Assembly: GCA_963846365.1 (NCBI GenBank)
Contig: CAWJVN010000008.1
Location: 120,072-184,071 of the forward strand
Direction: 5' to 3'
From: an uncultured Chloroflexia bacterium
Lineage (GTDB): Bacteria > Chloroflexota > Dormibacteria > Aeolococcales > Aeolococcaceae
DNA length: 64,000 bases
The translations under genes were made by a program, and so were the position numbers. Numbering within the stretch: position 1 is the first letter of the stretch; each line of letters starts with the position of its first letter. The notes under the pieces were generated by a model. That model saw nothing but the letters and a program-made list of their open reading frames with translations. It did not search any database and had not been told where the DNA came from. Positions 1 through 64,000 of the stretch are shown here, one piece after another.

Positions 1-228
1 GCGCCGCCGCGCCGCCGAGCGGCTGCGCGCGATCGCCTCGGCGGCGGCCTGGTTCGCCGCGGTCGAGGCCGCCAGCAGCCCGCAGAACCGCCAGTCCCAC
101 CAGCTGTAGAAGACGTAGCTGGCGAGCAGGACGAGCAGCTTCCAGCGGGTGCCGAAGGCCGGGACCAGCCAGCTCAGCGCCAGGACGGTGGTGAAGAAGA
201 CGGCAAAGTCGACTGTTGTGAAGAGCAC
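1..228 (-). CDS. MBOAT family O-acyltransferase (AlgI/DltB-like), N-terminal part, runs off window
   Basis: Manual translation from GTG at 228: (M)LFTTVDFAVFFTTVLALSWLVPAFGTRWKLLVLLASYVFYSWWDWRF, typical AlgI-type N-terminus (LLASYxFYxxWD). Confidence 0.8.
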   Translation of the reverse strand, partial: MLFTTVDFAVFFTTVLALSWLVPAFGTRWKLLVLLASYVFYSWWDWRFCGLLAASTAANQAAAEAIARSRSAARRR

Positions 229-323
229 CCAGATCACCCGCTTCCCCGCACGGCGGGCTTCCCCTCGGAGCGGGCCATTCAAGCCGCCCGAGCCCGGCTC
301 AGTCAAGGGTCTGCCCGGGGAGG

Positions 324-1214
324 CTACAGCGGCGGTACCGGGCTCACCAGAGAGTGGAGCAGCACCGCCTGGGCCACCGCCGCCGCCGCGCCCCAGTGGG
401 CCGTGAGCGCCCGCACGCCGGCCTCGGAGGGCATCCGCCCGCCGAGGTAGGCGGCGCCCACCGCCTTGCGCACGCCGAGGTCGCCGGCGACCACCCGGGG
501 GCGTCCCAGGGTGCGGGCGAGCACCCACTCGGCGGTCCACCGGCCGAGGCCGCGCACCGCCGTCAGCCGCTCGATGACCTCCTCGTCGGAGCGGGCGCCG
601 AGCTCGGCGAGGTCGAGGCGGCCGGCGCACACCTCGGTGGCGACCCCGACGATGTACTCCGCCTTGCGAGTGGTGAACTGCATGGCGCGAAGCTCGCCGG
701 GTTCGGTCTCGGCGAGCCGCTGGGGGTCGAGCGCCCAGACCTCGCGGCCGCCGGCGCTGCACGCCACCCCGACGGCGCGCACCAGCCGGGCGCGGGTGGT
801 GGCCGCCCAGCGCAGGTTGACCTGCTGGGCGCTGATCGACCGCACCAGCGCGGTGAGCAGGTCGGGCTCGCGGACGCCGCGGACGCCGGGATGGCGCGCC
901 TCCGCCGCCGCCACCGCGTGATCGCCGGCGCGGAGGCTCTCGAACGCCTCCGGTGCGGTGACGAAGAGGGCGTGCCCGGCCGCCACCGCCGCCTCCAGGT
1001 GGGCGGGGTCGTCGACGCTCACCCGCAGCCGCGGCGACCCGGTGTCGCCGGCGGACACCGCGCTCCAGGCGACCGGCTCGCCGCGGTGGCGCAGGGTGCG
1101 GAGCAGGACCTGCCCGTCCCAGCGGTCGACGAGGTCGTCGCCCCAGCGGCGGAAGACCTCGAGCGAGGCGGGCACGTCGAGCGGAGCGGGGAGGGCGAGC
1201 TCGGCGCCGGGCAC
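324..1214 (-). CDS. alkA: DNA-3-methyladenine glycosylase 2 family (AlkA, HhH-GPD)
   Basis: LVRSISAQQV, HhH motif LTAVRGLGRWTAE, GDLGVRKA. Start placed at GTG 1214, 6 nt after a CATGCT -10-like hexamer. Confidence 0.85.
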   Translation of the reverse strand: MPGAELALPAPLDVPASLEVFRRWGDDLVDRWDGQVLLRTLRHRGEPVAWSAVSAGDTGSPRLRVSVDDPAHLEAAVAAGHALFVTAPEAFESLRAGDHAVAAAEARHPGVRGVREPDLLTALVRSISAQQVNLRWAATTRARLVRAVGVACSAGGREVWALDPQRLAETEPGELRAMQFTTRKAEYIVGVATEVCAGRLDLAELGARSDEEVIERLTAVRGLGRWTAEWVLARTLGRPRVVAGDLGVRKAVGAAYLGGRMPSEAGVRALTAHWGAAAAVAQAVLLHSLVSPVPPL

Positions 1215-1260
1215 CCCGCCAGCATGCCGGATCGTCGCTGCTGCTAGCCTCAGCGGTGCC

Positions 1261-1983
1261 ATGCCGAGGCTCACCGCGGTCAACTCCGCGGGCTACGCCG
1301 CCCCCGCGGCGCTCACCGCCGATCCGGTGATCCTCGCACCTCTGAGCGGCCGCCTCCACGTCCTGCTGGTGCGCCGGGAGGAGCCCCCCCAGCAGGGGTG
1401 CTGGGCGCTCCCCGGCGGCTTCATGAACGACGACGAGCTGCCCGAGCAGACCGCCCAGCGCAAGCTGACCGAGAAGACCGGGGTGGGCGCCGTCTACCTC
1501 GAGCAGCTGCACACCTACGGCGACCCCAGCCGCGACCCCCGGGGCTGGATCGTCTCGATCTCCTACCTCGCCCTCATCGACGCGGTGGTGCTCCACGAGG
1601 GTGCCACCACCGCCCGCTGGTTCCCCGTCGACGACCTCCCCGAGGTCGCCTTCGACCACGGCGCGATGATCGCGGAGGGCACCGAGCGGCTCCGCGGCAA
1701 GCTCTGGTACTCGAACATCGCCGTCGGCCTGCTCCCCGAGCGCTTCACCATGCCCCAGGCGCGGCGCCTCTACGACGCGATCTCGGGGGTGACCCACGAG
1801 GCCTCGAACTTCCGCCGCGAGCTGGAGCAGTCGGGGCTGGTGCGGAGCACCGGGGTGGTGGTCAAGGGGGTGCCGGGCCGGCCCGCGATGCTCTACGAGT
1901 TCGTGGAGCGCCGCCCCGCCTGGAGCCCGCGACGCTCGCGCACCCCGGCGGCGATCCGCGCCGGGGCGGGCGGCCGGAGCTGA
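1261..1983 (+). CDS. nrtR: NrtR-family regulator (Nudix + winged HTH)
   Basis: WALPGGF...QLHTYGDPSRDPRG..AFDH..LLPERFT..NFRR..GRPAMLY; degenerate Nudix box (RKLTEKTG); directly upstream of pncB-pncA. Confidence 0.85.
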   Translation: MPRLTAVNSAGYAAPAALTADPVILAPLSGRLHVLLVRREEPPQQGCWALPGGFMNDDELPEQTAQRKLTEKTGVGAVYLEQLHTYGDPSRDPRGWIVSISYLALIDAVVLHEGATTARWFPVDDLPEVAFDHGAMIAEGTERLRGKLWYSNIAVGLLPERFTMPQARRLYDAISGVTHEASNFRRELEQSGLVRSTGVVVKGVPGRPAMLYEFVERRPAWSPRRSRTPAAIRAGAGGRS

Positions 1984-2089
1984 GCGCGGCCGCGTTCACC
2001 GTGACCGTGGTGGTCTCCGGCTGAGACGTCCCGGCCGGGGACGGGTGATAGCCTCTGCGCTGAACCGTCCCTCCCGCTGGGGATCGCCT

Positions 2090-3469
2090 GTGACCGAGAC
2101 GCGGCCGCTGCCCCTGTCCGACGCCGGCTACGGGCTGCACTGCGACCAGTACGAGCTCACCATGGCGCAGGCGTTCCTCCACGCCGGGCTGAACGGCGAG
2201 GCGACCTTCGAGCTCTTCGTGCGCAGCCTCCCCCGCCACCGCGGCTACCTGGTGGCCGCCGGCCTCGAGCAGGCGCTCGCCTACCTCGAGGGGCTGCGCT
2301 TCGAGCCCGTCGAGCTGGAGTGGATGGCCCGGCAGGGCATCTACCAGGACGACTTCCTCGAGCACCTCTCCGAGCTCGGCTTCACCGGCCGGGTGGAGGC
2401 GATCGCCGAGGGCACCGTGGTCGGTGCCGAGGTGCCGCTGCTGCGGATCACCGCCCCACGGGTCGAGGCAACCCTGGCGGAGTCGGCGCTGCTCGCCATC
2501 GTCAACCACCAGACGATGATCGCCAGCAAGGCGGCGCGGATCGTCGACGCCGCCGCCGGCCGGCCGGTGTGGGACTTCTCGCTGCGCCGCCTTCACGGCC
2601 CCGACGCCGCCCTCGGGGTGGCCCGGGCCGCCTACATCGCCGGCGCCGCGGGGACGGCGACGGCGGTGGCGGGGCGGCGCCTCGGCATCCCCACCACCGG
2701 GACCATGGCCCACCACTACGTCCTCGCCTTCGGGCCCGAGGGCGAGCGCGCCGCCTTCGAGTCGTTCCTCCGCGAGTACCCCGGGCTGGCGGTGCTGCTC
2801 GTCGACACCTACGACACCGAGCGCGGCGTGGCCAACGCGATCGCCGCGTCGACCGCGACCGGGGTGTCGCTCGCCGGCATCCGGATCGACTCCGGCGACC
2901 TCGCCGAGCACGCGGCGACGGCACGGGTGATGCTCGACACCGCTGGGATGCAGTCGTGCCGGATCATCGCCTCCAACGACCTCGACGAGTACCGCATCGA
3001 GGCCCTGGTGCGGGGCGGCGCGCCCGTCGACGCCTTCGGGGTCGGCACCATGCTCGGCACCTCCGCCGACGCGCCCTCGCTCGGCGGGGTCTACAAGCTG
3101 GTGGCCCAGTGCGAGGCGGGGGTCGACCGGCCGGTGATGAAGCTGAGCGCCGCCAAGCACACCGACCCCGGCGTCCACCAGGTCTTCCGCGACCCCGGTC
3201 ACGGCGACGTCGTCGGCCTCGCCGACGAGAGCCTGCCCGGCCGGCCGCTGCTCCACCGGGTGATGGTGGCGGGGCGCACCTGCGCCGCGCTGCCCCCGCT
3301 CGACCTGGTTCGCGCCCACTGCCTCGCCGAGCGCGAGGCGCTGCCCGCGGCGGTGCGGCGGATCGACGATCCCCAGCCGTGGCCGGTGCGGCGCAGCCCG
3401 CGGCTGCTGGCGCTGCGCGCCAGCCTCGGCGACGAGGGCGGCATCGCCCAGCAGGGGAGGATCGCGTGA
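2090..3469 (+). CDS. pncB: Nicotinate phosphoribosyltransferase
   Basis: DQYELTM, GTMAHH, LVDTYDT, GIRIDSGDL, ASNDLDE, FGVGT, GGVYKLV motifs. Confidence 0.95.
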   Translation: MTETRPLPLSDAGYGLHCDQYELTMAQAFLHAGLNGEATFELFVRSLPRHRGYLVAAGLEQALAYLEGLRFEPVELEWMARQGIYQDDFLEHLSELGFTGRVEAIAEGTVVGAEVPLLRITAPRVEATLAESALLAIVNHQTMIASKAARIVDAAAGRPVWDFSLRRLHGPDAALGVARAAYIAGAAGTATAVAGRRLGIPTTGTMAHHYVLAFGPEGERAAFESFLREYPGLAVLLVDTYDTERGVANAIAASTATGVSLAGIRIDSGDLAEHAATARVMLDTAGMQSCRIIASNDLDEYRIEALVRGGAPVDAFGVGTMLGTSADAPSLGGVYKLVAQCEAGVDRPVMKLSAAKHTDPGVHQVFRDPGHGDVVGLADESLPGRPLLHRVMVAGRTCAALPPLDLVRAHCLAEREALPAAVRRIDDPQPWPVRRSPRLLALRASLGDEGGIAQQGRIA

Positions 3470-4038
3470 GTCGCGCGCTTCTGGTCGTCGATGTCCAGAA
3501 CGACTTCTGCGAGGGAGGCTCGCTGGCGGTTCCCGGCGGCGCCGCCGCGGCGGCGGCGATCACCGGCCACGTCGCCGCCCACCGCGACCGGTACGCGCTG
3601 GTGGTGACCACCCGGGACTGGCACGTCGACCCCGCCGGGCACTTCGCCGCCGCCGGCGCCGATCCGGACTACCGCGCCACCTGGCCGGTGCACTGCGTGG
3701 CCGGCAGCGCCGGCGCCGAGTACCACCCCGGGCTGCGCGTCGACGCCGACGTCGAGGTGCTCAAGGGCGAGCACGCCGCCGCCTACTCGGGCTTCGAGGG
3801 CACCGCCGCGGACGGGCGCGGCCTCGACGCGGTGCTGCGCGCCCACGGGGTCGACGCCGTCGACGTCTGCGGCATCGCCACCGAGTACTGCGTCCGCGAG
3901 ACCGCGCTGTCGTCGGCGCGCCTGGGCTTCGCCACCCGGGTGCTGCAGGGGCTCTGCGCCGGCCTCGACGAGGCCGGCGTGGCCGCCACCGTGACCGCGC
4001 TGACCGCCGGCGGGGTCGAGGTCGAGGAGGCGGGCTGA
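3466..4038 (+). CDS. pncA: Nicotinamidase/pyrazinamidase
   Basis: ALLVVDVQNDFCEGGSLAV, DWH, WPVHCV, YSGFEG, GIATEYCV; GTGA overlap with pncB stop. Confidence 0.95.
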   Translation: MSRALLVVDVQNDFCEGGSLAVPGGAAAAAAITGHVAAHRDRYALVVTTRDWHVDPAGHFAAAGADPDYRATWPVHCVAGSAGAEYHPGLRVDADVEVLKGEHAAAYSGFEGTAADGRGLDAVLRAHGVDAVDVCGIATEYCVRETALSSARLGFATRVLQGLCAGLDEAGVAATVTALTAGGVEVEEAG

Positions 4039-4162
4039 GGCAGCCGGGGACGCCGCGCTCACCGCGTTCGGGGCGAGCGTAACCATCGCGTCAGGAGCAC
4101 CGTTCTGAGCACCACGCCATGGCGACGGGTGGCCCGCCGTCGACGTGCAGAGGTTCCCGACG

Positions 4163-5353
4163 ATGACCGCCCCGAGGGCGCTTCTCACCATCCCGCTGGC
4201 CCTGCTCCTGGCCGGGTGCGGCAGCCCCGTGCGGCCCGCCGGCCCTCCGATCGGCACGGCGGCGACGGCGCGGCCGGCCGCCACCGCCGCGGCGACGCCC
4301 GCCGCCACCGCGGTGCCGCCCCCGCCCCCGCCGCTGATCGTCCTCGCCGAGCCGGCGGGGAAGCAGACCAGGGTCACGCTCGTCGACGTGAGCGGCCGCG
4401 AGGTGGCCGCGGCCAGCGTGCCGGCCGACCAGGCCTGGCTGGTCGAGGCCGGCCCCGGCGGCGCCTACTGGATCGACGGCGGACACCTCCACCGGCTCGG
4501 CGCCGGCGGGGTCGCCGACCTCGGCGCGGTCCCCTCCTACGATGGGGGCGGTTTCTCGGTGTCGCCCGGCGGCACCGCGATCGTGTTCCACACCGCGACC
4601 CAGCTGGGCACCGCGCCCCGGTTCGACAACCGTCTCTACGTCGCCGAGGGCGGCAGCTCGCGGCTGCTCGCCTCGCGGATCGCGGACGGCGACCGGCCGG
4701 TCCCCGGCGACGCCCCGGGATCGCTCTGGCAGTACCGCACCCTGGGCTGGACCGACACCGGCATCGTCATCGCCCGCGAGCCGCAGGGCGGCTGCGGGTG
4801 CGGCCCCTTCGGCATGGAGTCGGTCGACTGGCACACCGCGCTGGTCGACCCGGTCACCGGCGCCACCACCGCGGTGAGCGACAGCGACACCTGCCCGCTG
4901 AGCGGCACCGACCCCGGCGGCCTGGCCGCCTGCTTCCACACCGCGATCCACGGCGAGAGCGCCACCGCCGACCAGCTGCGCATCCTCCACGCCGGCACCG
5001 TCACCGCCCGCTTCGACCTCTCCGGCGCCAATGTCGGCGGCGCCGCGGTGTTCTCGACCGGCGGCTCCCGGCTCGCCTACGCCACCGTTCCCCAGGGCGC
5101 CGACTGCGCGACCTGGCGGCAGCAGGCCAGGATGCGCGTCCTCGACCTCGCCGGCGGCGGCGCTCGGGTGATCCCCACGGCGGGCCTGCAGCCGCTGGCG
5201 TGGCTGCCCGACGGCCGCATCGTCGCGGTGCAGACGCTGGGCGCGACGGTGGTGACCACCCGGGTGGTGCTCGTCGACCCCGGCAGCGGCGCGATCACCT
5301 CCATCCACAGTGCGGGCGAGTCCACCGTGGTGCGGGTGGCGGCGGCCGCCTGA
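4163..5353 (+). CDS. Putative lipoprotein with TolB/WD40-like beta-propeller
   Basis: Lipobox LLAGC, Ala/Pro linker, repeats SVSPGG/FSTGGSRLAY/WLPDGRI, several Cys pairs. Confidence 0.6.
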   Translation: MTAPRALLTIPLALLLAGCGSPVRPAGPPIGTAATARPAATAAATPAATAVPPPPPPLIVLAEPAGKQTRVTLVDVSGREVAAASVPADQAWLVEAGPGGAYWIDGGHLHRLGAGGVADLGAVPSYDGGGFSVSPGGTAIVFHTATQLGTAPRFDNRLYVAEGGSSRLLASRIADGDRPVPGDAPGSLWQYRTLGWTDTGIVIAREPQGGCGCGPFGMESVDWHTALVDPVTGATTAVSDSDTCPLSGTDPGGLAACFHTAIHGESATADQLRILHAGTVTARFDLSGANVGGAAVFSTGGSRLAYATVPQGADCATWRQQARMRVLDLAGGGARVIPTAGLQPLAWLPDGRIVAVQTLGATVVTTRVVLVDPGSGAITSIHSAGESTVVRVAAAA

Positions 5354-5368
5354 CCGGTCCGGGGCGGG

Positions 5369-6145
5369 TCAGGCCGGCGGGTCACCCTGGGCCGCGCCGG
5401 CGGCCACCGGGTCACCGCCGGGTCCGCGCAGGATCAGCGCGCACCCCAGCGCCAGGGCGAGCCCGACCAGGGGACCGGCCAGGTAGACCCAGGCGTGCGC
5501 CAGGTCGCCCCGGACGATCGCGGGCGCGAGCGAGCGCGCCGGGTTCATCGACGCGCCGCTGACCGGGCTCGACCAGAGCCCGGCGAGGGCGATGTACCCG
5601 CCGACGGCGATGGCGGAGAGGTGGCCGACGTTCTGCGCGCCCGAGGCGGTGCCGAGGATGGTGCTGATCAGCCCGGCGGTGAGGATCGCCTCCATCAGCA
5701 TCGCCTGGACATCGGTGATGCCCGGACCGGGCACGGTTCCACCGAGGCTGGCGCGGTGGCCGAGGAGCGCCCAGAGCACCAGGCAGGCGAGCACCGCGCC
5801 GAGCGCCTGGCCGGCGAGGTACCCGGGGACGCGCCTCCAGGGGAACTCGCGCCGCAGGGCGAAGGCGAGGGTGACCGCCGGGTTGAGGTGAGCGCCCCCG
5901 ACCCGCCCCATGAACAGGATCACCGCCATCACCATGAGCGCCGGCGCGGTCACCTCCGCGGTGCGGCTGATCGCCGCCGCGGTCGCGCTCCTGACCGGCC
6001 CCGGCCCGGCGGCGACCACGACCAGGAGGAAGGTGCCGAGGACCTCGGAGAAGAGCCGGCGCCACTCGTGGGACGGGGCGTGGAAGTCCTCCAGCCACGG
6101 CCGCGAGGAGGCCGGCCGCGGCCCCGTCCGGGTCGCCTGGAGCAC
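5369..6145 (-). CDS. MIP family aquaporin
   Basis: Two NPA motifs (HLNPAVT, SMNPARS), EVLGTF, six hydrophobic helices; GTG start after GGAGGG. Confidence 0.9.
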   Translation of the reverse strand: MLQATRTGPRPASSRPWLEDFHAPSHEWRRLFSEVLGTFLLVVVAAGPGPVRSATAAAISRTAEVTAPALMVMAVILFMGRVGGAHLNPAVTLAFALRREFPWRRVPGYLAGQALGAVLACLVLWALLGHRASLGGTVPGPGITDVQAMLMEAILTAGLISTILGTASGAQNVGHLSAIAVGGYIALAGLWSSPVSGASMNPARSLAPAIVRGDLAHAWVYLAGPLVGLALALGCALILRGPGGDPVAAGAAQGDPPA

Positions 6146-6326
6146 CGCCGAGGTCCCTCCCCCGCACACCTTACCGTATAGCCTGACCATCATACTTTGT
6201 TAAGGCGAGCCCCCGGGGCACGGCCTCGCCCCCGGCCGTCCCCCGCCGCCGTCACCGGTCGCCCATAATGAGCTCCGACCGGCTGCGGCCGGGAGGGAAG
6301 GGAACGTCCGGCAGGAGGACGGTGTC

Positions 6327-7820
6327 GTGACGGTGCGACGGCTGCGCTCGCGGCGCGGTGCGCTGTGGATGCTGATCGTGATGGCGCTGCTGGCGATGGC
6401 GGCATCGATGGCCCCGGCGGCGGCCCCGGTGTCGGCGGCGGCGCCGCCGGCGCTCGACGCCGCGGTGCGGGCCACCCTCGACGAGATCGACGCCCACGGC
6501 TTCAACCCGGTGACCGGCGGCCTCTTCATCAACTGGTCGGTCGACGACCCGGCCCGCTCCAACCTGCCCGACGGCAGCCCGGCGCGCCGCGACGAGCTCA
6601 CCGACCTGCGCGACGTGCTGAACATGGTGTGGTACCAGCGACGCCACTCCGGCGACCGCTCCCAGGCGGCGGCGCTGGCCCGGCTGACCGCGCCGCTTCG
6701 AGCCAAGGTTGTCCACTACTCCTCGGACAAGGGCTGGGTGTACTGGCAGTTCCTGCAGCTCGCCGGGCTCACCGGCGACGCCTTCTGGACGCAGCGGGCC
6801 CAGGCCTTCGCCGGCCACCTCGACGGCATCGTCGACCCCGCCGCGGGGGTGGTGCACGGCCACATCTCCTCCGCCGGCCACCAGCCCGCCTGCGCCGACG
6901 GCTACCGGGTCGACCACGACCTCGAGGGCGGTCTCGCCCTGGTCGACGCGGGGATGCGCTTCGGCGATCCCGGCTGGGTCGCGGTGGGGATGCGCGAGGC
7001 GCTCACGGTGATCTCCCAGGCCTACGACACCACCTACCACCTCTTCAACCACACCGTGTGCGGCGGCGTCCCCGCCGACCGCGAGGCGAAGGTCGGCGAG
7101 CAGGCCGACGAGGTGCTGGCGCTGCTCGACACCGGCGCCGCCACCGGGATCCCCGTGTTCACCGCCCTGGCCACCCAGATGCTCGACGGCCTGGTCGCCA
7201 ACTCCACCAGGCTCCACGACACCGCCGCCGGCGGCTTCTTCTTCGAGTTCGACCTGGGCACGCAGCAGGTGAGCAACAGCTACAAGGAGGTCCGCCAGCT
7301 CACCCTGCTCACCGCGCTGCACCGGGCGAACGCGCTGCAGGGAGGGCGCTACGCCGGGCTCGAGACGGAGATGACCGGGGTGGCACTGCGGATGCAGCAC
7401 CTGACCCCGCTCGCCGGCTACCCGTACCGCGAGACCGCCGGCTTCGACTTCTACCGCGGCGAGCGCCACATCACCACCGAGGCGGCGGGGATCGCCGCCG
7501 AGGCGCTGCAGAGCGTCCTCGACACCGCGCCGGCGGCGGCGCCGCTCGCGCCCCTGCCGCTGCCGTCGCTCCCCCTGGCCGCGGCGACGGCATCGCCGCC
7601 GGTCGCGACCGCGCCGCCGTCGCGCCCGCTCCCCGCGGTCCCGCCGGTGACCCTCCCGCGCGCCGCGACGGGTCGGGCGCCCGCCGCCGCCCCGCCGACC
7701 GCCGGCCCGGCACCCTCGCCCCCCGGCGGTCTGCCCGCCCGGCTGTCCGCGCTCTGCGGCAGGCTCCGCCTCTGTCCGCGGGGGGGATCTGAGACGGTGC
7801 GAGTTGCCCGGGTGATCTGA
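6327..7820 (+). CDS. Secreted (alpha/alpha)6-barrel protein, AGE/cellobiose-epimerase or glycoside hydrolase-like, Pro-rich tail
   Basis: Signal-peptide-like N-terminus, AGGAGG SD, helical repeats (LAGLTGDAFW, DHDLEG, LHDTAAGGFF). Family assignment is tentative. Confidence 0.5.
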   Translation: MTVRRLRSRRGALWMLIVMALLAMAASMAPAAAPVSAAAPPALDAAVRATLDEIDAHGFNPVTGGLFINWSVDDPARSNLPDGSPARRDELTDLRDVLNMVWYQRRHSGDRSQAAALARLTAPLRAKVVHYSSDKGWVYWQFLQLAGLTGDAFWTQRAQAFAGHLDGIVDPAAGVVHGHISSAGHQPACADGYRVDHDLEGGLALVDAGMRFGDPGWVAVGMREALTVISQAYDTTYHLFNHTVCGGVPADREAKVGEQADEVLALLDTGAATGIPVFTALATQMLDGLVANSTRLHDTAAGGFFFEFDLGTQQVSNSYKEVRQLTLLTALHRANALQGGRYAGLETEMTGVALRMQHLTPLAGYPYRETAGFDFYRGERHITTEAAGIAAEALQSVLDTAPAAAPLAPLPLPSLPLAAATASPPVATAPPSRPLPAVPPVTLPRAATGRAPAAAPPTAGPAPSPPGGLPARLSALCGRLRLCPRGGSETVRVARVI

Positions 7821-7845
7821 CACGCGTGGAGCTACCCGGGGATCT
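7781..7845 (+). repeat. GATCT-punctuated tandem repeat, locus A
   Basis: GATCTGAGACGGTGCGAGTTGCCCGGGT-GATCTGACACGCGTGGAGCTACCCGGG-GATCT; near-identical to 30204-30263. Confidence 0.9.
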
Positions 7846-7856
7846 CCACGGTCCGG

Positions 7857-9431
7857 TCACAGCAGCACCCCGGGGTTGAGGATCCACGCCGGGTCCCACG
7901 CCGCCTTCACCGCGCCGAGGCCCTCCGCGAACAGTGCCGGTACCTGACGGTCGTACCACGGGCGGTGGTCGCGGCCGACGGCGTGGTGGTGGGTGATCGT
8001 CCCGCCGGCGGCGAGGATGGCCTCGCTCGCGGCCGCCTTGACCTCGCCCCACTGCGCCCGCTGGTCGCCGTGCCGGCTGCGCGCGATCACCGTGAAGTAG
8101 GGGGCGCAGCCGTCCGGATAGACGTGGGTCAGCCGGCAGGTGACCAGGCCGGCCCCGCACACCTCCGCCACCGCCGCGGCGGCGCGCTCGGAGACCGCCC
8201 GCCAGAGCTCCTCGAAGCGGTCCCAGGTCACGGCGGTCTCGAAGGTCTCGACGATGTGTCCCAGGCGTGCGACCGCGTCGCGCACGTAGGGCAGCCGCAC
8301 GAATGCCGACCGCCACGCCTCCCCGGTCCCGGTGCCGGACTCCTCCCGCACCGCCTCCGCGACCCCGCCGGCGGCGGTGCAGAGCTCCAGGCCGCGGGCG
8401 AGGGCGGCGTCCACGGGATGGTCGGCGGACTCGAGGCCGAGCATCAGCAGGCAGGCGGAGCCGTCGCCCACCCGGTTGATCATCGCCTCGGTGGCGTCGA
8501 TCAGCCGGCAGGTGGCGGGGAGCAGCCCGCTCCGTCCCAGCGCCCGCGCGGCGGCGGCGCCGGCGGGCATGTCGGGGAAGCGGACCGTGGCCCGGGCGCG
8601 GAAGCGGGGGCGCTCGACCAGCCGCAGCCACGCCTCGGTGATCACCGCCAGCGTCCCCTCGGAGCCGAGCAGGAGGCGGTCGGGGCTGGGCCCCGCCCCC
8701 GATGCGGGCAGCCGCCGCGTCTCCAGCGTCCCCCGAGGGGTCACCGCGCGCATCCCCTCGACCCGGTCGTCGACGTGGGTGTGCAGGGTGGAGTGGTGGC
8801 CCGCCGACCGGGTCGCCAGCCAGCCGCCGACCGATGCGAACTCGTAGGACTGGGGCTGGTGGCGCATGGTCAGGCCCAGGGGGCGGAGCGACTCCTCGAG
8901 CGCCGGGCCCAGCGCCCCCGCCTGGACCCGGGCCGCCCGCGACACGGTGTCGACCTCGAGCACCCGGTCGAGGCGGGTGAGGTCGAGGCTCACCACGCCG
9001 GCGTAGCCGTCGCCGACCCGGGGGGTGACCCCGCCGACCACGCTGGTGCCCCCGCCGTACGGGACCGCGGCCACCCCGGCGGCGGTGCACCACTCCAGGA
9101 CCGCGGTCACCTCCGCCTCGTCGCCGGGGCGGAGCACCCAGTCGCAGGCGGCGTCGAGGTCGCCCTCGAGCATCGCCACCACGTCGAGGAACGACTGCCC
9201 GTGGCTGTGCACCGCCCGGCCCCGCTCGGAGCCGTCGGCGAGGCCGGCGAGGGCACCGGGCACGGCGATCCGCGGCGGCGGCAGGGCCAGCGCCTCGGGG
9301 TCGGGGGGCTGCCGCGGCCGTCCGGGATCGCCGAGGACGGCGGCGAGCATGGCGGCGAGCCGCTCGAGCTCCTCGCCGGCGACGGCGGCGTCCTCCCATC
9401 CCCAGCCCCACCAGGAGCGCCGCCGGGTCAC
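7857..9431 (-). CDS. FAD-binding oxidoreductase, alkylglycerone-phosphate synthase-like
   Basis: SWWGWG, PYGGGTSVVGG, PQSYEFASVGGWLATRS, LGSEGTLAVIT, ITHHHAVGRDH, DPAWILNPG. Confidence 0.85.
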   Translation of the reverse strand: MTRRRSWWGWGWEDAAVAGEELERLAAMLAAVLGDPGRPRQPPDPEALALPPPRIAVPGALAGLADGSERGRAVHSHGQSFLDVVAMLEGDLDAACDWVLRPGDEAEVTAVLEWCTAAGVAAVPYGGGTSVVGGVTPRVGDGYAGVVSLDLTRLDRVLEVDTVSRAARVQAGALGPALEESLRPLGLTMRHQPQSYEFASVGGWLATRSAGHHSTLHTHVDDRVEGMRAVTPRGTLETRRLPASGAGPSPDRLLLGSEGTLAVITEAWLRLVERPRFRARATVRFPDMPAGAAAARALGRSGLLPATCRLIDATEAMINRVGDGSACLLMLGLESADHPVDAALARGLELCTAAGGVAEAVREESGTGTGEAWRSAFVRLPYVRDAVARLGHIVETFETAVTWDRFEELWRAVSERAAAAVAEVCGAGLVTCRLTHVYPDGCAPYFTVIARSRHGDQRAQWGEVKAAASEAILAAGGTITHHHAVGRDHRPWYDRQVPALFAEGLGAVKAAWDPAWILNPGVLL

Positions 9432-9511
9432 CCGGGCGCGGCCGCCGAGGCCGTGGGTCGCGGCTGCGGCCGTACACTGGAGTCGTCGCTGCGCCCTCCG
9501 GAGGTCGAGAC

Positions 9512-10288
9512 ATGGCACAAGCGCTCCGCCGGGAGCTGACCATCCCCACGCCCCCGTCCTTCGCGTCGGTCGAGGACGAGCGCCTGCATCGCAAGCAGCG
9601 GCTCGCCGCGGCCTTCCGGATGTTCTCGAAGTGCGGCTTCGACGAGGGGGTGGCGGGACACATCACGGCTCGCGATCCGGAGCTGACCGATCACTTCTGG
9701 GTGAATCCCTTCGGGATGCACTTCGGCCAGATCAGGGTCTCCGACCTGCTCCTCGTCAACGACAGGGGCGAGGTGGTCGAGGGTGGCCGGGCGGTCAACG
9801 CCGCCGCCTTCGCGATCCACTCCCAGGTCCACAGGGCCCGCCCCGACGTGATCGCCGCCGCCCATGCCCACTCCCTGTACGGGAAGTCGTGGTCGTCGCT
9901 GGGCCGGCTGCTCGACCCCATCACCCAGGACGCCTGCGCCTTCTACGGCGATCATGCCCTCTTCGACGACTACACCGGCGTGGTCCTCGACCTCGAGGAG
10001 GGGCGGCGGATCAGCACCGCGCTGGGGAGCCGCAAGGCGGTGATCCTGCGCAACCACGGGCTGCTCACCGTCGGCCAGTCGGTGGACGAGGCGGCCTGGT
10101 GGTTCCTCACCATGGAGCGCTCCTGCCAGGCCCAGCTGCTCGCCGAGGCGGCGGGGTCGCCGGTGCTCATCGACGAGGCCTCCGCCGAGCTGACCGCCTC
10201 GCAGGTGGGGTCGCGGATCGCGGGGTGGTTCTCGTTCCAGCCGATCTGGGACCGCATCACCCGCGAGCAACCCGACCTCTTCGAGTAA
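9512..10288 (+). CDS. Class II aldolase/adducin family protein
   Basis: EGVAGHITARDP, FWVNPFG, AFAIHSQVH, AAAHAHS, ILRNHGLLTVG; GGAGG SD. Confidence 0.9.
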   Translation: MAQALRRELTIPTPPSFASVEDERLHRKQRLAAAFRMFSKCGFDEGVAGHITARDPELTDHFWVNPFGMHFGQIRVSDLLLVNDRGEVVEGGRAVNAAAFAIHSQVHRARPDVIAAAHAHSLYGKSWSSLGRLLDPITQDACAFYGDHALFDDYTGVVLDLEEGRRISTALGSRKAVILRNHGLLTVGQSVDEAAWWFLTMERSCQAQLLAEAAGSPVLIDEASAELTASQVGSRIAGWFSFQPIWDRITREQPDLFE

Positions 10289-10617
10289 TGCCCCTCGCCA
10301 GGGAGCACTGCGAGGCCTGCACCGGCTCGACCCCGACCGTGACCGGGCCCGAGCTCCAGGAGCTGTACGGGCAGCTCTCCTCGGAGTGGGAGGTCGACGG
10401 CGAGGTCCGGCTGCGGCGGCGGCTGCGCTTCCGTGACTTCGCCGCCGCCTTCGCCACCGCCACCCGGGTGGCGCTCATCGCCGAGGGCGAGGGGCACCAC
10501 CCCGACATGGCGGTGGGCTGGGGCCGGCTGGAGATCGAGCTCACCACCCACGCGGTGAAGGGGCTCACGCGCAACGACTTCATCCTGGCCGCCAAGGTGG
10601 ACGCCGCCCTGGCCTGA
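10288..10617 (+). CDS. phhB: Pterin-4a-carbinolamine dehydratase
   Basis: LAREHCEAC, AEGEGHHPD, TTHAVKGLTRNDFILAAKVD; TAATG overlap with upstream stop. Confidence 0.9.
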   Translation: MPLAREHCEACTGSTPTVTGPELQELYGQLSSEWEVDGEVRLRRRLRFRDFAAAFATATRVALIAEGEGHHPDMAVGWGRLEIELTTHAVKGLTRNDFILAAKVDAALA

Positions 10618-10648
10618 CGCGGCCCGCGGGTGCGCTACATTGCGCCCC

Positions 10649-10914
10649 GTGATCGAGCGTCTCGAGGCCTCGCCGGCGCCGGAGCAGACGCTGCGCGCCG
10701 CCGGTCTGCATCCCTCGCCGTGGTCGGCCGGGGGGGAGCGGTGTTCGGTCGTCACCGCCATCCCCGTCCCAAGCGCCTCTTCGTGGTCGAGGGGACGCTC
10801 AGCTTCGACGGCCTGCCGCTGGCCACCGGCGAGGGCATCCGCATCCCCGCCGGGGTCGAGCACTCGGCGGTGGCCGGCGACGGCGGGGTGCGCTGCGTCG
10901 AGGCCTTCGAGTGA
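10649..10914 (+). pseudogene. Small cupin protein interrupted by an apparent frameshift in a G7 run
   Basis: N-part IERLEAS..HPSPWSA in one frame; C-part GAVFGRHRHP..LFVVEGTLSF..GEGIRIPAGVEHSA in another; junction is G7 at 10730-10736. Confidence 0.65.
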
Positions 10915-10933
10915 GCTCAGGGGAGGGCCGGCC

Positions 10934-11398
10934 ATGACCACCGATCCGCCGCCGCAGATCACCCCGAAGCATGCGGCCATGGATGCGGCGGTGCGCGCCG
11001 CCCCGGGTCTCCACCAGCCACGGCTGGAGCTGTCGAAGCACCACCGTGGCAGCGGCATCCTCGACCGCATCGCCAGCCTGGTCAACACGATCGTCGGCTC
11101 GATGTACGTGTTCGTCGGGGTCACCGTCGGCATCGTGGTGTGGCTCTTCGCAGGCAACATCGTCGGCTTCGACAAGACCCCCTGGCCGCTGCTGCTCACC
11201 ATCCTCAACCTGCCCCAGCTGTCGATCATGATCTCGCTGCAGGTGAGCGCCAACCTGGCCCAGCGCACCGCCGACGCCCGTGCCCTCGCCGACCACCAGA
11301 CCCTGATCGCGCTCCACGAGCTGAGCACGCAGCAGCTCGGCATCCTCGAGGGTCAGAACCAGGTGCTCGAGCTGCTGCGCGAGCACGTCCCCTCCTGA
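10934..11398 (+). CDS. DUF1003-like membrane protein
   Basis: DRIA..VGSMY..FDKTPWPLLLTILNLPQL..IMISLQ; GGGAGG SD. Confidence 0.75.
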   Translation: MTTDPPPQITPKHAAMDAAVRAAPGLHQPRLELSKHHRGSGILDRIASLVNTIVGSMYVFVGVTVGIVVWLFAGNIVGFDKTPWPLLLTILNLPQLSIMISLQVSANLAQRTADARALADHQTLIALHELSTQQLGILEGQNQVLELLREHVPS

Positions 11399-11409
11399 GC
11401 GGCCCGGAA

Positions 11410-12144
11410 TCACGGGGTGCGGCGGCGCAGCGTCAGCGCGCCGAGCAGCAGGGCGAGCAGGGCGCAGCCGCCGACGACGGCGATGTCGCGGACCAGCCCG
11501 CCGGTGACCGCCGCCGACGAGGTCACCAGCCGCATCGCGTCCACCGCGTAGGAGAGCGGCAGCAGGTCGGAGATGCGGGTCAGCACCGGCGCCATCTCCT
11601 GGCGGGGGATGAAGAGACCGCAGAGCAGCACCTGGGGCAGCGCGAAGAGCGGCATGAACTGCACCGCCTGGAACTCGGTGCGCGCGAACGCGCTGACCAG
11701 CAGCCCCAGGGCCATCCCGAGCAGGGCGTCGAGCACCGCCACCGTGAGCATCAGCGCCACCGATCCGCTGACGGCGAGGCCGAGCCAGGTCAGCGACACC
11801 GCCGCCACCACCGCCACCTGCACCACCGCGAAGACCCCGAAGGCGAGGGCGTGGCCGAGCAGCAGGTCAAGCCGGTTCAGCGGCATCGTCATCAGCCGCT
11901 CGAGCGTGCCGGTGGTGCGCTCGCGGAGGGTGCCGACCGATGCGATGAGAAACATCACGATGAAGGGGAAGATGCCGAGCAGCGACGGCGCCACCCCCTG
12001 GAAGGCTCGGGGCGCGTCGAGCACGTAGCGGAGCAGCACCACCAGCAGGGTGGGGAGCAGGGTCGTCATCGCCACCGTCCGCGGGTCGTGGCGCAGCTGA
12101 CCGAGGACGCGTCGGGTCGTGGCGAGGGTGATCGCGAGGTTCAC
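11410..12144 (-). CDS. ABC-2 type transporter permease
   Basis: QLRHDPRT, LRERTTGTLERL, ARTEFQAVQFMP, PLSYAVDA; GTGA overlap with the ATPase stop. Confidence 0.9.
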   Translation of the reverse strand: MNLAITLATTRRVLGQLRHDPRTVAMTTLLPTLLVVLLRYVLDAPRAFQGVAPSLLGIFPFIVMFLIASVGTLRERTTGTLERLMTMPLNRLDLLLGHALAFGVFAVVQVAVVAAVSLTWLGLAVSGSVALMLTVAVLDALLGMALGLLVSAFARTEFQAVQFMPLFALPQVLLCGLFIPRQEMAPVLTRISDLLPLSYAVDAMRLVTSSAAVTGGLVRDIAVVGGCALLALLLGALTLRRRTP

Positions 12145-12884
12145 GACCGCACCGCGGCCGGGTCCGCGCCACCCCGCACCAGGCGGAGGAACGCCTGCTC
12201 GAGGTCGGCGGCGCCGGTGCGCCGCAGCAGCGCCTCGGGGGTGTCGTCGGCGAGGATGCGGCCCTCGCGCATCAGCAGCAGGCGCTGGCAGCGCGCCGCC
12301 TCGTCCATCGCGTGCGAGGAGATCAGGATGGTGACCCCGCTGCGGTCGCGGAGGTCGTGGAACAGGTCCCACAGCTCCTCGCGCAGCACCGGGTCGAGGC
12401 CGACGGTGGGCTCGTCGAGGACCAGCAGCTCGGGGCGGCCGAGCAGGGCCACGGCGAGGCTGGCGCGCGACAGCTGGCCGCCGGAGAGCCGGGACACGAG
12501 CTGGTCGCGCTGCCCGGAGAGGCCGACCTCCTCGGTCACCCGGGCGGGATCGTCGCCGGGGGCGCCCAGGACCGCGGCGAAGTAGCGGAGGTTCTGGGCC
12601 ACGGTGAGGTCGGAGTAGAGCGCCGGCGCCTGGGTTGCGTAGCCGATCCGGCGTCGCAGCGGCGGGCTGCCCGCGGGCAGCCCGAGCACGGTCACGCTGC
12701 CGCCGGCGATCAGCTGGACGCCGACCACGGCCCGGAGCAGGGTGGTCTTGCCGCAGCCGCTGGGCCCGAGCAGGCCGGTGACGGTGCCCCGGGGCACGGC
12801 GAGGCTCAGCCCGGGCAGCACCTCACGGCCGCCGCGCACCACCCGCAGCCGCTCGGCCACGACCGCCGCCGGGGACGAATTCAT
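12141..12884 (-). CDS. ABC transporter ATP-binding protein
   Basis: Walker A GPSGCGKTT, LSGGQ, LVLDEPTVGLD, SSH. Confidence 0.95.
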   Translation of the reverse strand: MNSSPAAVVAERLRVVRGGREVLPGLSLAVPRGTVTGLLGPSGCGKTTLLRAVVGVQLIAGGSVTVLGLPAGSPPLRRRIGYATQAPALYSDLTVAQNLRYFAAVLGAPGDDPARVTEEVGLSGQRDQLVSRLSGGQLSRASLAVALLGRPELLVLDEPTVGLDPVLREELWDLFHDLRDRSGVTILISSHAMDEAARCQRLLLMREGRILADDTPEALLRRTGAADLEQAFLRLVRGGADPAAVRS

Positions 12885-12960
12885 CGCACGATGAATGTAC
12901 TCGGGATCACGCCCCGCAACTCGCTGGGGCCGGCGCGCCGGCCGGGACGGCGGCCGGCGG

Positions 12961-14799
<1,839 letters not shown>

Positions 14800-14879
14800 C
14801 GCCGCATCGTACAGGGGTTGGCCGAACCGCACCGGGCGGCGGGCTGCCCGCCGCCCCGGTGGTCCGTGACACTGGCTGG

Positions 14880-16358
14880 TTACTGGCCCTTGGGACGCTC
14901 GGTCAGGGTCGCCTGCAGCTTCATCGTGTCGTTCCCGCGGCGCACCGTGAAGGCCACCGAGTTGCCCACGTGATACTGCTGGATCAGACCGCCGAGGGTC
15001 TGGCCGTTGTCGATGGTGGTGCCGTTCACCGCCATCAGCACGTCGCCGGTGTGGAAGCCCGCGCTCGCGGCGGGGGTGCCGTCGACCACCTTGGTGACCA
15101 GCACCCCGGGCCCGGTGTACGGCTGCCCGCTCTCGGTGGCGTCGATCGCGGTGAGGTAGGAGATCCCCAGGAAGGGATGCTTCACCGCCTGGTGCGCGAT
15201 CAGCGACTGGGCCACGTTCTGGGCGACGTCGCTGGGGATGCTGAAGCCGATCCGGCTGGTGTTCCCGGCGACGGCGACGTTGATGCCGATGATCCGCCCC
15301 TGCATGTCGGCGAGCGGGCCGCCGCTGTTGCCGGGGTTGATGGAGGCGTCGGTCTGGAGCACGTCCTGGAGGGTCTCGGCGGACGTCGAGGTGCCCGAGC
15401 CGGCCTGGATGGTGCGGTGGAGGGCGCTGACCACGCCGACGGTGACCGAGCCGTCGTTGCCCAGCGGGCTGCCGATGGCGACCACCTGCTGGCCCACCTT
15501 GAGGTCGGCCGACTTGCCGAAGACCGCCTGCGGCAGGCTGGTGTCGGGCACCGAGATCACCGCCAGGTCGTCGAAGGCGTCGGTGCCGACCATGGTGGCC
15601 TTGAGGTTCTTGCCGCCGGGCATCACCAGGTCGAGTGACTTGGCGCCGTCGACGACGTGGTTGTTGGTGATCAGGAAGCTGCTGGTGCTGTCGTGGGCGA
15701 TCACCACGCCGCTGCCCAGGGCCGCGCTGCCGGTGGTGGCGGTGGTCTGCTTGGCGATGATCGTGCCCACCGCGGGCCCGAGGCTCTGGGCGACCCGCAC
15801 CGCGTCACCGCCGCCGCCGCTGGCGGTGGAGGGCTGGTCGTTGACCAGGATGTTCGCGGTGCGCGAGGTGGTGTCGTTGTGGGCGAAGCCGGCGCCCACC
15901 AGCGCCCCGGCGATGACCCCGACGGCGAGCATCAGGGCACCGACCACGAGCACGGGGCGTCGGGACCCGCCGCCGGACACCGATGCGCCCCCTCCGGGAG
16001 GGGGCGGGTTGCCCCACCCGGCCGGCAGGGCGGGAGCCGACCATCCCGGCGTGGCGCCGCCGGGGACGGGCGGCCCTGCCGGGGGCGGGGCCATGGGACC
16101 AGGGGGCGGGGGAGGGGGCACCGCCGCGGCCGGCGGGGGCGCCGCCGGCCACGGCGGCATGGATGGGGGCGTGGAAGGGTGCACCCCCGCAGCCGGAGGG
16201 GTAGCAGCCGGCTGCGGGGGAGGGGGGGGCGGAGGAGGTGCCGAGGACGATCCCCAGCTCCAGGCGGCGGCCGAGGATCCCGGGTCGGTCCCCGGCGTCG
16301 TGCCGGAGGACTGCTCGGGTGGGGCCGGCTGGCCGGGCGGGGTCTGGTCGTCCGTCAT
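14880..16358 (-). CDS. htrA: HtrA/DegP-family serine protease with PDZ, membrane anchor and Pro-rich N-terminus
   Basis: GSGV, ITNNHVV, DLAV, QTDASINPGNSGGPL, C-terminal PDZ (GTPAASAG..GDV). Confidence 0.92.
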   Translation of the reverse strand: MTDDQTPPGQPAPPEQSSGTTPGTDPGSSAAAWSWGSSSAPPPPPPPPQPAATPPAAGVHPSTPPSMPPWPAAPPPAAAVPPPPPPGPMAPPPAGPPVPGGATPGWSAPALPAGWGNPPPPGGGASVSGGGSRRPVLVVGALMLAVGVIAGALVGAGFAHNDTTSRTANILVNDQPSTASGGGGDAVRVAQSLGPAVGTIIAKQTTATTGSAALGSGVVIAHDSTSSFLITNNHVVDGAKSLDLVMPGGKNLKATMVGTDAFDDLAVISVPDTSLPQAVFGKSADLKVGQQVVAIGSPLGNDGSVTVGVVSALHRTIQAGSGTSTSAETLQDVLQTDASINPGNSGGPLADMQGRIIGINVAVAGNTSRIGFSIPSDVAQNVAQSLIAHQAVKHPFLGISYLTAIDATESGQPYTGPGVLVTKVVDGTPAASAGFHTGDVLMAVNGTTIDNGQTLGGLIQQYHVGNSVAFTVRRGNDTMKLQATLTERPKGQ

Positions 16359-16517
16359 GGAGAGATCCTGGTTGGCGCGAATCCGGTCGCGCTGGCCGGG
16401 TGGGCGGCCTGCGGGCCGAGGTCCATCACCGCTGCGGAGCCTACCGATGCACGATAACCCGCCCGTAAACATGCGTGCCGCCCGGATGGCGCGCACCCCC
16501 CGCACCGGAGGAGAACC

Positions 16518-17510
16518 CTGCCGCGCCTGGTCTGCGCCCTCGGCCCCGACACCGCGGGCGACCTGCTCGCCGGCCTCATCGGCGGGGCCCGCGGCGGCCT
16601 CGACCTCGCCGTCTACGAGGCCGGCCCGTCCTACGCCGGGCTGATCTCGGCCGCCGCAGGGGCCGGGGCGGCGGTGCGCCTGCTCCTCGACGGCCACGCC
16701 GGCGCCAACGCCACCACCGTCCGCCGGCTCGCCGGCAGCGGCGTCGCGGTGCGGGTCTGGCCGCACCGGCCCGGCGCCGAGGCCCACTGGAAGCTGCTCC
16801 GCGCCGGCACCGCCACCGTCGCGGTGGGCAGCGGCAACCTCATCTCCCGCGACGCCCCCCACCCGGGGGGCCGGCCCGGGACCCGGGAGTGGTGGCTGGC
16901 CGTCGACGGCGCCCCCGGGCTCGCCGCCCGCGCCGGCGCCGCCATCGACGCGGCCTGGGCCGCCGCCGGGCCCCCGCCGTCCGCCTGGAGCGGCCCCGCC
17001 ACCGCGGCCGCGCCCCCGGTGGGCGTGCCCCGTCCCCCCGTCGCCGTGCTCGAGCTCGCCGTCGCCGAGACCGCGCTGGAGCTGGCCACCGGGGGCGCCG
17101 CGGTGGCCGCGCTGCTCGGCCGCCGGCTCGCCGGGGCCGGCGCCCGGGCGCTCTGCACCGTCCCCTACGCCCATCCCCGTGTCCGCGCCGTCGGCGGGCT
17201 GCTCGACGCCCTCGCCGCCGCCGCCGGCCGGGGCGCCGACGTCCGCCTCCTCCTCGGGGCCGTCCCCGAGCCCACCGACCTCGCCGGGCTGCGTGCTCGC
17301 GGCCTCGAGGTGCGGGTGATGGACCCGTCACGCTCCACCACCGGCCACGCCAAGGGCGCGGTCGTCGACGGGGTGGTGGTGGCAGGCTCGGCGAACTGGA
17401 GCGCGGCCGGCCTCGGCGCCAACCTCGAGGCCGCGCTCGCCGTCGACCATCCCGCCGCCGCCGGCTATTACGCCGCCGCGTTCGAGCGGGACTGGGCTGC
17501 GTCGGGCTGA
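16518..17510 (+). CDS. Phospholipase D family protein (two HKD-type domains); start uncertain, CTG proposed
   Basis: LDLAVYE, VRLLLD, HWK...GSGNL and HAKGAVVD...GSANWS...NLE. The frame is open back to a stop at 16455 with no ATG/GTG/TTG before 16674. Confidence 0.75.
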   Translation: MPRLVCALGPDTAGDLLAGLIGGARGGLDLAVYEAGPSYAGLISAAAGAGAAVRLLLDGHAGANATTVRRLAGSGVAVRVWPHRPGAEAHWKLLRAGTATVAVGSGNLISRDAPHPGGRPGTREWWLAVDGAPGLAARAGAAIDAAWAAAGPPPSAWSGPATAAAPPVGVPRPPVAVLELAVAETALELATGGAAVAALLGRRLAGAGARALCTVPYAHPRVRAVGGLLDALAAAAGRGADVRLLLGAVPEPTDLAGLRARGLEVRVMDPSRSTTGHAKGAVVDGVVVAGSANWSAAGLGANLEAALAVDHPAAAGYYAAAFERDWAASG

Positions 17511-17528
17511 TCCGCCCCGGGCGGCCGG

Positions 17529-18065
17529 TCAGCCGAGGAGGTGAACGACGCCGCTCACCAGGCTGTCGACCAGGCCGGACGGCGCGGGCGGGTCGGCGGG
17601 CGGGTGGGTGGCGGGCGGCGGGGCCTCCGCGGTGACCGGGGCGGTGCTCGCGACCAGCGCCGGCGGCGCCGCCGGGGTGACCGCACGGGCGCGGCGCGGC
17701 GCGGATCCGATGCCGGTCGACGCGGCGGTGACGTCGGGCGGCGGGGGCAGGATCTCGACCGGCGCCGGGGTGGGCGCGATGCCGGGGAAGTACGGGCTGC
17801 CGCCGCCGGGCACCGGGGCCGGCTCCGGCGCCGACGGGCTGAGCAGTGCCAGCGAGGGCTGCTGGCCGCCGGGGCCGGCGGAGAGGGGGAAGGAGGACAG
17901 GTTGAGGCCGATCAGCGCCCCCGTCGCCAGGGTGAGCGCGCCGACCGTGCTCCAGACCACCCGCAGCGCCTGGCGCTGGCGGATGCGGAGGTGCCGGGTG
18001 ACCTCGTCGAACTCGGACACGACGCCGTCGACGGATGCCTTCCAGTCCAAGTCCTGCTCGCTCAC
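17529..18065 (-). CDS. Hypothetical single-pass membrane protein with Pro/Ala-rich C-terminus
   Basis: GC-typical codons, one hydrophobic helix (VVWSTVGALTLATGALIGL), GGGAG upstream. Confidence 0.5.
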   Translation of the reverse strand: MSEQDLDWKASVDGVVSEFDEVTRHLRIRQRQALRVVWSTVGALTLATGALIGLNLSSFPLSAGPGGQQPSLALLSPSAPEPAPVPGGGSPYFPGIAPTPAPVEILPPPPDVTAASTGIGSAPRRARAVTPAAPPALVASTAPVTAEAPPPATHPPADPPAPSGLVDSLVSGVVHLLG

Positions 18066-18228
18066 ATCGTGCTCCCGCTGCCCCGGTGGTGGACCTCGCC
18101 AGAACATGGAGACGGGCCGGGGTTGCGACTTCTTGCGGGGGTCATCGGACCGCGACCCAGCCTTTACAAGGCTTCACAACTTTCACCGTCTGCGTGTCAC
18201 CGCCTGCGCTCACGCGCAGTCCCGCCGG

Positions 18229-18846
18229 CTACTTCCCCGGCGGCCGGTCCAGGGCCTTCAGCCGGACCATCGCGTAGCGGGCGAACTCCTCGTCGTCGGA
18301 GCCGACCGCGAACTGGAACGCCCGGCGGGCACCCTCGGTGTCGCCGATCGACTGGAGCAGCTGGGCCAGCTCCATCGCGGCCACCGGGCCGCCCACCGGG
18401 TCGCCGGAGTCGATGGTGATCTGGAAGGCGGCGCGGGCGCCGTCGGCGTCGCCCCGGTCGCGGAGCAGGCCGCCGAGGTTGAAGGCGGCCCGGGGCGCGT
18501 GCTCGGGGTCGCCGAAGTCGATCGCGATCCGGTAGGCGGCGAGGGCGCCGTCGGGGTCGTCGAGCTCGTGGAGGAGGACCCCGAGGTTGAAGGCGGCGGC
18601 CGCGGAGTGGCTGGGATGGCCGCACGCCACCGCCTTGCGGTAGGCGTCCTCGGCGCCGACGGCGTCGCCGTCCGCCTCGGCCAGCTGTCCCAGCGAGAAC
18701 AGGGCGATCACCAGGGCCTCGGGGTCCTGGGTGCGGGTGGCGGCGACGAAGGCCGCGCGCGCGCCCTCGAGATCGCCCTGCTCCTCGAGGGCCATCCCCT
18801 CGTCGAGCCGGCTCATGGCCACGTGATCGGGTTGTCCGGCTTCCAT
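18229..18846 (-). CDS. Tetratricopeptide repeat protein
   Basis: About five repeats of the AAFNLGxLL..GDxDGARAAF/Y pattern. Confidence 0.85.
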   Translation of the reverse strand: MEAGQPDHVAMSRLDEGMALEEQGDLEGARAAFVAATRTQDPEALVIALFSLGQLAEADGDAVGAEDAYRKAVACGHPSHSAAAAFNLGVLLHELDDPDGALAAYRIAIDFGDPEHAPRAAFNLGGLLRDRGDADGARAAFQITIDSGDPVGGPVAAMELAQLLQSIGDTEGARRAFQFAVGSDDEEFARYAMVRLKALDRPPGK

Positions 18847-19013
18847 CTCGATGCCCCGCCCGTGGTGTGCGATCTCGCCTGGTCGGGCGCCTATTGTGAC
18901 GCCCCGGCGGTGGAGCGGCCAGGCGCCACGCCCGGGCGGGTGGCCGGGCCGGTCCTCGCGGGTGAGGGCCGGGTACGCTAGGCCCCTCGAGGTTGAAGGA
19001 GATCTACCCGTCC

Positions 19014-21581
<2,568 letters not shown>

Positions 21582-21639
21582 CAGCGGGACCCGGCCCGGG
21601 GACCCTGCTGCGATCGGGTGGTGGACACGGAGGGAGGCG

Positions 21640-22440
21640 GTGATGGGACGGGTCCGACGCGCGAGTGCGCTGATCGCGCTGTCGCTGCTCCTGGTGGGCA
21701 CCGGCGGGCGGGTCCCGGCGGCCGCCGCCGGAGGGCTCGCCTACGCCGCCCTCGGGGACTCGTACGTGACCGGGAACGGAACGGGGAGCGAGGACGGCAC
21801 CAACTGCCGCCGCTCCGCCAACAGCTATCCCCAGGTCTTCGCGCGCTCCAGCGGCGGCCGCTACACCCTCACCGACTTCGCCGCCTGCACCGGCGCCACC
21901 ATCGGGAGCGTCGAGCAGTCCCAGCTCGCCGGGCTGGCGCCCGCGCAGCTGGTGAGCCTCACCGTCGGCGGCAACGACGCCCGCTTCGGCGAGATCGTGA
22001 TCCACTGCCTCCAGCCGGGCTCGGGCTGCCGCAGCGACTACCCCGACGAGGACCAGCGGATCAACTCCCTCGCCGGCCCGCTCCACCGCCTCTACGGCGA
22101 GGTCGTCGCCGGCGCCCCGGCTGCCCGGCTGCTGGTGGTCACCTATCCCCAGATCCTCCGCTCCGGGGGCACCTGCGCGTCGACCTGGACGCTCACCCGC
22201 GAGGACGTCGACTGGTTCCGCGCCGAGTGGTCACGGATGAACGCGGTGATCCGCCGCGCCGCCGAGGGGCTGGACCGCACCCAGGTCGTCGACGTCGAGA
22301 ACGCGTTCGCCGGCCACGAGCTGTGCACCGTCCAGGAGTGGGCCTTCGGCGGCCGCTGGCGCGACCCCTACAGCAGCTTCCACCCCAACGCGCTCGGCCA
22401 TGCCTCCGTCGCCTCCTCCCTCCGCGCCGCGACGGGCTGA
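21640..22440 (+). CDS. Secreted SGNH/GDSL hydrolase (Streptomyces lipase-like)
   Basis: Signal peptide, YAALGDSY, ACTGAT, TVGGND, FAGHELC, FHPNALGH. Confidence 0.9.
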   Translation: MMGRVRRASALIALSLLLVGTGGRVPAAAAGGLAYAALGDSYVTGNGTGSEDGTNCRRSANSYPQVFARSSGGRYTLTDFAACTGATIGSVEQSQLAGLAPAQLVSLTVGGNDARFGEIVIHCLQPGSGCRSDYPDEDQRINSLAGPLHRLYGEVVAGAPAARLLVVTYPQILRSGGTCASTWTLTREDVDWFRAEWSRMNAVIRRAAEGLDRTQVVDVENAFAGHELCTVQEWAFGGRWRDPYSSFHPNALGHASVASSLRAATG

Positions 22441-22466
22441 GGGGAGCCGCCGGTAGACTGGGCTCG

Positions 22467-23120
22467 ATGACGGAGGCTCTTCGCGACCTGGTCCAGCTGT
22501 CGATCGTCGTCGACCCCACCTACGACCAGAACTGCTACGTGCTGCGGCGCCGCGACACCGACGCGGTGCTGGTCCTCGACCCCGGCCTCCAGCATCCCCG
22601 GACCCTCGAGCTGCTGGAGAAGGACGGGCTGCGCTGCGAGCGCATCCTGCTCACCCACGGCCACCCCGACCACGTCAACGGGGTGCCCGCGGTGAAGGCG
22701 GCGCACGGCTGCGACGCCGCCATCCACGTCGAGGACCGGCCGCTGCTGGAGTGGGCCTCACGCCTCCCCGGCATTCCCGCCGACCTGCCGCCGGTGATCT
22801 GCGAGACCGACCTGGTTCCCGGCGAGACCCTGCGCTGGCAGGAGCTCGACGTCCGCGTGCTCCACACCCCGGGGCACACCCGCGGCTCCGTCTGCTTCCT
22901 GGTCGGCCCCGACCTGATCGCCGGCGACACCCTCTTCCAGCGCAGCGTCGGCCGCACCGACCTCCCGGGCGGCGACTGGGACACGCTGATGTTCTCGATC
23001 GAGAACACCATCTACGCGCTGCCCCCGGAGACCCGGGTCTACCCGGGGCACGGTCCCAGCACCACGGTGCGCGAGGAGATGCGCCACAACCCCTTCGTGG
23101 TGCACCCCCGCTACCGCTGA
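22467..23120 (+). CDS. MBL-fold metallo-hydrolase (glyoxalase II-like)
   Basis: QNCY, THGHPDHVNG, HTPGHTRG, GDTLF, GRTDLPGG, YPGHG. Confidence 0.92.
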   Translation: MTEALRDLVQLSIVVDPTYDQNCYVLRRRDTDAVLVLDPGLQHPRTLELLEKDGLRCERILLTHGHPDHVNGVPAVKAAHGCDAAIHVEDRPLLEWASRLPGIPADLPPVICETDLVPGETLRWQELDVRVLHTPGHTRGSVCFLVGPDLIAGDTLFQRSVGRTDLPGGDWDTLMFSIENTIYALPPETRVYPGHGPSTTVREEMRHNPFVVHPRYR

Positions 23121-23692
23121 GCGCCCACCTCGCGGGGTGCGCCCAGCCGTCCCAGGAGGTCGTGGAGGACCGCGGCGGTGGCCCCCCAGATCACCTGCCC
23201 GTGGGCCTCGTAGAAGTGCACCACCGCGTTCCCGTCCATCCCCGGGATGCGGCGGCTGGTGAGCGGCGCCTCGAGCAGATCGGCGATGGGGATGCGGAAC
23301 CAGGTCGCCACCTCGTACCCGTCGGCGACCGGCGTGAGCGGACGGCGCTGGAGGCCCACCACCGGGCAGAGGCTGCGCGCCGAGCCGCGGGTCTGCACCG
23401 TCGCCAGCAGCCCCAGGGGCTCGACCGCGTCGACGGGGACGGCCAGCTCCTCCCGCGCCTCGCGCAGCGCCGCGCCGACCACGCCGGCGTCGCCGGGGTC
23501 GATGCCGCCGCCGGGAAACGCGATCTGCCCGCGGTGGGTGCGCACCCGCCGGCTGCGGCGGATGAAGAGCAGCGGCAGCGCCGGGTCGGCCGGATCGACC
23601 AGCAGCAGCACCGCCGCGGTGACCTGGGGGGGAGGGGCCGCGCCCGGCGCCGGGACCGGGTCGACGGCGCCGCGCAGACGGTCCAGCAGCAT
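23111..23692 (-). CDS. Nudix CoA pyrophosphatase (NudL-like)
   Basis: AAVL, HRGQIAFPGG, AALREAREE, IWGATA. Confidence 0.9.
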   Translation of the reverse strand: MLLDRLRGAVDPVPAPGAAPPPQVTAAVLLLVDPADPALPLLFIRRSRRVRTHRGQIAFPGGGIDPGDAGVVGAALREAREELAVPVDAVEPLGLLATVQTRGSARSLCPVVGLQRRPLTPVADGYEVATWFRIPIADLLEAPLTSRRIPGMDGNAVVHFYEAHGQVIWGATAAVLHDLLGRLGAPREVGAQR

Positions 23693-23729
23693 CGGGGTCA
23701 GCGTACCCGCTGCCGGGCCGGGGGAACCT

Positions 23730-23945
23730 CTAAAGGGCCGGCGCCTGCTGCAGGGCGAGCTCGAGCCGGTTCATGGCGTCGTCGTGGCGGAGCGCGTCGG
23801 CGAGCAGGCAGGTGTAGTCACGGAGGCGGCGGTAGCGCGCGGCGGCGGTGTCCTCGGCGAGGTCGACCTGCGCCTGGAGCTCCACGGGCCCGGGATGATC
23901 GACGAGGTCGAGACCGCCCTGCACCGGGTTCACTTCCCTTTCCAT
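23730..23945 (-). CDS. Small hypothetical protein (71 aa)
   Basis: GAGGAG SD 9 nt before ATG; GC-typical codons; helical C-terminus. Confidence 0.5.
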   Translation of the reverse strand: MEREVNPVQGGLDLVDHPGPVELQAQVDLAEDTAAARYRRLRDYTCLLADALRHDDAMNRLELALQQAPAL

Positions 23946-24157
23946 TCCCGCATACTCCTCCGGCGACCGGTCGTCCCGCACTGCCGCGGGTCTCGCCTCC
24001 GCCGTGAGTTCATCGTCCTCGTGTGCTCTTAAGGGGTGGTGACGAGTCCACTGAAGCCCGGTCCCGGAGGGTGACAGCCGATGGCGAGAACGACACGGCG
24101 CGGTGACGCTGCCGTCACGGTGGGCGCATTCTGGCCGAACACGTCACCCTTTCGCTG

Positions 24158-24478
24158 ATGAGCCGGGACAGTCCGGGGGCGTGCGACGCCCTCCCCGCCA
24201 ATCGCAGCTGCCGGATGTGCGGCGCCGCCACCCGTTTCTCCCACACCAGCTACGTGCGGGCCGGGGAGAGCGTGGCCCTGTACGTCTGCACCTCGTGCGG
24301 CACCACCTACAGCGGCGGTCTCCGCGGCGGTGACCGGCCGCCGCCGTCCGGCCGCGACGCCCGCTCCGGCGGTCGCGCCAGCCGGCGCCCTCCGGTGGAC
24401 GAGGGGCCCCCCGCCAATCCCGTCATCGACGAGGACATGGCGCGGCTGCTCCGCGAGGCCCTGGGCGGTCAGCAGTGA
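24158..24478 (+). CDS. Hypothetical zinc-ribbon protein; start uncertain
   Basis: CRMCG...CTSCG pairs; GC-typical codons. Confidence 0.5.
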   Translation: MSRDSPGACDALPANRSCRMCGAATRFSHTSYVRAGESVALYVCTSCGTTYSGGLRGGDRPPPSGRDARSGGRASRRPPVDEGPPANPVIDEDMARLLREALGGQQ

Positions 24479-24484
24479 GCGACC

Positions 24485-25288
24485 TCAGCCGGCGCGGGCC
24501 ACGCCGGCGTCGCGGGTGTGGCGCTCGAACCAGGCGGCGATCCGCGGGTTGAGCTCGTCGCGGTCGACGTCCACGCTCATCGCGTGGCCGCTGCGCGGAT
24601 AGCGGCCCACCTCGACCTCGCTGCTGCAGACCAGGCCGCGGGCGATGTCGTCGGCGTTCCTCGGGTCGACGGTCCGATCGCCTCCGCCGTGCAGCACCAG
24701 CACCGGCTGGCGCACCATCGCCAGCTCGCCGCGCACGGTGCGCAGCAGCCGGGTGAGCTCGTGGATCGATCGGGTGGAGCGGCGCCCGTAGGAGTGCAGC
24801 TCCTCGACCGCCTCGGGCAGGAAGAGGTCGATGTCGTCGGGGTCGGGGGTGTGCCAGCGCTGCACGTACTTGGCGGCGAAGATGATCTTCAGCCGCCAGT
24901 CGCTGAGCCAGACCGGCGCCGCCAGGGTGGCCACCGCGGCGATGCGGGTGTCGTGGGCGGCGAGGTGCAGCGCGAGGGCGCCGCCCATCGACTGTCCCGC
25001 GACCACCACCTGGTCGCATTCGGCGGCGACCCGGTCGACGGCGTCGGCGGCGGAGCGCGCCCAGTCCGGCCAGCGGGTGCGCGCGAAGTCCTCGGGGGTG
25101 GTGCCGTGGCCGGTGAGCAGCGGGCCGTCGACCAGCCAGCCCTGGGCGGCGAGATGCTCGCCCAGGCGGCGCAGCTCCGGTGGGGTGCCGGCGAAGCCGT
25201 GGAGGAGCACCGCGCCGCGGCGTCCCGAGCCCAGCCGCCAGGGCCGGATCGCCTCGGGGTCGAAGGGGAGGGACGAGCGTGCCGGCAT
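24485..25288 (-). CDS. Carboxylesterase/monoacylglycerol lipase-like alpha/beta hydrolase
   Basis: LLHGFAGTP, GHGTTPED, GQSMGG, D..V, SGH. Confidence 0.9.
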   Translation of the reverse strand: MPARSSLPFDPEAIRPWRLGSGRRGAVLLHGFAGTPPELRRLGEHLAAQGWLVDGPLLTGHGTTPEDFARTRWPDWARSAADAVDRVAAECDQVVVAGQSMGGALALHLAAHDTRIAAVATLAAPVWLSDWRLKIIFAAKYVQRWHTPDPDDIDLFLPEAVEELHSYGRRSTRSIHELTRLLRTVRGELAMVRQPVLVLHGGGDRTVDPRNADDIARGLVCSSEVEVGRYPRSGHAMSVDVDRDELNPRIAAWFERHTRDAGVARAG

Positions 25289-25371
25289 CTGGGCGGAGTA
25301 TGCATGCACCGGGCGCTCCGGGGTGCGCCGGCGGTCCTCGATCGTCGCGGACCTGCTACCGTCCGGCGGCG

Positions 25372-26460
25372 ATGACCGAGGCCGACACGCTCCTGCGCGA
25401 GGCGCTCGAGCGGCTCGTCCGCGGAGAGCATCTGGACGTTGAGACGGCGCGCTCGGTGATGGACCGGGTGATGCAGGGCAGCGCCACCCCGGCGCAGATC
25501 GGCGCCATCCTGGCGGCGCTGCGCATCCGCGGTGAGACCGTCGAGGAGCTCACCGGCATGGTGATGTCGATGCGCGACCACGCGCTGCGCGTCGAGCTCG
25601 CGGTCGACGCCGTCGACACCTGCGGCACCGGCGGTGACGGCAGCGGCACCTTCAACATCTCCACCGCCGCGGCGTTCGTGGTCGCCGGCGCCGGCTGCCC
25701 GGTGGCGAAGCACGGCGGCAGGGCGGCCTCGAGCCGCTGCGGCAGCGCCGACGTGCTCGAGGAGCTGGGGGTGGCGATCGCGCTCAGCCCCGACGGGGTG
25801 CGCAGCTGCGTCGAGGAGGTGGGCATCGGCTTCCTCTTCGCGCCCGCCTACCACCCCGCGATGCGCCACGTCGGCCCGCTCCGCCGCGAGCTCGGCATCC
25901 GCACCGCCTTCAACGTGCTCGGTCCCCTCGCCAACCCGGCGCGTGTCCCCTATCAGTCGCTGGGTGTCGGCGACCACGGCCTGGCGCAGAGGATGGCCGG
26001 CGTGCTCGGCCGGCTCGGCCACCGCCATGCGCTGGTCTTCGCCGGCCCCGGCGGCATCGACGAGCTCGGCCTGAGCGGGGTCGCCCGGTGCCTCGAGGTG
26101 AGTCCCGCCGGGCTGCGCGAGTTCGAGATCGACCCCGCCGCCCTGGGGCTGCGCCCGGCGCCGGTGGAGGCGCTGCGCGGCGGCGACGTCCAGCACAACG
26201 CGGCGCGGCTGCGCGCCGTGCTCGACGGCGAGACCGGGCCGATGCGCGACGTGGTGCTGCTCAACGCCGCTGCGGCGCTCTGGGCCGCGGAGCGCGCCGG
26301 CGACCTCGCCGAGGGGCTGGAGCGAGCCCGGGCGTCGATCGACGGAGGCGGCGCGCGCCGCTCGCTCGACGGCCTGGTGGCGGCCTCGGTGGCGGCGGCG
26401 GAGCGGGACGCCCGCCCCCGCCCCCGCCCTGCCACCACCCCGCGCCCGGGAGCGGCCTGA
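25372..26460 (+). CDS. trpD: Anthranilate phosphoribosyltransferase
   Basis: DTCGTGGDG, FNIST, AKHG, GSADVLE, RTAFNVLGPLANP. Confidence 0.95.
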   Translation: MTEADTLLREALERLVRGEHLDVETARSVMDRVMQGSATPAQIGAILAALRIRGETVEELTGMVMSMRDHALRVELAVDAVDTCGTGGDGSGTFNISTAAAFVVAGAGCPVAKHGGRAASSRCGSADVLEELGVAIALSPDGVRSCVEEVGIGFLFAPAYHPAMRHVGPLRRELGIRTAFNVLGPLANPARVPYQSLGVGDHGLAQRMAGVLGRLGHRHALVFAGPGGIDELGLSGVARCLEVSPAGLREFEIDPAALGLRPAPVEALRGGDVQHNAARLRAVLDGETGPMRDVVLLNAAAALWAAERAGDLAEGLERARASIDGGGARRSLDGLVAASVAAAERDARPRPRPATTPRPGAA

Positions 26461-26930
26461 TGACCACCCCGCCGCTGCCCCGCCGCCTCCAGGGGCTGCT
26501 CGCCGTCCTGCCCGATGCGGAGAGCGTCGCCGACGTCGCCGCCGGCCACGGCCGTCTCGCCGTCCACCTCGCCGCCCGCTCCCACCGGGTGATCGCCACC
26601 GAGAACACCGACGGCCCCTACGCCGAGCTCTGCCGCAACCTCGAGCGCTGGGAGGCCGGGGGCCGGGTGGAGGCGCGCCGGGGCAGCGGCCTCGAGCCGC
26701 TCGCCGCCGGTGAGGTCGAGGGCGTGGTCATCGCCGGTCTCGGCGCCCGGCGGCTCACCCAGATCGCCGCCCAGGCGCCGGGGCGGGGGCTGCGCTGGGT
26801 GGCGCTGCAGTGCGTCCAGCATCCCGACGAGCTCGCCGGCTGGGTGCGTGCGGCGGGCTGGCGGGTGGCGGTCGAGACCGTCTGCGAGCAGCGCGGCCGC
26901 GCCTACGCGACCTGGGTGCTCGAGGTGTGA
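26460..26930 (+). CDS. trmK: tRNA (adenine22-N1)-methyltransferase TrmK-like, short
   Basis: RL..L, VADVAAGHGRL, ATE...GP, GSGLEPL, VVIAGLG; TGATG overlap. Confidence 0.7.
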   Translation: MTTPPLPRRLQGLLAVLPDAESVADVAAGHGRLAVHLAARSHRVIATENTDGPYAELCRNLERWEAGGRVEARRGSGLEPLAAGEVEGVVIAGLGARRLTQIAAQAPGRGLRWVALQCVQHPDELAGWVRAAGWRVAVETVCEQRGRAYATWVLEV

Positions 26931-27619
26931 GCACCGCCGCCATGCTCGAGCTGCAGCAGATCGACGACCGTCTCGCCGGGCGCCGCACCGCCGCCCGTGA
27001 GGTCGAGGCGCGCATCGCCGGCTCCGCCGAGCTCGAGGCGGCGCGGCGGCGCGCCACCGGCCTCGCCGCGGACCGTGGCGGGGTCGAGGACCGGCTCGCC
27101 GCCGCGGCGCGCGAGACCGCCGCCCTGCGCGCCCGGGTGAAGGTCATCGACCGCCAGCTGTACGGCGGCACGGTGCGCAATCCCCACGACCTCCTCACCC
27201 TCCAGCGCGAGCTCGCCGAGGTGCGCGAGCGGATGGCCGAGGCCGACGACGCCGAGCTGCAGCTGATGGAGGAGGCGGAGGCCGCGGACACCGCCGCGAC
27301 CGCCGCCGCCGCCGCGGTGACCACCATCGAGCAGGACCGCGCCGCCGCCGCCGCCGGCGAGCGGGGCCGGCTCGAGGCGCTGCGCGCGGAGATCGCCGAG
27401 CTGGAGAGGGACCGTGCCGCCGTCGCGGGGGCGCTGCCGGCCGCCGAGCTCGCCCTCTACACCCGGCTGGCGACGCGGCTCCACCCCGCGGTCACCCCGC
27501 TGCAGGGCGACTCCTGCGGCGGCTGCCACCTGCCCCTGGGGGTGCGCGAGGTGCGCGCCGCCCGCATGGGCAGCGAGCTGGTGCAGTGCTCGAACTGCGA
27601 CCGGGTGGTGGTGAGGTGA
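26927..27619 (+). CDS. Coiled-coil C4 zinc-ribbon protein (DUF164/CT398-like)
   Basis: LELQQIDD, long coiled coil, CGGCH...CSNCDR. Confidence 0.88.
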   Translation: MSTAAMLELQQIDDRLAGRRTAAREVEARIAGSAELEAARRRATGLAADRGGVEDRLAAAARETAALRARVKVIDRQLYGGTVRNPHDLLTLQRELAEVRERMAEADDAELQLMEEAEAADTAATAAAAAVTTIEQDRAAAAAGERGRLEALRAEIAELERDRAAVAGALPAAELALYTRLATRLHPAVTPLQGDSCGGCHLPLGVREVRAARMGSELVQCSNCDRVVVR

Positions 27620-28080
27620 CCGTGGACGGGAGGCAGCTGAGCCTCGACGTGGCCGCACCGGCGCGGACCGTGGTCGCGTATACCGACGGCGCCTGCTCGG
27701 GGAATCCCGGCGCCGGCGCCTGGGCCTACCGCCTCGAGTGGCCGGACGGCGGCGTCGAGGAGCGGGCCGAGGCCGAGCCCATGACCACGAACAACCGCGA
27801 GGAGCTGAAGGCGGTGCGCGAGGCGCTGCGCGCGGTGCGCGACCGCATCGGCGACGACCCGTCCTGGCGGGTGGTGGTGCGCACCGACAGCCTCGGGGTG
27901 ATCAACTGGCTGAGCCGCACCTGGAAGCGGAACAAGAACCTCGACCTGTTCCCCACCATCGACCCGCTGGTCGACCGCCGGGTGAGATTCGAGCACGTCC
28001 GCGGCCACAGCGGCGATCCCGGCAACGACCGCGTGGACCGGCTCGCGGTGGGCGCCTACGAGCGGCTGCTCGGCCGCTGA
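27616..28080 (+). CDS. rnhA: Ribonuclease HI
   Basis: YTDGACSGNPG, TTNNREEL, TDS, KNLDL, HVRGHSGDPGNDRVDRLA. Confidence 0.93.
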   Translation: MTVDGRQLSLDVAAPARTVVAYTDGACSGNPGAGAWAYRLEWPDGGVEERAEAEPMTTNNREELKAVREALRAVRDRIGDDPSWRVVVRTDSLGVINWLSRTWKRNKNLDLFPTIDPLVDRRVRFEHVRGHSGDPGNDRVDRLAVGAYERLLGR

Positions 28081-28159
28081 GCGGCGACCGTCCTGCTCCA
28101 CCAGCCGCAGGATCTCGCGCTGCTGGCCGTCGAGGGTCGGTGCCCCCAGGTCGACGCGG

Positions 28160-28285
28160 CTACGCCGGGTGGCGGACGAGGCGGTGCAGCACCCGCGCGA
28201 CCCGGACGGCGACGCTCCCGCCGGCCTGATGGCGGCGTGCCTGCGCGTTCTTGAGCTCCAGCCGGAGCCACTGCTCGTCAGTCAT
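28160..28285 (-). CDS. Small hypothetical protein (41 aa)
   Basis: AAGGAGG SD before ATG: MTDEQWLRLELKNAQARRHQAGGSVAVRVARVLHRLVRHPA. Confidence 0.5.
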   Translation of the reverse strand: MTDEQWLRLELKNAQARRHQAGGSVAVRVARVLHRLVRHPA

Positions 28286-28334
28286 CTCGTGCCCTCCTTG
28301 GGCGATCCGGGCCGTCGTCTTCCCCGCCCGAACC

Positions 28335-28380
28335 GTTGTGTTCTGCAACGATTGTACCAGTGTGCGTTGCGTGATGCAAC
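28335..28380. promoter_or_regulatory. Two palindromic operator candidates (GTTG[CT]-N5-GCAAC) upstream of the HxlR regulator
   Basis: GTTGTGTTCTGCAAC 28335-28349 and GTTGCGTGATGCAAC 28366-28380, 31 bp apart; TAGACT -10 at 28391. Confidence 0.6.
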
Positions 28381-28437
28381 CCGTTGTGACTAGACTGTCG
28401 CATCGGAGGGCGCCTGAAGCGCCGAGAGGAGGAACCG

Positions 28438-28926
28438 TTGCTCGAGCGCACCTACGACGCCCAGGTCTGCTCGGTCGCCCGCGCTCTCGAGGTGGTCGGC
28501 GAGCGCTGGACCCTGCTGATCGTGCGCGACGCCTTCAACGGCATCCGCCGCTTCGAGGACTTCCAGCGGCGGCTCGGGCTGGCCCGGAACATCCTCACCG
28601 ACCGCCTCCAGCGTCTCGTCGCCGCGGGCGTCTTCGAGCGCACCCGCTACCAGGAGCGGCCGGAGCGCTTCGAGTACCGGCTCACCGAGGCGGGACACGA
28701 CCTCTGGCCGACGATCATCGCGCTGCGCCAGTGGGGCGACCGCCACATGGCGCCGGCGGGGCCGCCGCTGCGCCTCGAGCACCGCGGCTGCGGCGGCGAG
28801 GTCGACCACCGGGTGGTGTGCGCCGGCTGCGGGCAGCCGCTCCGGGTGCACGACGCGGTGCGGCTGCCGGGCCCGGGAGCCCCGCCGGCGTCCGCCACCG
28901 AGTCACCGGCGGGGACCGCGTCCTGA
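28438..28926 (+). CDS. HxlR-family winged-helix regulator
   Basis: CSVARALEVVGERWTLLIVRDA, RFEYRLTEAG, QWGD; GGAGG SD, TTG start. Confidence 0.92.
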   Translation: MLERTYDAQVCSVARALEVVGERWTLLIVRDAFNGIRRFEDFQRRLGLARNILTDRLQRLVAAGVFERTRYQERPERFEYRLTEAGHDLWPTIIALRQWGDRHMAPAGPPLRLEHRGCGGEVDHRVVCAGCGQPLRVHDAVRLPGPGAPPASATESPAGTAS

Positions 28927-28935
28927 GGTGAGAGG

Positions 28936-30162
28936 GTGAGAGGAGGGGAGGCGCTGCGGACGCCACCGGCGGTCGCGCCCGCCGCGGCGAGGGCGGTGCA
29001 TCCGCTGCTGCTCGCCGCCGGGCTGGCCGCCGGCCCCGCGGTGGTGCTCGGCATCGCCCGGTTCGCCTACGGCCTGCTCCTCCCCGGGATGCGTGCCGAC
29101 CTCCACTGGTCCTTCGCCCAGGCGGGGACGATCAACGCCGCCAACGCCCTCGGCTACCTGGCCGGGGCGATGCTCACCCCGCGGGTGACCGCCCGCCTCG
29201 GCCGCCGCCCCGCCTTCCTCGGCGGCATGGTGGTCGTCGTCGTGGCGCTGGTGGCGACCGGGCTGGCCTCCGGCTTCGGCGCCCTGCTGGCGCTGCGGGT
29301 CGTCGCCGGCGTCGCCGGCGCGCTGGTCTTCATCGGTGGCATGGAACTCGCCGCCTGGCTCGGTCACGGGCGCTCGAGCATCCGGGCCGCGGTGCTGCTC
29401 GGCGTCTACGTCGGCGGGGGCGGCCTCGGCATCGTGGTCTCGGGGATGGTGGTGCCGCCGATCCTCGCCCTCGGGGGAGCGAGTGGATGGCGCCTCGGCT
29501 GGCTGATGCTGGCGGCGCTGTCGCTCGCCGGGCTGATGGCGGCGCGGTGGGCGTCCGGCCGGGTCGAGGCCCCCGCGATGTCGCGGCGAGGCGAGGGCGC
29601 GGGCTGGCCGGCGCGCCGGTTCGTCCCCAGCCTGATCGCCTACACGCTCTTCGGCGTCGGCTACATCTCCTACATCACCTTCGTCGTCGCGCTGCTGGTG
29701 CACCAGGGGTTGAGCCGGGTGGTGGTGGGGTCGTTCTGGGTGCTGCTCGGCCTCGCGTCGCTGCTGAGCGTGCCCCTCTGGGGCCGGGTGCTGGGGCGGC
29801 TGCGCGGCGGGCGGGGCCCGGCGCTGGTGCTCGCGGTGGTGGCTGCGGGAGCGGCGCTGCCGCTGCTCGGCGGCGGCGCGGCGGCCGCGATGGCCTCGGC
29901 GCTGGTCTTCGGCGGCGCCTTCCTCTCCGTGGTCACCTCCTTCACCGCGGTCGCCCGCGCCGCCCTGCCCGCCCCCCAGTGGGGCCCGGCGATCGCCGCG
30001 CTCACCGCCGTCTTCGCCCTCGGCCAGTGCGCCGGCCCGGTGCTCACCGGCCTGCTGTCCGACGTCGCCGGCGGGGTGGGTGTCGGGCTCGGGCTCTCCG
30101 CCGCCGTGCTCGGTCTCGCCTCCCTGATCGCTTTCGCCCAGGCCCCTCCGGGGGATCTGTGA
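28936..30162 (+). CDS. YbfB/YjiJ-family MFS transporter
   Basis: GIARFAYGLLLPGM, ANALGYLAG, FGVGYISYITF, FALGQCAGP; about 12 TM helices. Confidence 0.88.
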   Translation: MRGGEALRTPPAVAPAAARAVHPLLLAAGLAAGPAVVLGIARFAYGLLLPGMRADLHWSFAQAGTINAANALGYLAGAMLTPRVTARLGRRPAFLGGMVVVVVALVATGLASGFGALLALRVVAGVAGALVFIGGMELAAWLGHGRSSIRAAVLLGVYVGGGGLGIVVSGMVVPPILALGGASGWRLGWLMLAALSLAGLMAARWASGRVEAPAMSRRGEGAGWPARRFVPSLIAYTLFGVGYISYITFVVALLVHQGLSRVVVGSFWVLLGLASLLSVPLWGRVLGRLRGGRGPALVLAVVAAGAALPLLGGGAAAAMASALVFGGAFLSVVTSFTAVARAALPAPQWGPAIAALTAVFALGQCAGPVLTGLLSDVAGGVGVGLGLSAAVLGLASLIAFAQAPPGDL

Positions 30163-30317
30163 CCCGTTGCTCGGGGATCTGTGACGGTGCGAGTTGCCCG
30201 GGTGATCTGAGACGGTGCGAGTTGCCCGGGTGATCTGACACGCGTGGAGGTACCCGGGGATCTTCTAACACAGGTTTTTACCGGGGGGAGGCGTACGCCT
30301 CCCCCGGTAAAAAAACC
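30151..30317 (+). repeat. GATCT-punctuated tandem repeat array ending in a G6/C5 hairpin, locus B
   Basis: Five GATCT-started units (22-28 bp), then near-perfect palindrome TTTTTACCGGGGGGAGGCGTACGCCTCCCCCGGTAAAAA. Confidence 0.9.
30273..30317. terminator. Bidirectional intrinsic terminator-like hairpin (part of the repeat family)
   Basis: GC stem flanked by T5 and A7 between the convergent MFS gene and rnpB. Confidence 0.55.
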
Positions 30318-30373
30318 CCCGGGCCACCCACAGGGGACGTCCGCCCACGAACAACCGCACGGATCCCACGCAA

Positions 30374-30403
30374 GCCCCGCCCCCCCATACAGGGAGGCGG
30401 GGC
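30374..30403 (-). terminator. Hairpin just downstream of rnpB
   Basis: GCCCCGCCCCCC..GGGAGGCGGGGC stem; weak U-tract. Confidence 0.4.
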
Positions 30404-30414
30404 CCGGGGGTGAT

Positions 30415-30823
30415 GCAAGCCGGCCTGTAAGCCGGGTTCTGTCCCCACCGCCTGTTCGACCCCAACGGGGGCCACCCCCGGCGGTGGGGGACGGCCATCC
30501 ATCTGGAGCGCCGGTTGCCCGGCGCCTCGAGCGGCCTCACCCGGGGTCTGGGACGAGCAGCCCCTGGAGCGCCGGAGCGCTCCGCCCCTGTTCGGCCTTG
30601 CTCCGGGCGGGGTTTACCTGGCCGGCCGGTCACCCGGCCGCCGGTGGGCTCTTACCCCACCATTTCACCGTTGCCGCGGCGCGCCTGCGCGCACCGTGGC
30701 TGTGTCCTTTCTGTGGCACTCTCCTTCGGGTCACCCCGACTGGGCGTTACCCAGCGCCCTGCTCTGCGGAGCCCGGACTTTCCTCGAGCGGTCGAGCCGC
30801 CCGCGGCCGTCCGGCCGGCTTGC
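30415..30823 (-). ncRNA. rnpB: RNase P RNA, bacterial type A
   Basis: GAGGAAAGTCCGGGCTCC, GAGAGTGCCACAGAAA, GGTAAGAGCCCAC, GGTAAACCCC..GGAGCAAGG, ACAGAACCCGGCTTA; P1 GCAAGCCGGCC/GGCCGGCTTGC; TAGACT -10 at 30830-30835. Confidence 0.97.
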
Positions 30824-30885
30824 GCCGCGAGTCTACCCCCCCCGAGAAGATGGCGATCGCACAACCACCCGTACATATGTTCGCG

Positions 30886-30950
30886 TTGACGGGTGGGGAA
30901 TGCACTGTTAGGCTTCCGCTCGTAGTGGATAGAAGTGGTGAAAAGTGGTG
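30886..30950 (+). promoter_or_regulatory. dcw promoter with MraZ-binding direct repeats
   Basis: TTGACG(30886)-17 bp-TAGGCT(30909) with TG extension; AGTGG at 30924, 30934 and 30944 (exact 10-bp period). Confidence 0.85.
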
Positions 30951-31015
30951 AATCCGACCCGCAGCTTCACGTCCCCCGGATGGCCCCCGTGGCCGCCGGT
31001 GGGGCCTGACACGCC

Positions 31016-31465
31016 GTGGTCGGCTCCCATCGCCACGGCGTCGACGCCAAGGGCCGCGTCGCCCTTCCCGCGAAGCTGCGCGGCCACCTTCCCGAGGGCA
31101 GCATCGTCGCCCGGGGAACGGAGCACCGGCTCGTGATCTGGCCACCCGACGAGTGGGCCGAGATGTCCCACCGGATGCGCTCCCAGCTCCGCGGCGCCGA
31201 GCTGCGCCGCTGGGAGCGGCTGCACTTCGCCTTCGCACGTCCGCTGGAGCTCGACGCCCAGGGCCGGATGCTCGTCGACGCCGAGAACCGCCGCTGGGCG
31301 GAGATCGGAGACCGCTGCGTCTTCGTCGGCCTCGGCAACCGGGTCGAGCTGGTGGGCGAGGCGGTGTGGGACGCCGACGAGGCGACCATGGATCCCGACC
31401 AGTTCTCGCATCTCTACGACCTCGCCACCGGCGCCGCGCCGGCGGCGTCCACGCCGTCCGCGTGA
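31016..31465 (+). CDS. mraZ: Division/cell wall cluster repressor MraZ
   Basis: VDAKGRVALPAKLR and LDAQGRML repeats, FVGLGNRVEL. Confidence 0.92.
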   Translation: MVGSHRHGVDAKGRVALPAKLRGHLPEGSIVARGTEHRLVIWPPDEWAEMSHRMRSQLRGAELRRWERLHFAFARPLELDAQGRMLVDAENRRWAEIGDRCVFVGLGNRVELVGEAVWDADEATMDPDQFSHLYDLATGAAPAASTPSA

Positions 31466-31507
31466 GCGGACGGCGGCCGTTCGCGACGTTCACCTACCGT
31501 GGTCCTC

Positions 31508-32512
31508 ATGTCCACCGTGGCAGACATGCCGGCCCCCGATCAAGCCACACCCGGCGTCCCGGCGACTGACGGGCACCGGCCGGTCCTTGTACACCCCCTC
31601 ATAGAGAGCCTGCAGCCCAGACCGGGGCAGGTGTTCGTCGACGGCACGCTCGGTGCCGGCGGTGTCACCGCCGCGCTCCTCGAGCGCGTTCGCCCCGGGG
31701 GCCGCGTCATCGCCGTCGACCGCGACCCCGCGGCGCTGGCGGGCGCGCGCCTGCGCTTCGCCGGGGACGGCGACGCGCCGCTCCTGATCCACGGCGACTT
31801 CGCCGACCTGGTCGAGCACCTGCGTCGGAACGGCATCGCCGCCGTCGACGGGGTGACCCTCGACCTCGGCATCTCCTCGGTCCAGCTGGACGACCCGGCG
31901 CGAGGCTTCAGCTTCCGCCACGACGGTCCCCTGGACATGCGCCTCGACCCCGGCGCGGCGACGCTCACCGCCGCCGACATCGTCAACGGCTGGGACGAGG
32001 CGGACCTCGCGGCGCTGATCCGCGGATACGGCGAGGAGCGCTTCGCCCGTGGCATCGCCGCCGCCATCGGCAGGGCCCGCGCCGAGCGCCCGCTCACCAC
32101 CACCGGTGAGCTGCGCGAGACCGTGGAACGGGCGGTGCCACGACGGTACTGGCCGAAGCGGATCCATCCCGCCACCCGGACCTTCCAGGCGCTCCGCATC
32201 GAGGTCAACCACGAGCTCGACAGCCTGGAGCGGGGGTTGCAGGCAGCCATCGATGCATTACGGCCCGGTGGGCGTGTTGGGGTCATCGCCTTTCACTCCC
32301 TCGAGGACTCCCTTGTCAAGAACGCACTCCACGTCGCAGCACTGAACTGTGTCTGTCCACCCCAGCAGCCCATCTGCACCTGCGCTCACCGGGCCACCCT
32401 CTTTCTTCACACCCGCAAGGCGATCAAGGCGGACGCCGCCGAGCTCGCCGCCAACCCACGCTCGCGCTCGGCGCGGCTTCGGGTCGCCGAGCGTCTCGAC
32501 ACCGCCCACTGA
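31508..32512 (+). CDS. rsmH: 16S rRNA m4C1402 methyltransferase
   Basis: HRPVL, DGTLGAGG, DLGISSVQLD, RGFSF, HPATRTFQALRIEVN, FHSLED, NPRSRSARLR. Confidence 0.97.
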   Translation: MSTVADMPAPDQATPGVPATDGHRPVLVHPLIESLQPRPGQVFVDGTLGAGGVTAALLERVRPGGRVIAVDRDPAALAGARLRFAGDGDAPLLIHGDFADLVEHLRRNGIAAVDGVTLDLGISSVQLDDPARGFSFRHDGPLDMRLDPGAATLTAADIVNGWDEADLAALIRGYGEERFARGIAAAIGRARAERPLTTTGELRETVERAVPRRYWPKRIHPATRTFQALRIEVNHELDSLERGLQAAIDALRPGGRVGVIAFHSLEDSLVKNALHVAALNCVCPPQQPICTCAHRATLFLHTRKAIKADAAELAANPRSRSARLRVAERLDTAH

Positions 32513-32602
32513 GGCCCCGGCACTCCCGACCGCGGTCAGCCAGCCGTCCCGTCCACGTCGCCGCACCGTCACTCACCAACGTCCCAGCGGAGAACCGCGG
32601 CC

Positions 32603-33127
32603 GTGTCCGCCCACCAGACCACATCCCGTCTCGACGACGACACCTTCGACGCCTTCTCGGACGGACGGCCCGTCCAGGAGGTGCCGGACGGCCTCGAGCC
32701 TGCCGGCCGCCGCGGCCGCCGCCGGCGCGGAGGCGGTCCGCGCACACCCCTGCCGCTGCTGCCGTTCATCCTGCTGGTGGCGGTGATCGGCATCGCCTAC
32801 GTGGCCCAGTCGGCCCACCTCACCCAGGCGACCTTCCAGGCCACCCGCCTCTCCGCCGAGCAGGCGGCGCTGCGCGACGAGAACAGCCGTCTCGGTGACG
32901 AGCTCGACCGGCTGCGCTCGGGTGCGCGCATCGGCGCCGCCGCCCAGTCGCTGGGGCTGCGGCCGCCGTCGAAGTGGGCGTACGTGGCCGCGGTGCCGGT
33001 GCCGGTGAGCGTGCCCGCCGCGCCCGGTGCGCTGGGCCGGCCCCCCGGTGGCGACCCGATGGAGCGGCTGGTGGCGGCGCTCCGGGGCAGCTTCGGAGCC
33101 GACGAGGTCGAGGCGGCGGCGCCGTGA
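32603..33127 (+). CDS. ftsL: Cell division protein FtsL-like
   Basis: One TM helix plus coiled coil ending RIGAAAQSLGL; lies between rsmH and the PBP gene. Confidence 0.75.
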   Translation: MSAHQTTSRLDDDTFDAFSDGRPVQEVPDGLEPAGRRGRRRRGGGPRTPLPLLPFILLVAVIGIAYVAQSAHLTQATFQATRLSAEQAALRDENSRLGDELDRLRSGARIGAAAQSLGLRPPSKWAYVAAVPVPVSVPAAPGALGRPPGGDPMERLVAALRGSFGADEVEAAAP

Positions 33128-34932
33128 CCGAGCGCCGGCGACCGTCCGCACCGCCCACGCGCAGGCCGAGGGGCGAGACACCACCGGCGAGACGGCCCGC
33201 GGTGCGTGGCTGGTTCGTCGCCGACGCGCCCGACTTCCGCCTTCGCGGCGTCTGGCTGCTCGTCGTCTTCGGCGTCCTGACCGTGGTGCTCTCGCTGCGG
33301 CTCGCCGACGTGCAGCTGCGCCAGCACAGCGACCTGGCGGCGGCGGCGGCGCGGCAGCACGGGATCGACATCACCCTGCGCGCCCACCGCGGCCGCATCC
33401 TCGACCGCGAGGGCTCGCTGCTCGCCGGCGACGTGCCCGTGTACAGCATCTTCGCGGACCCCGGGGTGATTCCCCCTGACCAGCGCCACTCCGTCGCCGA
33501 GCGGGTGGCGCCGGTGCTCGGCATGGGCCCGTCGCACCTCGAGTCGCTGATGGCCCAGCCCGGCCGGTTCGTCTACCTCGCCAAGCGCGTGGACGAGGCG
33601 GTCACCACCCGGCTGCGGGCGTTGAAGGTCTACGGCATCGGGATCATCCCCGAGGACCAGCGCAGCTACAGCCCGTCGCCGCTGCCCGGCGTCTCGTTCG
33701 CCAGCAACCTGCTCGGCTTCGTCGACCACGACGGCCACGGCCAGTACGGCATCGAGTCCTACTACGAGAAGCTGCTGCGCGGCCAGGACGGCATCGAGTC
33801 GACGCTGCGCGACGTCGCCGGCAACCCGATCGTGCTCAGCAACGAGCAGCGCCGCGACGCCCGCAACGGCAGCGACCTGCGGCTCGGCCTCGACTCCAAG
33901 CTGCAGTACTGGGCGGAGCAGGCGCTCGCCAGGGGGGTGAGCACCGACGGCCAGGCGGACTCGGGGACGCTGATGGTGATGGACACCAGGACCGGCGCCA
34001 TCCGCGCCTGGGCCGACTACCCCTCGTACGACGCCAACCACTACTCGTCGAGCGACATCGGCCTCTTCCGCGACAGCGCCGTCGACAACCTCTACGAGCC
34101 CGGCTCGGTGATGAAGGTGATCACCTTCGCCGGCGGTCTCGACCACAGGGTCTTCACCCCGGACCAGACCATCAACGAGAGCCAGCAGACCATCGGCGGC
34201 TTCCTCATCCACGACTGGGACAACCGGTCCCACGGCAAGGTGACCTTCCAGTGGGTGCTCGACAACTCGCTGAACAACGGCGCCATCGAGGTGATGCGCC
34301 GGACCGGGAAGGACGCCTACTACCAGAACCTGCTCGCCTTCGGGATCGGCTCGCCCACCGGCATCGACGTCGCCGGCGAGGTGAACCAGCCGCTGCGCCA
34401 GCAGCGCAGCTGGACCGACGTCGACTACGCCACCGCCTCCTTCGGGCAGCAGGTCCAGGCCACCCCGGTGGAGATGCTGGCCGCGGTCAACGCCGTCGCC
34501 AACGGCGGCGTCTGGGTGCAGCCGCACGCGGTCGAGGCGATCATCGACCCCGGAACCCGGGCGGAGACGCCGGTGGTGCCGCGCACCCGGCAGGTGATGT
34601 CCGCGGACGCCGCCCACCAGCTCGCCCACATGATGACCGGCGTCGTCGAGGACAAGGGCGCGTCCGGGTTCCTCGCCAAAATCCCGGCATTCAAGGGCCT
34701 GATCGGGGGTAAGACCGGAACCGCCAGCGTCGCCGTCAACGGCGCCTACGGGGCCGACATCATCGCCTCGTTCGTCGGCTTCCTGCCCGTCGACAATCCC
34801 CAGTTCACCGCCTTCGTGATCATCCGCAAGCCGCACGAGAGCAAGGTTCCCCACGAGGGCGCCTACCTCGCCGCGCCGGTCTGGAAGAGCGTCGCCCAGC
34901 TCGCGGTCGACGCCTGGAGAATCGTCCCGTGA
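33124..34932 (+). CDS. ftsI: Class B penicillin-binding protein FtsI
   Basis: RGRILDR, YEPGSVMK (SxxK), SLN (SxN), KTGT. Confidence 0.92.
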   Translation: MTERRRPSAPPTRRPRGETPPARRPAVRGWFVADAPDFRLRGVWLLVVFGVLTVVLSLRLADVQLRQHSDLAAAAARQHGIDITLRAHRGRILDREGSLLAGDVPVYSIFADPGVIPPDQRHSVAERVAPVLGMGPSHLESLMAQPGRFVYLAKRVDEAVTTRLRALKVYGIGIIPEDQRSYSPSPLPGVSFASNLLGFVDHDGHGQYGIESYYEKLLRGQDGIESTLRDVAGNPIVLSNEQRRDARNGSDLRLGLDSKLQYWAEQALARGVSTDGQADSGTLMVMDTRTGAIRAWADYPSYDANHYSSSDIGLFRDSAVDNLYEPGSVMKVITFAGGLDHRVFTPDQTINESQQTIGGFLIHDWDNRSHGKVTFQWVLDNSLNNGAIEVMRRTGKDAYYQNLLAFGIGSPTGIDVAGEVNQPLRQQRSWTDVDYATASFGQQVQATPVEMLAAVNAVANGGVWVQPHAVEAIIDPGTRAETPVVPRTRQVMSADAAHQLAHMMTGVVEDKGASGFLAKIPAFKGLIGGKTGTASVAVNGAYGADIIASFVGFLPVDNPQFTAFVIIRKPHESKVPHEGAYLAAPVWKSVAQLAVDAWRIVP

Positions 34933-35022
34933 GGGGGAAGGCTGTCAGCGAGGAACGAGCTGATGGCCTGGGGGAGGCCCCCCCAACATTGCGCGCGTCA
35001 GCGCGCAGAGCCGTGAGGGGGA
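34927..35022 (+). repeat. 84-bp hairpin-rich unit bounded by 12-bp direct repeats (MIRU/REP-like)
   Basis: CCGTGAGGGGGA at 34927 and 35011; internal stems AGGCTGTCAGC/GCTGATGGCCT, GGGGG/CCCCC and TGCGCGC/GCGCGCA. Confidence 0.65.
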
Positions 35023-35135
35023 TCGGGAGGGGGCTCGTGCCCGGGGGGCTGACGGCGGGAGGAGGATGGGCGCACGCGCCCACCTCTCCCGCCCCTCCGA
35101 AACCGTCGGCCGGGCTTCCCCGTACCATCCACGCG

Positions 35136-36509
35136 ATGGTGCTCACCCCGGCGGACCTGGCACGCCTGTTCGGCGGCCGCCTCGAGGGCGCGGGTGAGCG
35201 CTGCGCTCCGCTCGCCGCGATCGAGACGGACTCGCGCCGCGCCGGGCCGGGCAGCGCCTTCGTCGCGCTCGCCGGCGAGCGCATGGACGGCCACGCCTAC
35301 GTGGCCGCGGCGGCCGCCGCCGGGGCGGTGCTCGCGGTGGTCGCCGAGGGCCGCGCCCTGCCCGACGGGCACCCGCCGCTGCTGCTCCGCGTCGACGACA
35401 CCGGCCTGGCCCTGCGACGCGCCTGCGGCGCCCGGCTCGCCGAGCTCGGCTGTGCCGTGATCGGGGTCACCGGAAGCGTCGGCAAGACCTCGGCGAAGGA
35501 GCTCTGCGCCCTCGCCCTCGGCGGCCGCGACGCCGCCGCCACCGCCGGCAACCTCAACACCTGGACGGGCATCCCCCTCTCGGTGCTGGGGCTGCGTCCG
35601 CCGGTCGGGGTCTTCGTCGCCGAGATGGCGATGTCCGCCCCCGGGGAGATCCGCGACCTCGCGTCCTTCACCCGCCCGGTCACCGGGGTGCTGCTCAACA
35701 TCGGCCTCTCCCACGTCGAGCTGCTCGGCTCGCTCGCCGCCATCGGCGACGCCAAGGCCGAGCTGCTCGAGGCGCTGCCCCCGGACGGGTCGGCGATCTG
35801 CAACGCCGACGACCCCGAGGTGCGCCGCGTCGCCGGGCGCAGCCCCGCGCCGGTGACCTGGTTCGGGCTCGACGCCGCCGCCGACTATCACGCGGTCGAG
35901 GTGGCCGGCGACGGGCTGGAGGGGGTGCGCTGCCGCCTCGTCGGCCCCGACGGCAGCGCACCGCTGAGGCTGCGCGTCCCCGGGCTCCACACCGTCCGCA
36001 ACGCCTGCGCCGCCGCCGCCGTCGCCGGGCGCCACGGGGTCGGCATCGCCGAGGCCGCCGAGCGCCTCGCCGCCTTCGCGGCCCCGCCCCAGCGCGGCGT
36101 GGTCCGCCGCGGTGCCGGGGGTGCGGAGATCGTCGACGACAGCTACAACGCCAGCCCGGCGTCGGTCGCCGCCGCGCTCGAGGTGCTCGCCGGCAGCGGC
36201 GCCCCGCGGCGGCTGGCGGTGCTCGGCGACATGCTCGAGCTCGGCGACCACGCCGGCCCCGCCCACGCCGAGGCGGGACGCCAGGCGGCGCGCGCCGCCA
36301 CGTCGCTCATCGCCGTCGGCGAGCACGCCGCGCTGATGGTCGAGGCGGCGGTCGCGGCGGGCATGCCCCGGGAGCGCGCCCGGGTCGCCGGCGACGTCGA
36401 GGAGGCCGCCAGCATGGCCCGCGCCCAGTGCGACAGCGGCACCGTGGTGCTGGTGAAGGCCAGCCACGGGGTGGCGCTGGAGCGGGTGGTGGAGAGCCTG
36501 CTGCGATGA
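35136..36509 (+). CDS. murF: UDP-MurNAc-tripeptide:D-Ala-D-Ala ligase
   Basis: TDSR, DGH, GVTGSVGKTS, EMAM, DDSYNASP, VLGDMLELG, LVKASHG. Confidence 0.95.
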   Translation: MVLTPADLARLFGGRLEGAGERCAPLAAIETDSRRAGPGSAFVALAGERMDGHAYVAAAAAAGAVLAVVAEGRALPDGHPPLLLRVDDTGLALRRACGARLAELGCAVIGVTGSVGKTSAKELCALALGGRDAAATAGNLNTWTGIPLSVLGLRPPVGVFVAEMAMSAPGEIRDLASFTRPVTGVLLNIGLSHVELLGSLAAIGDAKAELLEALPPDGSAICNADDPEVRRVAGRSPAPVTWFGLDAAADYHAVEVAGDGLEGVRCRLVGPDGSAPLRLRVPGLHTVRNACAAAAVAGRHGVGIAEAAERLAAFAAPPQRGVVRRGAGGAEIVDDSYNASPASVAAALEVLAGSGAPRRLAVLGDMLELGDHAGPAHAEAGRQAARAATSLIAVGEHAALMVEAAVAAGMPRERARVAGDVEEAASMARAQCDSGTVVLVKASHGVALERVVESLLR

Positions 36510-37492
36510 TCCGCCCGCTGATCGCGTTCGCCGTTTCGCTGCTCGCCGGCCTCGTCCTCTACCCGGCGGTGATCGCCACCCTGGCGCGCCTCAAGGCGGG
36601 CCAGCGGGTGCAGAGCTACGGGCCCGCGTCGCACCTGGTCAAGGCGGGGACGCCGACCATGGGCGGGATCGTCTTCTGCGCCATCCCGGTCGCCGCCTGG
36701 CTGATCCTCGACCACGGCCGCGCCGGGTTCCTCGCCGTCTTCGCGATCGTGGCCGGCGCCGCCATCGGGGTGGTCGACGACCTCGCCAACATCCGCGGAC
36801 GCGGCGCGCTCGGCCTGCTGGGACGGCAGAAGCTCGTCCTCCAGCTGCTCGTCGGCGTGCTCCTCGGCGCCGGGCTGGATGCCGCCTCGCTCACCGTCGA
36901 GGTGATCCCCGGGGCCGGCGCCGTCGACCTCCACTGGGGGATCATCCCGCTGGCCGCGTTCGCGGTGGTGGCCTGCAGCAACGCGGTGAACCTCACCGAC
37001 GGCGTCGACGGCCTCGCCGGCTCCTGCTCGGTGATCGCGCTGGTGACGCTGTGGGCGCTGGCCCAGCACTCCGGCAACGCCCCGGTGGCGATCGTGAGCG
37101 CCTCCCTCTGCGGCGGGGTTCTGGCCTTCCTCTTCTACAACTGGTGGCCGGCGCGGGTGTTCATGGGAGACACCGGCTCGCTGGCCCTGGGCTGCGCCCT
37201 GGTGGCGCTGACCGCCGAGCTCCGGCTGCTCTGGCTGCTGCCGCTGCTCGGCGCCGTCTTCGTCGCCGAGACCCTCTCGGTGATCATCAACGTCACCGCG
37301 ATCACCCGCTTCGGCCGCCGCGTCTTCCGCGCCAGCCCGCTCCACCACCACTTCGAGGAGCTCGGGCTGCGCGAGCAGCGGCTGGTGGTCTGCTTCGCCG
37401 GCGCCGCCGCGGTCGCAGCCCTGCTCTGTGTCGCGCTCGCCCTGCCCTCGGGGGTGGGGGCAGGGCTGAGCGCGGGCGTCACCCACCGATGA
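36506..37492 (+). CDS. mraY: Phospho-MurNAc-pentapeptide transferase
   Basis: KAGTPTMGG, NAVNLTDGVDGLA, FMGDTGSLALG, SPLHHHFE. Confidence 0.96.
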   Translation: MIRPLIAFAVSLLAGLVLYPAVIATLARLKAGQRVQSYGPASHLVKAGTPTMGGIVFCAIPVAAWLILDHGRAGFLAVFAIVAGAAIGVVDDLANIRGRGALGLLGRQKLVLQLLVGVLLGAGLDAASLTVEVIPGAGAVDLHWGIIPLAAFAVVACSNAVNLTDGVDGLAGSCSVIALVTLWALAQHSGNAPVAIVSASLCGGVLAFLFYNWWPARVFMGDTGSLALGCALVALTAELRLLWLLPLLGAVFVAETLSVIINVTAITRFGRRVFRASPLHHHFEELGLREQRLVVCFAGAAAVAALLCVALALPSGVGAGLSAGVTHR

Positions 37493-38868
37493 CCGCCGGC
37501 CGCACCGCGGTGGTGATCGGCCTCGGCCTCAGCGGCGCCGCCTGCGCCCGGGTGCTGAGCGCCGAGGGCTGGCGGGTGCGCGTCGTCGACCGCGGCGAGG
37601 GCGAGGCCCAGCGGCGGATGGCGGCGACCCTCCCGGCCGGCGTCGAGGTGGTGCTCGGCGGCTATCCCGACGGTGTCGCCGCCGGCGCCGCGATGGTCTG
37701 TCCCAGCCCCGGGGTGCCCTGGGATGCCCCGGTGCTGGAGGACGCCCGGCGCCGCGGGGTGCCGGTGCGCAGCGAGATCGACCTGGTCTTCGAGCGCTGC
37801 CCGGCGCCGGTGGCCGGGGTCACCGGCACCAACGGCAAGACCACCACGACCGCGCTGCTCGGCGCCGTGCTCGCCGGCGGCGGGAGCCGCGTCCACGTGG
37901 GCGGCAACATCGGCGAGACCATGCTCGACCGCCTCGGGGAGGTGTCGGCGGGCGACTGGGTGGTCCTCGAGCTGTCCTCCTTCCAGCTGGAGTCGGCGGC
38001 GGCGCCGCGCTGCCGGCTGGCCACGGTGCTCAACCTCACCCCCGACCACCTCGACCGCCACGGCACCATGGAGCGATACGGTGCGGCCAAGCGGCGGCTG
38101 GTGGAGTCGGCCGACCCGGCGGGCGCGGTCGCCCTCAACGGCGCCGACCCGCTCACCCGCGCGATGGCGGCGGCGTCGCCGGCGCGGGTGCTGCTCTTCG
38201 ACGCCGACCCGGCCGGCCTCGGCGGCGGCGACGGCGCCACCGTGCGCGACGGCGAGGTGGTGAGCGTCGAGGGTGGGGTCGAGGTGCCGGTGCTGCCGGT
38301 CGCGGAGATCCCGCTGCTGGGGGCGCACAACGTCGCCAACGTGCTCGCCGCGGTCGCGCTCGCCCGCGCCGCCGCGATCCCCTCCGCCGCGGTGGCCGCG
38401 GGGGTTCGGGGGTTCCGCGCCGTCGCCCACCGCCTCGAGCCGGTGCTGGAGAGCGACGGCGTCCTCTGGATCAACGACAGCAAGGCGACCAACGTCGACG
38501 CCGCGGTCACCGGGCTGCGCTCCCTCGGCGAGCGGCCGGTGGTCTGGATCGGCGGCGGCGGCAGCAAGGGGGTGGGGCCCGAGGCGCTCGCCGCCGAGGT
38601 GACCCGGCGGGCCCGCCATGCGATCGTCTGCGGGGCCACCGCCGCCGAGCTCGACGCCGCGCTCGCCGCCGCCGGGTGCACCGCGCGCACCCGCACCGGC
38701 ACCCTCGCCGAGGCGGTCGCCGCCGCCCACCGCATCGCCCGCCCCGGCGACGCGGTGCTGCTCTCGCCCGGGTACACCAGCTTCGACCAGTTCTCCGGGT
38801 TCGAGGAGCGTGGCCGCGAGTTCGCACGGCTGGTACGCGAGCTCTGCGCCGCCGGGGGCCGCTGCTGA
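37489..38868 (+). CDS. murD: UDP-MurNAc-L-Ala:D-Glu ligase
   Basis: GTNGKTTT, GGNIG, ELSSFQLE, PDHLDRH, NDSKATN, LLSPG..SFDQF..FEERG. Confidence 0.96.
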   Translation: MTAGRTAVVIGLGLSGAACARVLSAEGWRVRVVDRGEGEAQRRMAATLPAGVEVVLGGYPDGVAAGAAMVCPSPGVPWDAPVLEDARRRGVPVRSEIDLVFERCPAPVAGVTGTNGKTTTTALLGAVLAGGGSRVHVGGNIGETMLDRLGEVSAGDWVVLELSSFQLESAAAPRCRLATVLNLTPDHLDRHGTMERYGAAKRRLVESADPAGAVALNGADPLTRAMAAASPARVLLFDADPAGLGGGDGATVRDGEVVSVEGGVEVPVLPVAEIPLLGAHNVANVLAAVALARAAAIPSAAVAAGVRGFRAVAHRLEPVLESDGVLWINDSKATNVDAAVTGLRSLGERPVVWIGGGGSKGVGPEALAAEVTRRARHAIVCGATAAELDAALAAAGCTARTRTGTLAEAVAAAHRIARPGDAVLLSPGYTSFDQFSGFEERGREFARLVRELCAAGGRC

Positions 38869-40265
38869 TGGCCGCCCCGGGCACCCGGCTGCGCACCCCC
38901 CCGCGTCCCGCCCCGGGGACGCGGCCCGCGCCCCGGCGCCCGGCGCCCCGCACCCCGCCGGCCCGGCCCGCACCCCGCAGCGAGCGCCGCCCCACCGCCC
39001 CGGTGGAGAGCTTCCGCCGCCCCTTCTCGGCGCGGAGCGCGGGCGCCGCCGCCCGGGCGACGGTGACCTCCTTCTCGCAGATCGACGGCTGGCTGCTGGC
39101 CCTCATCTCGGGGCTGTGCGCCTTCGGCCTGGTGATGGTCTACAGCGCCTCGGAGGCGCTCGGCTACGCGTGGTTCGGGAACCCCGGGTACTTCTTCCAG
39201 CGCCAGTTCGTCTGGCTCGCCGCCGGGGTGACGCTGATGCTGGTGGCGGCTCGGATCGACTATCACCGCTGGGCGCGGTGGTCGCGGCCGCTGGGGGTGA
39301 TGGTGGTGGTGCTGCTGGTGCTGGTGCTGGTGCCGCACATCGGCTCCGAGCGGCTCGGCGCGCGGCGCTGGTTCACCCTGGGCCCGCTCTCGATCCAGCC
39401 CTCGGCGGTGGCCACGATGGTGGCGATCATCTGGTTCGGGCGCTGGCTCACCGAGCGCGGGGCGGCGGTGCGGATGACCCGGACCGCCCGCCAGTACGCG
39501 GTGCTGCTCACCGTCCTGCTGCTCATGGTGGTGATGGAGCGCGACCTCGGCAGCGCGGTGGTGCTCGCCGCCATCGGCGTCGTGCTCGCCGCCCTCGGAG
39601 GCATGCGCAAGCGCCACCTCGCCCAGATCGCCGGCGGCCTGCTGGCGATGGGCTGGCTCGCCATCCACCTCGAGTCCTACCGGGCCAGCCGCCTCCACTC
39701 CTTCTGGGACCCCTTCAAGGACCCGCTGAACACCGGCTTCCAGCTGGTCCAGTCGCTCTACGCCCTGGGCAGCGGCGGGCTCGGCGGGGTGGGCCTGGGC
39801 AACTCCATCCAGAAATTCCAGTGGCTGCCCGAGGCCCACACCGACTTCATCTTCGCGATCATCGGCGAGGAGCTGGGCCTGATCGGCTGCCTCTCGGTCG
39901 TCGCCGCCTTCTTCCTGCTGGGCTGGAGGGGGGTGCGCGCCTCGATGCGGGCCCCCGACGCCTTCGGAGCCCTGCTCGCCGGCGGTATCGTCGCCTGGGT
40001 CTGCATTCAGGCCTTCATCAACATCGCCGCGGTCACCAACGTCCTTCCCACGACGGGGATCCCCCTGCCCTTCATCAGCAGTGGGGGCACCTCGTTGCTC
40101 ATGACCCTGGTGGCGTGCGGCGTGCTCTGCAACATCTCGGCCCAGGGCCGGGCACAGGGGGAATCGCGCCGTGCGCACGTTGATCGCTGGCGGGGGGACG
40201 GGGGGACACCTCACCCCCGCGCTGGCCGTCGCCCAGACGCTGCGACGCTCCGACCCCGCCGGTGA
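38868..40265 (+). CDS. ftsW: SEDS peptidoglycan polymerase FtsW
   Basis: VMVYSAS, GARRW, DLGS, LPEAHTDFIF, GEELG, TGIPLPFISSGGTS. Confidence 0.95.
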   Translation: MAAPGTRLRTPPRPAPGTRPAPRRPAPRTPPARPAPRSERRPTAPVESFRRPFSARSAGAAARATVTSFSQIDGWLLALISGLCAFGLVMVYSASEALGYAWFGNPGYFFQRQFVWLAAGVTLMLVAARIDYHRWARWSRPLGVMVVVLLVLVLVPHIGSERLGARRWFTLGPLSIQPSAVATMVAIIWFGRWLTERGAAVRMTRTARQYAVLLTVLLLMVVMERDLGSAVVLAAIGVVLAALGGMRKRHLAQIAGGLLAMGWLAIHLESYRASRLHSFWDPFKDPLNTGFQLVQSLYALGSGGLGGVGLGNSIQKFQWLPEAHTDFIFAIIGEELGLIGCLSVVAAFFLLGWRGVRASMRAPDAFGALLAGGIVAWVCIQAFINIAAVTNVLPTTGIPLPFISSGGTSLLMTLVACGVLCNISAQGRAQGESRRAHVDRWRGDGGTPHPRAGRRPDAATLRPRR

Positions 40266-41259
40266 GGTGATGCTCGCCGGCCGTCGCGGCGGCCTCGAGG
40301 AGCGGATGGTGGCCGCCGCCGGGCTGCCGCTGTTCACCCTGGCGGTGCGCGGGGTGGACAGCTCGCGCCCGCTCAGCGCCGCGCTCGCGCTGGCCCGGCT
40401 GCTGCCCGCGGTGATGGCCGCCCGGCGCATGCTCCGCGGCTTCGCCGCCGACGTGGTGGTGGGCGCCGCCGGCTACGTCTGCGTCCCGGTGGTGCTGGCG
40501 GCGCGGAGCCTGCGCATCCCGGTGGTGCTGATGGAGCAGAACGCGGTGCCCGGCCGCGCCGTGCGCCTGCTCGCCGGCAGCGCCCGCGCGGTCGCCGCCT
40601 CGTTCGCGGAGACCGCGGAGCGGCTGCCCCGCACCCGGGTGGTGCACACCGGCAATCCGGTGCGCGAGGAGGTGCGCGCCGCCGCCTCGGCACCGCTGCG
40701 CGAGAGCTGCGAGCACCTCCTGGTGATGGGCGGTTCGCAGGGGGCGCAGCGCATCAACCGGGCCCTCGGCGAGTGCCTCGTGCCCCTGCTCCAGGCCCGT
40801 CCCCGGCTGCGGGTCACCCACCAGTGCGGCGCCCGCGACGCCGAATGGGCGGCGCAGCTCGCCGCCTCGCTGCCCGAGCCGCTGCGGCAGCGCTACACGG
40901 TGGCGCCCTTCTTCGACGACATCGCCGGGCGCATCCGCGACGCCGACCTGGTGGCGATGCGCGCGGGCGGCTCCTCGCTCGCCGAGGTGAGCGTGCTCGG
41001 CCGCCCGATGCTGCTGATCCCCTATCCACACGCGCGCGCCCACCAGGTGGACAACGCCCTGCCCTACGTGCGCTGCGGTGCGGCGCGCATGCTCAGCGAC
41101 GAGGAGTGCACCGGCGAGCGGCTGCGCGCCGAGATCGAGGCGATCGCCGGCGACCCCGAGCGCTGGCGCGAGATGGCGCGGGCGAGCGTCGCCGCGGGCC
41201 GTCCCGACGCCGCCCAGCGGGTCGCCGAGCTGCTCGTGGAGGTGGCGTCGAGACCATGA
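40171..41259 (+). CDS. murG: Lipid I GlcNAc transferase
   Basis: AGGGTGGH, EQNAVPG, TGNPVR, GGSQGA, RAGGSS, HQVDNA. Confidence 0.96.
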   Translation: MRTLIAGGGTGGHLTPALAVAQTLRRSDPAGEVMLAGRRGGLEERMVAAAGLPLFTLAVRGVDSSRPLSAALALARLLPAVMAARRMLRGFAADVVVGAAGYVCVPVVLAARSLRIPVVLMEQNAVPGRAVRLLAGSARAVAASFAETAERLPRTRVVHTGNPVREEVRAAASAPLRESCEHLLVMGGSQGAQRINRALGECLVPLLQARPRLRVTHQCGARDAEWAAQLAASLPEPLRQRYTVAPFFDDIAGRIRDADLVAMRAGGSSLAEVSVLGRPMLLIPYPHARAHQVDNALPYVRCGAARMLSDEECTGERLRAEIEAIAGDPERWREMARASVAAGRPDAAQRVAELLVEVASRP

Positions 41260-42668
41260 CCGACCAGAGCCGTCACGTGCACTTCCTCGGCATCTGCGGG
41301 TACGCGGTGAGCGGCGCGGCGCTGCTCGCCCGCCAGCTCGGCTACACCGTCACCGGGTCGGACGAGGACGCCTACCCGCCCACCACCGACACCCTCACCG
41401 CCGCGGGCATCCCCTGGACCAACACCCACGTGGCCGAGAACCTCGATCGCTGGGGCACCCCCGACCTCGTCGTGGTCGGCAACCAGGTGCGCCCCGGCAA
41501 CGTGGAGTGGGAGGAGGCGCGCCGCCGCGGCCTGCCCACCACCAGCGAGGCCGAGTTCTACGGCGAGCTCACCGCCGACCGGATCCGGGTGGCGGTCTGC
41601 GGGACCCACGGGAAGAGCACCACCTCGTCGCTGCTCGCCCACATGCTCGAGGTGGCGGGGATGTCCCCGGGGTTCCGGCTCGGGGTGACCTCCCGCGACT
41701 TCGGGGTGAGCGCACGGCTGGGCAGCGGCCGGGTCTTCGTCATCGAGGGCGACGAGTACACCACCGCACCGTGGGACTCGCGGCCGAAGTTCCTCCACGC
41801 CCACCCCGAGCTCGCCTGCGTCACCCGGCTCGAGCTCGACCACCCCGACGTGTACGCCAGCTTCGAGGCCTACAAGGCGCCCTTCCTCCAGCTGGTCGCC
41901 ACCATGCCGCCCTCGGGGCTGGTGGCGCTCTGCGCCGACGACGCCGAGTGCCTCTCGCTCGCCTCCCACGCCGGCTGCGAGGTGACCACGTACGGCGGGG
42001 CGGAGGGCGCCGACTGGCGGATCATGTCGGAGCCGAACATCGCCGACTCGGGCACCCAGCGCTTCACCGTGACCACCGGCGGCGAGCGCATCGCGGTGGA
42101 GCTCAACGCCCCCGGCGCCCACAACCGGCAGAACGCGGTGGCGGCGCTGGTGCTGGCGCTCCGCCTCGGCGCGTCGCTGCCCGCCTGCCTGGACGCCTGC
42201 CGCAGCTTCCGCGGCGCCGCCCGGCGCTACGAGGTGGTGGGCCGGCCCGGCGGCGTGGTGGTGGTCGACGACTACGCGCACCATCCCACCGAGGTGGCCG
42301 CCACGGTGAGCGCGGCGCGGGACACCGCCGAGGGACGGGTGATCGCCGTGTACGTGCCCCACACCTACTCGCGCACCCTCACCCTGCTCGCCGACTACGC
42401 CACCAGCTTCGCCGGCGCCGACGAGGTGATGATCGGGCCGATCGAGCCCGCCCGCGAGCGCCACCTCGCGGGCACGGTGTCGAGCGCCGACGTCGCCGAG
42501 GTGGCATGCGCCAGCGCGCCCGCGATCAGCGTCGCCGGCTCCGACGAGGCGCTGGCGCGGGTGGTCGGCAGCGCCCGGTCCGGCGACGTGCTGCTGTGCA
42601 TGTCGGTGCGCGGCTTCGACGACTTCGCCCGGCGCGCGGTCACCGCTCTCGAGGGGCGCCGTGACTGA
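41256..42668 (+). CDS. murC: MurC/Mpl-family ligase at the murC position (Mpl-like signatures)
   Basis: HFLGICG, GTHGKSTT, EGDEY..PKFLH, DDYAHHPTE. Confidence 0.8.
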   Translation: MTDQSRHVHFLGICGYAVSGAALLARQLGYTVTGSDEDAYPPTTDTLTAAGIPWTNTHVAENLDRWGTPDLVVVGNQVRPGNVEWEEARRRGLPTTSEAEFYGELTADRIRVAVCGTHGKSTTSSLLAHMLEVAGMSPGFRLGVTSRDFGVSARLGSGRVFVIEGDEYTTAPWDSRPKFLHAHPELACVTRLELDHPDVYASFEAYKAPFLQLVATMPPSGLVALCADDAECLSLASHAGCEVTTYGGAEGADWRIMSEPNIADSGTQRFTVTTGGERIAVELNAPGAHNRQNAVAALVLALRLGASLPACLDACRSFRGAARRYEVVGRPGGVVVVDDYAHHPTEVAATVSAARDTAEGRVIAVYVPHTYSRTLTLLADYATSFAGADEVMIGPIEPARERHLAGTVSSADVAEVACASAPAISVAGSDEALARVVGSARSGDVLLCMSVRGFDDFARRAVTALEGRRD

Positions 42669-43596
42669 CGGCGGCTGGCTCGCCTCGTGGCCGGGGGCGC
42701 GGCGCGACGAGCCGCTCGCCCGCCACACCCAGTTCGGCATCGGCGGCCCCGCCGACTGGCTGGTCACCGCCGGCGACGCCGCCGGCCTCGCCGAGCTGCT
42801 GCGCCGCAGCCACGCCACCGGCGTGCCGGTCTTCCTCCTCGGCGCCGGCAGCAACACCCTGGTGCTCGACGGCGGCATCCGCGGGCTGGTGGTGCGCCTC
42901 GGCGACCGGCTGCGCCGCTGGCGGGCGCTCGAGCCCACCACCGTCGAGCTCGGCGGCGGCTGCATGATGCCCCGCGCCGCGCTCGACCTCGCCCGCCGCG
43001 GGCTCGCCGGGCTCGAGTTCGGCATCGGCATCCCCGGCAGCTGCGGGGCGAGCGTGCGCGGCAACGCGGGGGCGTTCGGCACCGAGATCAAGGACGTGAT
43101 CCTCGACTGCGAGGTGCTCGACGCCGCCGGCGAGCGCAGCACCCTCACCGCCGCGGAGTGCGGCTTCGCCTACCGGCGCTCGCGGCTCGTCGACGAGCTC
43201 GCCGGCGGGGTGGTGGTGAGCGCCCGCTTCCGGGTGCACGCCGACGACGCCGCCGCGGTGCGCGCCCGCACCGACGCGATCACCGCGCAGCGCAAGGCGG
43301 CGCAGCCGTGGGGGACGCGCAGCCTCGGCAGCGTCTTCAAGAACCCCCCCGGCGACCACGCCGGCCGCCTGATCGAGGCCGCAGGGCTCAAGGGACGGCG
43401 GGTCGGCGGCGCCGAGATCTCCGTCAAGCACGCCAACTTCATCCTCAACGCCGACCACGCCCGCGCCGCCGACGTCCTCGCCCTCGCCGACCTCGCCCAC
43501 GACACCGTGCTCGAGCGGTTCGGTGTCGACCTCGAGCGCGAGATCGTCTGCGCCGGCGAGCCCGGCCCCTGCTCGGCCGCGGTGGCGGCGCGATGA
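42661..43596 (+). CDS. murB: UDP-N-acetylenolpyruvoylglucosamine reductase
   Basis: IGGPAD, LGAGSN, GIPGS.G..RGNAGA, GSVFKNP, KHANFI. Confidence 0.96.
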   Translation: MTDGGWLASWPGARRDEPLARHTQFGIGGPADWLVTAGDAAGLAELLRRSHATGVPVFLLGAGSNTLVLDGGIRGLVVRLGDRLRRWRALEPTTVELGGGCMMPRAALDLARRGLAGLEFGIGIPGSCGASVRGNAGAFGTEIKDVILDCEVLDAAGERSTLTAAECGFAYRRSRLVDELAGGVVVSARFRVHADDAAAVRARTDAITAQRKAAQPWGTRSLGSVFKNPPGDHAGRLIEAAGLKGRRVGGAEISVKHANFILNADHARAADVLALADLAHDTVLERFGVDLEREIVCAGEPGPCSAAVAAR

Positions 43597-44561
43597 GCCC
43601 GCGCCGGGTGGCCGTGGTCTGCGGCGGGGCCAGCAGCGAGGCGGCGGTCTCGCGCGACAGCGGCGGCCAGGTGCTCGCCGCGCTGCGGGCCCGCGGCCAC
43701 GACTGCACGCTGCTGGAGTGCGATCCCGACCTTCCCGCGCGGCTGCGGGACGGCGGCTACGAGGTGGCGTTCCTCGCGGTCCACGGCCGTTTCGGCGAGG
43801 ACGGCGTCGTCCAGGGCACCTGCGAGCTGCTCGGCATCCCCCACACCGGGAGCGGGGTGCTCGCGTCGGCGCTCTGCTTCGACAAGGCGACGGCGAAGCG
43901 GCTGCTGGTCGCCGCCGGACTGGACACCCCGGCATGGCGGCTGGTGCGCCGCGACCTCGACACCGGGGCCACCGCGGTGGCGATCCACGCGGCGGCGGCC
44001 GAGCTCGGCATGCCGCTGATCGTGAAGCCCAATCGCGGCGGCTCCACCATCGGGCTCACCGTGGTCCGGGACACATCCGGCCTGAACTCCGCCTGGTCGG
44101 CGGCCGCAGAGCACGACCACGTGCTCTGCGAGCGGATGGTCAGCGGAACCGAGATCACCATTGGTATCCTGGGCGCCGATCCGCCCGAGGCACTGCCCAC
44201 CCTCGAGATCGTCTCCCACCGTCCCCTCTACGACTATGCAGCGAAGTACACCGCGGGTCAGAGCGAGCACATCATCCCGGCGCGTCTCCCCGAGCCGCAG
44301 CGGGTGCGCGCCCAGCACGCCGCGACCGCCGCGCACGTCGCCCTGGGGTGCGAGGGGATGTCCCGCGTCGACGTCATCGTCGACGCCGCCGGGGTGCCCT
44401 GGGTGCTGGAGGTGAACACCACCCCCGGGCTCACCGCGCTCTCGCTGCTCCCCGACGCCGCGGCCGCCGCCGGCATCCCCTTCGAGTCGCTCTGCGAGCG
44501 CATCCTCGAGGACGCGCTGCAGCGCCACCGGCCCGGCTGTCCCACCGAGGTGGGCGGATGA
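43593..44561 (+). CDS. ddl: D-alanine--D-alanine ligase
   Basis: GGASSEAAVS, HGRFGEDG, KPNRGGSTIG, YDYAAKY, LEVNTTPG. Confidence 0.95.
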   Translation: MSPRRVAVVCGGASSEAAVSRDSGGQVLAALRARGHDCTLLECDPDLPARLRDGGYEVAFLAVHGRFGEDGVVQGTCELLGIPHTGSGVLASALCFDKATAKRLLVAAGLDTPAWRLVRRDLDTGATAVAIHAAAAELGMPLIVKPNRGGSTIGLTVVRDTSGLNSAWSAAAEHDHVLCERMVSGTEITIGILGADPPEALPTLEIVSHRPLYDYAAKYTAGQSEHIIPARLPEPQRVRAQHAATAAHVALGCEGMSRVDVIVDAAGVPWVLEVNTTPGLTALSLLPDAAAAAGIPFESLCERILEDALQRHRPGCPTEVGG

Positions 44562-45649
44562 GCCCCACCGACACCCGCCGCCGCGGCCAGGCCCGCGAGA
44601 CCGCCGCCCGCATCGTCGACGCGCCGCGGGTGCCGCGGCAGTTCAGCCTTGCGCCCGAGTCGGCGCTGCGCGGCTCCGCCCGCCGCCGCCTCCACGCACC
44701 CCGGTCGCGCGCCGCCCGGCGTCCCGCGCTGGTCGGCGGCAGCCGCGGGCGTGGTGCGGCCGTCCTGGTGTTCGCCGAGCTGGCGCTGCTGGTGGCGCTG
44801 CTGGTGCTGCCCACCTTCCACGCCGCCGGCATCGACGTGCGCGGTGCCCGGCTGCTCTCCCACCAGGCGGTGCTCGACGCCGCCGGGATCGGTGACACCC
44901 AGAGCATCTTCACGATCGACGGCGAGGTGGTCCGTCAGCGGCTGGAGCGGCTGCCCTGGGTGCGCCGCGCCTCGGTGGAGACCGAGCTGCCCGCGACGGT
45001 ACGCATCACCATCGTGGAGTGGGAGCCGGTGCTCGAGGTGCGCCGCGGCGGCACCAGCGTGCTGGTCGCGGGCGGCGGCGCCATGGTCGACCGCCGCTCG
45101 GTGCGGTCCACCGCGCTGCCCCCGGTACCGGTGCTGATCGACGAGCGCCCGTCCGCCTCCGGGGACGCGCCGCCGCTCGACGAGGCGCTGGTGCGGCTGC
45201 TGCCGGCGATCGCCGGCGGCTTCCCGGCCGCGGTCGGCTGCGCCGTCGCCGACTTCCGCTGGCAGAGCGACGGCCGCCTGGTGGTCGACTCCGCCTGCCG
45301 CTGGGCGGCGGTGCTGGGGCGGGCCGCGGCCCCCGCCGAGGTGGCGGCGATCCCCGGGCAGATCGCCGCCCTCGCGGCGTTGAAGGGCCGGCTCGACTTC
45401 GCCAGGCCCGACTTCGGCTACGTCGACCTGGAGGACGCCTCCGCGCCGGCGGTCGGCGGCAGGCCCGGCGAGGCCCGCCCCGCGGCCGCCGCCCCCGCGC
45501 CCGCGCCGGCGCCCCCGCCCCCGGCGAAGCCCGCGGCCGCCGCCACCCCGGCGCCCACGCCGAAGCCGACCCCGACCCCGACCCCGGCGCCGACCCCCAA
45601 GCCGACGCCCACGACCTACAGCTTCTCGGTGGGACCGCCCCGCCGCTGA
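44558..45649 (+). CDS. ftsQ: FtsQ/DivIB with Pro/Thr-rich C-terminal tail
   Basis: TM helix, POTRA (IDVRGARLLS..LPWVRRASV..LPATVRITIVE), YVDL motif. Confidence 0.85.
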   Translation: MSPTDTRRRGQARETAARIVDAPRVPRQFSLAPESALRGSARRRLHAPRSRAARRPALVGGSRGRGAAVLVFAELALLVALLVLPTFHAAGIDVRGARLLSHQAVLDAAGIGDTQSIFTIDGEVVRQRLERLPWVRRASVETELPATVRITIVEWEPVLEVRRGGTSVLVAGGGAMVDRRSVRSTALPPVPVLIDERPSASGDAPPLDEALVRLLPAIAGGFPAAVGCAVADFRWQSDGRLVVDSACRWAAVLGRAAAPAEVAAIPGQIAALAALKGRLDFARPDFGYVDLEDASAPAVGGRPGEARPAAAAPAPAPAPPPPAKPAAAATPAPTPKPTPTPTPAPTPKPTPTTYSFSVGPPRR

Positions 45650-45662
45650 GCGGGCGGCCCGC

Positions 45663-46076
45663 TCAGACCGGTGCGGGCCGGCCGGCGCGGCGCTGCTCCT
45701 CGACCAGCGAGCGGCGTGCCCGGAGGAGGGCGGCATGGGCACGGCGCAGCGGGCGGCGGTCCCGAGCGTCGAGCCGGCGGGTGATCTCCTCCTCGAGCTG
45801 CACCTCGACGGTGCGCAGCGCGGCCATCGCCCGGCGCAGTGCGTCGACGGCCTCCTCCTCCGCCGCATCGGCCGACTCCGCGACCCGGCCGTCCAGCTCC
45901 GCCTCGGCCCCGTCGGTGACCGGGCCGTCGACGAAGAGGCGGATCACCTCGCGGGCCCGCTCGACGCACTCCTCGACCGTCCCCCCGCTGGCGGCCCAGC
46001 CGGGGAGGTCGGCGACGGTGGCGATCATGCCCCCGTCCTCGGCGGCGGGCTGGACCACGATGGTGTAGGCGCGCAT
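45663..46076 (-). CDS. HicB-like antitoxin domain protein with helical C-terminus
   Basis: YTIVVQP.EDGG...VADLPG..SGGTVEECVERAREVIRL; GAGGAGG SD. Confidence 0.7.
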   Translation of the reverse strand: MRAYTIVVQPAAEDGGMIATVADLPGWAASGGTVEECVERAREVIRLFVDGPVTDGAEAELDGRVAESADAAEEEAVDALRRAMAALRTVEVQLEEEITRRLDARDRRPLRRAHAALLRARRSLVEEQRRAGRPAPV

Positions 46077-46193
46077 GGTGCCTCCTCGACCCGACCCGGG
46101 TCGGTCTGACGGTGCGGCGGCCCCGTTCCCCCTTGGGATCGCCATGGTGCGCGAATCCATGGCGGAGTCAAGGCTCCCACCGGGAGATGACCA

Positions 46194-47081
46194 CTACTGG
46201 GAGAGGAAGCTCCGAATCGCCGAGGCGGTTGCGGGGTGGGTCATCACCCCATAGTGGTTGGCGTCGACCTCGACGATCTGGGCCCCGGGGACGGTGCGCA
46301 GGAAGTGGTCGCGGTCGGCGGTGCCGACGACGTGGCCGCCGAGGGGGAGCAGCGGCCGGGTGGCCCGCACCAGCAGCACCGGCATGACCAGCCTGCCCCA
46401 CAGCGCGTGGGGATCGCGCCAGCCCCCGTAGGCCATGTCCTCGAGAACCGCCACCGGGTCGGTGCGGGGCCGGACCCCGCCGGCGTCGGCGACGAGCTCG
46501 TAGCGGAAGGCGCGGTCCCAGTACTCGTTCCAGGGGGTGACGATGCCGGTGAGGCGGACCCGCTCCAGGTACTGGTCGGCGGTGCGGCTGGGCCCGGCGA
46601 GGCGGCGCACCACCCGCAGGATGGCGGTGATCGCGAGCATGTCGGGGAGGCCGAGCCCGTCGACGAGGACGACGCGGCGGATGTCGGTGGGGTCGAGCCC
46701 CGCCATCTCCATGGCGACGAAGGCGCCCATCGAGTGCCCGATGACGTCGAAAGGGGGCCGGCCCAGCTGGCCGGCGGCGCCGAGCACGTCGCGGGCGTGG
46801 CGGCGCCAGCCGTAGGTGCCGGGAGGGCTGACGCTGCTGTGGCCGCGGCCGCGCAGGTCGAGGGCCACCAGCTGCCGCCGTCCTCCGCCGAGGCGCTCGC
46901 CGAGGAAGTCGAAGCTGCGCGAGTTGGCGCTGATGCCGGGGATGCCGACCGCGACCCGCCCCCGTCCGGGCCCGAAGCGGTGGGCGCGCAGCCGCCCCGA
47001 GGGCAGGATCAGGTCGAGCGCCGCCGGCTCCTGCCACTCGCGGTCCGGGCGCTCGACGCTGGTCAGCGGGGCCGCTCCCAC
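46194..47081 (-). CDS. Alpha/beta hydrolase; start uncertain
   Basis: PGISAN, ALDLRGRGHS, GHSMGA, ANHY. Confidence 0.88.
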   Translation of the reverse strand: MGAAPLTSVERPDREWQEPAALDLILPSGRLRAHRFGPGRGRVAVGIPGISANSRSFDFLGERLGGGRRQLVALDLRGRGHSSVSPPGTYGWRRHARDVLGAAGQLGRPPFDVIGHSMGAFVAMEMAGLDPTDIRRVVLVDGLGLPDMLAITAILRVVRRLAGPSRTADQYLERVRLTGIVTPWNEYWDRAFRYELVADAGGVRPRTDPVAVLEDMAYGGWRDPHALWGRLVMPVLLVRATRPLLPLGGHVVGTADRDHFLRTVPGAQIVEVDANHYGVMTHPATASAIRSFLSQ

Positions 47082-47947
47082 GGCCGCGCCGCCTGCAGGG
47101 CGCTGAGGATGGCGCGGGTGGCGGGGGAGCGGTTGAGCGTGTAGAAGTGGATGCCGGGGGCGCCACCGGCGAGCAGCTCGGCACACTGGAGCGTCGCCCA
47201 CGCCACCCCCAGCTGCACCACCGCGTCCGCGTCGTCGCTGCGCCGGAGCAGCGCCTCGCGCAGCCGGGCGGGCACCCGGGCGCCGAAGAGGCTGCTCTCG
47301 AAGCGCGAGAGCTGGCGCACCGAGGTGATCGGCATGATCCCGGGCACGATCGGCACGGTGATGCCCGCGGCCCTCGCCCGGGAGGTGAAGTCGGCGTAGG
47401 CGGCGTTGTCGAAGAAGAGCTGGGTGATGAGGAAGTCCACCCCGCTCTCCACCTTGAGGACGGTGTGGCGGAGATCCTCCTCCGGGCTCGCCGACTCGGT
47501 GTGCCCCTCCGGGTAGCAGGCGCCGCCGACGCAGAAGTCGTACTCGCGGCGGATCATCGCGGCCAGCTCGCTGCCGTGGTCCAGACCGCCCTCGACCGGG
47601 CGGAAGGCGCTCTCGCCCCTGGGCGGATCGCCGCGCAGCGCCAGCACGTTGTCGATCCCGGCGTCGCGGAGCGGGCCGAGGGTGGCGTGGAGCTCGTCGC
47701 GGGTGGCGCCGGCACAGGTGTAGTGGGCCATCGGCTCGATGCCGGTGGAGGCGCGGATCCGGGTGACCAGCTCCAAAGTGCGGGTCCGGGAGTGATTGCG
47801 GCAGGTGACCGAGACGAACGACGGCTCGAGCTCGCGGAGCTCACCGATGGTGCGGAAGAGCGTCTCGGTGCCCGCCTCGGTGTCCGGGGGGAAGAACTCG
47901 AAGGAGAAGACCGGCCGCCGCGTGGCCAGCATCTCGGTGATGCGCAT
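47063..47947 (-). CDS. metF: Methylenetetrahydrofolate reductase
   Basis: FSFEFFPP, FVSVT, LALRGDPP, YPEGH, ITQLFFD, PGIMPI, GIHFYTLN. Confidence 0.96.
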   Translation of the reverse strand: MRITEMLATRRPVFSFEFFPPDTEAGTETLFRTIGELRELEPSFVSVTCRNHSRTRTLELVTRIRASTGIEPMAHYTCAGATRDELHATLGPLRDAGIDNVLALRGDPPRGESAFRPVEGGLDHGSELAAMIRREYDFCVGGACYPEGHTESASPEEDLRHTVLKVESGVDFLITQLFFDNAAYADFTSRARAAGITVPIVPGIMPITSVRQLSRFESSLFGARVPARLREALLRRSDDADAVVQLGVAWATLQCAELLAGGAPGIHFYTLNRSPATRAILSALQAARPWERPR

Positions 47948-48015
47948 GGGCCGCTATCCTGCCCGATTTCGGCGCCGCCGCAGCCTCTCCCGCCCCCGTG
48001 CTACCTTCCGGCGCC

Positions 48016-49062
48016 ATGCTCGCCGCATATCTCGCCCGCACCGGCGGGGACGACCCGCTCGCCAATCTCGAGGTCGGTGACCTCCCCACCCCGGAGCCCC
48101 GCCCCGGCTGGGCGCTGCTGAAGGTCGAGGCCGCATCCCTCAACCACCACGACCTGTGGCTGCTCCGGGGCATCTCCGCCAGCCCCATCGAGCCCCCCCA
48201 GGTGCTCGGCACCGACGCCGCCGGCACGGTGGCCGCCTACGGACCCGACCCCCCCGAGGGGGCGCCCGAGGTGGGCTCGCCGGTGCTGCTCCACGCGGTG
48301 ATCAGCTGCGGCGTCTGCGCCGCCTGCCGCCGCGGCGAGGAGCTCTTCTGCCGCCGGATGGCGCTCTTCAGCGACCGTCCCTACGACGGCACCCTCGCCG
48401 AGTACGTCGCCGTGCCGGCCGCCAACCTGGTGTCCCGTCCCCCCGAGATCGACGCCGCCGAGGCCGCCTGCCTGCCCACCGCATATCTCACCGCCTACCG
48501 GATGCTCTTCACCCGCGCCGGGCTGCGGCCGGGGTCGACGGTGCTCATCCAGGGCGTCGGCGGCGGCGTGGCCAGCGCGGCGCTGGCGCTCTGCCGGGCC
48601 ACCGGCATCACCGCCATCGCCACCTCCCGGGACGAGGCGAAGCGCGCCGCCGCCCTCGAACAGGGCGCCGTCGCGGCGCTCGCGCCCGACCGCGGCGCCG
48701 CCAAGCAGGTGCTCTCCCTGACCGGCGGCGTCGACGCCGTCATCGAGACCGTCGGGGCCGCCACCTGGGACCTGAGCCTGCGCGCGGTGCGCCCCGGCGG
48801 CGCCGTGGTCGTGGCCGGCGCCACCTCCGGCGGCGACCCCCCCTCGCAGCTCAACCGGGTCTTCTACCGGCAGATCTCGGTGCTGGGCTCGACGATGGGC
48901 ACCCGGGCCGAGCTGGAGCGGTTGCTCACCCTGGTGCGCAGCTCGGGGATCCACCCCCGGATCGACCGCACCTACCCCCTCGCCGAGGCGCGCGAGGCGC
49001 TCCGGCGGATGGCCGCCGGCGAGCAGCAGGGGAAGATCGTCCTCGTCCCCCAGCCGGCTTGA
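48016..49062 (+). CDS. Zinc-binding alcohol dehydrogenase/quinone reductase (MDR)
   Basis: SLNHHDLW, LGTDAAG, CGVCAACRRGEELFC, TAYRML, GVGGGV, LGSTMG, GKIVL. Confidence 0.9.
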   Translation: MLAAYLARTGGDDPLANLEVGDLPTPEPRPGWALLKVEAASLNHHDLWLLRGISASPIEPPQVLGTDAAGTVAAYGPDPPEGAPEVGSPVLLHAVISCGVCAACRRGEELFCRRMALFSDRPYDGTLAEYVAVPAANLVSRPPEIDAAEAACLPTAYLTAYRMLFTRAGLRPGSTVLIQGVGGGVASAALALCRATGITAIATSRDEAKRAAALEQGAVAALAPDRGAAKQVLSLTGGVDAVIETVGAATWDLSLRAVRPGGAVVVAGATSGGDPPSQLNRVFYRQISVLGSTMGTRAELERLLTLVRSSGIHPRIDRTYPLAEAREALRRMAAGEQQGKIVLVPQPA

Positions 49063-49114
49063 CGCGACCCACGCATCCGGAATTCTCGCCTCTTCCCCGT
49101 CTCATTTTTCGTTC

Positions 49115-49143
49115 TTTACACCCGCCGGAGCCGGTGCTACCGT
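49115..49143 (+). promoter_or_regulatory. Sigma70-type promoter
   Basis: TTTACA(49115)-17 bp-TACCGT(49138) with TG extension; AT-rich upstream. Confidence 0.65.
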
Positions 49144-49149
49144 TGCCGG

Positions 49150-49227
49150 GCGTCCGCGGCCCGACAGGGGCCGCAGCCGGCAGGGCTTCATCAGCCAGGT
49201 GCAGTGATGAGGCCCTGTTTGCTGTTT
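49150..49227 (+). ncRNA. Candidate small RNA (~80 nt, two hairpins, terminator-like end)
   Basis: Upstream promoter; stems 49156-49174 and 49181-49217, followed by TTTGCTGTTT; no SD/ORF inside. Confidence 0.45.
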
Positions 49228-49244
49228 AAGGGCCCTGTTGGTGG

Positions 49245-49896
49245 GGGTGCCCGGGCAATCTCACATCCGTGGAGATGCCCGGGGATCTTCTCACACACGT
49301 TTGTACCGGGGGGAGGCTACGCCTCCCCCCGCTCAGGCCCAAGACATCGTGCGCTGGCGCGCCCGATGCCGGGGCCTACCCCCCTCCACGCCGGCACTCG
49401 CCGGCGACGCTCGCGTCGCTCGCTCTGCGTCTTCGCGCCGGGCGGCCGAGGTACCACGAGGAACGCTGCGCGTTCCTCACAACCACTGGCCGAGCGGCTC
49501 GGACGGGTGAATTGCTTGACCCCCGCAGCCGCACCCCGGTCCTTCCCGACGGCGACTCCTGCACGGCGCACAGCGCAGGCGTGAGGAACGCGGAGCGTTC
49601 CTCCCTGGTACCTCGGCGCCCGGCGCGAACGCGAAGATGAAAAGCGCGCGAACGCGCGCATCGGCCGGGAGTCCGGCCGTGGAGGGGGTAGCACACGGCA
49701 TCGGGCGCGCCAGCGCACGATGTCTTGTGCTGAGCGGGGGGAGGCTACGCCTCCCCCCGGTAAGAACGTGTGGCAGAGCTACCTGGTACCTCCACGCGTG
49801 TGAGATCCCCCGAGCAACAGCCTGGTACCTCCACCCGGCGCAGCTCCCCCGAGCAACAGCCGGGCATCACCACCCGCGTCAGATCCCCGAGCAACG
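49245..49896. repeat. Long imperfect inverted-repeat element (REPIN/MITE-like) built from the GATCT repeat family, locus C
   Basis: Arms about 49258-49480 and 49581-49806 are reverse complements (e.g. CAAGACATCGTGCGCTGGCGCGCCCGATGCCG); extra tandem units continue to 49896. Confidence 0.85.
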
Positions 49897-50058
49897 CCCC
49901 GATCCCGCCCTTGTCGGCCCCGTCTCAGCTTACTGACCCGCAGGTCACCACGGCCCAGATATGGTGCCGTCCTCACCCAGCAAACCCAGCATCTTGCGGT
50001 TTTGCCGCCGCGAGCCCCTATGCCCGGTGGCAGGCGGCGGGTATACTCGGGTCCCAAT

Positions 50059-51321
50059 GTGAGCCGTGCGCGCCGCGTCGCCGCCCTCGACCTGGGGACT
50101 ACGAAGGTCTGCTGCGCTGTGGCCGAGGTCGCCCCCGACGGGCTCATCGTCCAGGGAACCGGCGAGGCGCCGTCGCGGGGGATGCGCAAGGGCTCGGTGA
50201 TCGACATCGAGCGCGCCGCCGAGGCGGTGGCCGAGGCCGTCGACGCCGCCGAGCGGATGGCCGGGGTGGAGGTGAGCCAGGTGATCGTCGGGCTTGCGGG
50301 GGGGCACATCGCCTCGCAGGGGAGCCGCGGCCTGGTCGCCGTCGGCGCCGACGCCAAGCGCTCCCGCGAGGTCCGCGCCCAGGACGTCACCCGCGCCGTC
50401 GAGGCCGCTCGGGCGGTGGGGGTGCCCTCCGACCGCGAGATCGTCCACCTCCTCCCCCGCCACTTCACCGTCGACGGCCAGGACGGGCTCCGCGACGCGC
50501 TGGGGATGACCGGGATGCGGCTCGAGGTCGAGGCGCTGATCGTCACCGGCGCCACCACCGCCATCCAGAACGTGGTCAAGGTTGTGCACGAGGCCGGCCT
50601 CGACTGCGAGGACCTGGTGCTCCAGGCGCTGGCGTCGGCCGAGGCGGTGCTGTCCGAGGAGGAACTGGAGCGTGGGGTGGTGGTCGCCGACGTGGGCGGC
50701 GGGACCACCGACATCGCCGTGTTCTGCGGCGGCAGCATCGCCCACACCGCGGTGATCCCGGTGGGCGGCAGCCACGTCACCGGCGACCTCGCCGTGGGCC
50801 TGCGCAGCGACCTCGAGACCGCGGAGATCATCAAGCGCCAGTACGGCCACTGCCTGCAGCTCACCCTCCCCGCCGACGCCACCGTGACGATGACGCCGAT
50901 GGGCTACGAGGAGGCGGTGCAGGTGCCGCAGCGCTACCTCGCCGAGGTGATCGGGCCGCGCGCCCGGGAGATGGCGGCGCTGATCCTCGCCGAGATCGAG
51001 CGCGCCGCCAGCCCCGCCTCGCTGGCCGGCGGCATCGTGCTGACCGGCGGCGGCGCGATGCTGCGCGGCTTCGCGGAGATCGCCCAGCAGGTCACCGACA
51101 TGCCGGTGCGGGTGGCGACGCCCACCGGCACGGCGGGGATGGACGAGAACCTTCGGGGGCCCCATCACGCGACCGTGGTGGGGCTGCTGCGGTGGGGGGC
51201 ACGCGCCCGTGCCCGCACCAACGGCGTGCGCAGCAACGGGCGCGGCAACGGACACGGTCACAGCGCCGGCGACGACGGATTCAGCGAACGTTTTGGACGG
51301 TGGTTGCGTGAACTTTTCTGA
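50059..51321 (+). CDS. ftsA: Cell division protein FtsA
   Basis: [46 protein letters not shown]; TATACT at 50042. Confidence 0.96.
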
Positions 51322-51511
51322 ACGCATGCGGCTCTATGGCCTCGGTTCCGGCGACGGCGACGGCGAGGTCGACACCCCCGCGGACCAGCGTCGGCGTCCG
51401 CGGGCGTCGGGGACCAACCACCGGTCGCCGCAGGGCGACACCACCACCGGAGGGGTGCGGGACGGGTACTCCCCGCAGCGGCCCCGATCGGAGATTCGGG
51501 AGGAGCTGCCG

Positions 51512-52612
51512 GTGAAGGAGATGGACCGCACCCTGGAGGGGAACGCGCGCATCAAGGTGGTGGGCGTCGGCGGCGGCGGCAGCAACGCCGTGAACCGGAT
51601 GATCCGCAGCAAGCTGCGCGGCGTCGAGTTCATCGCCGTCAACACCGACCTGCAGGCGCTGAACAGCAGCGAGGCGCCGATGAAGATGCACATCGGTCGC
51701 AAGCTCACCCGTGGCCTCGGCGCCGGCGGCAACCCCAGCGTCGGCCAGGACGCCGCCGAGGAGTCCCGCGAGGAGCTGCAGAAGTTGCTCGCCGACGCCG
51801 ACATGGTCTTCGTCACCGCCGGCATGGGCGGCGGCACCGGCACCGGCGCGGCCCCGGTCATCGCCGAGATCGTGCGCTCCCAGGGCGCCCTCACCATCGG
51901 GGTGGTCACCAAGCCCTTCCGCTTCGAGGGGGTTCGGCGGCAGAAGGCGGCCGAGGAGGGCATCGCCGGCCTCCAGTCCAAGGTCGACACCCTGATCACC
52001 ATCCCCAACGAGCGGCTGATGCAGGTCACCGACAAGAAGACCACCATCACCGACGCCTTCCGGATCGCCGACGACGTGCTCCGCCAGGGCGTCCAGGGCA
52101 TCTCCGACCTGATCACCTACCCGGGCCTGATCAACCTCGACTTCGCCGACGTGAAGACGATCATGTCCGGCCAGGGCGCGGCGCTGATGGGCATCGGCTT
52201 CGGCAGCGGCGACACCCGCGCCGCCGACGCCGCCCGCGACGCCGTGGCCAGCCCGCTGCTGGAGACCACGATCGCCGGCGCCAAGGGCATCCTCCTGAAC
52301 ATCACCGGCGGCAACGACCTCACCCTCTTCGAGGTGAACGAGGCCGCCCAGCTGGTCGCCGAGTCGGCCGACCCCGAGGCGCAGATCATCTTCGGAACGG
52401 TGATCGACGACCGCTCCAACGGCGAGGTGAAGATCACGGTGATCGCCACCGGCTTCGCCCCGCGCGAGGAGATCGCCGTCGCCAGCAGCCCCGCGTACGA
52501 GCCGGCGGCGCGGCAGTACTTCCAGACCGAGCGCGCGCCGGTGCCGGTGGCGCCGCCGAGCTACAGTGTCGACGACCTGGACATCCCCGCCTTCCTCCGC
52601 GACCGCCGCTAG
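51512..52612 (+). CDS. ftsZ: Cell division protein FtsZ
   Basis: [28 protein letters not shown]-terminal DIPAFLR. Confidence 0.98.
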
Positions 52613-52618
52613 GTCATT

Positions 52619-52648
52619 GCGGAGGTCCGGGACCCGCCGGACCTCCGC
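52619..52648 (+). terminator. Hairpin between ftsZ and nrdR
   Basis: 12-bp perfect stem GCGGAGGTCCGG/CCGGACCTCCGC; no U-tract. Confidence 0.45.
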
Positions 52649-52657
52649 CTGCCCGTC

Positions 52658-53195
52658 ATGAGATGCCCCTACTGCGCGCACGGCGACTCCAAGGTGGTCG
52701 AACTCGCGCGACTCGGAGACGGGGGAGGCGATCCGCCGGCGGCGCGAGTGCCTCGCGTGCAAGCGCCGCTTCACCACCTACGAGCGGGTGGAGTTGGTCC
52801 CTCTCTACGTGGTGAAGAAGGACGGGCGCCGCGAGGAGTTCGAGCGCCGCAAGCTGCTCGGCGGCCTGCTCACCGCCACCAAGAAGCGCGAGGTGGCGCC
52901 GTCGCGCCTCGAGGCGCTGGTCGAGGAGATCGAGAACGCCCTCCGCGGACGCGGCAGCACCGAGATCCCGAGCCGCGAGCTCGGTGAGCTGGTGATGGAG
53001 CGGCTGCGCGACATCGACGAGATCGCCTACGTGCGATTCGCCTCGGTGTACCGGTCCTTCAAGGACATGAGCGACATGCGTGCGACCATCGAACAGCTCC
53101 TCTCCCAGCCCCCCGGCACCCGGCGCCCCGAGCCGCGCCGTCCCCGCCCCGCCCGGCCCGGAGAGACCGAGCTGACCCTGGACCTGGGGAAGTAG
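52658..53195 (+). pseudogene. nrdR: Transcriptional repressor NrdR with +1 frameshift (or sequencing error)
   Basis: MRCPYCAHGDSKVV; removing one A at 52701-52702 gives DSRDSETGEAIRRRRECLACKRRFTTYERVE..KKDG..AYVRFASVY. Confidence 0.85.
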
Positions 53196-53359
53196 CTCCA
53201 GGGCAGCCCGGTGACCGCTCGCCGGTGCACTCATCGACGCGTTCGACGCGACGCCGCAACGGCGCTGTGACATCGCGGTCACGAGGCCGCCGAGCGGCGC
53301 GGACCGGCCCTCTCCCCGCGCCACCCTGAGGGTGGGAACGGCATCGCGGAGGAAGCGGG

Positions 53360-53479
53360 ATGGACTTCACGGCACAGCTCGGCAACACCCTGTACAACCG
53401 GGTGCTGGTGCTGGTGGTGGCCTGGGCGGGCCTGGCCGTGGTGGGTGTCTCCGGGATCACCTCGGCCCACATCGGCTGA
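53360..53479 (+). CDS. Small membrane protein (39 aa), not in ORF track
   Basis: GGAGG SD; MDFTAQLGNTLYNRVLVLVVAWAGLAVVGVSGITSAHIG; one TM helix; GC-typical third positions. Confidence 0.6.
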   Translation: MDFTAQLGNTLYNRVLVLVVAWAGLAVVGVSGITSAHIG

Positions 53480-53700
53480 GCCTCCGCGCCGGACGGTCCC
53501 ACCACCCCGCCGCGGGCGCCCGGGACAGTCGCACCAGTCCGACCGCCCCTCTCCTCCGCCTCGCCCCAAGCGGCGGCGGCGGCGTTTGTGGGACACCGCC
53601 GTAGCCCGGAGCGCGGTCCACTCCCAAGACTGTGAGCACTGGCTGAGAGCATCGTGTGCACGCCGGTGCTGCGGGGGCCGGTGGAGACGAGGGAGGCGCC

Positions 53701-55326
53701 ATGGCCGTCCAGACCGAACGCGCTCTGTGGCAACAGAAGATCGACGTCGAGCGGGTGAAGCGCGAGGGTCTCGACGTCGACCTCGACCGCCTCGAGCGCG
53801 AGGGCTACGAGAGCCTGACCGCCGAGGAGTTCTACCGGCTGAAGACCTGGGGGGTGTGCAGCCAGCGCACGCCCGGGCTGCACATGGTCCGGGTCCGGGT
53901 GCCCGGGGGTCGCATCGAGGCCGGTCAGCTGCGCGCCGTCGCCGCCCTCTCCGAGCGGCTCGCCGACGGCGAGGCGCACATCACCACCCGCCAGAACCTC
54001 GAGCTCCACTCGGTGCCGAGCAGGAAGGTGCGCCAGGTGCTCGACGGGGTGGTGGAGCTGGGCCTGGTCACCCGCTCGGCGTGCGGCCACACGGTGCGCA
54101 ACATCGTCGGCTGCTCGCGCTCCGGGGTCTGCGCCGCGGAGCCGTTCGAGACCCGGCCCACCGTGGTCGCCATCCACGACTTCTTCTTCCAGAACGCGGC
54201 CCGCTACAACTCCAGCCTGCCCCGCCGGCTCAACGTCTACGTCGCCGGCTGTGACGGGTGCATGGCCCACGCCCAGGTCAACGACCTGGGCTTCGTCGGC
54301 ACCACCCGCGACGGCGCCCCCGGCTTCCAGCTCTGGCTGGGCGGCTCGCTGGCGTCGAGCCCCCGCCTCGCCCACCTGCTCTTCGACTTCGTGCCCGTCG
54401 ACGAGGTGCTCGCGGTCACCGAGGCGGTCGCCGACACCTACTGCGCCAACGGCTTCCGCGACCGTCCCGCCAAGGCCCGGCTCAAGTTCCTCGTCGAGGA
54501 GTGGGGTGGGGAGCGGTTCACCGCCGCCGTGATGGAGCGGCTGCGCGAGCTGCGCCCGGACAGCGGGGTGAGCGCCGGCACCACCGCCGAGGTGATGGGC
54601 GGTGACCGCCGGCCGCAGGGCGCCCACGCCGGGGTCGCGCCGCAGCGCCAGGAGGGGCTCTTCATGGTCGAGGCGCACGTGCCCCTCGGCGACCTCACCG
54701 GCTGGCAGATCGAGACCCTGGCCGGGCTCGCCACCGAGTTCGGCGACGGCGCCCTCTACCTCACCAAGGAGCAGAACGTCGAGCTTCACGACATCGCCGC
54801 CGGCGACGGCGACCGGGTCTGCGACGCGCTCGCCACCGTCGGCCTGCCCGCGCGGGGCGCAGGCAGCCTGGTCGACGTGCAGGTGTGCGCCGGCAGCGAG
54901 TGGTGTGTCTGGGGCGTCGGCGACTCCCGCGGCCTGGCCCGCACCATGGAGCGCGAGCTGGCGCCGATCGTCGAGGCCGAGGCCGGCGCCGAGCCGCTCC
55001 GCGTCCACATCTCCGGCTGCTCGCACGGCTGCGCCCAGCACGCCGCCGCCGACGTCGGGCTCCACGCCGTCGCCATGCGCGACGCCGAGAGGCCGGTCGA
55101 CGGCTACGAGGTCTTCGTCGGCGGCCGTCTCGGCCACGACCCGGTCACCGCGCGCCGGGTCGGCCGGGTGATCGGCGAGCGGGCGGGGACGGCGACCACC
55201 GGCATCATCGTCCGCTACCTCCGCGAGCGCCTCCCCGGCGAGGCGATGCCCGAGTTCGTCGAGCGCGTCGGCAGGGAGAGCCTCCAGCCCTCCGGCGCCG
55301 CCGAGGAGGACGGCGAGGCCGGGTAG
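53701..55326 (+). CDS. Ferredoxin-type siroheme sulfite/nitrite reductase (Sir/NirA)
   Basis: MVRVRVPGG, ITTRQNLE, ACGHTVRN, LPRR, KARLKFL, CAGSEWC..SGCSHGC; GGGAGG SD. Confidence 0.88.
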   Translation: MAVQTERALWQQKIDVERVKREGLDVDLDRLEREGYESLTAEEFYRLKTWGVCSQRTPGLHMVRVRVPGGRIEAGQLRAVAALSERLADGEAHITTRQNLELHSVPSRKVRQVLDGVVELGLVTRSACGHTVRNIVGCSRSGVCAAEPFETRPTVVAIHDFFFQNAARYNSSLPRRLNVYVAGCDGCMAHAQVNDLGFVGTTRDGAPGFQLWLGGSLASSPRLAHLLFDFVPVDEVLAVTEAVADTYCANGFRDRPAKARLKFLVEEWGGERFTAAVMERLRELRPDSGVSAGTTAEVMGGDRRPQGAHAGVAPQRQEGLFMVEAHVPLGDLTGWQIETLAGLATEFGDGALYLTKEQNVELHDIAAGDGDRVCDALATVGLPARGAGSLVDVQVCAGSEWCVWGVGDSRGLARTMERELAPIVEAEAGAEPLRVHISGCSHGCAQHAAADVGLHAVAMRDAERPVDGYEVFVGGRLGHDPVTARRVGRVIGERAGTATTGIIVRYLRERLPGEAMPEFVERVGRESLQPSGAAEEDGEAG

Positions 55327-55378
55327 CCCGGCACCGCTCCGCGAGCCCGGGCCGGCGCGGGCGCGTCAGACTCCGGGG

Positions 55379-56101
55379 ATGCCCTCCACCGCCGACGCCG
55401 TGGCCGCCGCCCGGGAGCGGATCGCCGCCGCCGCGGAGCGGGCCGGGCGCGAGCCCGCCTCGGTGCGCCTCGTCGCCGTCTCCAAGACGGTCGCCGCCGC
55501 GCGGGTCGCCGAGGCGGTGGCCGCGGGGGTGACCGATCTCGGCGAGAACCGGGTCCAGGAGGCGGCGGCGAAGCGGCCGCAGCTGCCCGACGGGGTGCGC
55601 TGGCACATGGTCGGGCACCTCCAGACCAACAAGGCGGCACGGGCGGCGGCCACCTTCGCGGTGGTCCACTCCGTCGACAGCGTCCGGCTCGCCGAGGCCC
55701 TGGCGGCGCGGCGGCCGGCCGAGCTCGGCGACCTCGAGGTGCTGCTCGAGGTGGAGCTCACCGGCCTGCCGGGGCACACCGGGCTCGCCCCCGCGGGCCT
55801 GGGGGAGGCGGTGACCGCGATCGCCGGGCTCGGCGGGCTGCGCCTCCGCGGCCTCATGACCATGGCCCCACCGGTGGCCGACCCGGAGGAGGCACGGCCG
55901 GTCTTCGCCGCGCTGCGCCGGATGCGCGACGAGCTGGAGCAGCGCTGGGGCGGCGCCCTGCCCGAGCTGAGCATGGGGATGAGCGGCGACTTCGAGGTCG
56001 CGGTCGAGGAGGGGGCGACCGCGGTCCGGCTGGGTCGCGCGATCTTCGGAGAGCGGCCGCCCCGGGCCCCCGCCGGCGCCGGGGCGGCGGGGTCGGCCTG
56101 A
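55379..56101 (+). CDS. yggS: PLP homeostasis protein YggS
   Basis: [51 protein letters not shown]. Confidence 0.96.
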
Positions 56102-56162
56102 CCGCCCGCCCGAGCCTCCATACTCCGTTTGGCCGCCGCGCCTCCCTCATACACTGACACCG

Positions 56163-59078
56163 ATGCCACGATTCACTCCCGTCCCGTCCCGTGCCGGCCT
56201 CGCCGAGGGAGAGCGCGAGGTGCTCTCCTTCTGGAAGGAGGCGGACGTGTTCCGGCGCACCCTCGAGCGCCGCGAGGGGGCTCCGCCCTTCGTCTTCTAC
56301 GAGGGGCCGCCGACCGCGAACGGCCGGCCGGGCATCCACCACGTGCTCACCCGCGCGTTCAAGGACCTCTTCCCCCGCTACCGCCAGATGGCCGGCTTCC
56401 AGGTCGACCGCAAGGCGGGCTGGGACACCCACGGCCTGCCGGTGGAGCTGGAGATCGAGCGCAAGCTGGGGATCAGCGGGAAGCGGCAGATCGAGGAGTA
56501 CGGCGTCGACCGCTTCAACGCCCTCTGCAGGGCGTCGGTGAGCGAGTACATCGACGACTGGGAGGCGATGACCGAGCGCCTCGGCTTCTGGCTCGACATG
56601 GAGCACCCCTACCGCACCTACGACAGCACCTACATCGAGTCGGTGTGGTGGAGCCTGAAGCGCATCTGGGACGCGGGCCTGCTCGAGCAGGACTACAAGG
56701 TGGTGCCCTACTGCCCCCGCTGCCAGACCTCGCTGAGCTCGCACGAGCTGAGCCAGGGCTACCGCGACCACGTCCCCGACCCGTCCGTGTACGTGAAGTT
56801 CCGGCTCACCGGCGAGCAGGGCGACGTCTCGCTGCTCGCCTGGACGACGACGCCGTGGACCCTCCCCGGCAACGTCGCCGTCGCGGTCCACCCGGACGAG
56901 ACCTACGTGCGAGTGCGCACCGGGAGCGGCGACGTGATCCTCGCCGAGAAGCGGCTCGAGGTGCTGCACGGCGAGGGCGAGGTGGTCGAGCACATCGCCG
57001 GCTCCGCCCTCGTCGACCGGACCTACGAGCCGCTGTTCACCGAGATGCTCCCCGAGGGCCGCGCCTTCGTCGTGCTCTCGGCGCCGCAGCTGGTGTCGAT
57101 GGACGACGGCACCGGGATCGTCCACACCGCCGCCGCCTACGGCGAGGCCGACCTCGAGCTCTGCCGCAGGGCGGGGGTCGCGATCCGCCACGTGGTCGGG
57201 CTCGACGGCTGCTTCCTCCCCGAGCACGCCCGCTACGGCGGCCTCTTCGTCAAGGCCGCCGACCCCCGGATCGTCGAGGACCTGCGCGAGGCCGGCCGCC
57301 TCCACCGGGCGGAGGTCATCGAGCACACCTACCCGTTCTGCTGGCGCTGCGACTCGCCGCTCATCTACTACGCGCTCACGTCGTGGTTCATCCGCACCAC
57401 CGCGGTGAAGCAGCAGCTGCTCGAGCACAACCGCAGCGTCGCCTGGCAGCCGCCCCACATTCGCGACGGCCGGATGGGCAACTGGCTCGAGAACCTGGTC
57501 GACTGGAACGTCTCGCGCAGCCGCTACTGGGGCACGCCGCTGCCGATCTGGATCTGCGAGGGCTGCGGTGCGCAGCGCTGCGTGGGCTCGACCGCCGAGG
57601 TGGGCCTGACCGTCGACGACGACCTCCACAAGCCGTTCATCGACGAGGTGGTCCTCGCCTGCGAGGCCTGCGGCGGGGAGATGCGGCGCTGTCCCGACGT
57701 CATCGACTGCTGGTACGACAGCGGCGCCATGCCCTTCGCGCAGTGGCACTACCCCTTCGAGAACGTCGAGCGGTTCGAGGAGCGCCACCCCGCCGACTTC
57801 ATCTGCGAGGCCATCGACCAGACCCGCGGATGGTTCTTCACCCTGCTCGCCGAGAGCACCCTGCTCTTCGACAGGCCGGCGTATCGGAACGTCATCTGCC
57901 TCAGCCACGTGGTCGACAAGCGCGGCAAGAAGATGTCGAAGTCGCGCGGCAACATCATCAACCCCTCCGAGCTCTTCGACCAGTTCGGGGCCGACGCCAC
58001 CCGCTGGTACTTCTACACCAGCGTGACCGCGGGCAGCGAGTACCGGGTCGCCCCGGAGCTGATCCAGGAGGTGGTGCGGCGCTTCATCCTCACCCTCTGG
58101 AACGTCTACAAGTTCTTCGTCGACTACGCGGAGATCGACGGCTTCGATCCCGCCGCGCCGGCGCCGCCGGTGCCGGGACGGCCGGTGCTCGACCGCTGGG
58201 TGCTGGCCCGCCTCGCCCAGGGTGTCGACGGCGTCCGCGCCGCCCTCGACGCCTACGACGCCACCGACGCCTCGCGGGTCATCGAGGGCTTCGTCGAGGA
58301 CGTCTCGAAGTGGTACGTGCGCCGCTCCCGCCGCCGCTTCTGGAAGACCGACAGCGACGACGACGACAAGCGCTCCGCCTACGCCACCCTCTTCACCGTC
58401 CTCGACACCCTGTCGCGGCTGCTGGCGCCGTTCATGCCCTTCCTCGCCGAGCGCATCTACCGCAATCTCAACGGGCTCACGGGCGACCAGCCGCCGATGG
58501 AGGGGGTCGCCGGCTCGGTCCACCTCACCGACTACCCGGTGGCCCCGGCGGTGATGCGCGACCCCGAGGTGATCGCCGAGATGGCCCGGCTGCGCCGCCT
58601 CGTCGAGGAGGGCCTGGCGGCACGCGAGACCGCCAGGATCAAGGTGCGCCAGCCGCTGGCCGGGGCCACGGTGCTGGGCGCGCCCCTCGACCCCGAGCTG
58701 GAGGCGATCTTCGCCGAGGAGCTCAACGTCAAGGCGGTCGGCTACACCCCCCGCGAGGGCGACCACGAGGGCGTGGTCCTCGACACCGAGCTCACCGACG
58801 AGCTTCGCCGCGAGGGGATGATCCGCGAGCTGAGCCGCAAGGTGAACGAGCTGCGCAAGCAGGCGGGCCTCGCCCTCGACGACCGCATCACCCTCGACGT
58901 CGACACCGACGGCGAGCTGCGCCGCGCCGTCGAGGCCCACCGCGAGCACCTCGAGCGCGAGACCCTCGCCACCCGGATCGTGGTCCGCGACGGCGAGAAC
59001 CCGGACCGGGACGGCGTCCTCGCCGAGTGGGAGGGCAGCGTCGCCGGCCAGCACGTCCGGCTGGGGGTGGGGCGCTGA
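56163..59078 (+). CDS. ileS: Isoleucine--tRNA ligase (type 2)
   Basis: [55 protein letters not shown]. Confidence 0.97.
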
Positions 59079-59569
59079 GCACCGGGGGACGGGCCGCCGG
59101 CTCGCCCTGGCGCGGCCTCTCGATCCTGCTCGGCGCGGCCCTCGTGGTGTTCGCCGTCGACCACCTCACCAAGTGGCTGGTGGTGCGCGACATCGCCTAC
59201 GGCGACCAGGTGCCGGCGACCGGCCCGATCACCATCCACCACATCCACAACAGCGGTGCCGCCTTCGGGCTCTTCCCCGGCTTCCAGGCGGCCTTCCTGG
59301 TGGTGGCCCTGGTGGTGAGCGTGTACATCCTGGTGGTAGGGCACCGCGCCGGCAACGGCGTGCTCACCCAGGTCACCCTCGGCGCGGTGCTCGGCGGCGC
59401 CGCCGCCAACGCCGTCGACCGGGTCCGTCAGGGCTACGTCGTCGACTTCGTCGACCTCCACCGCTGGCCGGTCTTCAACGTCGCCGACGCCGCCATCGTC
59501 GTCGGCATCCTGATCACCGCGATCACCCTGAGCCGGCGTCCCGCCAGTGCCGGCGAGCACGCCCGGTGA
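59075..59569 (+). CDS. lspA: Lipoprotein signal peptidase; CTG start proposed
   Basis: DHLTK, NSGAAFG, GGAAANAVDR, VVDF, PVFNVAD. Confidence 0.9.
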   Translation: MSTGGRAAGSPWRGLSILLGAALVVFAVDHLTKWLVVRDIAYGDQVPATGPITIHHIHNSGAAFGLFPGFQAAFLVVALVVSVYILVVGHRAGNGVLTQVTLGAVLGGAAANAVDRVRQGYVVDFVDLHRWPVFNVADAAIVVGILITAITLSRRPASAGEHAR

Positions 59570-60492
59570 CCGTGGTGGTCGAGCCGCAGCCCGCCGGCGG
59601 AGCGCCCCCACCGCGCCTCGACCTCTGGATGGTGCGTGAGCGGGGGATCAGCCGCACCGCCGCCCGGGCGCTGATCGACGCCGGCCGGGTGCGCGTCGAC
59701 GGCCGCCCGGGCCGCCCCTCCCAGCGGATCGAGCCGGGTACGAGCGTGGAGGTTGCCGACGCCCCCGCCACCGCTCCGGTGCCGCTGCCGGCCGCGGCGG
59801 AGGGGGAGGAGGAGCTGCGGATCGTCCACGAGGACGAGTGGCTCGCGGTCATCGACAAGCCCGCCGGCCTGGTGGTCCACCCCGCCCCCGGCCATCCCAC
59901 CGGCACCCTCGCCGACGCCCTGCGCCGCCGCGGCGACACCTGGTCGACGGCCGCCGGCGAGGACCGTCCCGGCATCGTCCACCGACTCGACCGCTTCACC
60001 AGCGGCCTGCTGGTGGTGGCCAAGACCGAGGCCGCGCACCGGGCACTCTCCGCCCAGCTGGCCGGTCGCACCCTGGGGCGCAACTACTGGGCGATGGTCT
60101 GGGGCAGCCTCGCCGAGTCGAGCGGGGAGATCGTCGCCCCGATCGCCCGCGACCCGCGGCAGCGCCAGCGGATGGCGGTGGTCGACGGCGGCCGGGCGGC
60201 GCAGTCGGACTTCCAGGTGGTCGAGCGGCTCGCCGAGGCCACCGTCCTCGACGTCTCGCTGCGGAGTGGGCGCACCCACCAGATCCGCGTCCACCTCGCC
60301 TGGGTGGGCCGCCCCGTGGTCGGCGACCCGACCTACGGGCGCCGCGACGACCGCCACGCCGGCCGCCCCGCCCTCCACGCCCGCCGCCTCCGCCTCGTCC
60401 ACCCCGCCGACGGCGCCGAGCGGATCTACGAGGCCCCGCTCCCCGCCGACCTGGTCGACCTGCTCCAGCAGGCCCGCGAGGGCAGGTTGTGA
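59566..60492 (+). CDS. rluD: RluA/RluD pseudouridine synthase
   Basis: S4 domain, KPAGLVVHP, GIVHRLDRFTSG, GRTHQIRVH, GDPTYG, ALHA. Confidence 0.92.
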   Translation: MTVVVEPQPAGGAPPPRLDLWMVRERGISRTAARALIDAGRVRVDGRPGRPSQRIEPGTSVEVADAPATAPVPLPAAAEGEEELRIVHEDEWLAVIDKPAGLVVHPAPGHPTGTLADALRRRGDTWSTAAGEDRPGIVHRLDRFTSGLLVVAKTEAAHRALSAQLAGRTLGRNYWAMVWGSLAESSGEIVAPIARDPRQRQRMAVVDGGRAAQSDFQVVERLAEATVLDVSLRSGRTHQIRVHLAWVGRPVVGDPTYGRRDDRHAGRPALHARRLRLVHPADGAERIYEAPLPADLVDLLQQAREGRL

Positions 60493-61058
60493 ACGGGCGC
60501 GTCATCGTGCTCAGCGGGCCCAGCGGGGTGGGCAAGGACACCGTGCTCCACGCTCTCTTCGCCCGCGAGCCGCGGCTGCGCTACAGCATCTCGTACACCA
60601 CCCGGCCGCCGCGTCCCGGCGAGGTCGACGGCGTCTCCTACACCTTCGTCGACGAGCAGACCTTCCTCCGGCTCGAGCAGGCGGGCGAGTTCCTGGAGAC
60701 CGCTGTGGTCCACGGCAACCGCTACGGCACCTCGCGCCGGCGGGTGGAGGCGATGGTCGCCCAGGGCGAGCACGTGGTCCTCAAGATCGACGTGCAGGGG
60801 GCGTCGGCGGTGCGCGAGCGGCTCTCCGACGCCATCTTCATCTTCCTCCTGCCCCCCTCGATCGAGGTGCTCCGCCAGCGGCTGCGCGACCGCGGCACCG
60901 ATGACGACGACGCCCTCGCCCGTCGCGACGCCGACGCCGTCCGGGAGATGGCCGAGGCGGCCCGCTACGATCACCTCGTGGTCAACGACAGCGTCGAGCG
61001 CGCGGCGGGCCAGATCCTCGACATCGTTGAGGCCAGCTGTGGCGCCAACGCGGGCTGA
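60489..61058 (+). CDS. gmk: Guanylate kinase
   Basis: SGPSGVGKDT, TTRPPRPGEVDG, YGT, IDVQG. Confidence 0.96.
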   Translation: MNGRVIVLSGPSGVGKDTVLHALFAREPRLRYSISYTTRPPRPGEVDGVSYTFVDEQTFLRLEQAGEFLETAVVHGNRYGTSRRRVEAMVAQGEHVVLKIDVQGASAVRERLSDAIFIFLLPPSIEVLRQRLRDRGTDDDDALARRDADAVREMAEAARYDHLVVNDSVERAAGQILDIVEASCGANAG

Positions 61059-62289
61059 CCTGGCGGGCCGCCGGGTCGCCCTCTACGTCAGCGGCAGCAT
61101 CGCCGCCTACAAGGCCTGCGAGATCGTCACCCTGCTCCGCAGGCGGGGTGCGGAGGTGCGGGTGGCGATGACCCGTGGTGCGGTCCACTTCATCACCCCG
61201 ATGACCTTCCAGAGCCTCTCCGGCCACGCCGTCGCCGCGGACATCTGGGAGCCGGGGGAGGGGGGCCTCGCCGCCCACGGGATGGCCCACCTCGGCCTCG
61301 GCGGCTGGGCCGAGGTCCAGGTCGCCGCTCCCGCATCCGCCGACCTCTGCGCCCGCCTCGCCCTCGGCCTCGCCGACGACGCGGTCACCGCCACCGCGCT
61401 CGCCTGCGCGGCGCCGCTGCTGCTCGCCCCGGCGATGGAGACGCGGATGTGGGAGCACCCCGCCACCCGGGGGCACCTCGCCACCCTGCGCGGCCGCGGT
61501 GCGGTGGTGGTGGGCCCGCAGGCGGGGCGCCTGGCCAGCGGCGCGGAGGGCATGGGACGGATGGCCGAGCCCAACGGCGTGGTCGAGGCCTGCGCCGTTC
61601 TGCTCGGCGCCGGGGACGGCTCGCTCCCCCTGGCCGGACGCCGCCTGCTGGTCACCGCCGGCGGCACCCGCGAGCCGGTCGACCCGGTGCGCTACCTGGG
61701 CAACCGCAGCAGCGGACGGATGGGCAACTCGCTCGCCACCGAGGCGCTGGCGCTGGGGGCGTCGGTCACCCTGGTCACCACCCTGGCGCCGCCCGCCCTC
61801 CATCCCCGCCTCGCGGTGGTGGAGGTCGCCACCGCCGCGGAGATGCTCGACGCCGTCCGCGAGCACCTCGCCGGCGCTGACGTCCTGGTGATGGCCGCCG
61901 CGGTCGCCGACTACCGGCCCGCCGAGCCCTCGCCACACAAGCTGAAGAAGGGCGACACCGCCCTGCGCCTCGACCTCGTCCCCACCGCCGACATCCTCTG
62001 CGCGGTGCGCGACCGGGCCCGCGAGCTGAGGGTGATGGTGGTCGGCTTCGCCGCCGAGACCGACGACCTGCTCGACAACGCCCGCACCAAGCTCGAGCGC
62101 AAGGGCCTGGAGCTGATCGTCGCCAACGACGTCGCCACCGGCATGGGCGGCGAGGAGAACGCGGTGACCGTGCTCGGCCGCGAGGGCGTGGTCGCCGAGC
62201 TGACCCGCGCCCCCAAGCCCGAGGTCGCCCGGCGGGTCCTGGAGATCATCGCCGCCCGGTGGGCGGCGAGAGAGCCGGCGGCCGGCTGA
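61039..62289 (+). CDS. coaBC: Bifunctional phosphopantothenoylcysteine decarboxylase/synthetase
   Basis: SGSIAAYK, APAM, GRMAEP, TAGGTREPVDPVRYLGNRSSG.MG, AAVADY, GFAAET. Confidence 0.96.
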   Translation: MAPTRADLAGRRVALYVSGSIAAYKACEIVTLLRRRGAEVRVAMTRGAVHFITPMTFQSLSGHAVAADIWEPGEGGLAAHGMAHLGLGGWAEVQVAAPASADLCARLALGLADDAVTATALACAAPLLLAPAMETRMWEHPATRGHLATLRGRGAVVVGPQAGRLASGAEGMGRMAEPNGVVEACAVLLGAGDGSLPLAGRRLLVTAGGTREPVDPVRYLGNRSSGRMGNSLATEALALGASVTLVTTLAPPALHPRLAVVEVATAAEMLDAVREHLAGADVLVMAAAVADYRPAEPSPHKLKKGDTALRLDLVPTADILCAVRDRARELRVMVVGFAAETDDLLDNARTKLERKGLELIVANDVATGMGGEENAVTVLGREGVVAELTRAPKPEVARRVLEIIAARWAAREPAAG

Positions 62290-62345
62290 TCGGCCGTGGA
62301 TCGCCACCGGCCCTCGAACCCATGTTCGCCTGTCAGACTCCCCCC

Positions 62346-64000
62346 GTGCCCGAGATCTCCGGCTACGCGACGGTCGTCCCCGAGCTGCGCTCGATCCTCC
62401 CGAGGGACACCTTCACCTACTCGGTGGGCGCCGACCTCGACCTGAGCGCGGTGCCCGGGGCCCGGGTGCGGGTGCCCTTCGGCGAGCGGGAGGTGATCGG
62501 ACACGTCGTCGAGCGGGTCGCCACCACCGAGTTCGAGGCCCGGGCGATCCTCGAGGTGCTCGACGAGCCGCCGCCGCTGCTCCCCCACCTCGTGCTGCTG
62601 GGGCGGTGGGTCGCCGAGCGCTACCGGGCGCCGCTCGGAGAGGTGGTCAAGGCGATGCTCCCCACCGGGGTGCGGTCCGCCCGTCCCCGGGGGCGGAAGC
62701 GGGGGCCGCGGAGCACGTCCCGGGGCGCCCGGGAGGCCGCCGAGACCGGCGAGGCCGAGGTCGCGCCGCCGCTCACCGAGGCGCAGCGGCTCGCCGCCGC
62801 CCCCTTGCTGCTCGCCATCGCCGAGGGCCGCCACCACCGCCTGCTGCTCCGCGGGGTCACCGGCAGCGGCAAGACCGAGGTCTACCTCGCCGCCATCGCC
62901 GCCGCGCTCGCCGCCGGCCGCAGCGCCCTCGTGCTCGTGCCCGAGATCAGCCTCACCCCGCAGACCATCCGGCGCTTCGCCGCCCGCTTCCCGGGGCGGG
63001 TGGTGCTGATGCACTCCGGGCTCACCGACGCGGAGCGGGCGGCCACCTGGCGGCGGGTGCGCGAGGGCGGCGCCGACGTCGTTGTGGGCTCGCGGAGCGC
63101 CGTCTTCGCGCCCCTCTCCGGCCTCGGCGTGGTGGTGGTGGACGAGGAGGACGCCTCCGCCTACAAGCAGGACCGGGTGCCCCGCTACCACGCCGTCGAG
63201 ACCGCCCTCGAGCTCGGCCGGCTGTGCGGCGCGCCGGTGGTGCTGGGCTCGGCGACGCCGCGGCTGGAGACCTTCTTCCGCGCCCACGGTGGCGACCTCG
63301 AGCTCGCCACCCTTCCCGACCGCATCGCCGGGCGGACGCTGCCCCCGATCGAGGTGGTCGACCTGCGCGAGGAGCTGCGCGCCGGCAACCGCAGCCCGCT
63401 CTCGCAGTCGCTGGAGCGCGCGCTGGCGGAGTGCGCCGGGGCCGGGGGCCAGTCGATCCTCTTCCTCAACCGCCGCGGCACCGCCACCGTGATCGTCTGC
63501 CGCTCCTGCGGGGAGGCGCTGGGCTGCCCCAACTGCAGCGTCGCCCTGGTCTTCCACCAGGGCCGGGGGCTCTGCGCCTGCCACTACTGCGGCGCCTCCC
63601 GGCCGCCGCCCCGGGAATGCCCCGCCTGCGGCTCGCTCGCGATCCGGGCGCTCGGGATGGGCACCGAGCGGCTCGAGCGGGTGGTGGGCGAGCGCTTCCC
63701 GGGGCTGCGCCTGCTGCGGATGGACCGCGACACCGTGCAGCGCCGCGACACCTACTTCGAGATCTACGACACCTTCGCCCGGGGCGGCGCCGACTGCCTG
63801 ATCGGCACCCAGATGGTCACCAAGGGCTGGGACCTCGCCGGGGTGCGGCTGGTGGGGGTGGTCAACGCCGACACCGCCCTCCACCTCCCCGACTACCGGA
63901 GCGGCGAGGTGACGTTCTCGCTGCTCACCCAGGTGGCGGGGCGCGCCGGCCGGGGCGAGCACTCCGCGCGGGTGATCCTGCAGACCTACAGCCCCGGCCA
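62346..64000 (+). CDS. priA: Primosomal protein N' (partial, runs off window)
   Basis: Manual translation: TFTY..VRVPFG, GVTGSGKTEVY, LVPEISLTPQ, DEE..YKQ, GSATP, LNRRG, four CxxC, GTERLE, GTQMVTKG, QVAGRAGR. Confidence 0.95.
   Translation, partial: MPEISGYATVVPELRSILPRDTFTYSVGADLDLSAVPGARVRVPFGEREVIGHVVERVATTEFEARAILEVLDEPPPLLPHLVLLGRWVAERYRAPLGEVVKAMLPTGVRSARPRGRKRGPRSTSRGAREAAETGEAEVAPPLTEAQRLAAAPLLLAIAEGRHHRLLLRGVTGSGKTEVYLAAIAAALAAGRSALVLVPEISLTPQTIRRFAARFPGRVVLMHSGLTDAERAATWRRVREGGADVVVGSRSAVFAPLSGLGVVVVDEEDASAYKQDRVPRYHAVETALELGRLCGAPVVLGSATPRLETFFRAHGGDLELATLPDRIAGRTLPPIEVVDLREELRAGNRSPLSQSLERALAECAGAGGQSILFLNRRGTATVIVCRSCGEALGCPNCSVALVFHQGRGLCACHYCGASRPPPRECPACGSLAIRALGMGTERLERVVGERFPGLRLLRMDRDTVQRRDTYFEIYDTFARGGADCLIGTQMVTKGWDLAGVRLVGVVNADTALHLPDYRSGEVTFSLLTQVAGRAGRGEHSARVILQTYSPG

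Follow-up and report, generated by a model that had tools for sequence, protein, structure and literature searches.

The four repeat arrays found in this stretch of DNA are pieces of one composite palindromic repeat family, restricted to a single genus of high-GC uncultured soil bacteria. The window, the whole 64,000-nucleotide stretch analysed here (C8:120072-184071), contains arrays at 7781-7845, 30151-30317, 49245-49330 and 49735-49896, as an earlier note had reported. The last two had been counted as separate loci; they are actually the two ends of one element of about 650 bp (49245-49896) that is palindromic as a whole.

Results

Parts of the element in the window

At up to three mismatches, module a (28 bp) and module b (27 bp) each have three matches in the window, and the H1 hairpin has two. 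The mean for modules and hairpin in 100 shuffled windows was 0.00-0.01, with a chance expectation of about zero. Locus A (7786-7845) shares 97% identity with 30200-30263. The hairpin GGGGGGAGGC-N3-4-GCCTCCCCCC indeed closes three of the arrays, locus A being without it, and arrays supply the stop codons of two upstream ORFs (7818-7820 and 30160-30162, inside GATCTGA / GATCTGTGA). The orthologues of these ORFs in relatives have their stop codons at other places. The earlier claim that all loci lie at or just past gene 3' ends is fully valid only for A and B, since the complete element (locus C/D), 183 bp past the 3' end of an ADH-like gene, is upstream of ftsA. The parts are as follows (a dot in place of the strand where none applies).

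7786..7845 (+): locus A, array-only remnant; modules a, b, then GATCT
7786-7813 (+): locus A module a, module match
7814-7840 (+): locus A module b, with the upstream ORF stop 7818-7820 inside
7841-7845 (+): locus A, next GATCT
30154..30258 (+): locus B array; short unit and modules a', a, b
30154-30175 (+): locus B short unit, with the stop of the MFS-transporter ORF (30160-30162) inside
30176-30203 (+): locus B module a'
30204-30231 (+): locus B module a
30232-30258 (+): locus B module b
30259..30315 (.): locus B spacer (module-like GATCTTCTAACACAGGTTTTT), single H1 and A-run; 'mini' form without core
30280-30308 (.): locus B H1, ACC-GGGGGGAGGC-GTAC-GCCTCCCCC-GGT
49245..49304 (+): left end of the complete element; degenerate module (about 49248-49284) and module-like spacer GATCTTCTCACACACGTTTGT
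49305..49331 (.): H1 left hairpin, ACC-GGGGGGAGGC-TAC-GCCTCCCCCC
49332..49734 (+): core; left arm, asymmetric centre (about 49480-49580), right arm
49341-49370 and 49697-49726: 30-bp inverted repeat, each half also folding as hairpin H2
49390-49405 and 49663-49678: H3
49458-49478 and 49583-49603: H5
49376..49394 (+): IS1 target in the left arm, CTACCCCCCT^CCACGCCGG, unoccupied in the window
about 49675-49691: mirror IS1 target in the right arm
49735..49761 (.): H1 right hairpin
49762..49896 (-): right end; spacer and three inverted long-type modules (module b plus GTTGCTCGGG linker, 38-40 bp)

Architecture and folding

A full copy runs from inward tandem modules through a module-like spacer, H1 (a G-rich hairpin), the core, a second H1 and a spacer to inverted modules. 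Its modules measure 27-40 bp and stand in direct tandem in variable number. The core, about 400 bp long, has an asymmetric centre flanked by two arms that are imperfectly complementary and each carry hairpins H2-H5 in a row, and its polarity is the same across copies. Neither this palindromic core, between 49245-49330 and 49735-49896, nor the hierarchy of derivative forms had appeared in the earlier note. The array at 30151-30317 is such a derivative, with one array and one H1; its architecture recurs at C7:830087 and C7:1061116, there with inverted modules on the far side.

Modules within one array share their orientation and only the two arrays are mutually inverted; forward module heads all precede reverse heads in 11 of the 12 loci that have heads on both strands. 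Arrays start mid-module, at variable points, and none of modules a, b and c folds by itself. A reading of the modules as REP/BIME units is not supported: they form no hairpins and follow one another in direct tandem, not in alternating orientation.

As single-stranded DNA, the core folds at -272 kcal/mol (z = -18.7). Across copies, the hairpins are maintained via compensatory changes: both sides have changed in 21 of 117 predicted pairs, in H1, H3, H5 and the long-range arm pairs, with paired changes in the H1 stem seen in G004/G007 (right side), G001 and a second subfamily of G000, the genome that holds the window. The H1 loop is variable (TAC, GTA, GTAC, GAC, GCA and others) while the stem is constant. 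The perfect 30-bp inverted repeat is invariant in 24 aligned cores from five genomes; no inverted repeat of the element is more conserved, and its place is some 35 bp inside H1, not at the element tip. H1 is flanked on both strands by T-rich sequence 5' and A-rich sequence 3'. On the minus strand, a T-rich run follows H4, which has a terminator-like score. The right-arm H3 reads CGTC-GGCCGG-GAGT-CCGGCC-GTGG and therefore has a CGTC-like head, on a stem of 6-7 bp that is all G/C.

On both strands several frames are open in all copies, which fits a G+C content of about 75%, and single-base gaps between copies disrupt any common reading frame. Only RNase P matched in the window at Rfam gathering scores; the best E-value within 49150-49990 was 0.14, far below those scores. 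No curated Rfam covariance model matched the repeats. No promoter-like site was found in the element.

Copy number and distribution

The 4.45-Mb G000 genome has at least 22 loci of the family, with 36 arm matches, 36 array pieces (blastn) and 34 H1 hairpins, 29 of them adjoining a core arm and three in mini elements. All 22 curated loci lie between genes, in many cases convergent ones. Arm counts obtained with a covariance model of one arm place the family in all seven other genomes of the genus: at least 60 in each of G004 and G007, 29 in G005, 13 in G001, 7 in G002, 6 in G003 and 4 in G006, with a roughly ninefold spread between G002 and G004/G007. In other genera of the family, five marginal arm matches (E 1e-4 to 9e-4) were obtained in 4 of 53 genomes, and public records with the element are labelled as MAGs of Chloroflexota or Candidatus Dormiibacterota. 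These data bear out the earlier description of a lineage-specific, dispersed repeat family, which appears to be non-coding; its further copies are many, its positions are not fixed and Rfam offers no match.

Core identity is 82-93% within G000, 81-95% within G004/G007 and 66-77% between the groups; flanking DNA of G000 and G004/G007 is mostly about 85-87% identical, and more so at rnpB and one other locus. The module sequences are species-specific. No pair of G000 cores exceeds 93% identity, and hence there is no sign of very recent movement.

Variation between relatives

Module number and order differ between loci, as had been noted, and the sites themselves differ between relatives. G002, the closest relative (flanks 91-96% identical to G000), is empty at two full copies without any replacement: single G002 contigs have 15 bp against 611 bp in G000 at C1:310.7 kb, where G001 is empty too, and 15 bp against 604 bp at C1:725.9 kb. 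The 15 bp left at C1:725.9 kb resembles a module junction, and the empty G002 sites could instead be deletions. At C1:594.5 kb, G002 lacks the element together with 1.3 kb, and G007 has the element.

Locus A is only an array in G000 versus a gene-bearing interval of 1893 bp in G002, and other genes occupy the junction in G005 and G007; at both A and B, the genes enclosed by the shared flanks differ from relative to relative. One copy in G004 coincides with a break in synteny when compared with G005 and G007. Comparisons that cross the element in short-read MAG contigs are possibly chimeric, and we relied only on element-free sites in relatives. Array length also differs at orthologous G000 and G002 loci, and in run X2 a contig of 97% identity shows 151 letters against 61 in the window (49227-49289). 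Neither a target-site duplication nor a sharp common end was seen at the junctions examined (C1:310.7 kb, C1:725.9 kb, locus A, G004 copy), where the fuzzy element ends could have hidden a short duplication.

A landing pad for IS110-family insertion sequences

Two IS110-family insertion sequences use the repeat family as their landing pad. All 6 copies of the first, IS1 (1577 bp; domains DEDD_Tnp_IS110 and Transposase_20), lie elsewhere in G000 and are inserted in a single orientation at CTACCCCCCT^CCACGG of a core arm, and CT is present at both junctions. Within the IS1 leader (290 nt) are predicted bridge-RNA-like guides that match this site: CCCCCCT (left target), CCGTGGAG (right target, reverse complement), GTGGGATGT (right end of the IS) and CCATTAG (CT+AATGG, reverse complement). 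The second, an IS110-like IS, was seen at the H5 base both in G000 and in a metagenome contig. Among the genus genomes IS1 is confined to G000, and beyond the target it has no sequence in common with the repeat. The IS110 elements, listed in the earlier note as a possible mobiliser, use the repeat as a target and do not carry it.

Search for a mobiliser

The earlier note's statement that the window has no mobilising gene was checked for the IS110 and Y1 families, neither of which gave a match there. The RAYT/HUH transposase that the note named as one candidate mobiliser was not found in the genus either: Y1_Tnp (PF01797) was detected in 0 of 8 genomes (completeness 65-96%), with positive controls in 6 of 14 known genomes. 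G000 gave no TnpB-type domain, and its self-comparison revealed no autonomous IS that shares the ends of the element; no such IS was seen in 80 genome-contig loci (of 110 matching stretches) and 16 metagenome loci, few of which were read fully, and viral contigs gave 0 element matches. Classification as REP/REPIN was accordingly rejected on the RAYT gene, not found in the 8 genus genomes, and on the unit, as the modules do not fold and the H3 stem is 6-7 bp of G/C only; BIME was rejected on the same-orientation modules within each array. As for MITE-type traits, the family has inverted repeats (30 bp, invariant) and presence/absence at orthologous sites; neither a target duplication of fixed length at the junctions examined nor an autonomous IS sharing its ends in the loci searched was seen.

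Discussion

The family is multi-copy and intergenic, with species-specific subfamilies, presence/absence between relatives and arrays of variable length. On balance, and with somewhat better than even confidence, we favour a non-autonomous repeat, mobile and unstable, of MITE/BIME/NIME-like character. A trans-acting enzyme, not a RAYT, would recognise the invariant 30-bp inverted repeat and the folded hairpins. The arrays may be tandem duplications of the element's own terminal segment, and slippage or unequal exchange would lengthen or shorten them. The two H1 copies are both direct and inverted repeats of one another; recombination between them would remove the core to leave a 'mini' form, as at 30151-30317, and further loss would leave array-only scars such as 7781-7845.

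The compensatory changes and the invariant 30-mer suit selection by the host as well as recognition by a transposase. Under host selection, which we consider rather unlikely, hairpins in RNA or extruded DNA would act as two-way transcription stops, mRNA 3'-end stabilisers or nucleoid-protein sites, and recombination, not transposition, would spread the copies. The exclusively intergenic loci, often between convergent genes, and the terminator-like H4 with its T-rich run on the minus strand would fit this, as would the REPs of other bacteria, which PMC3733652 describes as mostly downstream of coding regions and plausibly transcribed. The H1 flanks, however, are the opposite of a canonical intrinsic terminator on both strands, neither an Rfam family nor a promoter-like site was matched, and the two sites empty in G002 without replacement, like the ninefold copy-number spread within the genus, are at odds with a conserved host function. 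The different genes between common flanks at loci A and B, the gain or loss of 1.3 kb of adjacent DNA along with the element at C1:594.5 kb and the G004 copy at a synteny break would point to repeats that mark gene-cassette junctions at hot spots, as sites or by-products of a site-specific recombinase (IS110/Piv-like or tyrosine), and are not themselves mobile. Two IS110 lineages do recognise the hairpins, and module b, read in reverse complement, contains TACCTCCACGCG, a sequence similar to the IS1 target TACCCCCCTCCACGCC. We nevertheless hold this to be improbable: a variable H1 loop on a constant stem is unexpected for a crossover spacer, the left and right arrays are inverted whereas attL and attR would be direct, IS1 occurs in G000 only while the family is genus-wide, and chimeric assembly may account for breaks in synteny in MAGs from short reads.

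Movement of a REP/BIME family by a RAYT (HUH Y1) transposase, the version of the earlier note, is largely refuted and very hard to sustain. A dispersed extragenic palindromic repeat with mosaic arrays would suit it, and so would the CGTC-like head of the right-arm H3, CGTC-tagged REPs being a superfamily described in PMC3733652. The same paper gives CGTC families stems of 8-9 bp whose first pairs are almost always A/T, against 6-7 bp of G/C in H3; Y1_Tnp was detected in none of the 8 genus genomes and a TnpB-type domain was not found in G000, as stated above, and the modules are direct tandem units without hairpins. A bolder idea, to which we give a small chance, is that the five-hairpin arm with its invariant 30-mer is the substrate of a hairpin-recognising mobilisation undescribed in bacteria, the RNA-guided IS110 having later adopted the element as a safe harbour. 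This might involve a new enzyme family of an uncultured phylum, or enzyme-free template switching at extruded cruciforms, making a bacterial 'foldback' element; template switching would also account for the mirror-image, variable arrays.

Relation to known repeats

Like MITEs, the element is apparently non-coding, 0.5-0.7 kb long and palindromic, with conserved inverted repeats, many copies, lineage-specific subfamilies and presence/absence between relatives. Unlike them, it shows neither a target-site duplication nor a defined outer end, the loci searched yielded no autonomous parent sharing its ends, and its best conserved inverted repeat is internal to H1. Eukaryotic foldback elements have long inverted ends made of tandem subrepeats in variable number, an architecture that the inverted ends described here share. 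Mycobacterial MIRUs consist of tandem units some tens of bp long, present at several dozen loci between genes, with strain-variable copy number, and some overlap the stop codon of the upstream gene; our element resembles such VNTRs in its tandem units, dispersed intergenic loci, variable number and stop-codon overlap, whereas MIRUs lack inverted arrays around hairpins and an associated core. In Neisseria, an IS110/Piv-like recombinase targets dRS3, and gene content varies at the sites that NIMEs mark. Our element resembles NIMEs in its clustered intergenic arrays, in which a short motif punctuates the repeat units. PMC3733652 treats dRS3 as a CGTC-1 REP in large clusters. Sequence and phylum are unrelated, and our two inverted array sets flank hairpins and a core. 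Proteobacterial BIMEs/REPINs are targets of IS110-family IS (PMC1525189, PMC11208160) and share with the element an extragenic mosaic of units and linkers, a position downstream of genes, large folds and use by IS110. They differ in that our units are direct tandem and not self-folding, there is no GTAG head, no RAYT in the 8 genus genomes, and the 400-bp multi-hairpin core has no BIME counterpart. IS1 recalls IS110/IS1111 elements with bridge or seek RNA in its domains, single target, orientation and leader guides; this likeness concerns IS1, not the repeat, and the IS1 RNA is a prediction.

We found no earlier account in the literature of interspersed repeats from the Dormibacterota, a soil phylum about which little is known, and inverted tandem-subrepeat arrays around a multi-hairpin core are an unusual architecture among bacteria. 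Contigs in the relatives' assemblies often terminate in the element, which therefore probably breaks short-read assemblies, and it coincides with sites of differing gene content between species. With no RAYT found in the 8 genomes of the genus, REP-like families can, it appears, persist without one. A natural multi-copy target, together with an IS110 whose predicted guides can be read, helps to study how bridge RNAs choose safe sites.

Arrays and the composite element in the window

The arrays that the earlier note had described at 7781-7845, 30151-30317, 49245-49330 and 49735-49896 agree in sequence with its account, and the first two do supply the stop codons of the upstream ORFs, as it had claimed (7818-7820 and 30160-30162 lie inside the arrays). 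The last two, which it had treated as separate loci, are instead parts of one element, with a core of about 400 bp between two hairpins. From left to right, this element comprises inward-facing tandem modules, a spacer, a hairpin (H1), the two-arm core, H1 again, a spacer and inverted modules.

Features of the window
7781-7845: locus A, modules alone
18354-18569: a 108-bp unit, twice in tandem (71% identity)
30151-30317: locus B, modules plus H1; its hairpin lies about 100 bp past the 3′ end of the RNase P RNA
30412-30822, minus strand: RNase P RNA, bacterial class A (242.7 bits)
49063-49230: stretch of about 170 bp between an ADH-like gene and the full element
49245-49896: full element
50002-52612, just downstream of the full element: ftsA (Pfam FtsA, SHS2_FTSA), then a putative ftsZ ORF

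The 28-bp and 27-bp modules each have three matches in the window at no more than 3 mismatches and the hairpin has two, compared to a mean of 0.00-0.01 in shuffled sequence; between locus A and 30200-30263, identity is 97%. A degenerate, fuzzy module pattern was dropped (69 matches in the genome vs. 53 in the reversed genome). The stretch at 49063-49230 is conserved in the closest relative, G002, and has at its end a hairpin and then a T-rich run (GGCTTCATCA...TGATGAGGCC CTGTTTGCTGTTT). It had no Rfam match at the gathering score and may represent either a small RNA or the true terminator of the ADH-like gene.

Distribution of the family

Blastn with the core gave matches in all seven other genomes of the genus (G001 to G007); four of 33 genomes from other genera also gave matches, with E-values of only about 1e-3 to 1e-4. 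With a covariance model built on one arm, we detected 36 arms in the source genome (G000), at least 60 in each of G004 and G007, 29 in G005, 13 in G001, 7 in G002, 6 in G003 and 4 in G006, vs. five marginal matches in 4 of 53 genomes from other genera of the family. Public contigs containing a 26-mer are titled as MAGs of Chloroflexota or Candidatus Dormiibacterota. The 30-mer of the core's inverted repeat was present in 16 metagenome contigs and in no viral contig.

Structure of the core

The source genome (4.45 Mb, 8 contigs, C1 to C8, with the window at C8:120072-184071; 73.6% G+C) has further core copies, 82-93% identical, at C1:310.7, 594.5 and 725.9 kb, C2:294.8 kb, and C7:152, 1050 and 1182 kb, as well as others interrupted by insertions or contig ends. 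The core is itself a long imperfect palindrome (fold z = -18.7). In an alignment of 24 cores from 5 genomes, its polarity is fixed and each arm carries a series of hairpins.

Hairpins in the 24-core alignment
H1: G6AGGC-N3-4-GCCTC6
H2: AAGACATCG...CGATGCC
H3: GCCGGC-ACTC-GCCGGC or GGCCGG-ACTCC-CGGCC
H4: GCGCGC-TTC-GCGCGC
H5: GAGGAACGC-N3-GCGTTCCTC or GAGCAACGC...GCGTTGCTC

H2 in the main subfamily is a 30-bp perfect inverted repeat, invariant in all 24 aligned copies. RNAalifold predicted 117 pairs, of which 21, among them local hairpin pairs and arm-to-arm pairs, have both sides changed; since the aligned copies share descent, such counts represent few independent events. H1 varies between genomes: the right-side H1 reads GGGGGGGAC-GCA-GTCCCCCCC in G004 and G007, H1 of G001 reads GGGGGGAGGG-TA-CCCTCCCCCC, and older copies in the source genome carry another variant. 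The left and right H1 stems differ in G004 and G007, ruling out the H1 pair as a target-site duplication, while flanks that are T-rich 5′ and A-rich 3′ on both strands rule out H1 as a canonical terminator. A (GA)n run of about nine units, one of them interrupted, lies in the middle of an old variant of the core (C2:345270-345300).

Modules and derivative forms

The source genome has about 40 module units, in classes of 27, 28-29 and 38-40 bp (the listing of 45 units includes a few flank artefacts). At 11 of the 12 loci with both orientations, forward module heads come ahead of the reverse ones, the exception being a GATC match outside the array. We interpret the arrays as the terminal segment of the element copied in tandem, since the spacer adjoining H1 is module-like, and since spacer and modules are both of different, species-specific sequence in G004 and G007.

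Derivative forms in the source genome, besides window loci A and B
Modules-H1-modules, without core: C7:830 kb, C7:1061 kb
Modules facing modules, without H1: C8:257 kb, C7:1227 kb, C1:655 kb
H1 in fourfold tandem: C2:345 kb
Half cores and degenerate fragments

IS110-family insertions in the core

A 1577-bp IS110-family element, IS1, with DEDD_Tnp_IS110 and Transposase_20 domains, occurs in the source genome only inside the repeat core. For all six copies, the insertion point within a core arm is CTACCCCCCT^CCACGG, and the orientation is the same. The copies are about 99-100% identical, one being interrupted by another IS, and IS1 is very young. It was not found in six of the seven relatives; G002 has only IS1 relatives of 67-71% identity.

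IS1 copies in the source genome
C1:365-1941
C1:635135-638331 (split)
C3:147-1723
C4:374-1949
C7:1486121-1487697
C7:1518225-1519801

The 290-nt leader of IS1 contains CCCCCCT, matching the left target, then 12 nt later CCGTGGAG, the complement of the right target, and also GTGGGATGT and CCATTAG, which match the ends of IS1 itself. Bridge RNAs are described as having this layout; the RNA here is predicted. IS1 and the repeat are probably the cause of the remaining assembly gaps, as three contigs begin within an IS1 copy. The split copy holds a 1.6-kb element (C1:635524-637139) with a 455-aa ORF, apparently a candidate DDE-type transposase.

A second, different IS110-like element lies at the base of H5, both at C7:1484852-1485920, where it measures only 1068 bp and appears to be frameshifted, and in a fuller copy on L210 (1950-2961), a soil metagenome contig of the other subfamily. 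No link with the repeats was seen for the IS110-like genes at C2:46.9 kb and C5:13.9 kb.

Differences between relatives

The flanks in G002 are 91-96% identical to those of the source genome. At two sites, single G002 contigs have 15 bp vs. 611 bp (C1:310.7 kb) and 604 bp (C1:725.9 kb) in the source genome, and G001 is likewise empty at the first. G007 has the element at C1:594.5 kb, where in G002 both it and 1.3 kb beside it are missing. The locus A junction holds a 1893-bp interval of other genes in G002, other genes also in G005 and G007, a different gene in G006 and almost nothing in G001. At locus B, the gene content between an MFS transporter gene and rnpB differs in each relative, and a full element adjoins rnpB in G007. 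No target duplication was seen at any junction examined.

Array length also varies. The window element has about one and a half left modules vs. four in its G002 orthologue, and a 97% identical contig from sequencing run X2 has a longer left array (151 letters vs. 61). Contigs of four sequencing runs break inside the element, none spanning it whole. An apparent core inversion in the G002 orthologue was set aside because the right flank of that contig matches C7:152 kb of the source genome, so that either a rearrangement or chimeric assembly may lie behind it. A synteny break at a G004 copy may likewise reflect either. At L026 (G003:C159:10800-11965), two inverted core copies flank about 400 bp in which the start of a gene, together with the sequence upstream, is duplicated as a palindrome; this looks like an inverted duplication arisen at the element.

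Candidate mobilisers and known repeat kinds

The RAYT transposase that had been suggested as a candidate mobiliser is not supported, Y1_Tnp (RAYT, IS200) having been found in none of the eight genomes of the genus. No TnpB-type domain was found in the source genome, and its self-comparison gave no longer element sharing these ends; in a Y2_Tnp search, the controls gave no match. A 1.36-kb multi-copy family (C4:131010-132371 and about ten related copies, e.g. C7:79928-81274 and C7:762855-764151) was rejected as unrelated and without link to the repeats. It codes for a protein of about 480 aa with an HNH-type motif near the C-terminus, which we take to resemble the DUF222/13E12-repeat proteins of actinobacteria.

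Other repeats for comparison are MIRU and foldback elements; dRS3 is linked to an IS110-like recombinase. The present family behaves like MITE, BIME and NIME repeats, but departs from both REP/RAYT and BIME on their defining tests, the REP criteria being those of PMC3733652. A classic MITE has a target duplication and an autonomous parent, neither of which was found for this family. The repeat family is real and genus-specific, and its nested architecture is unusual.
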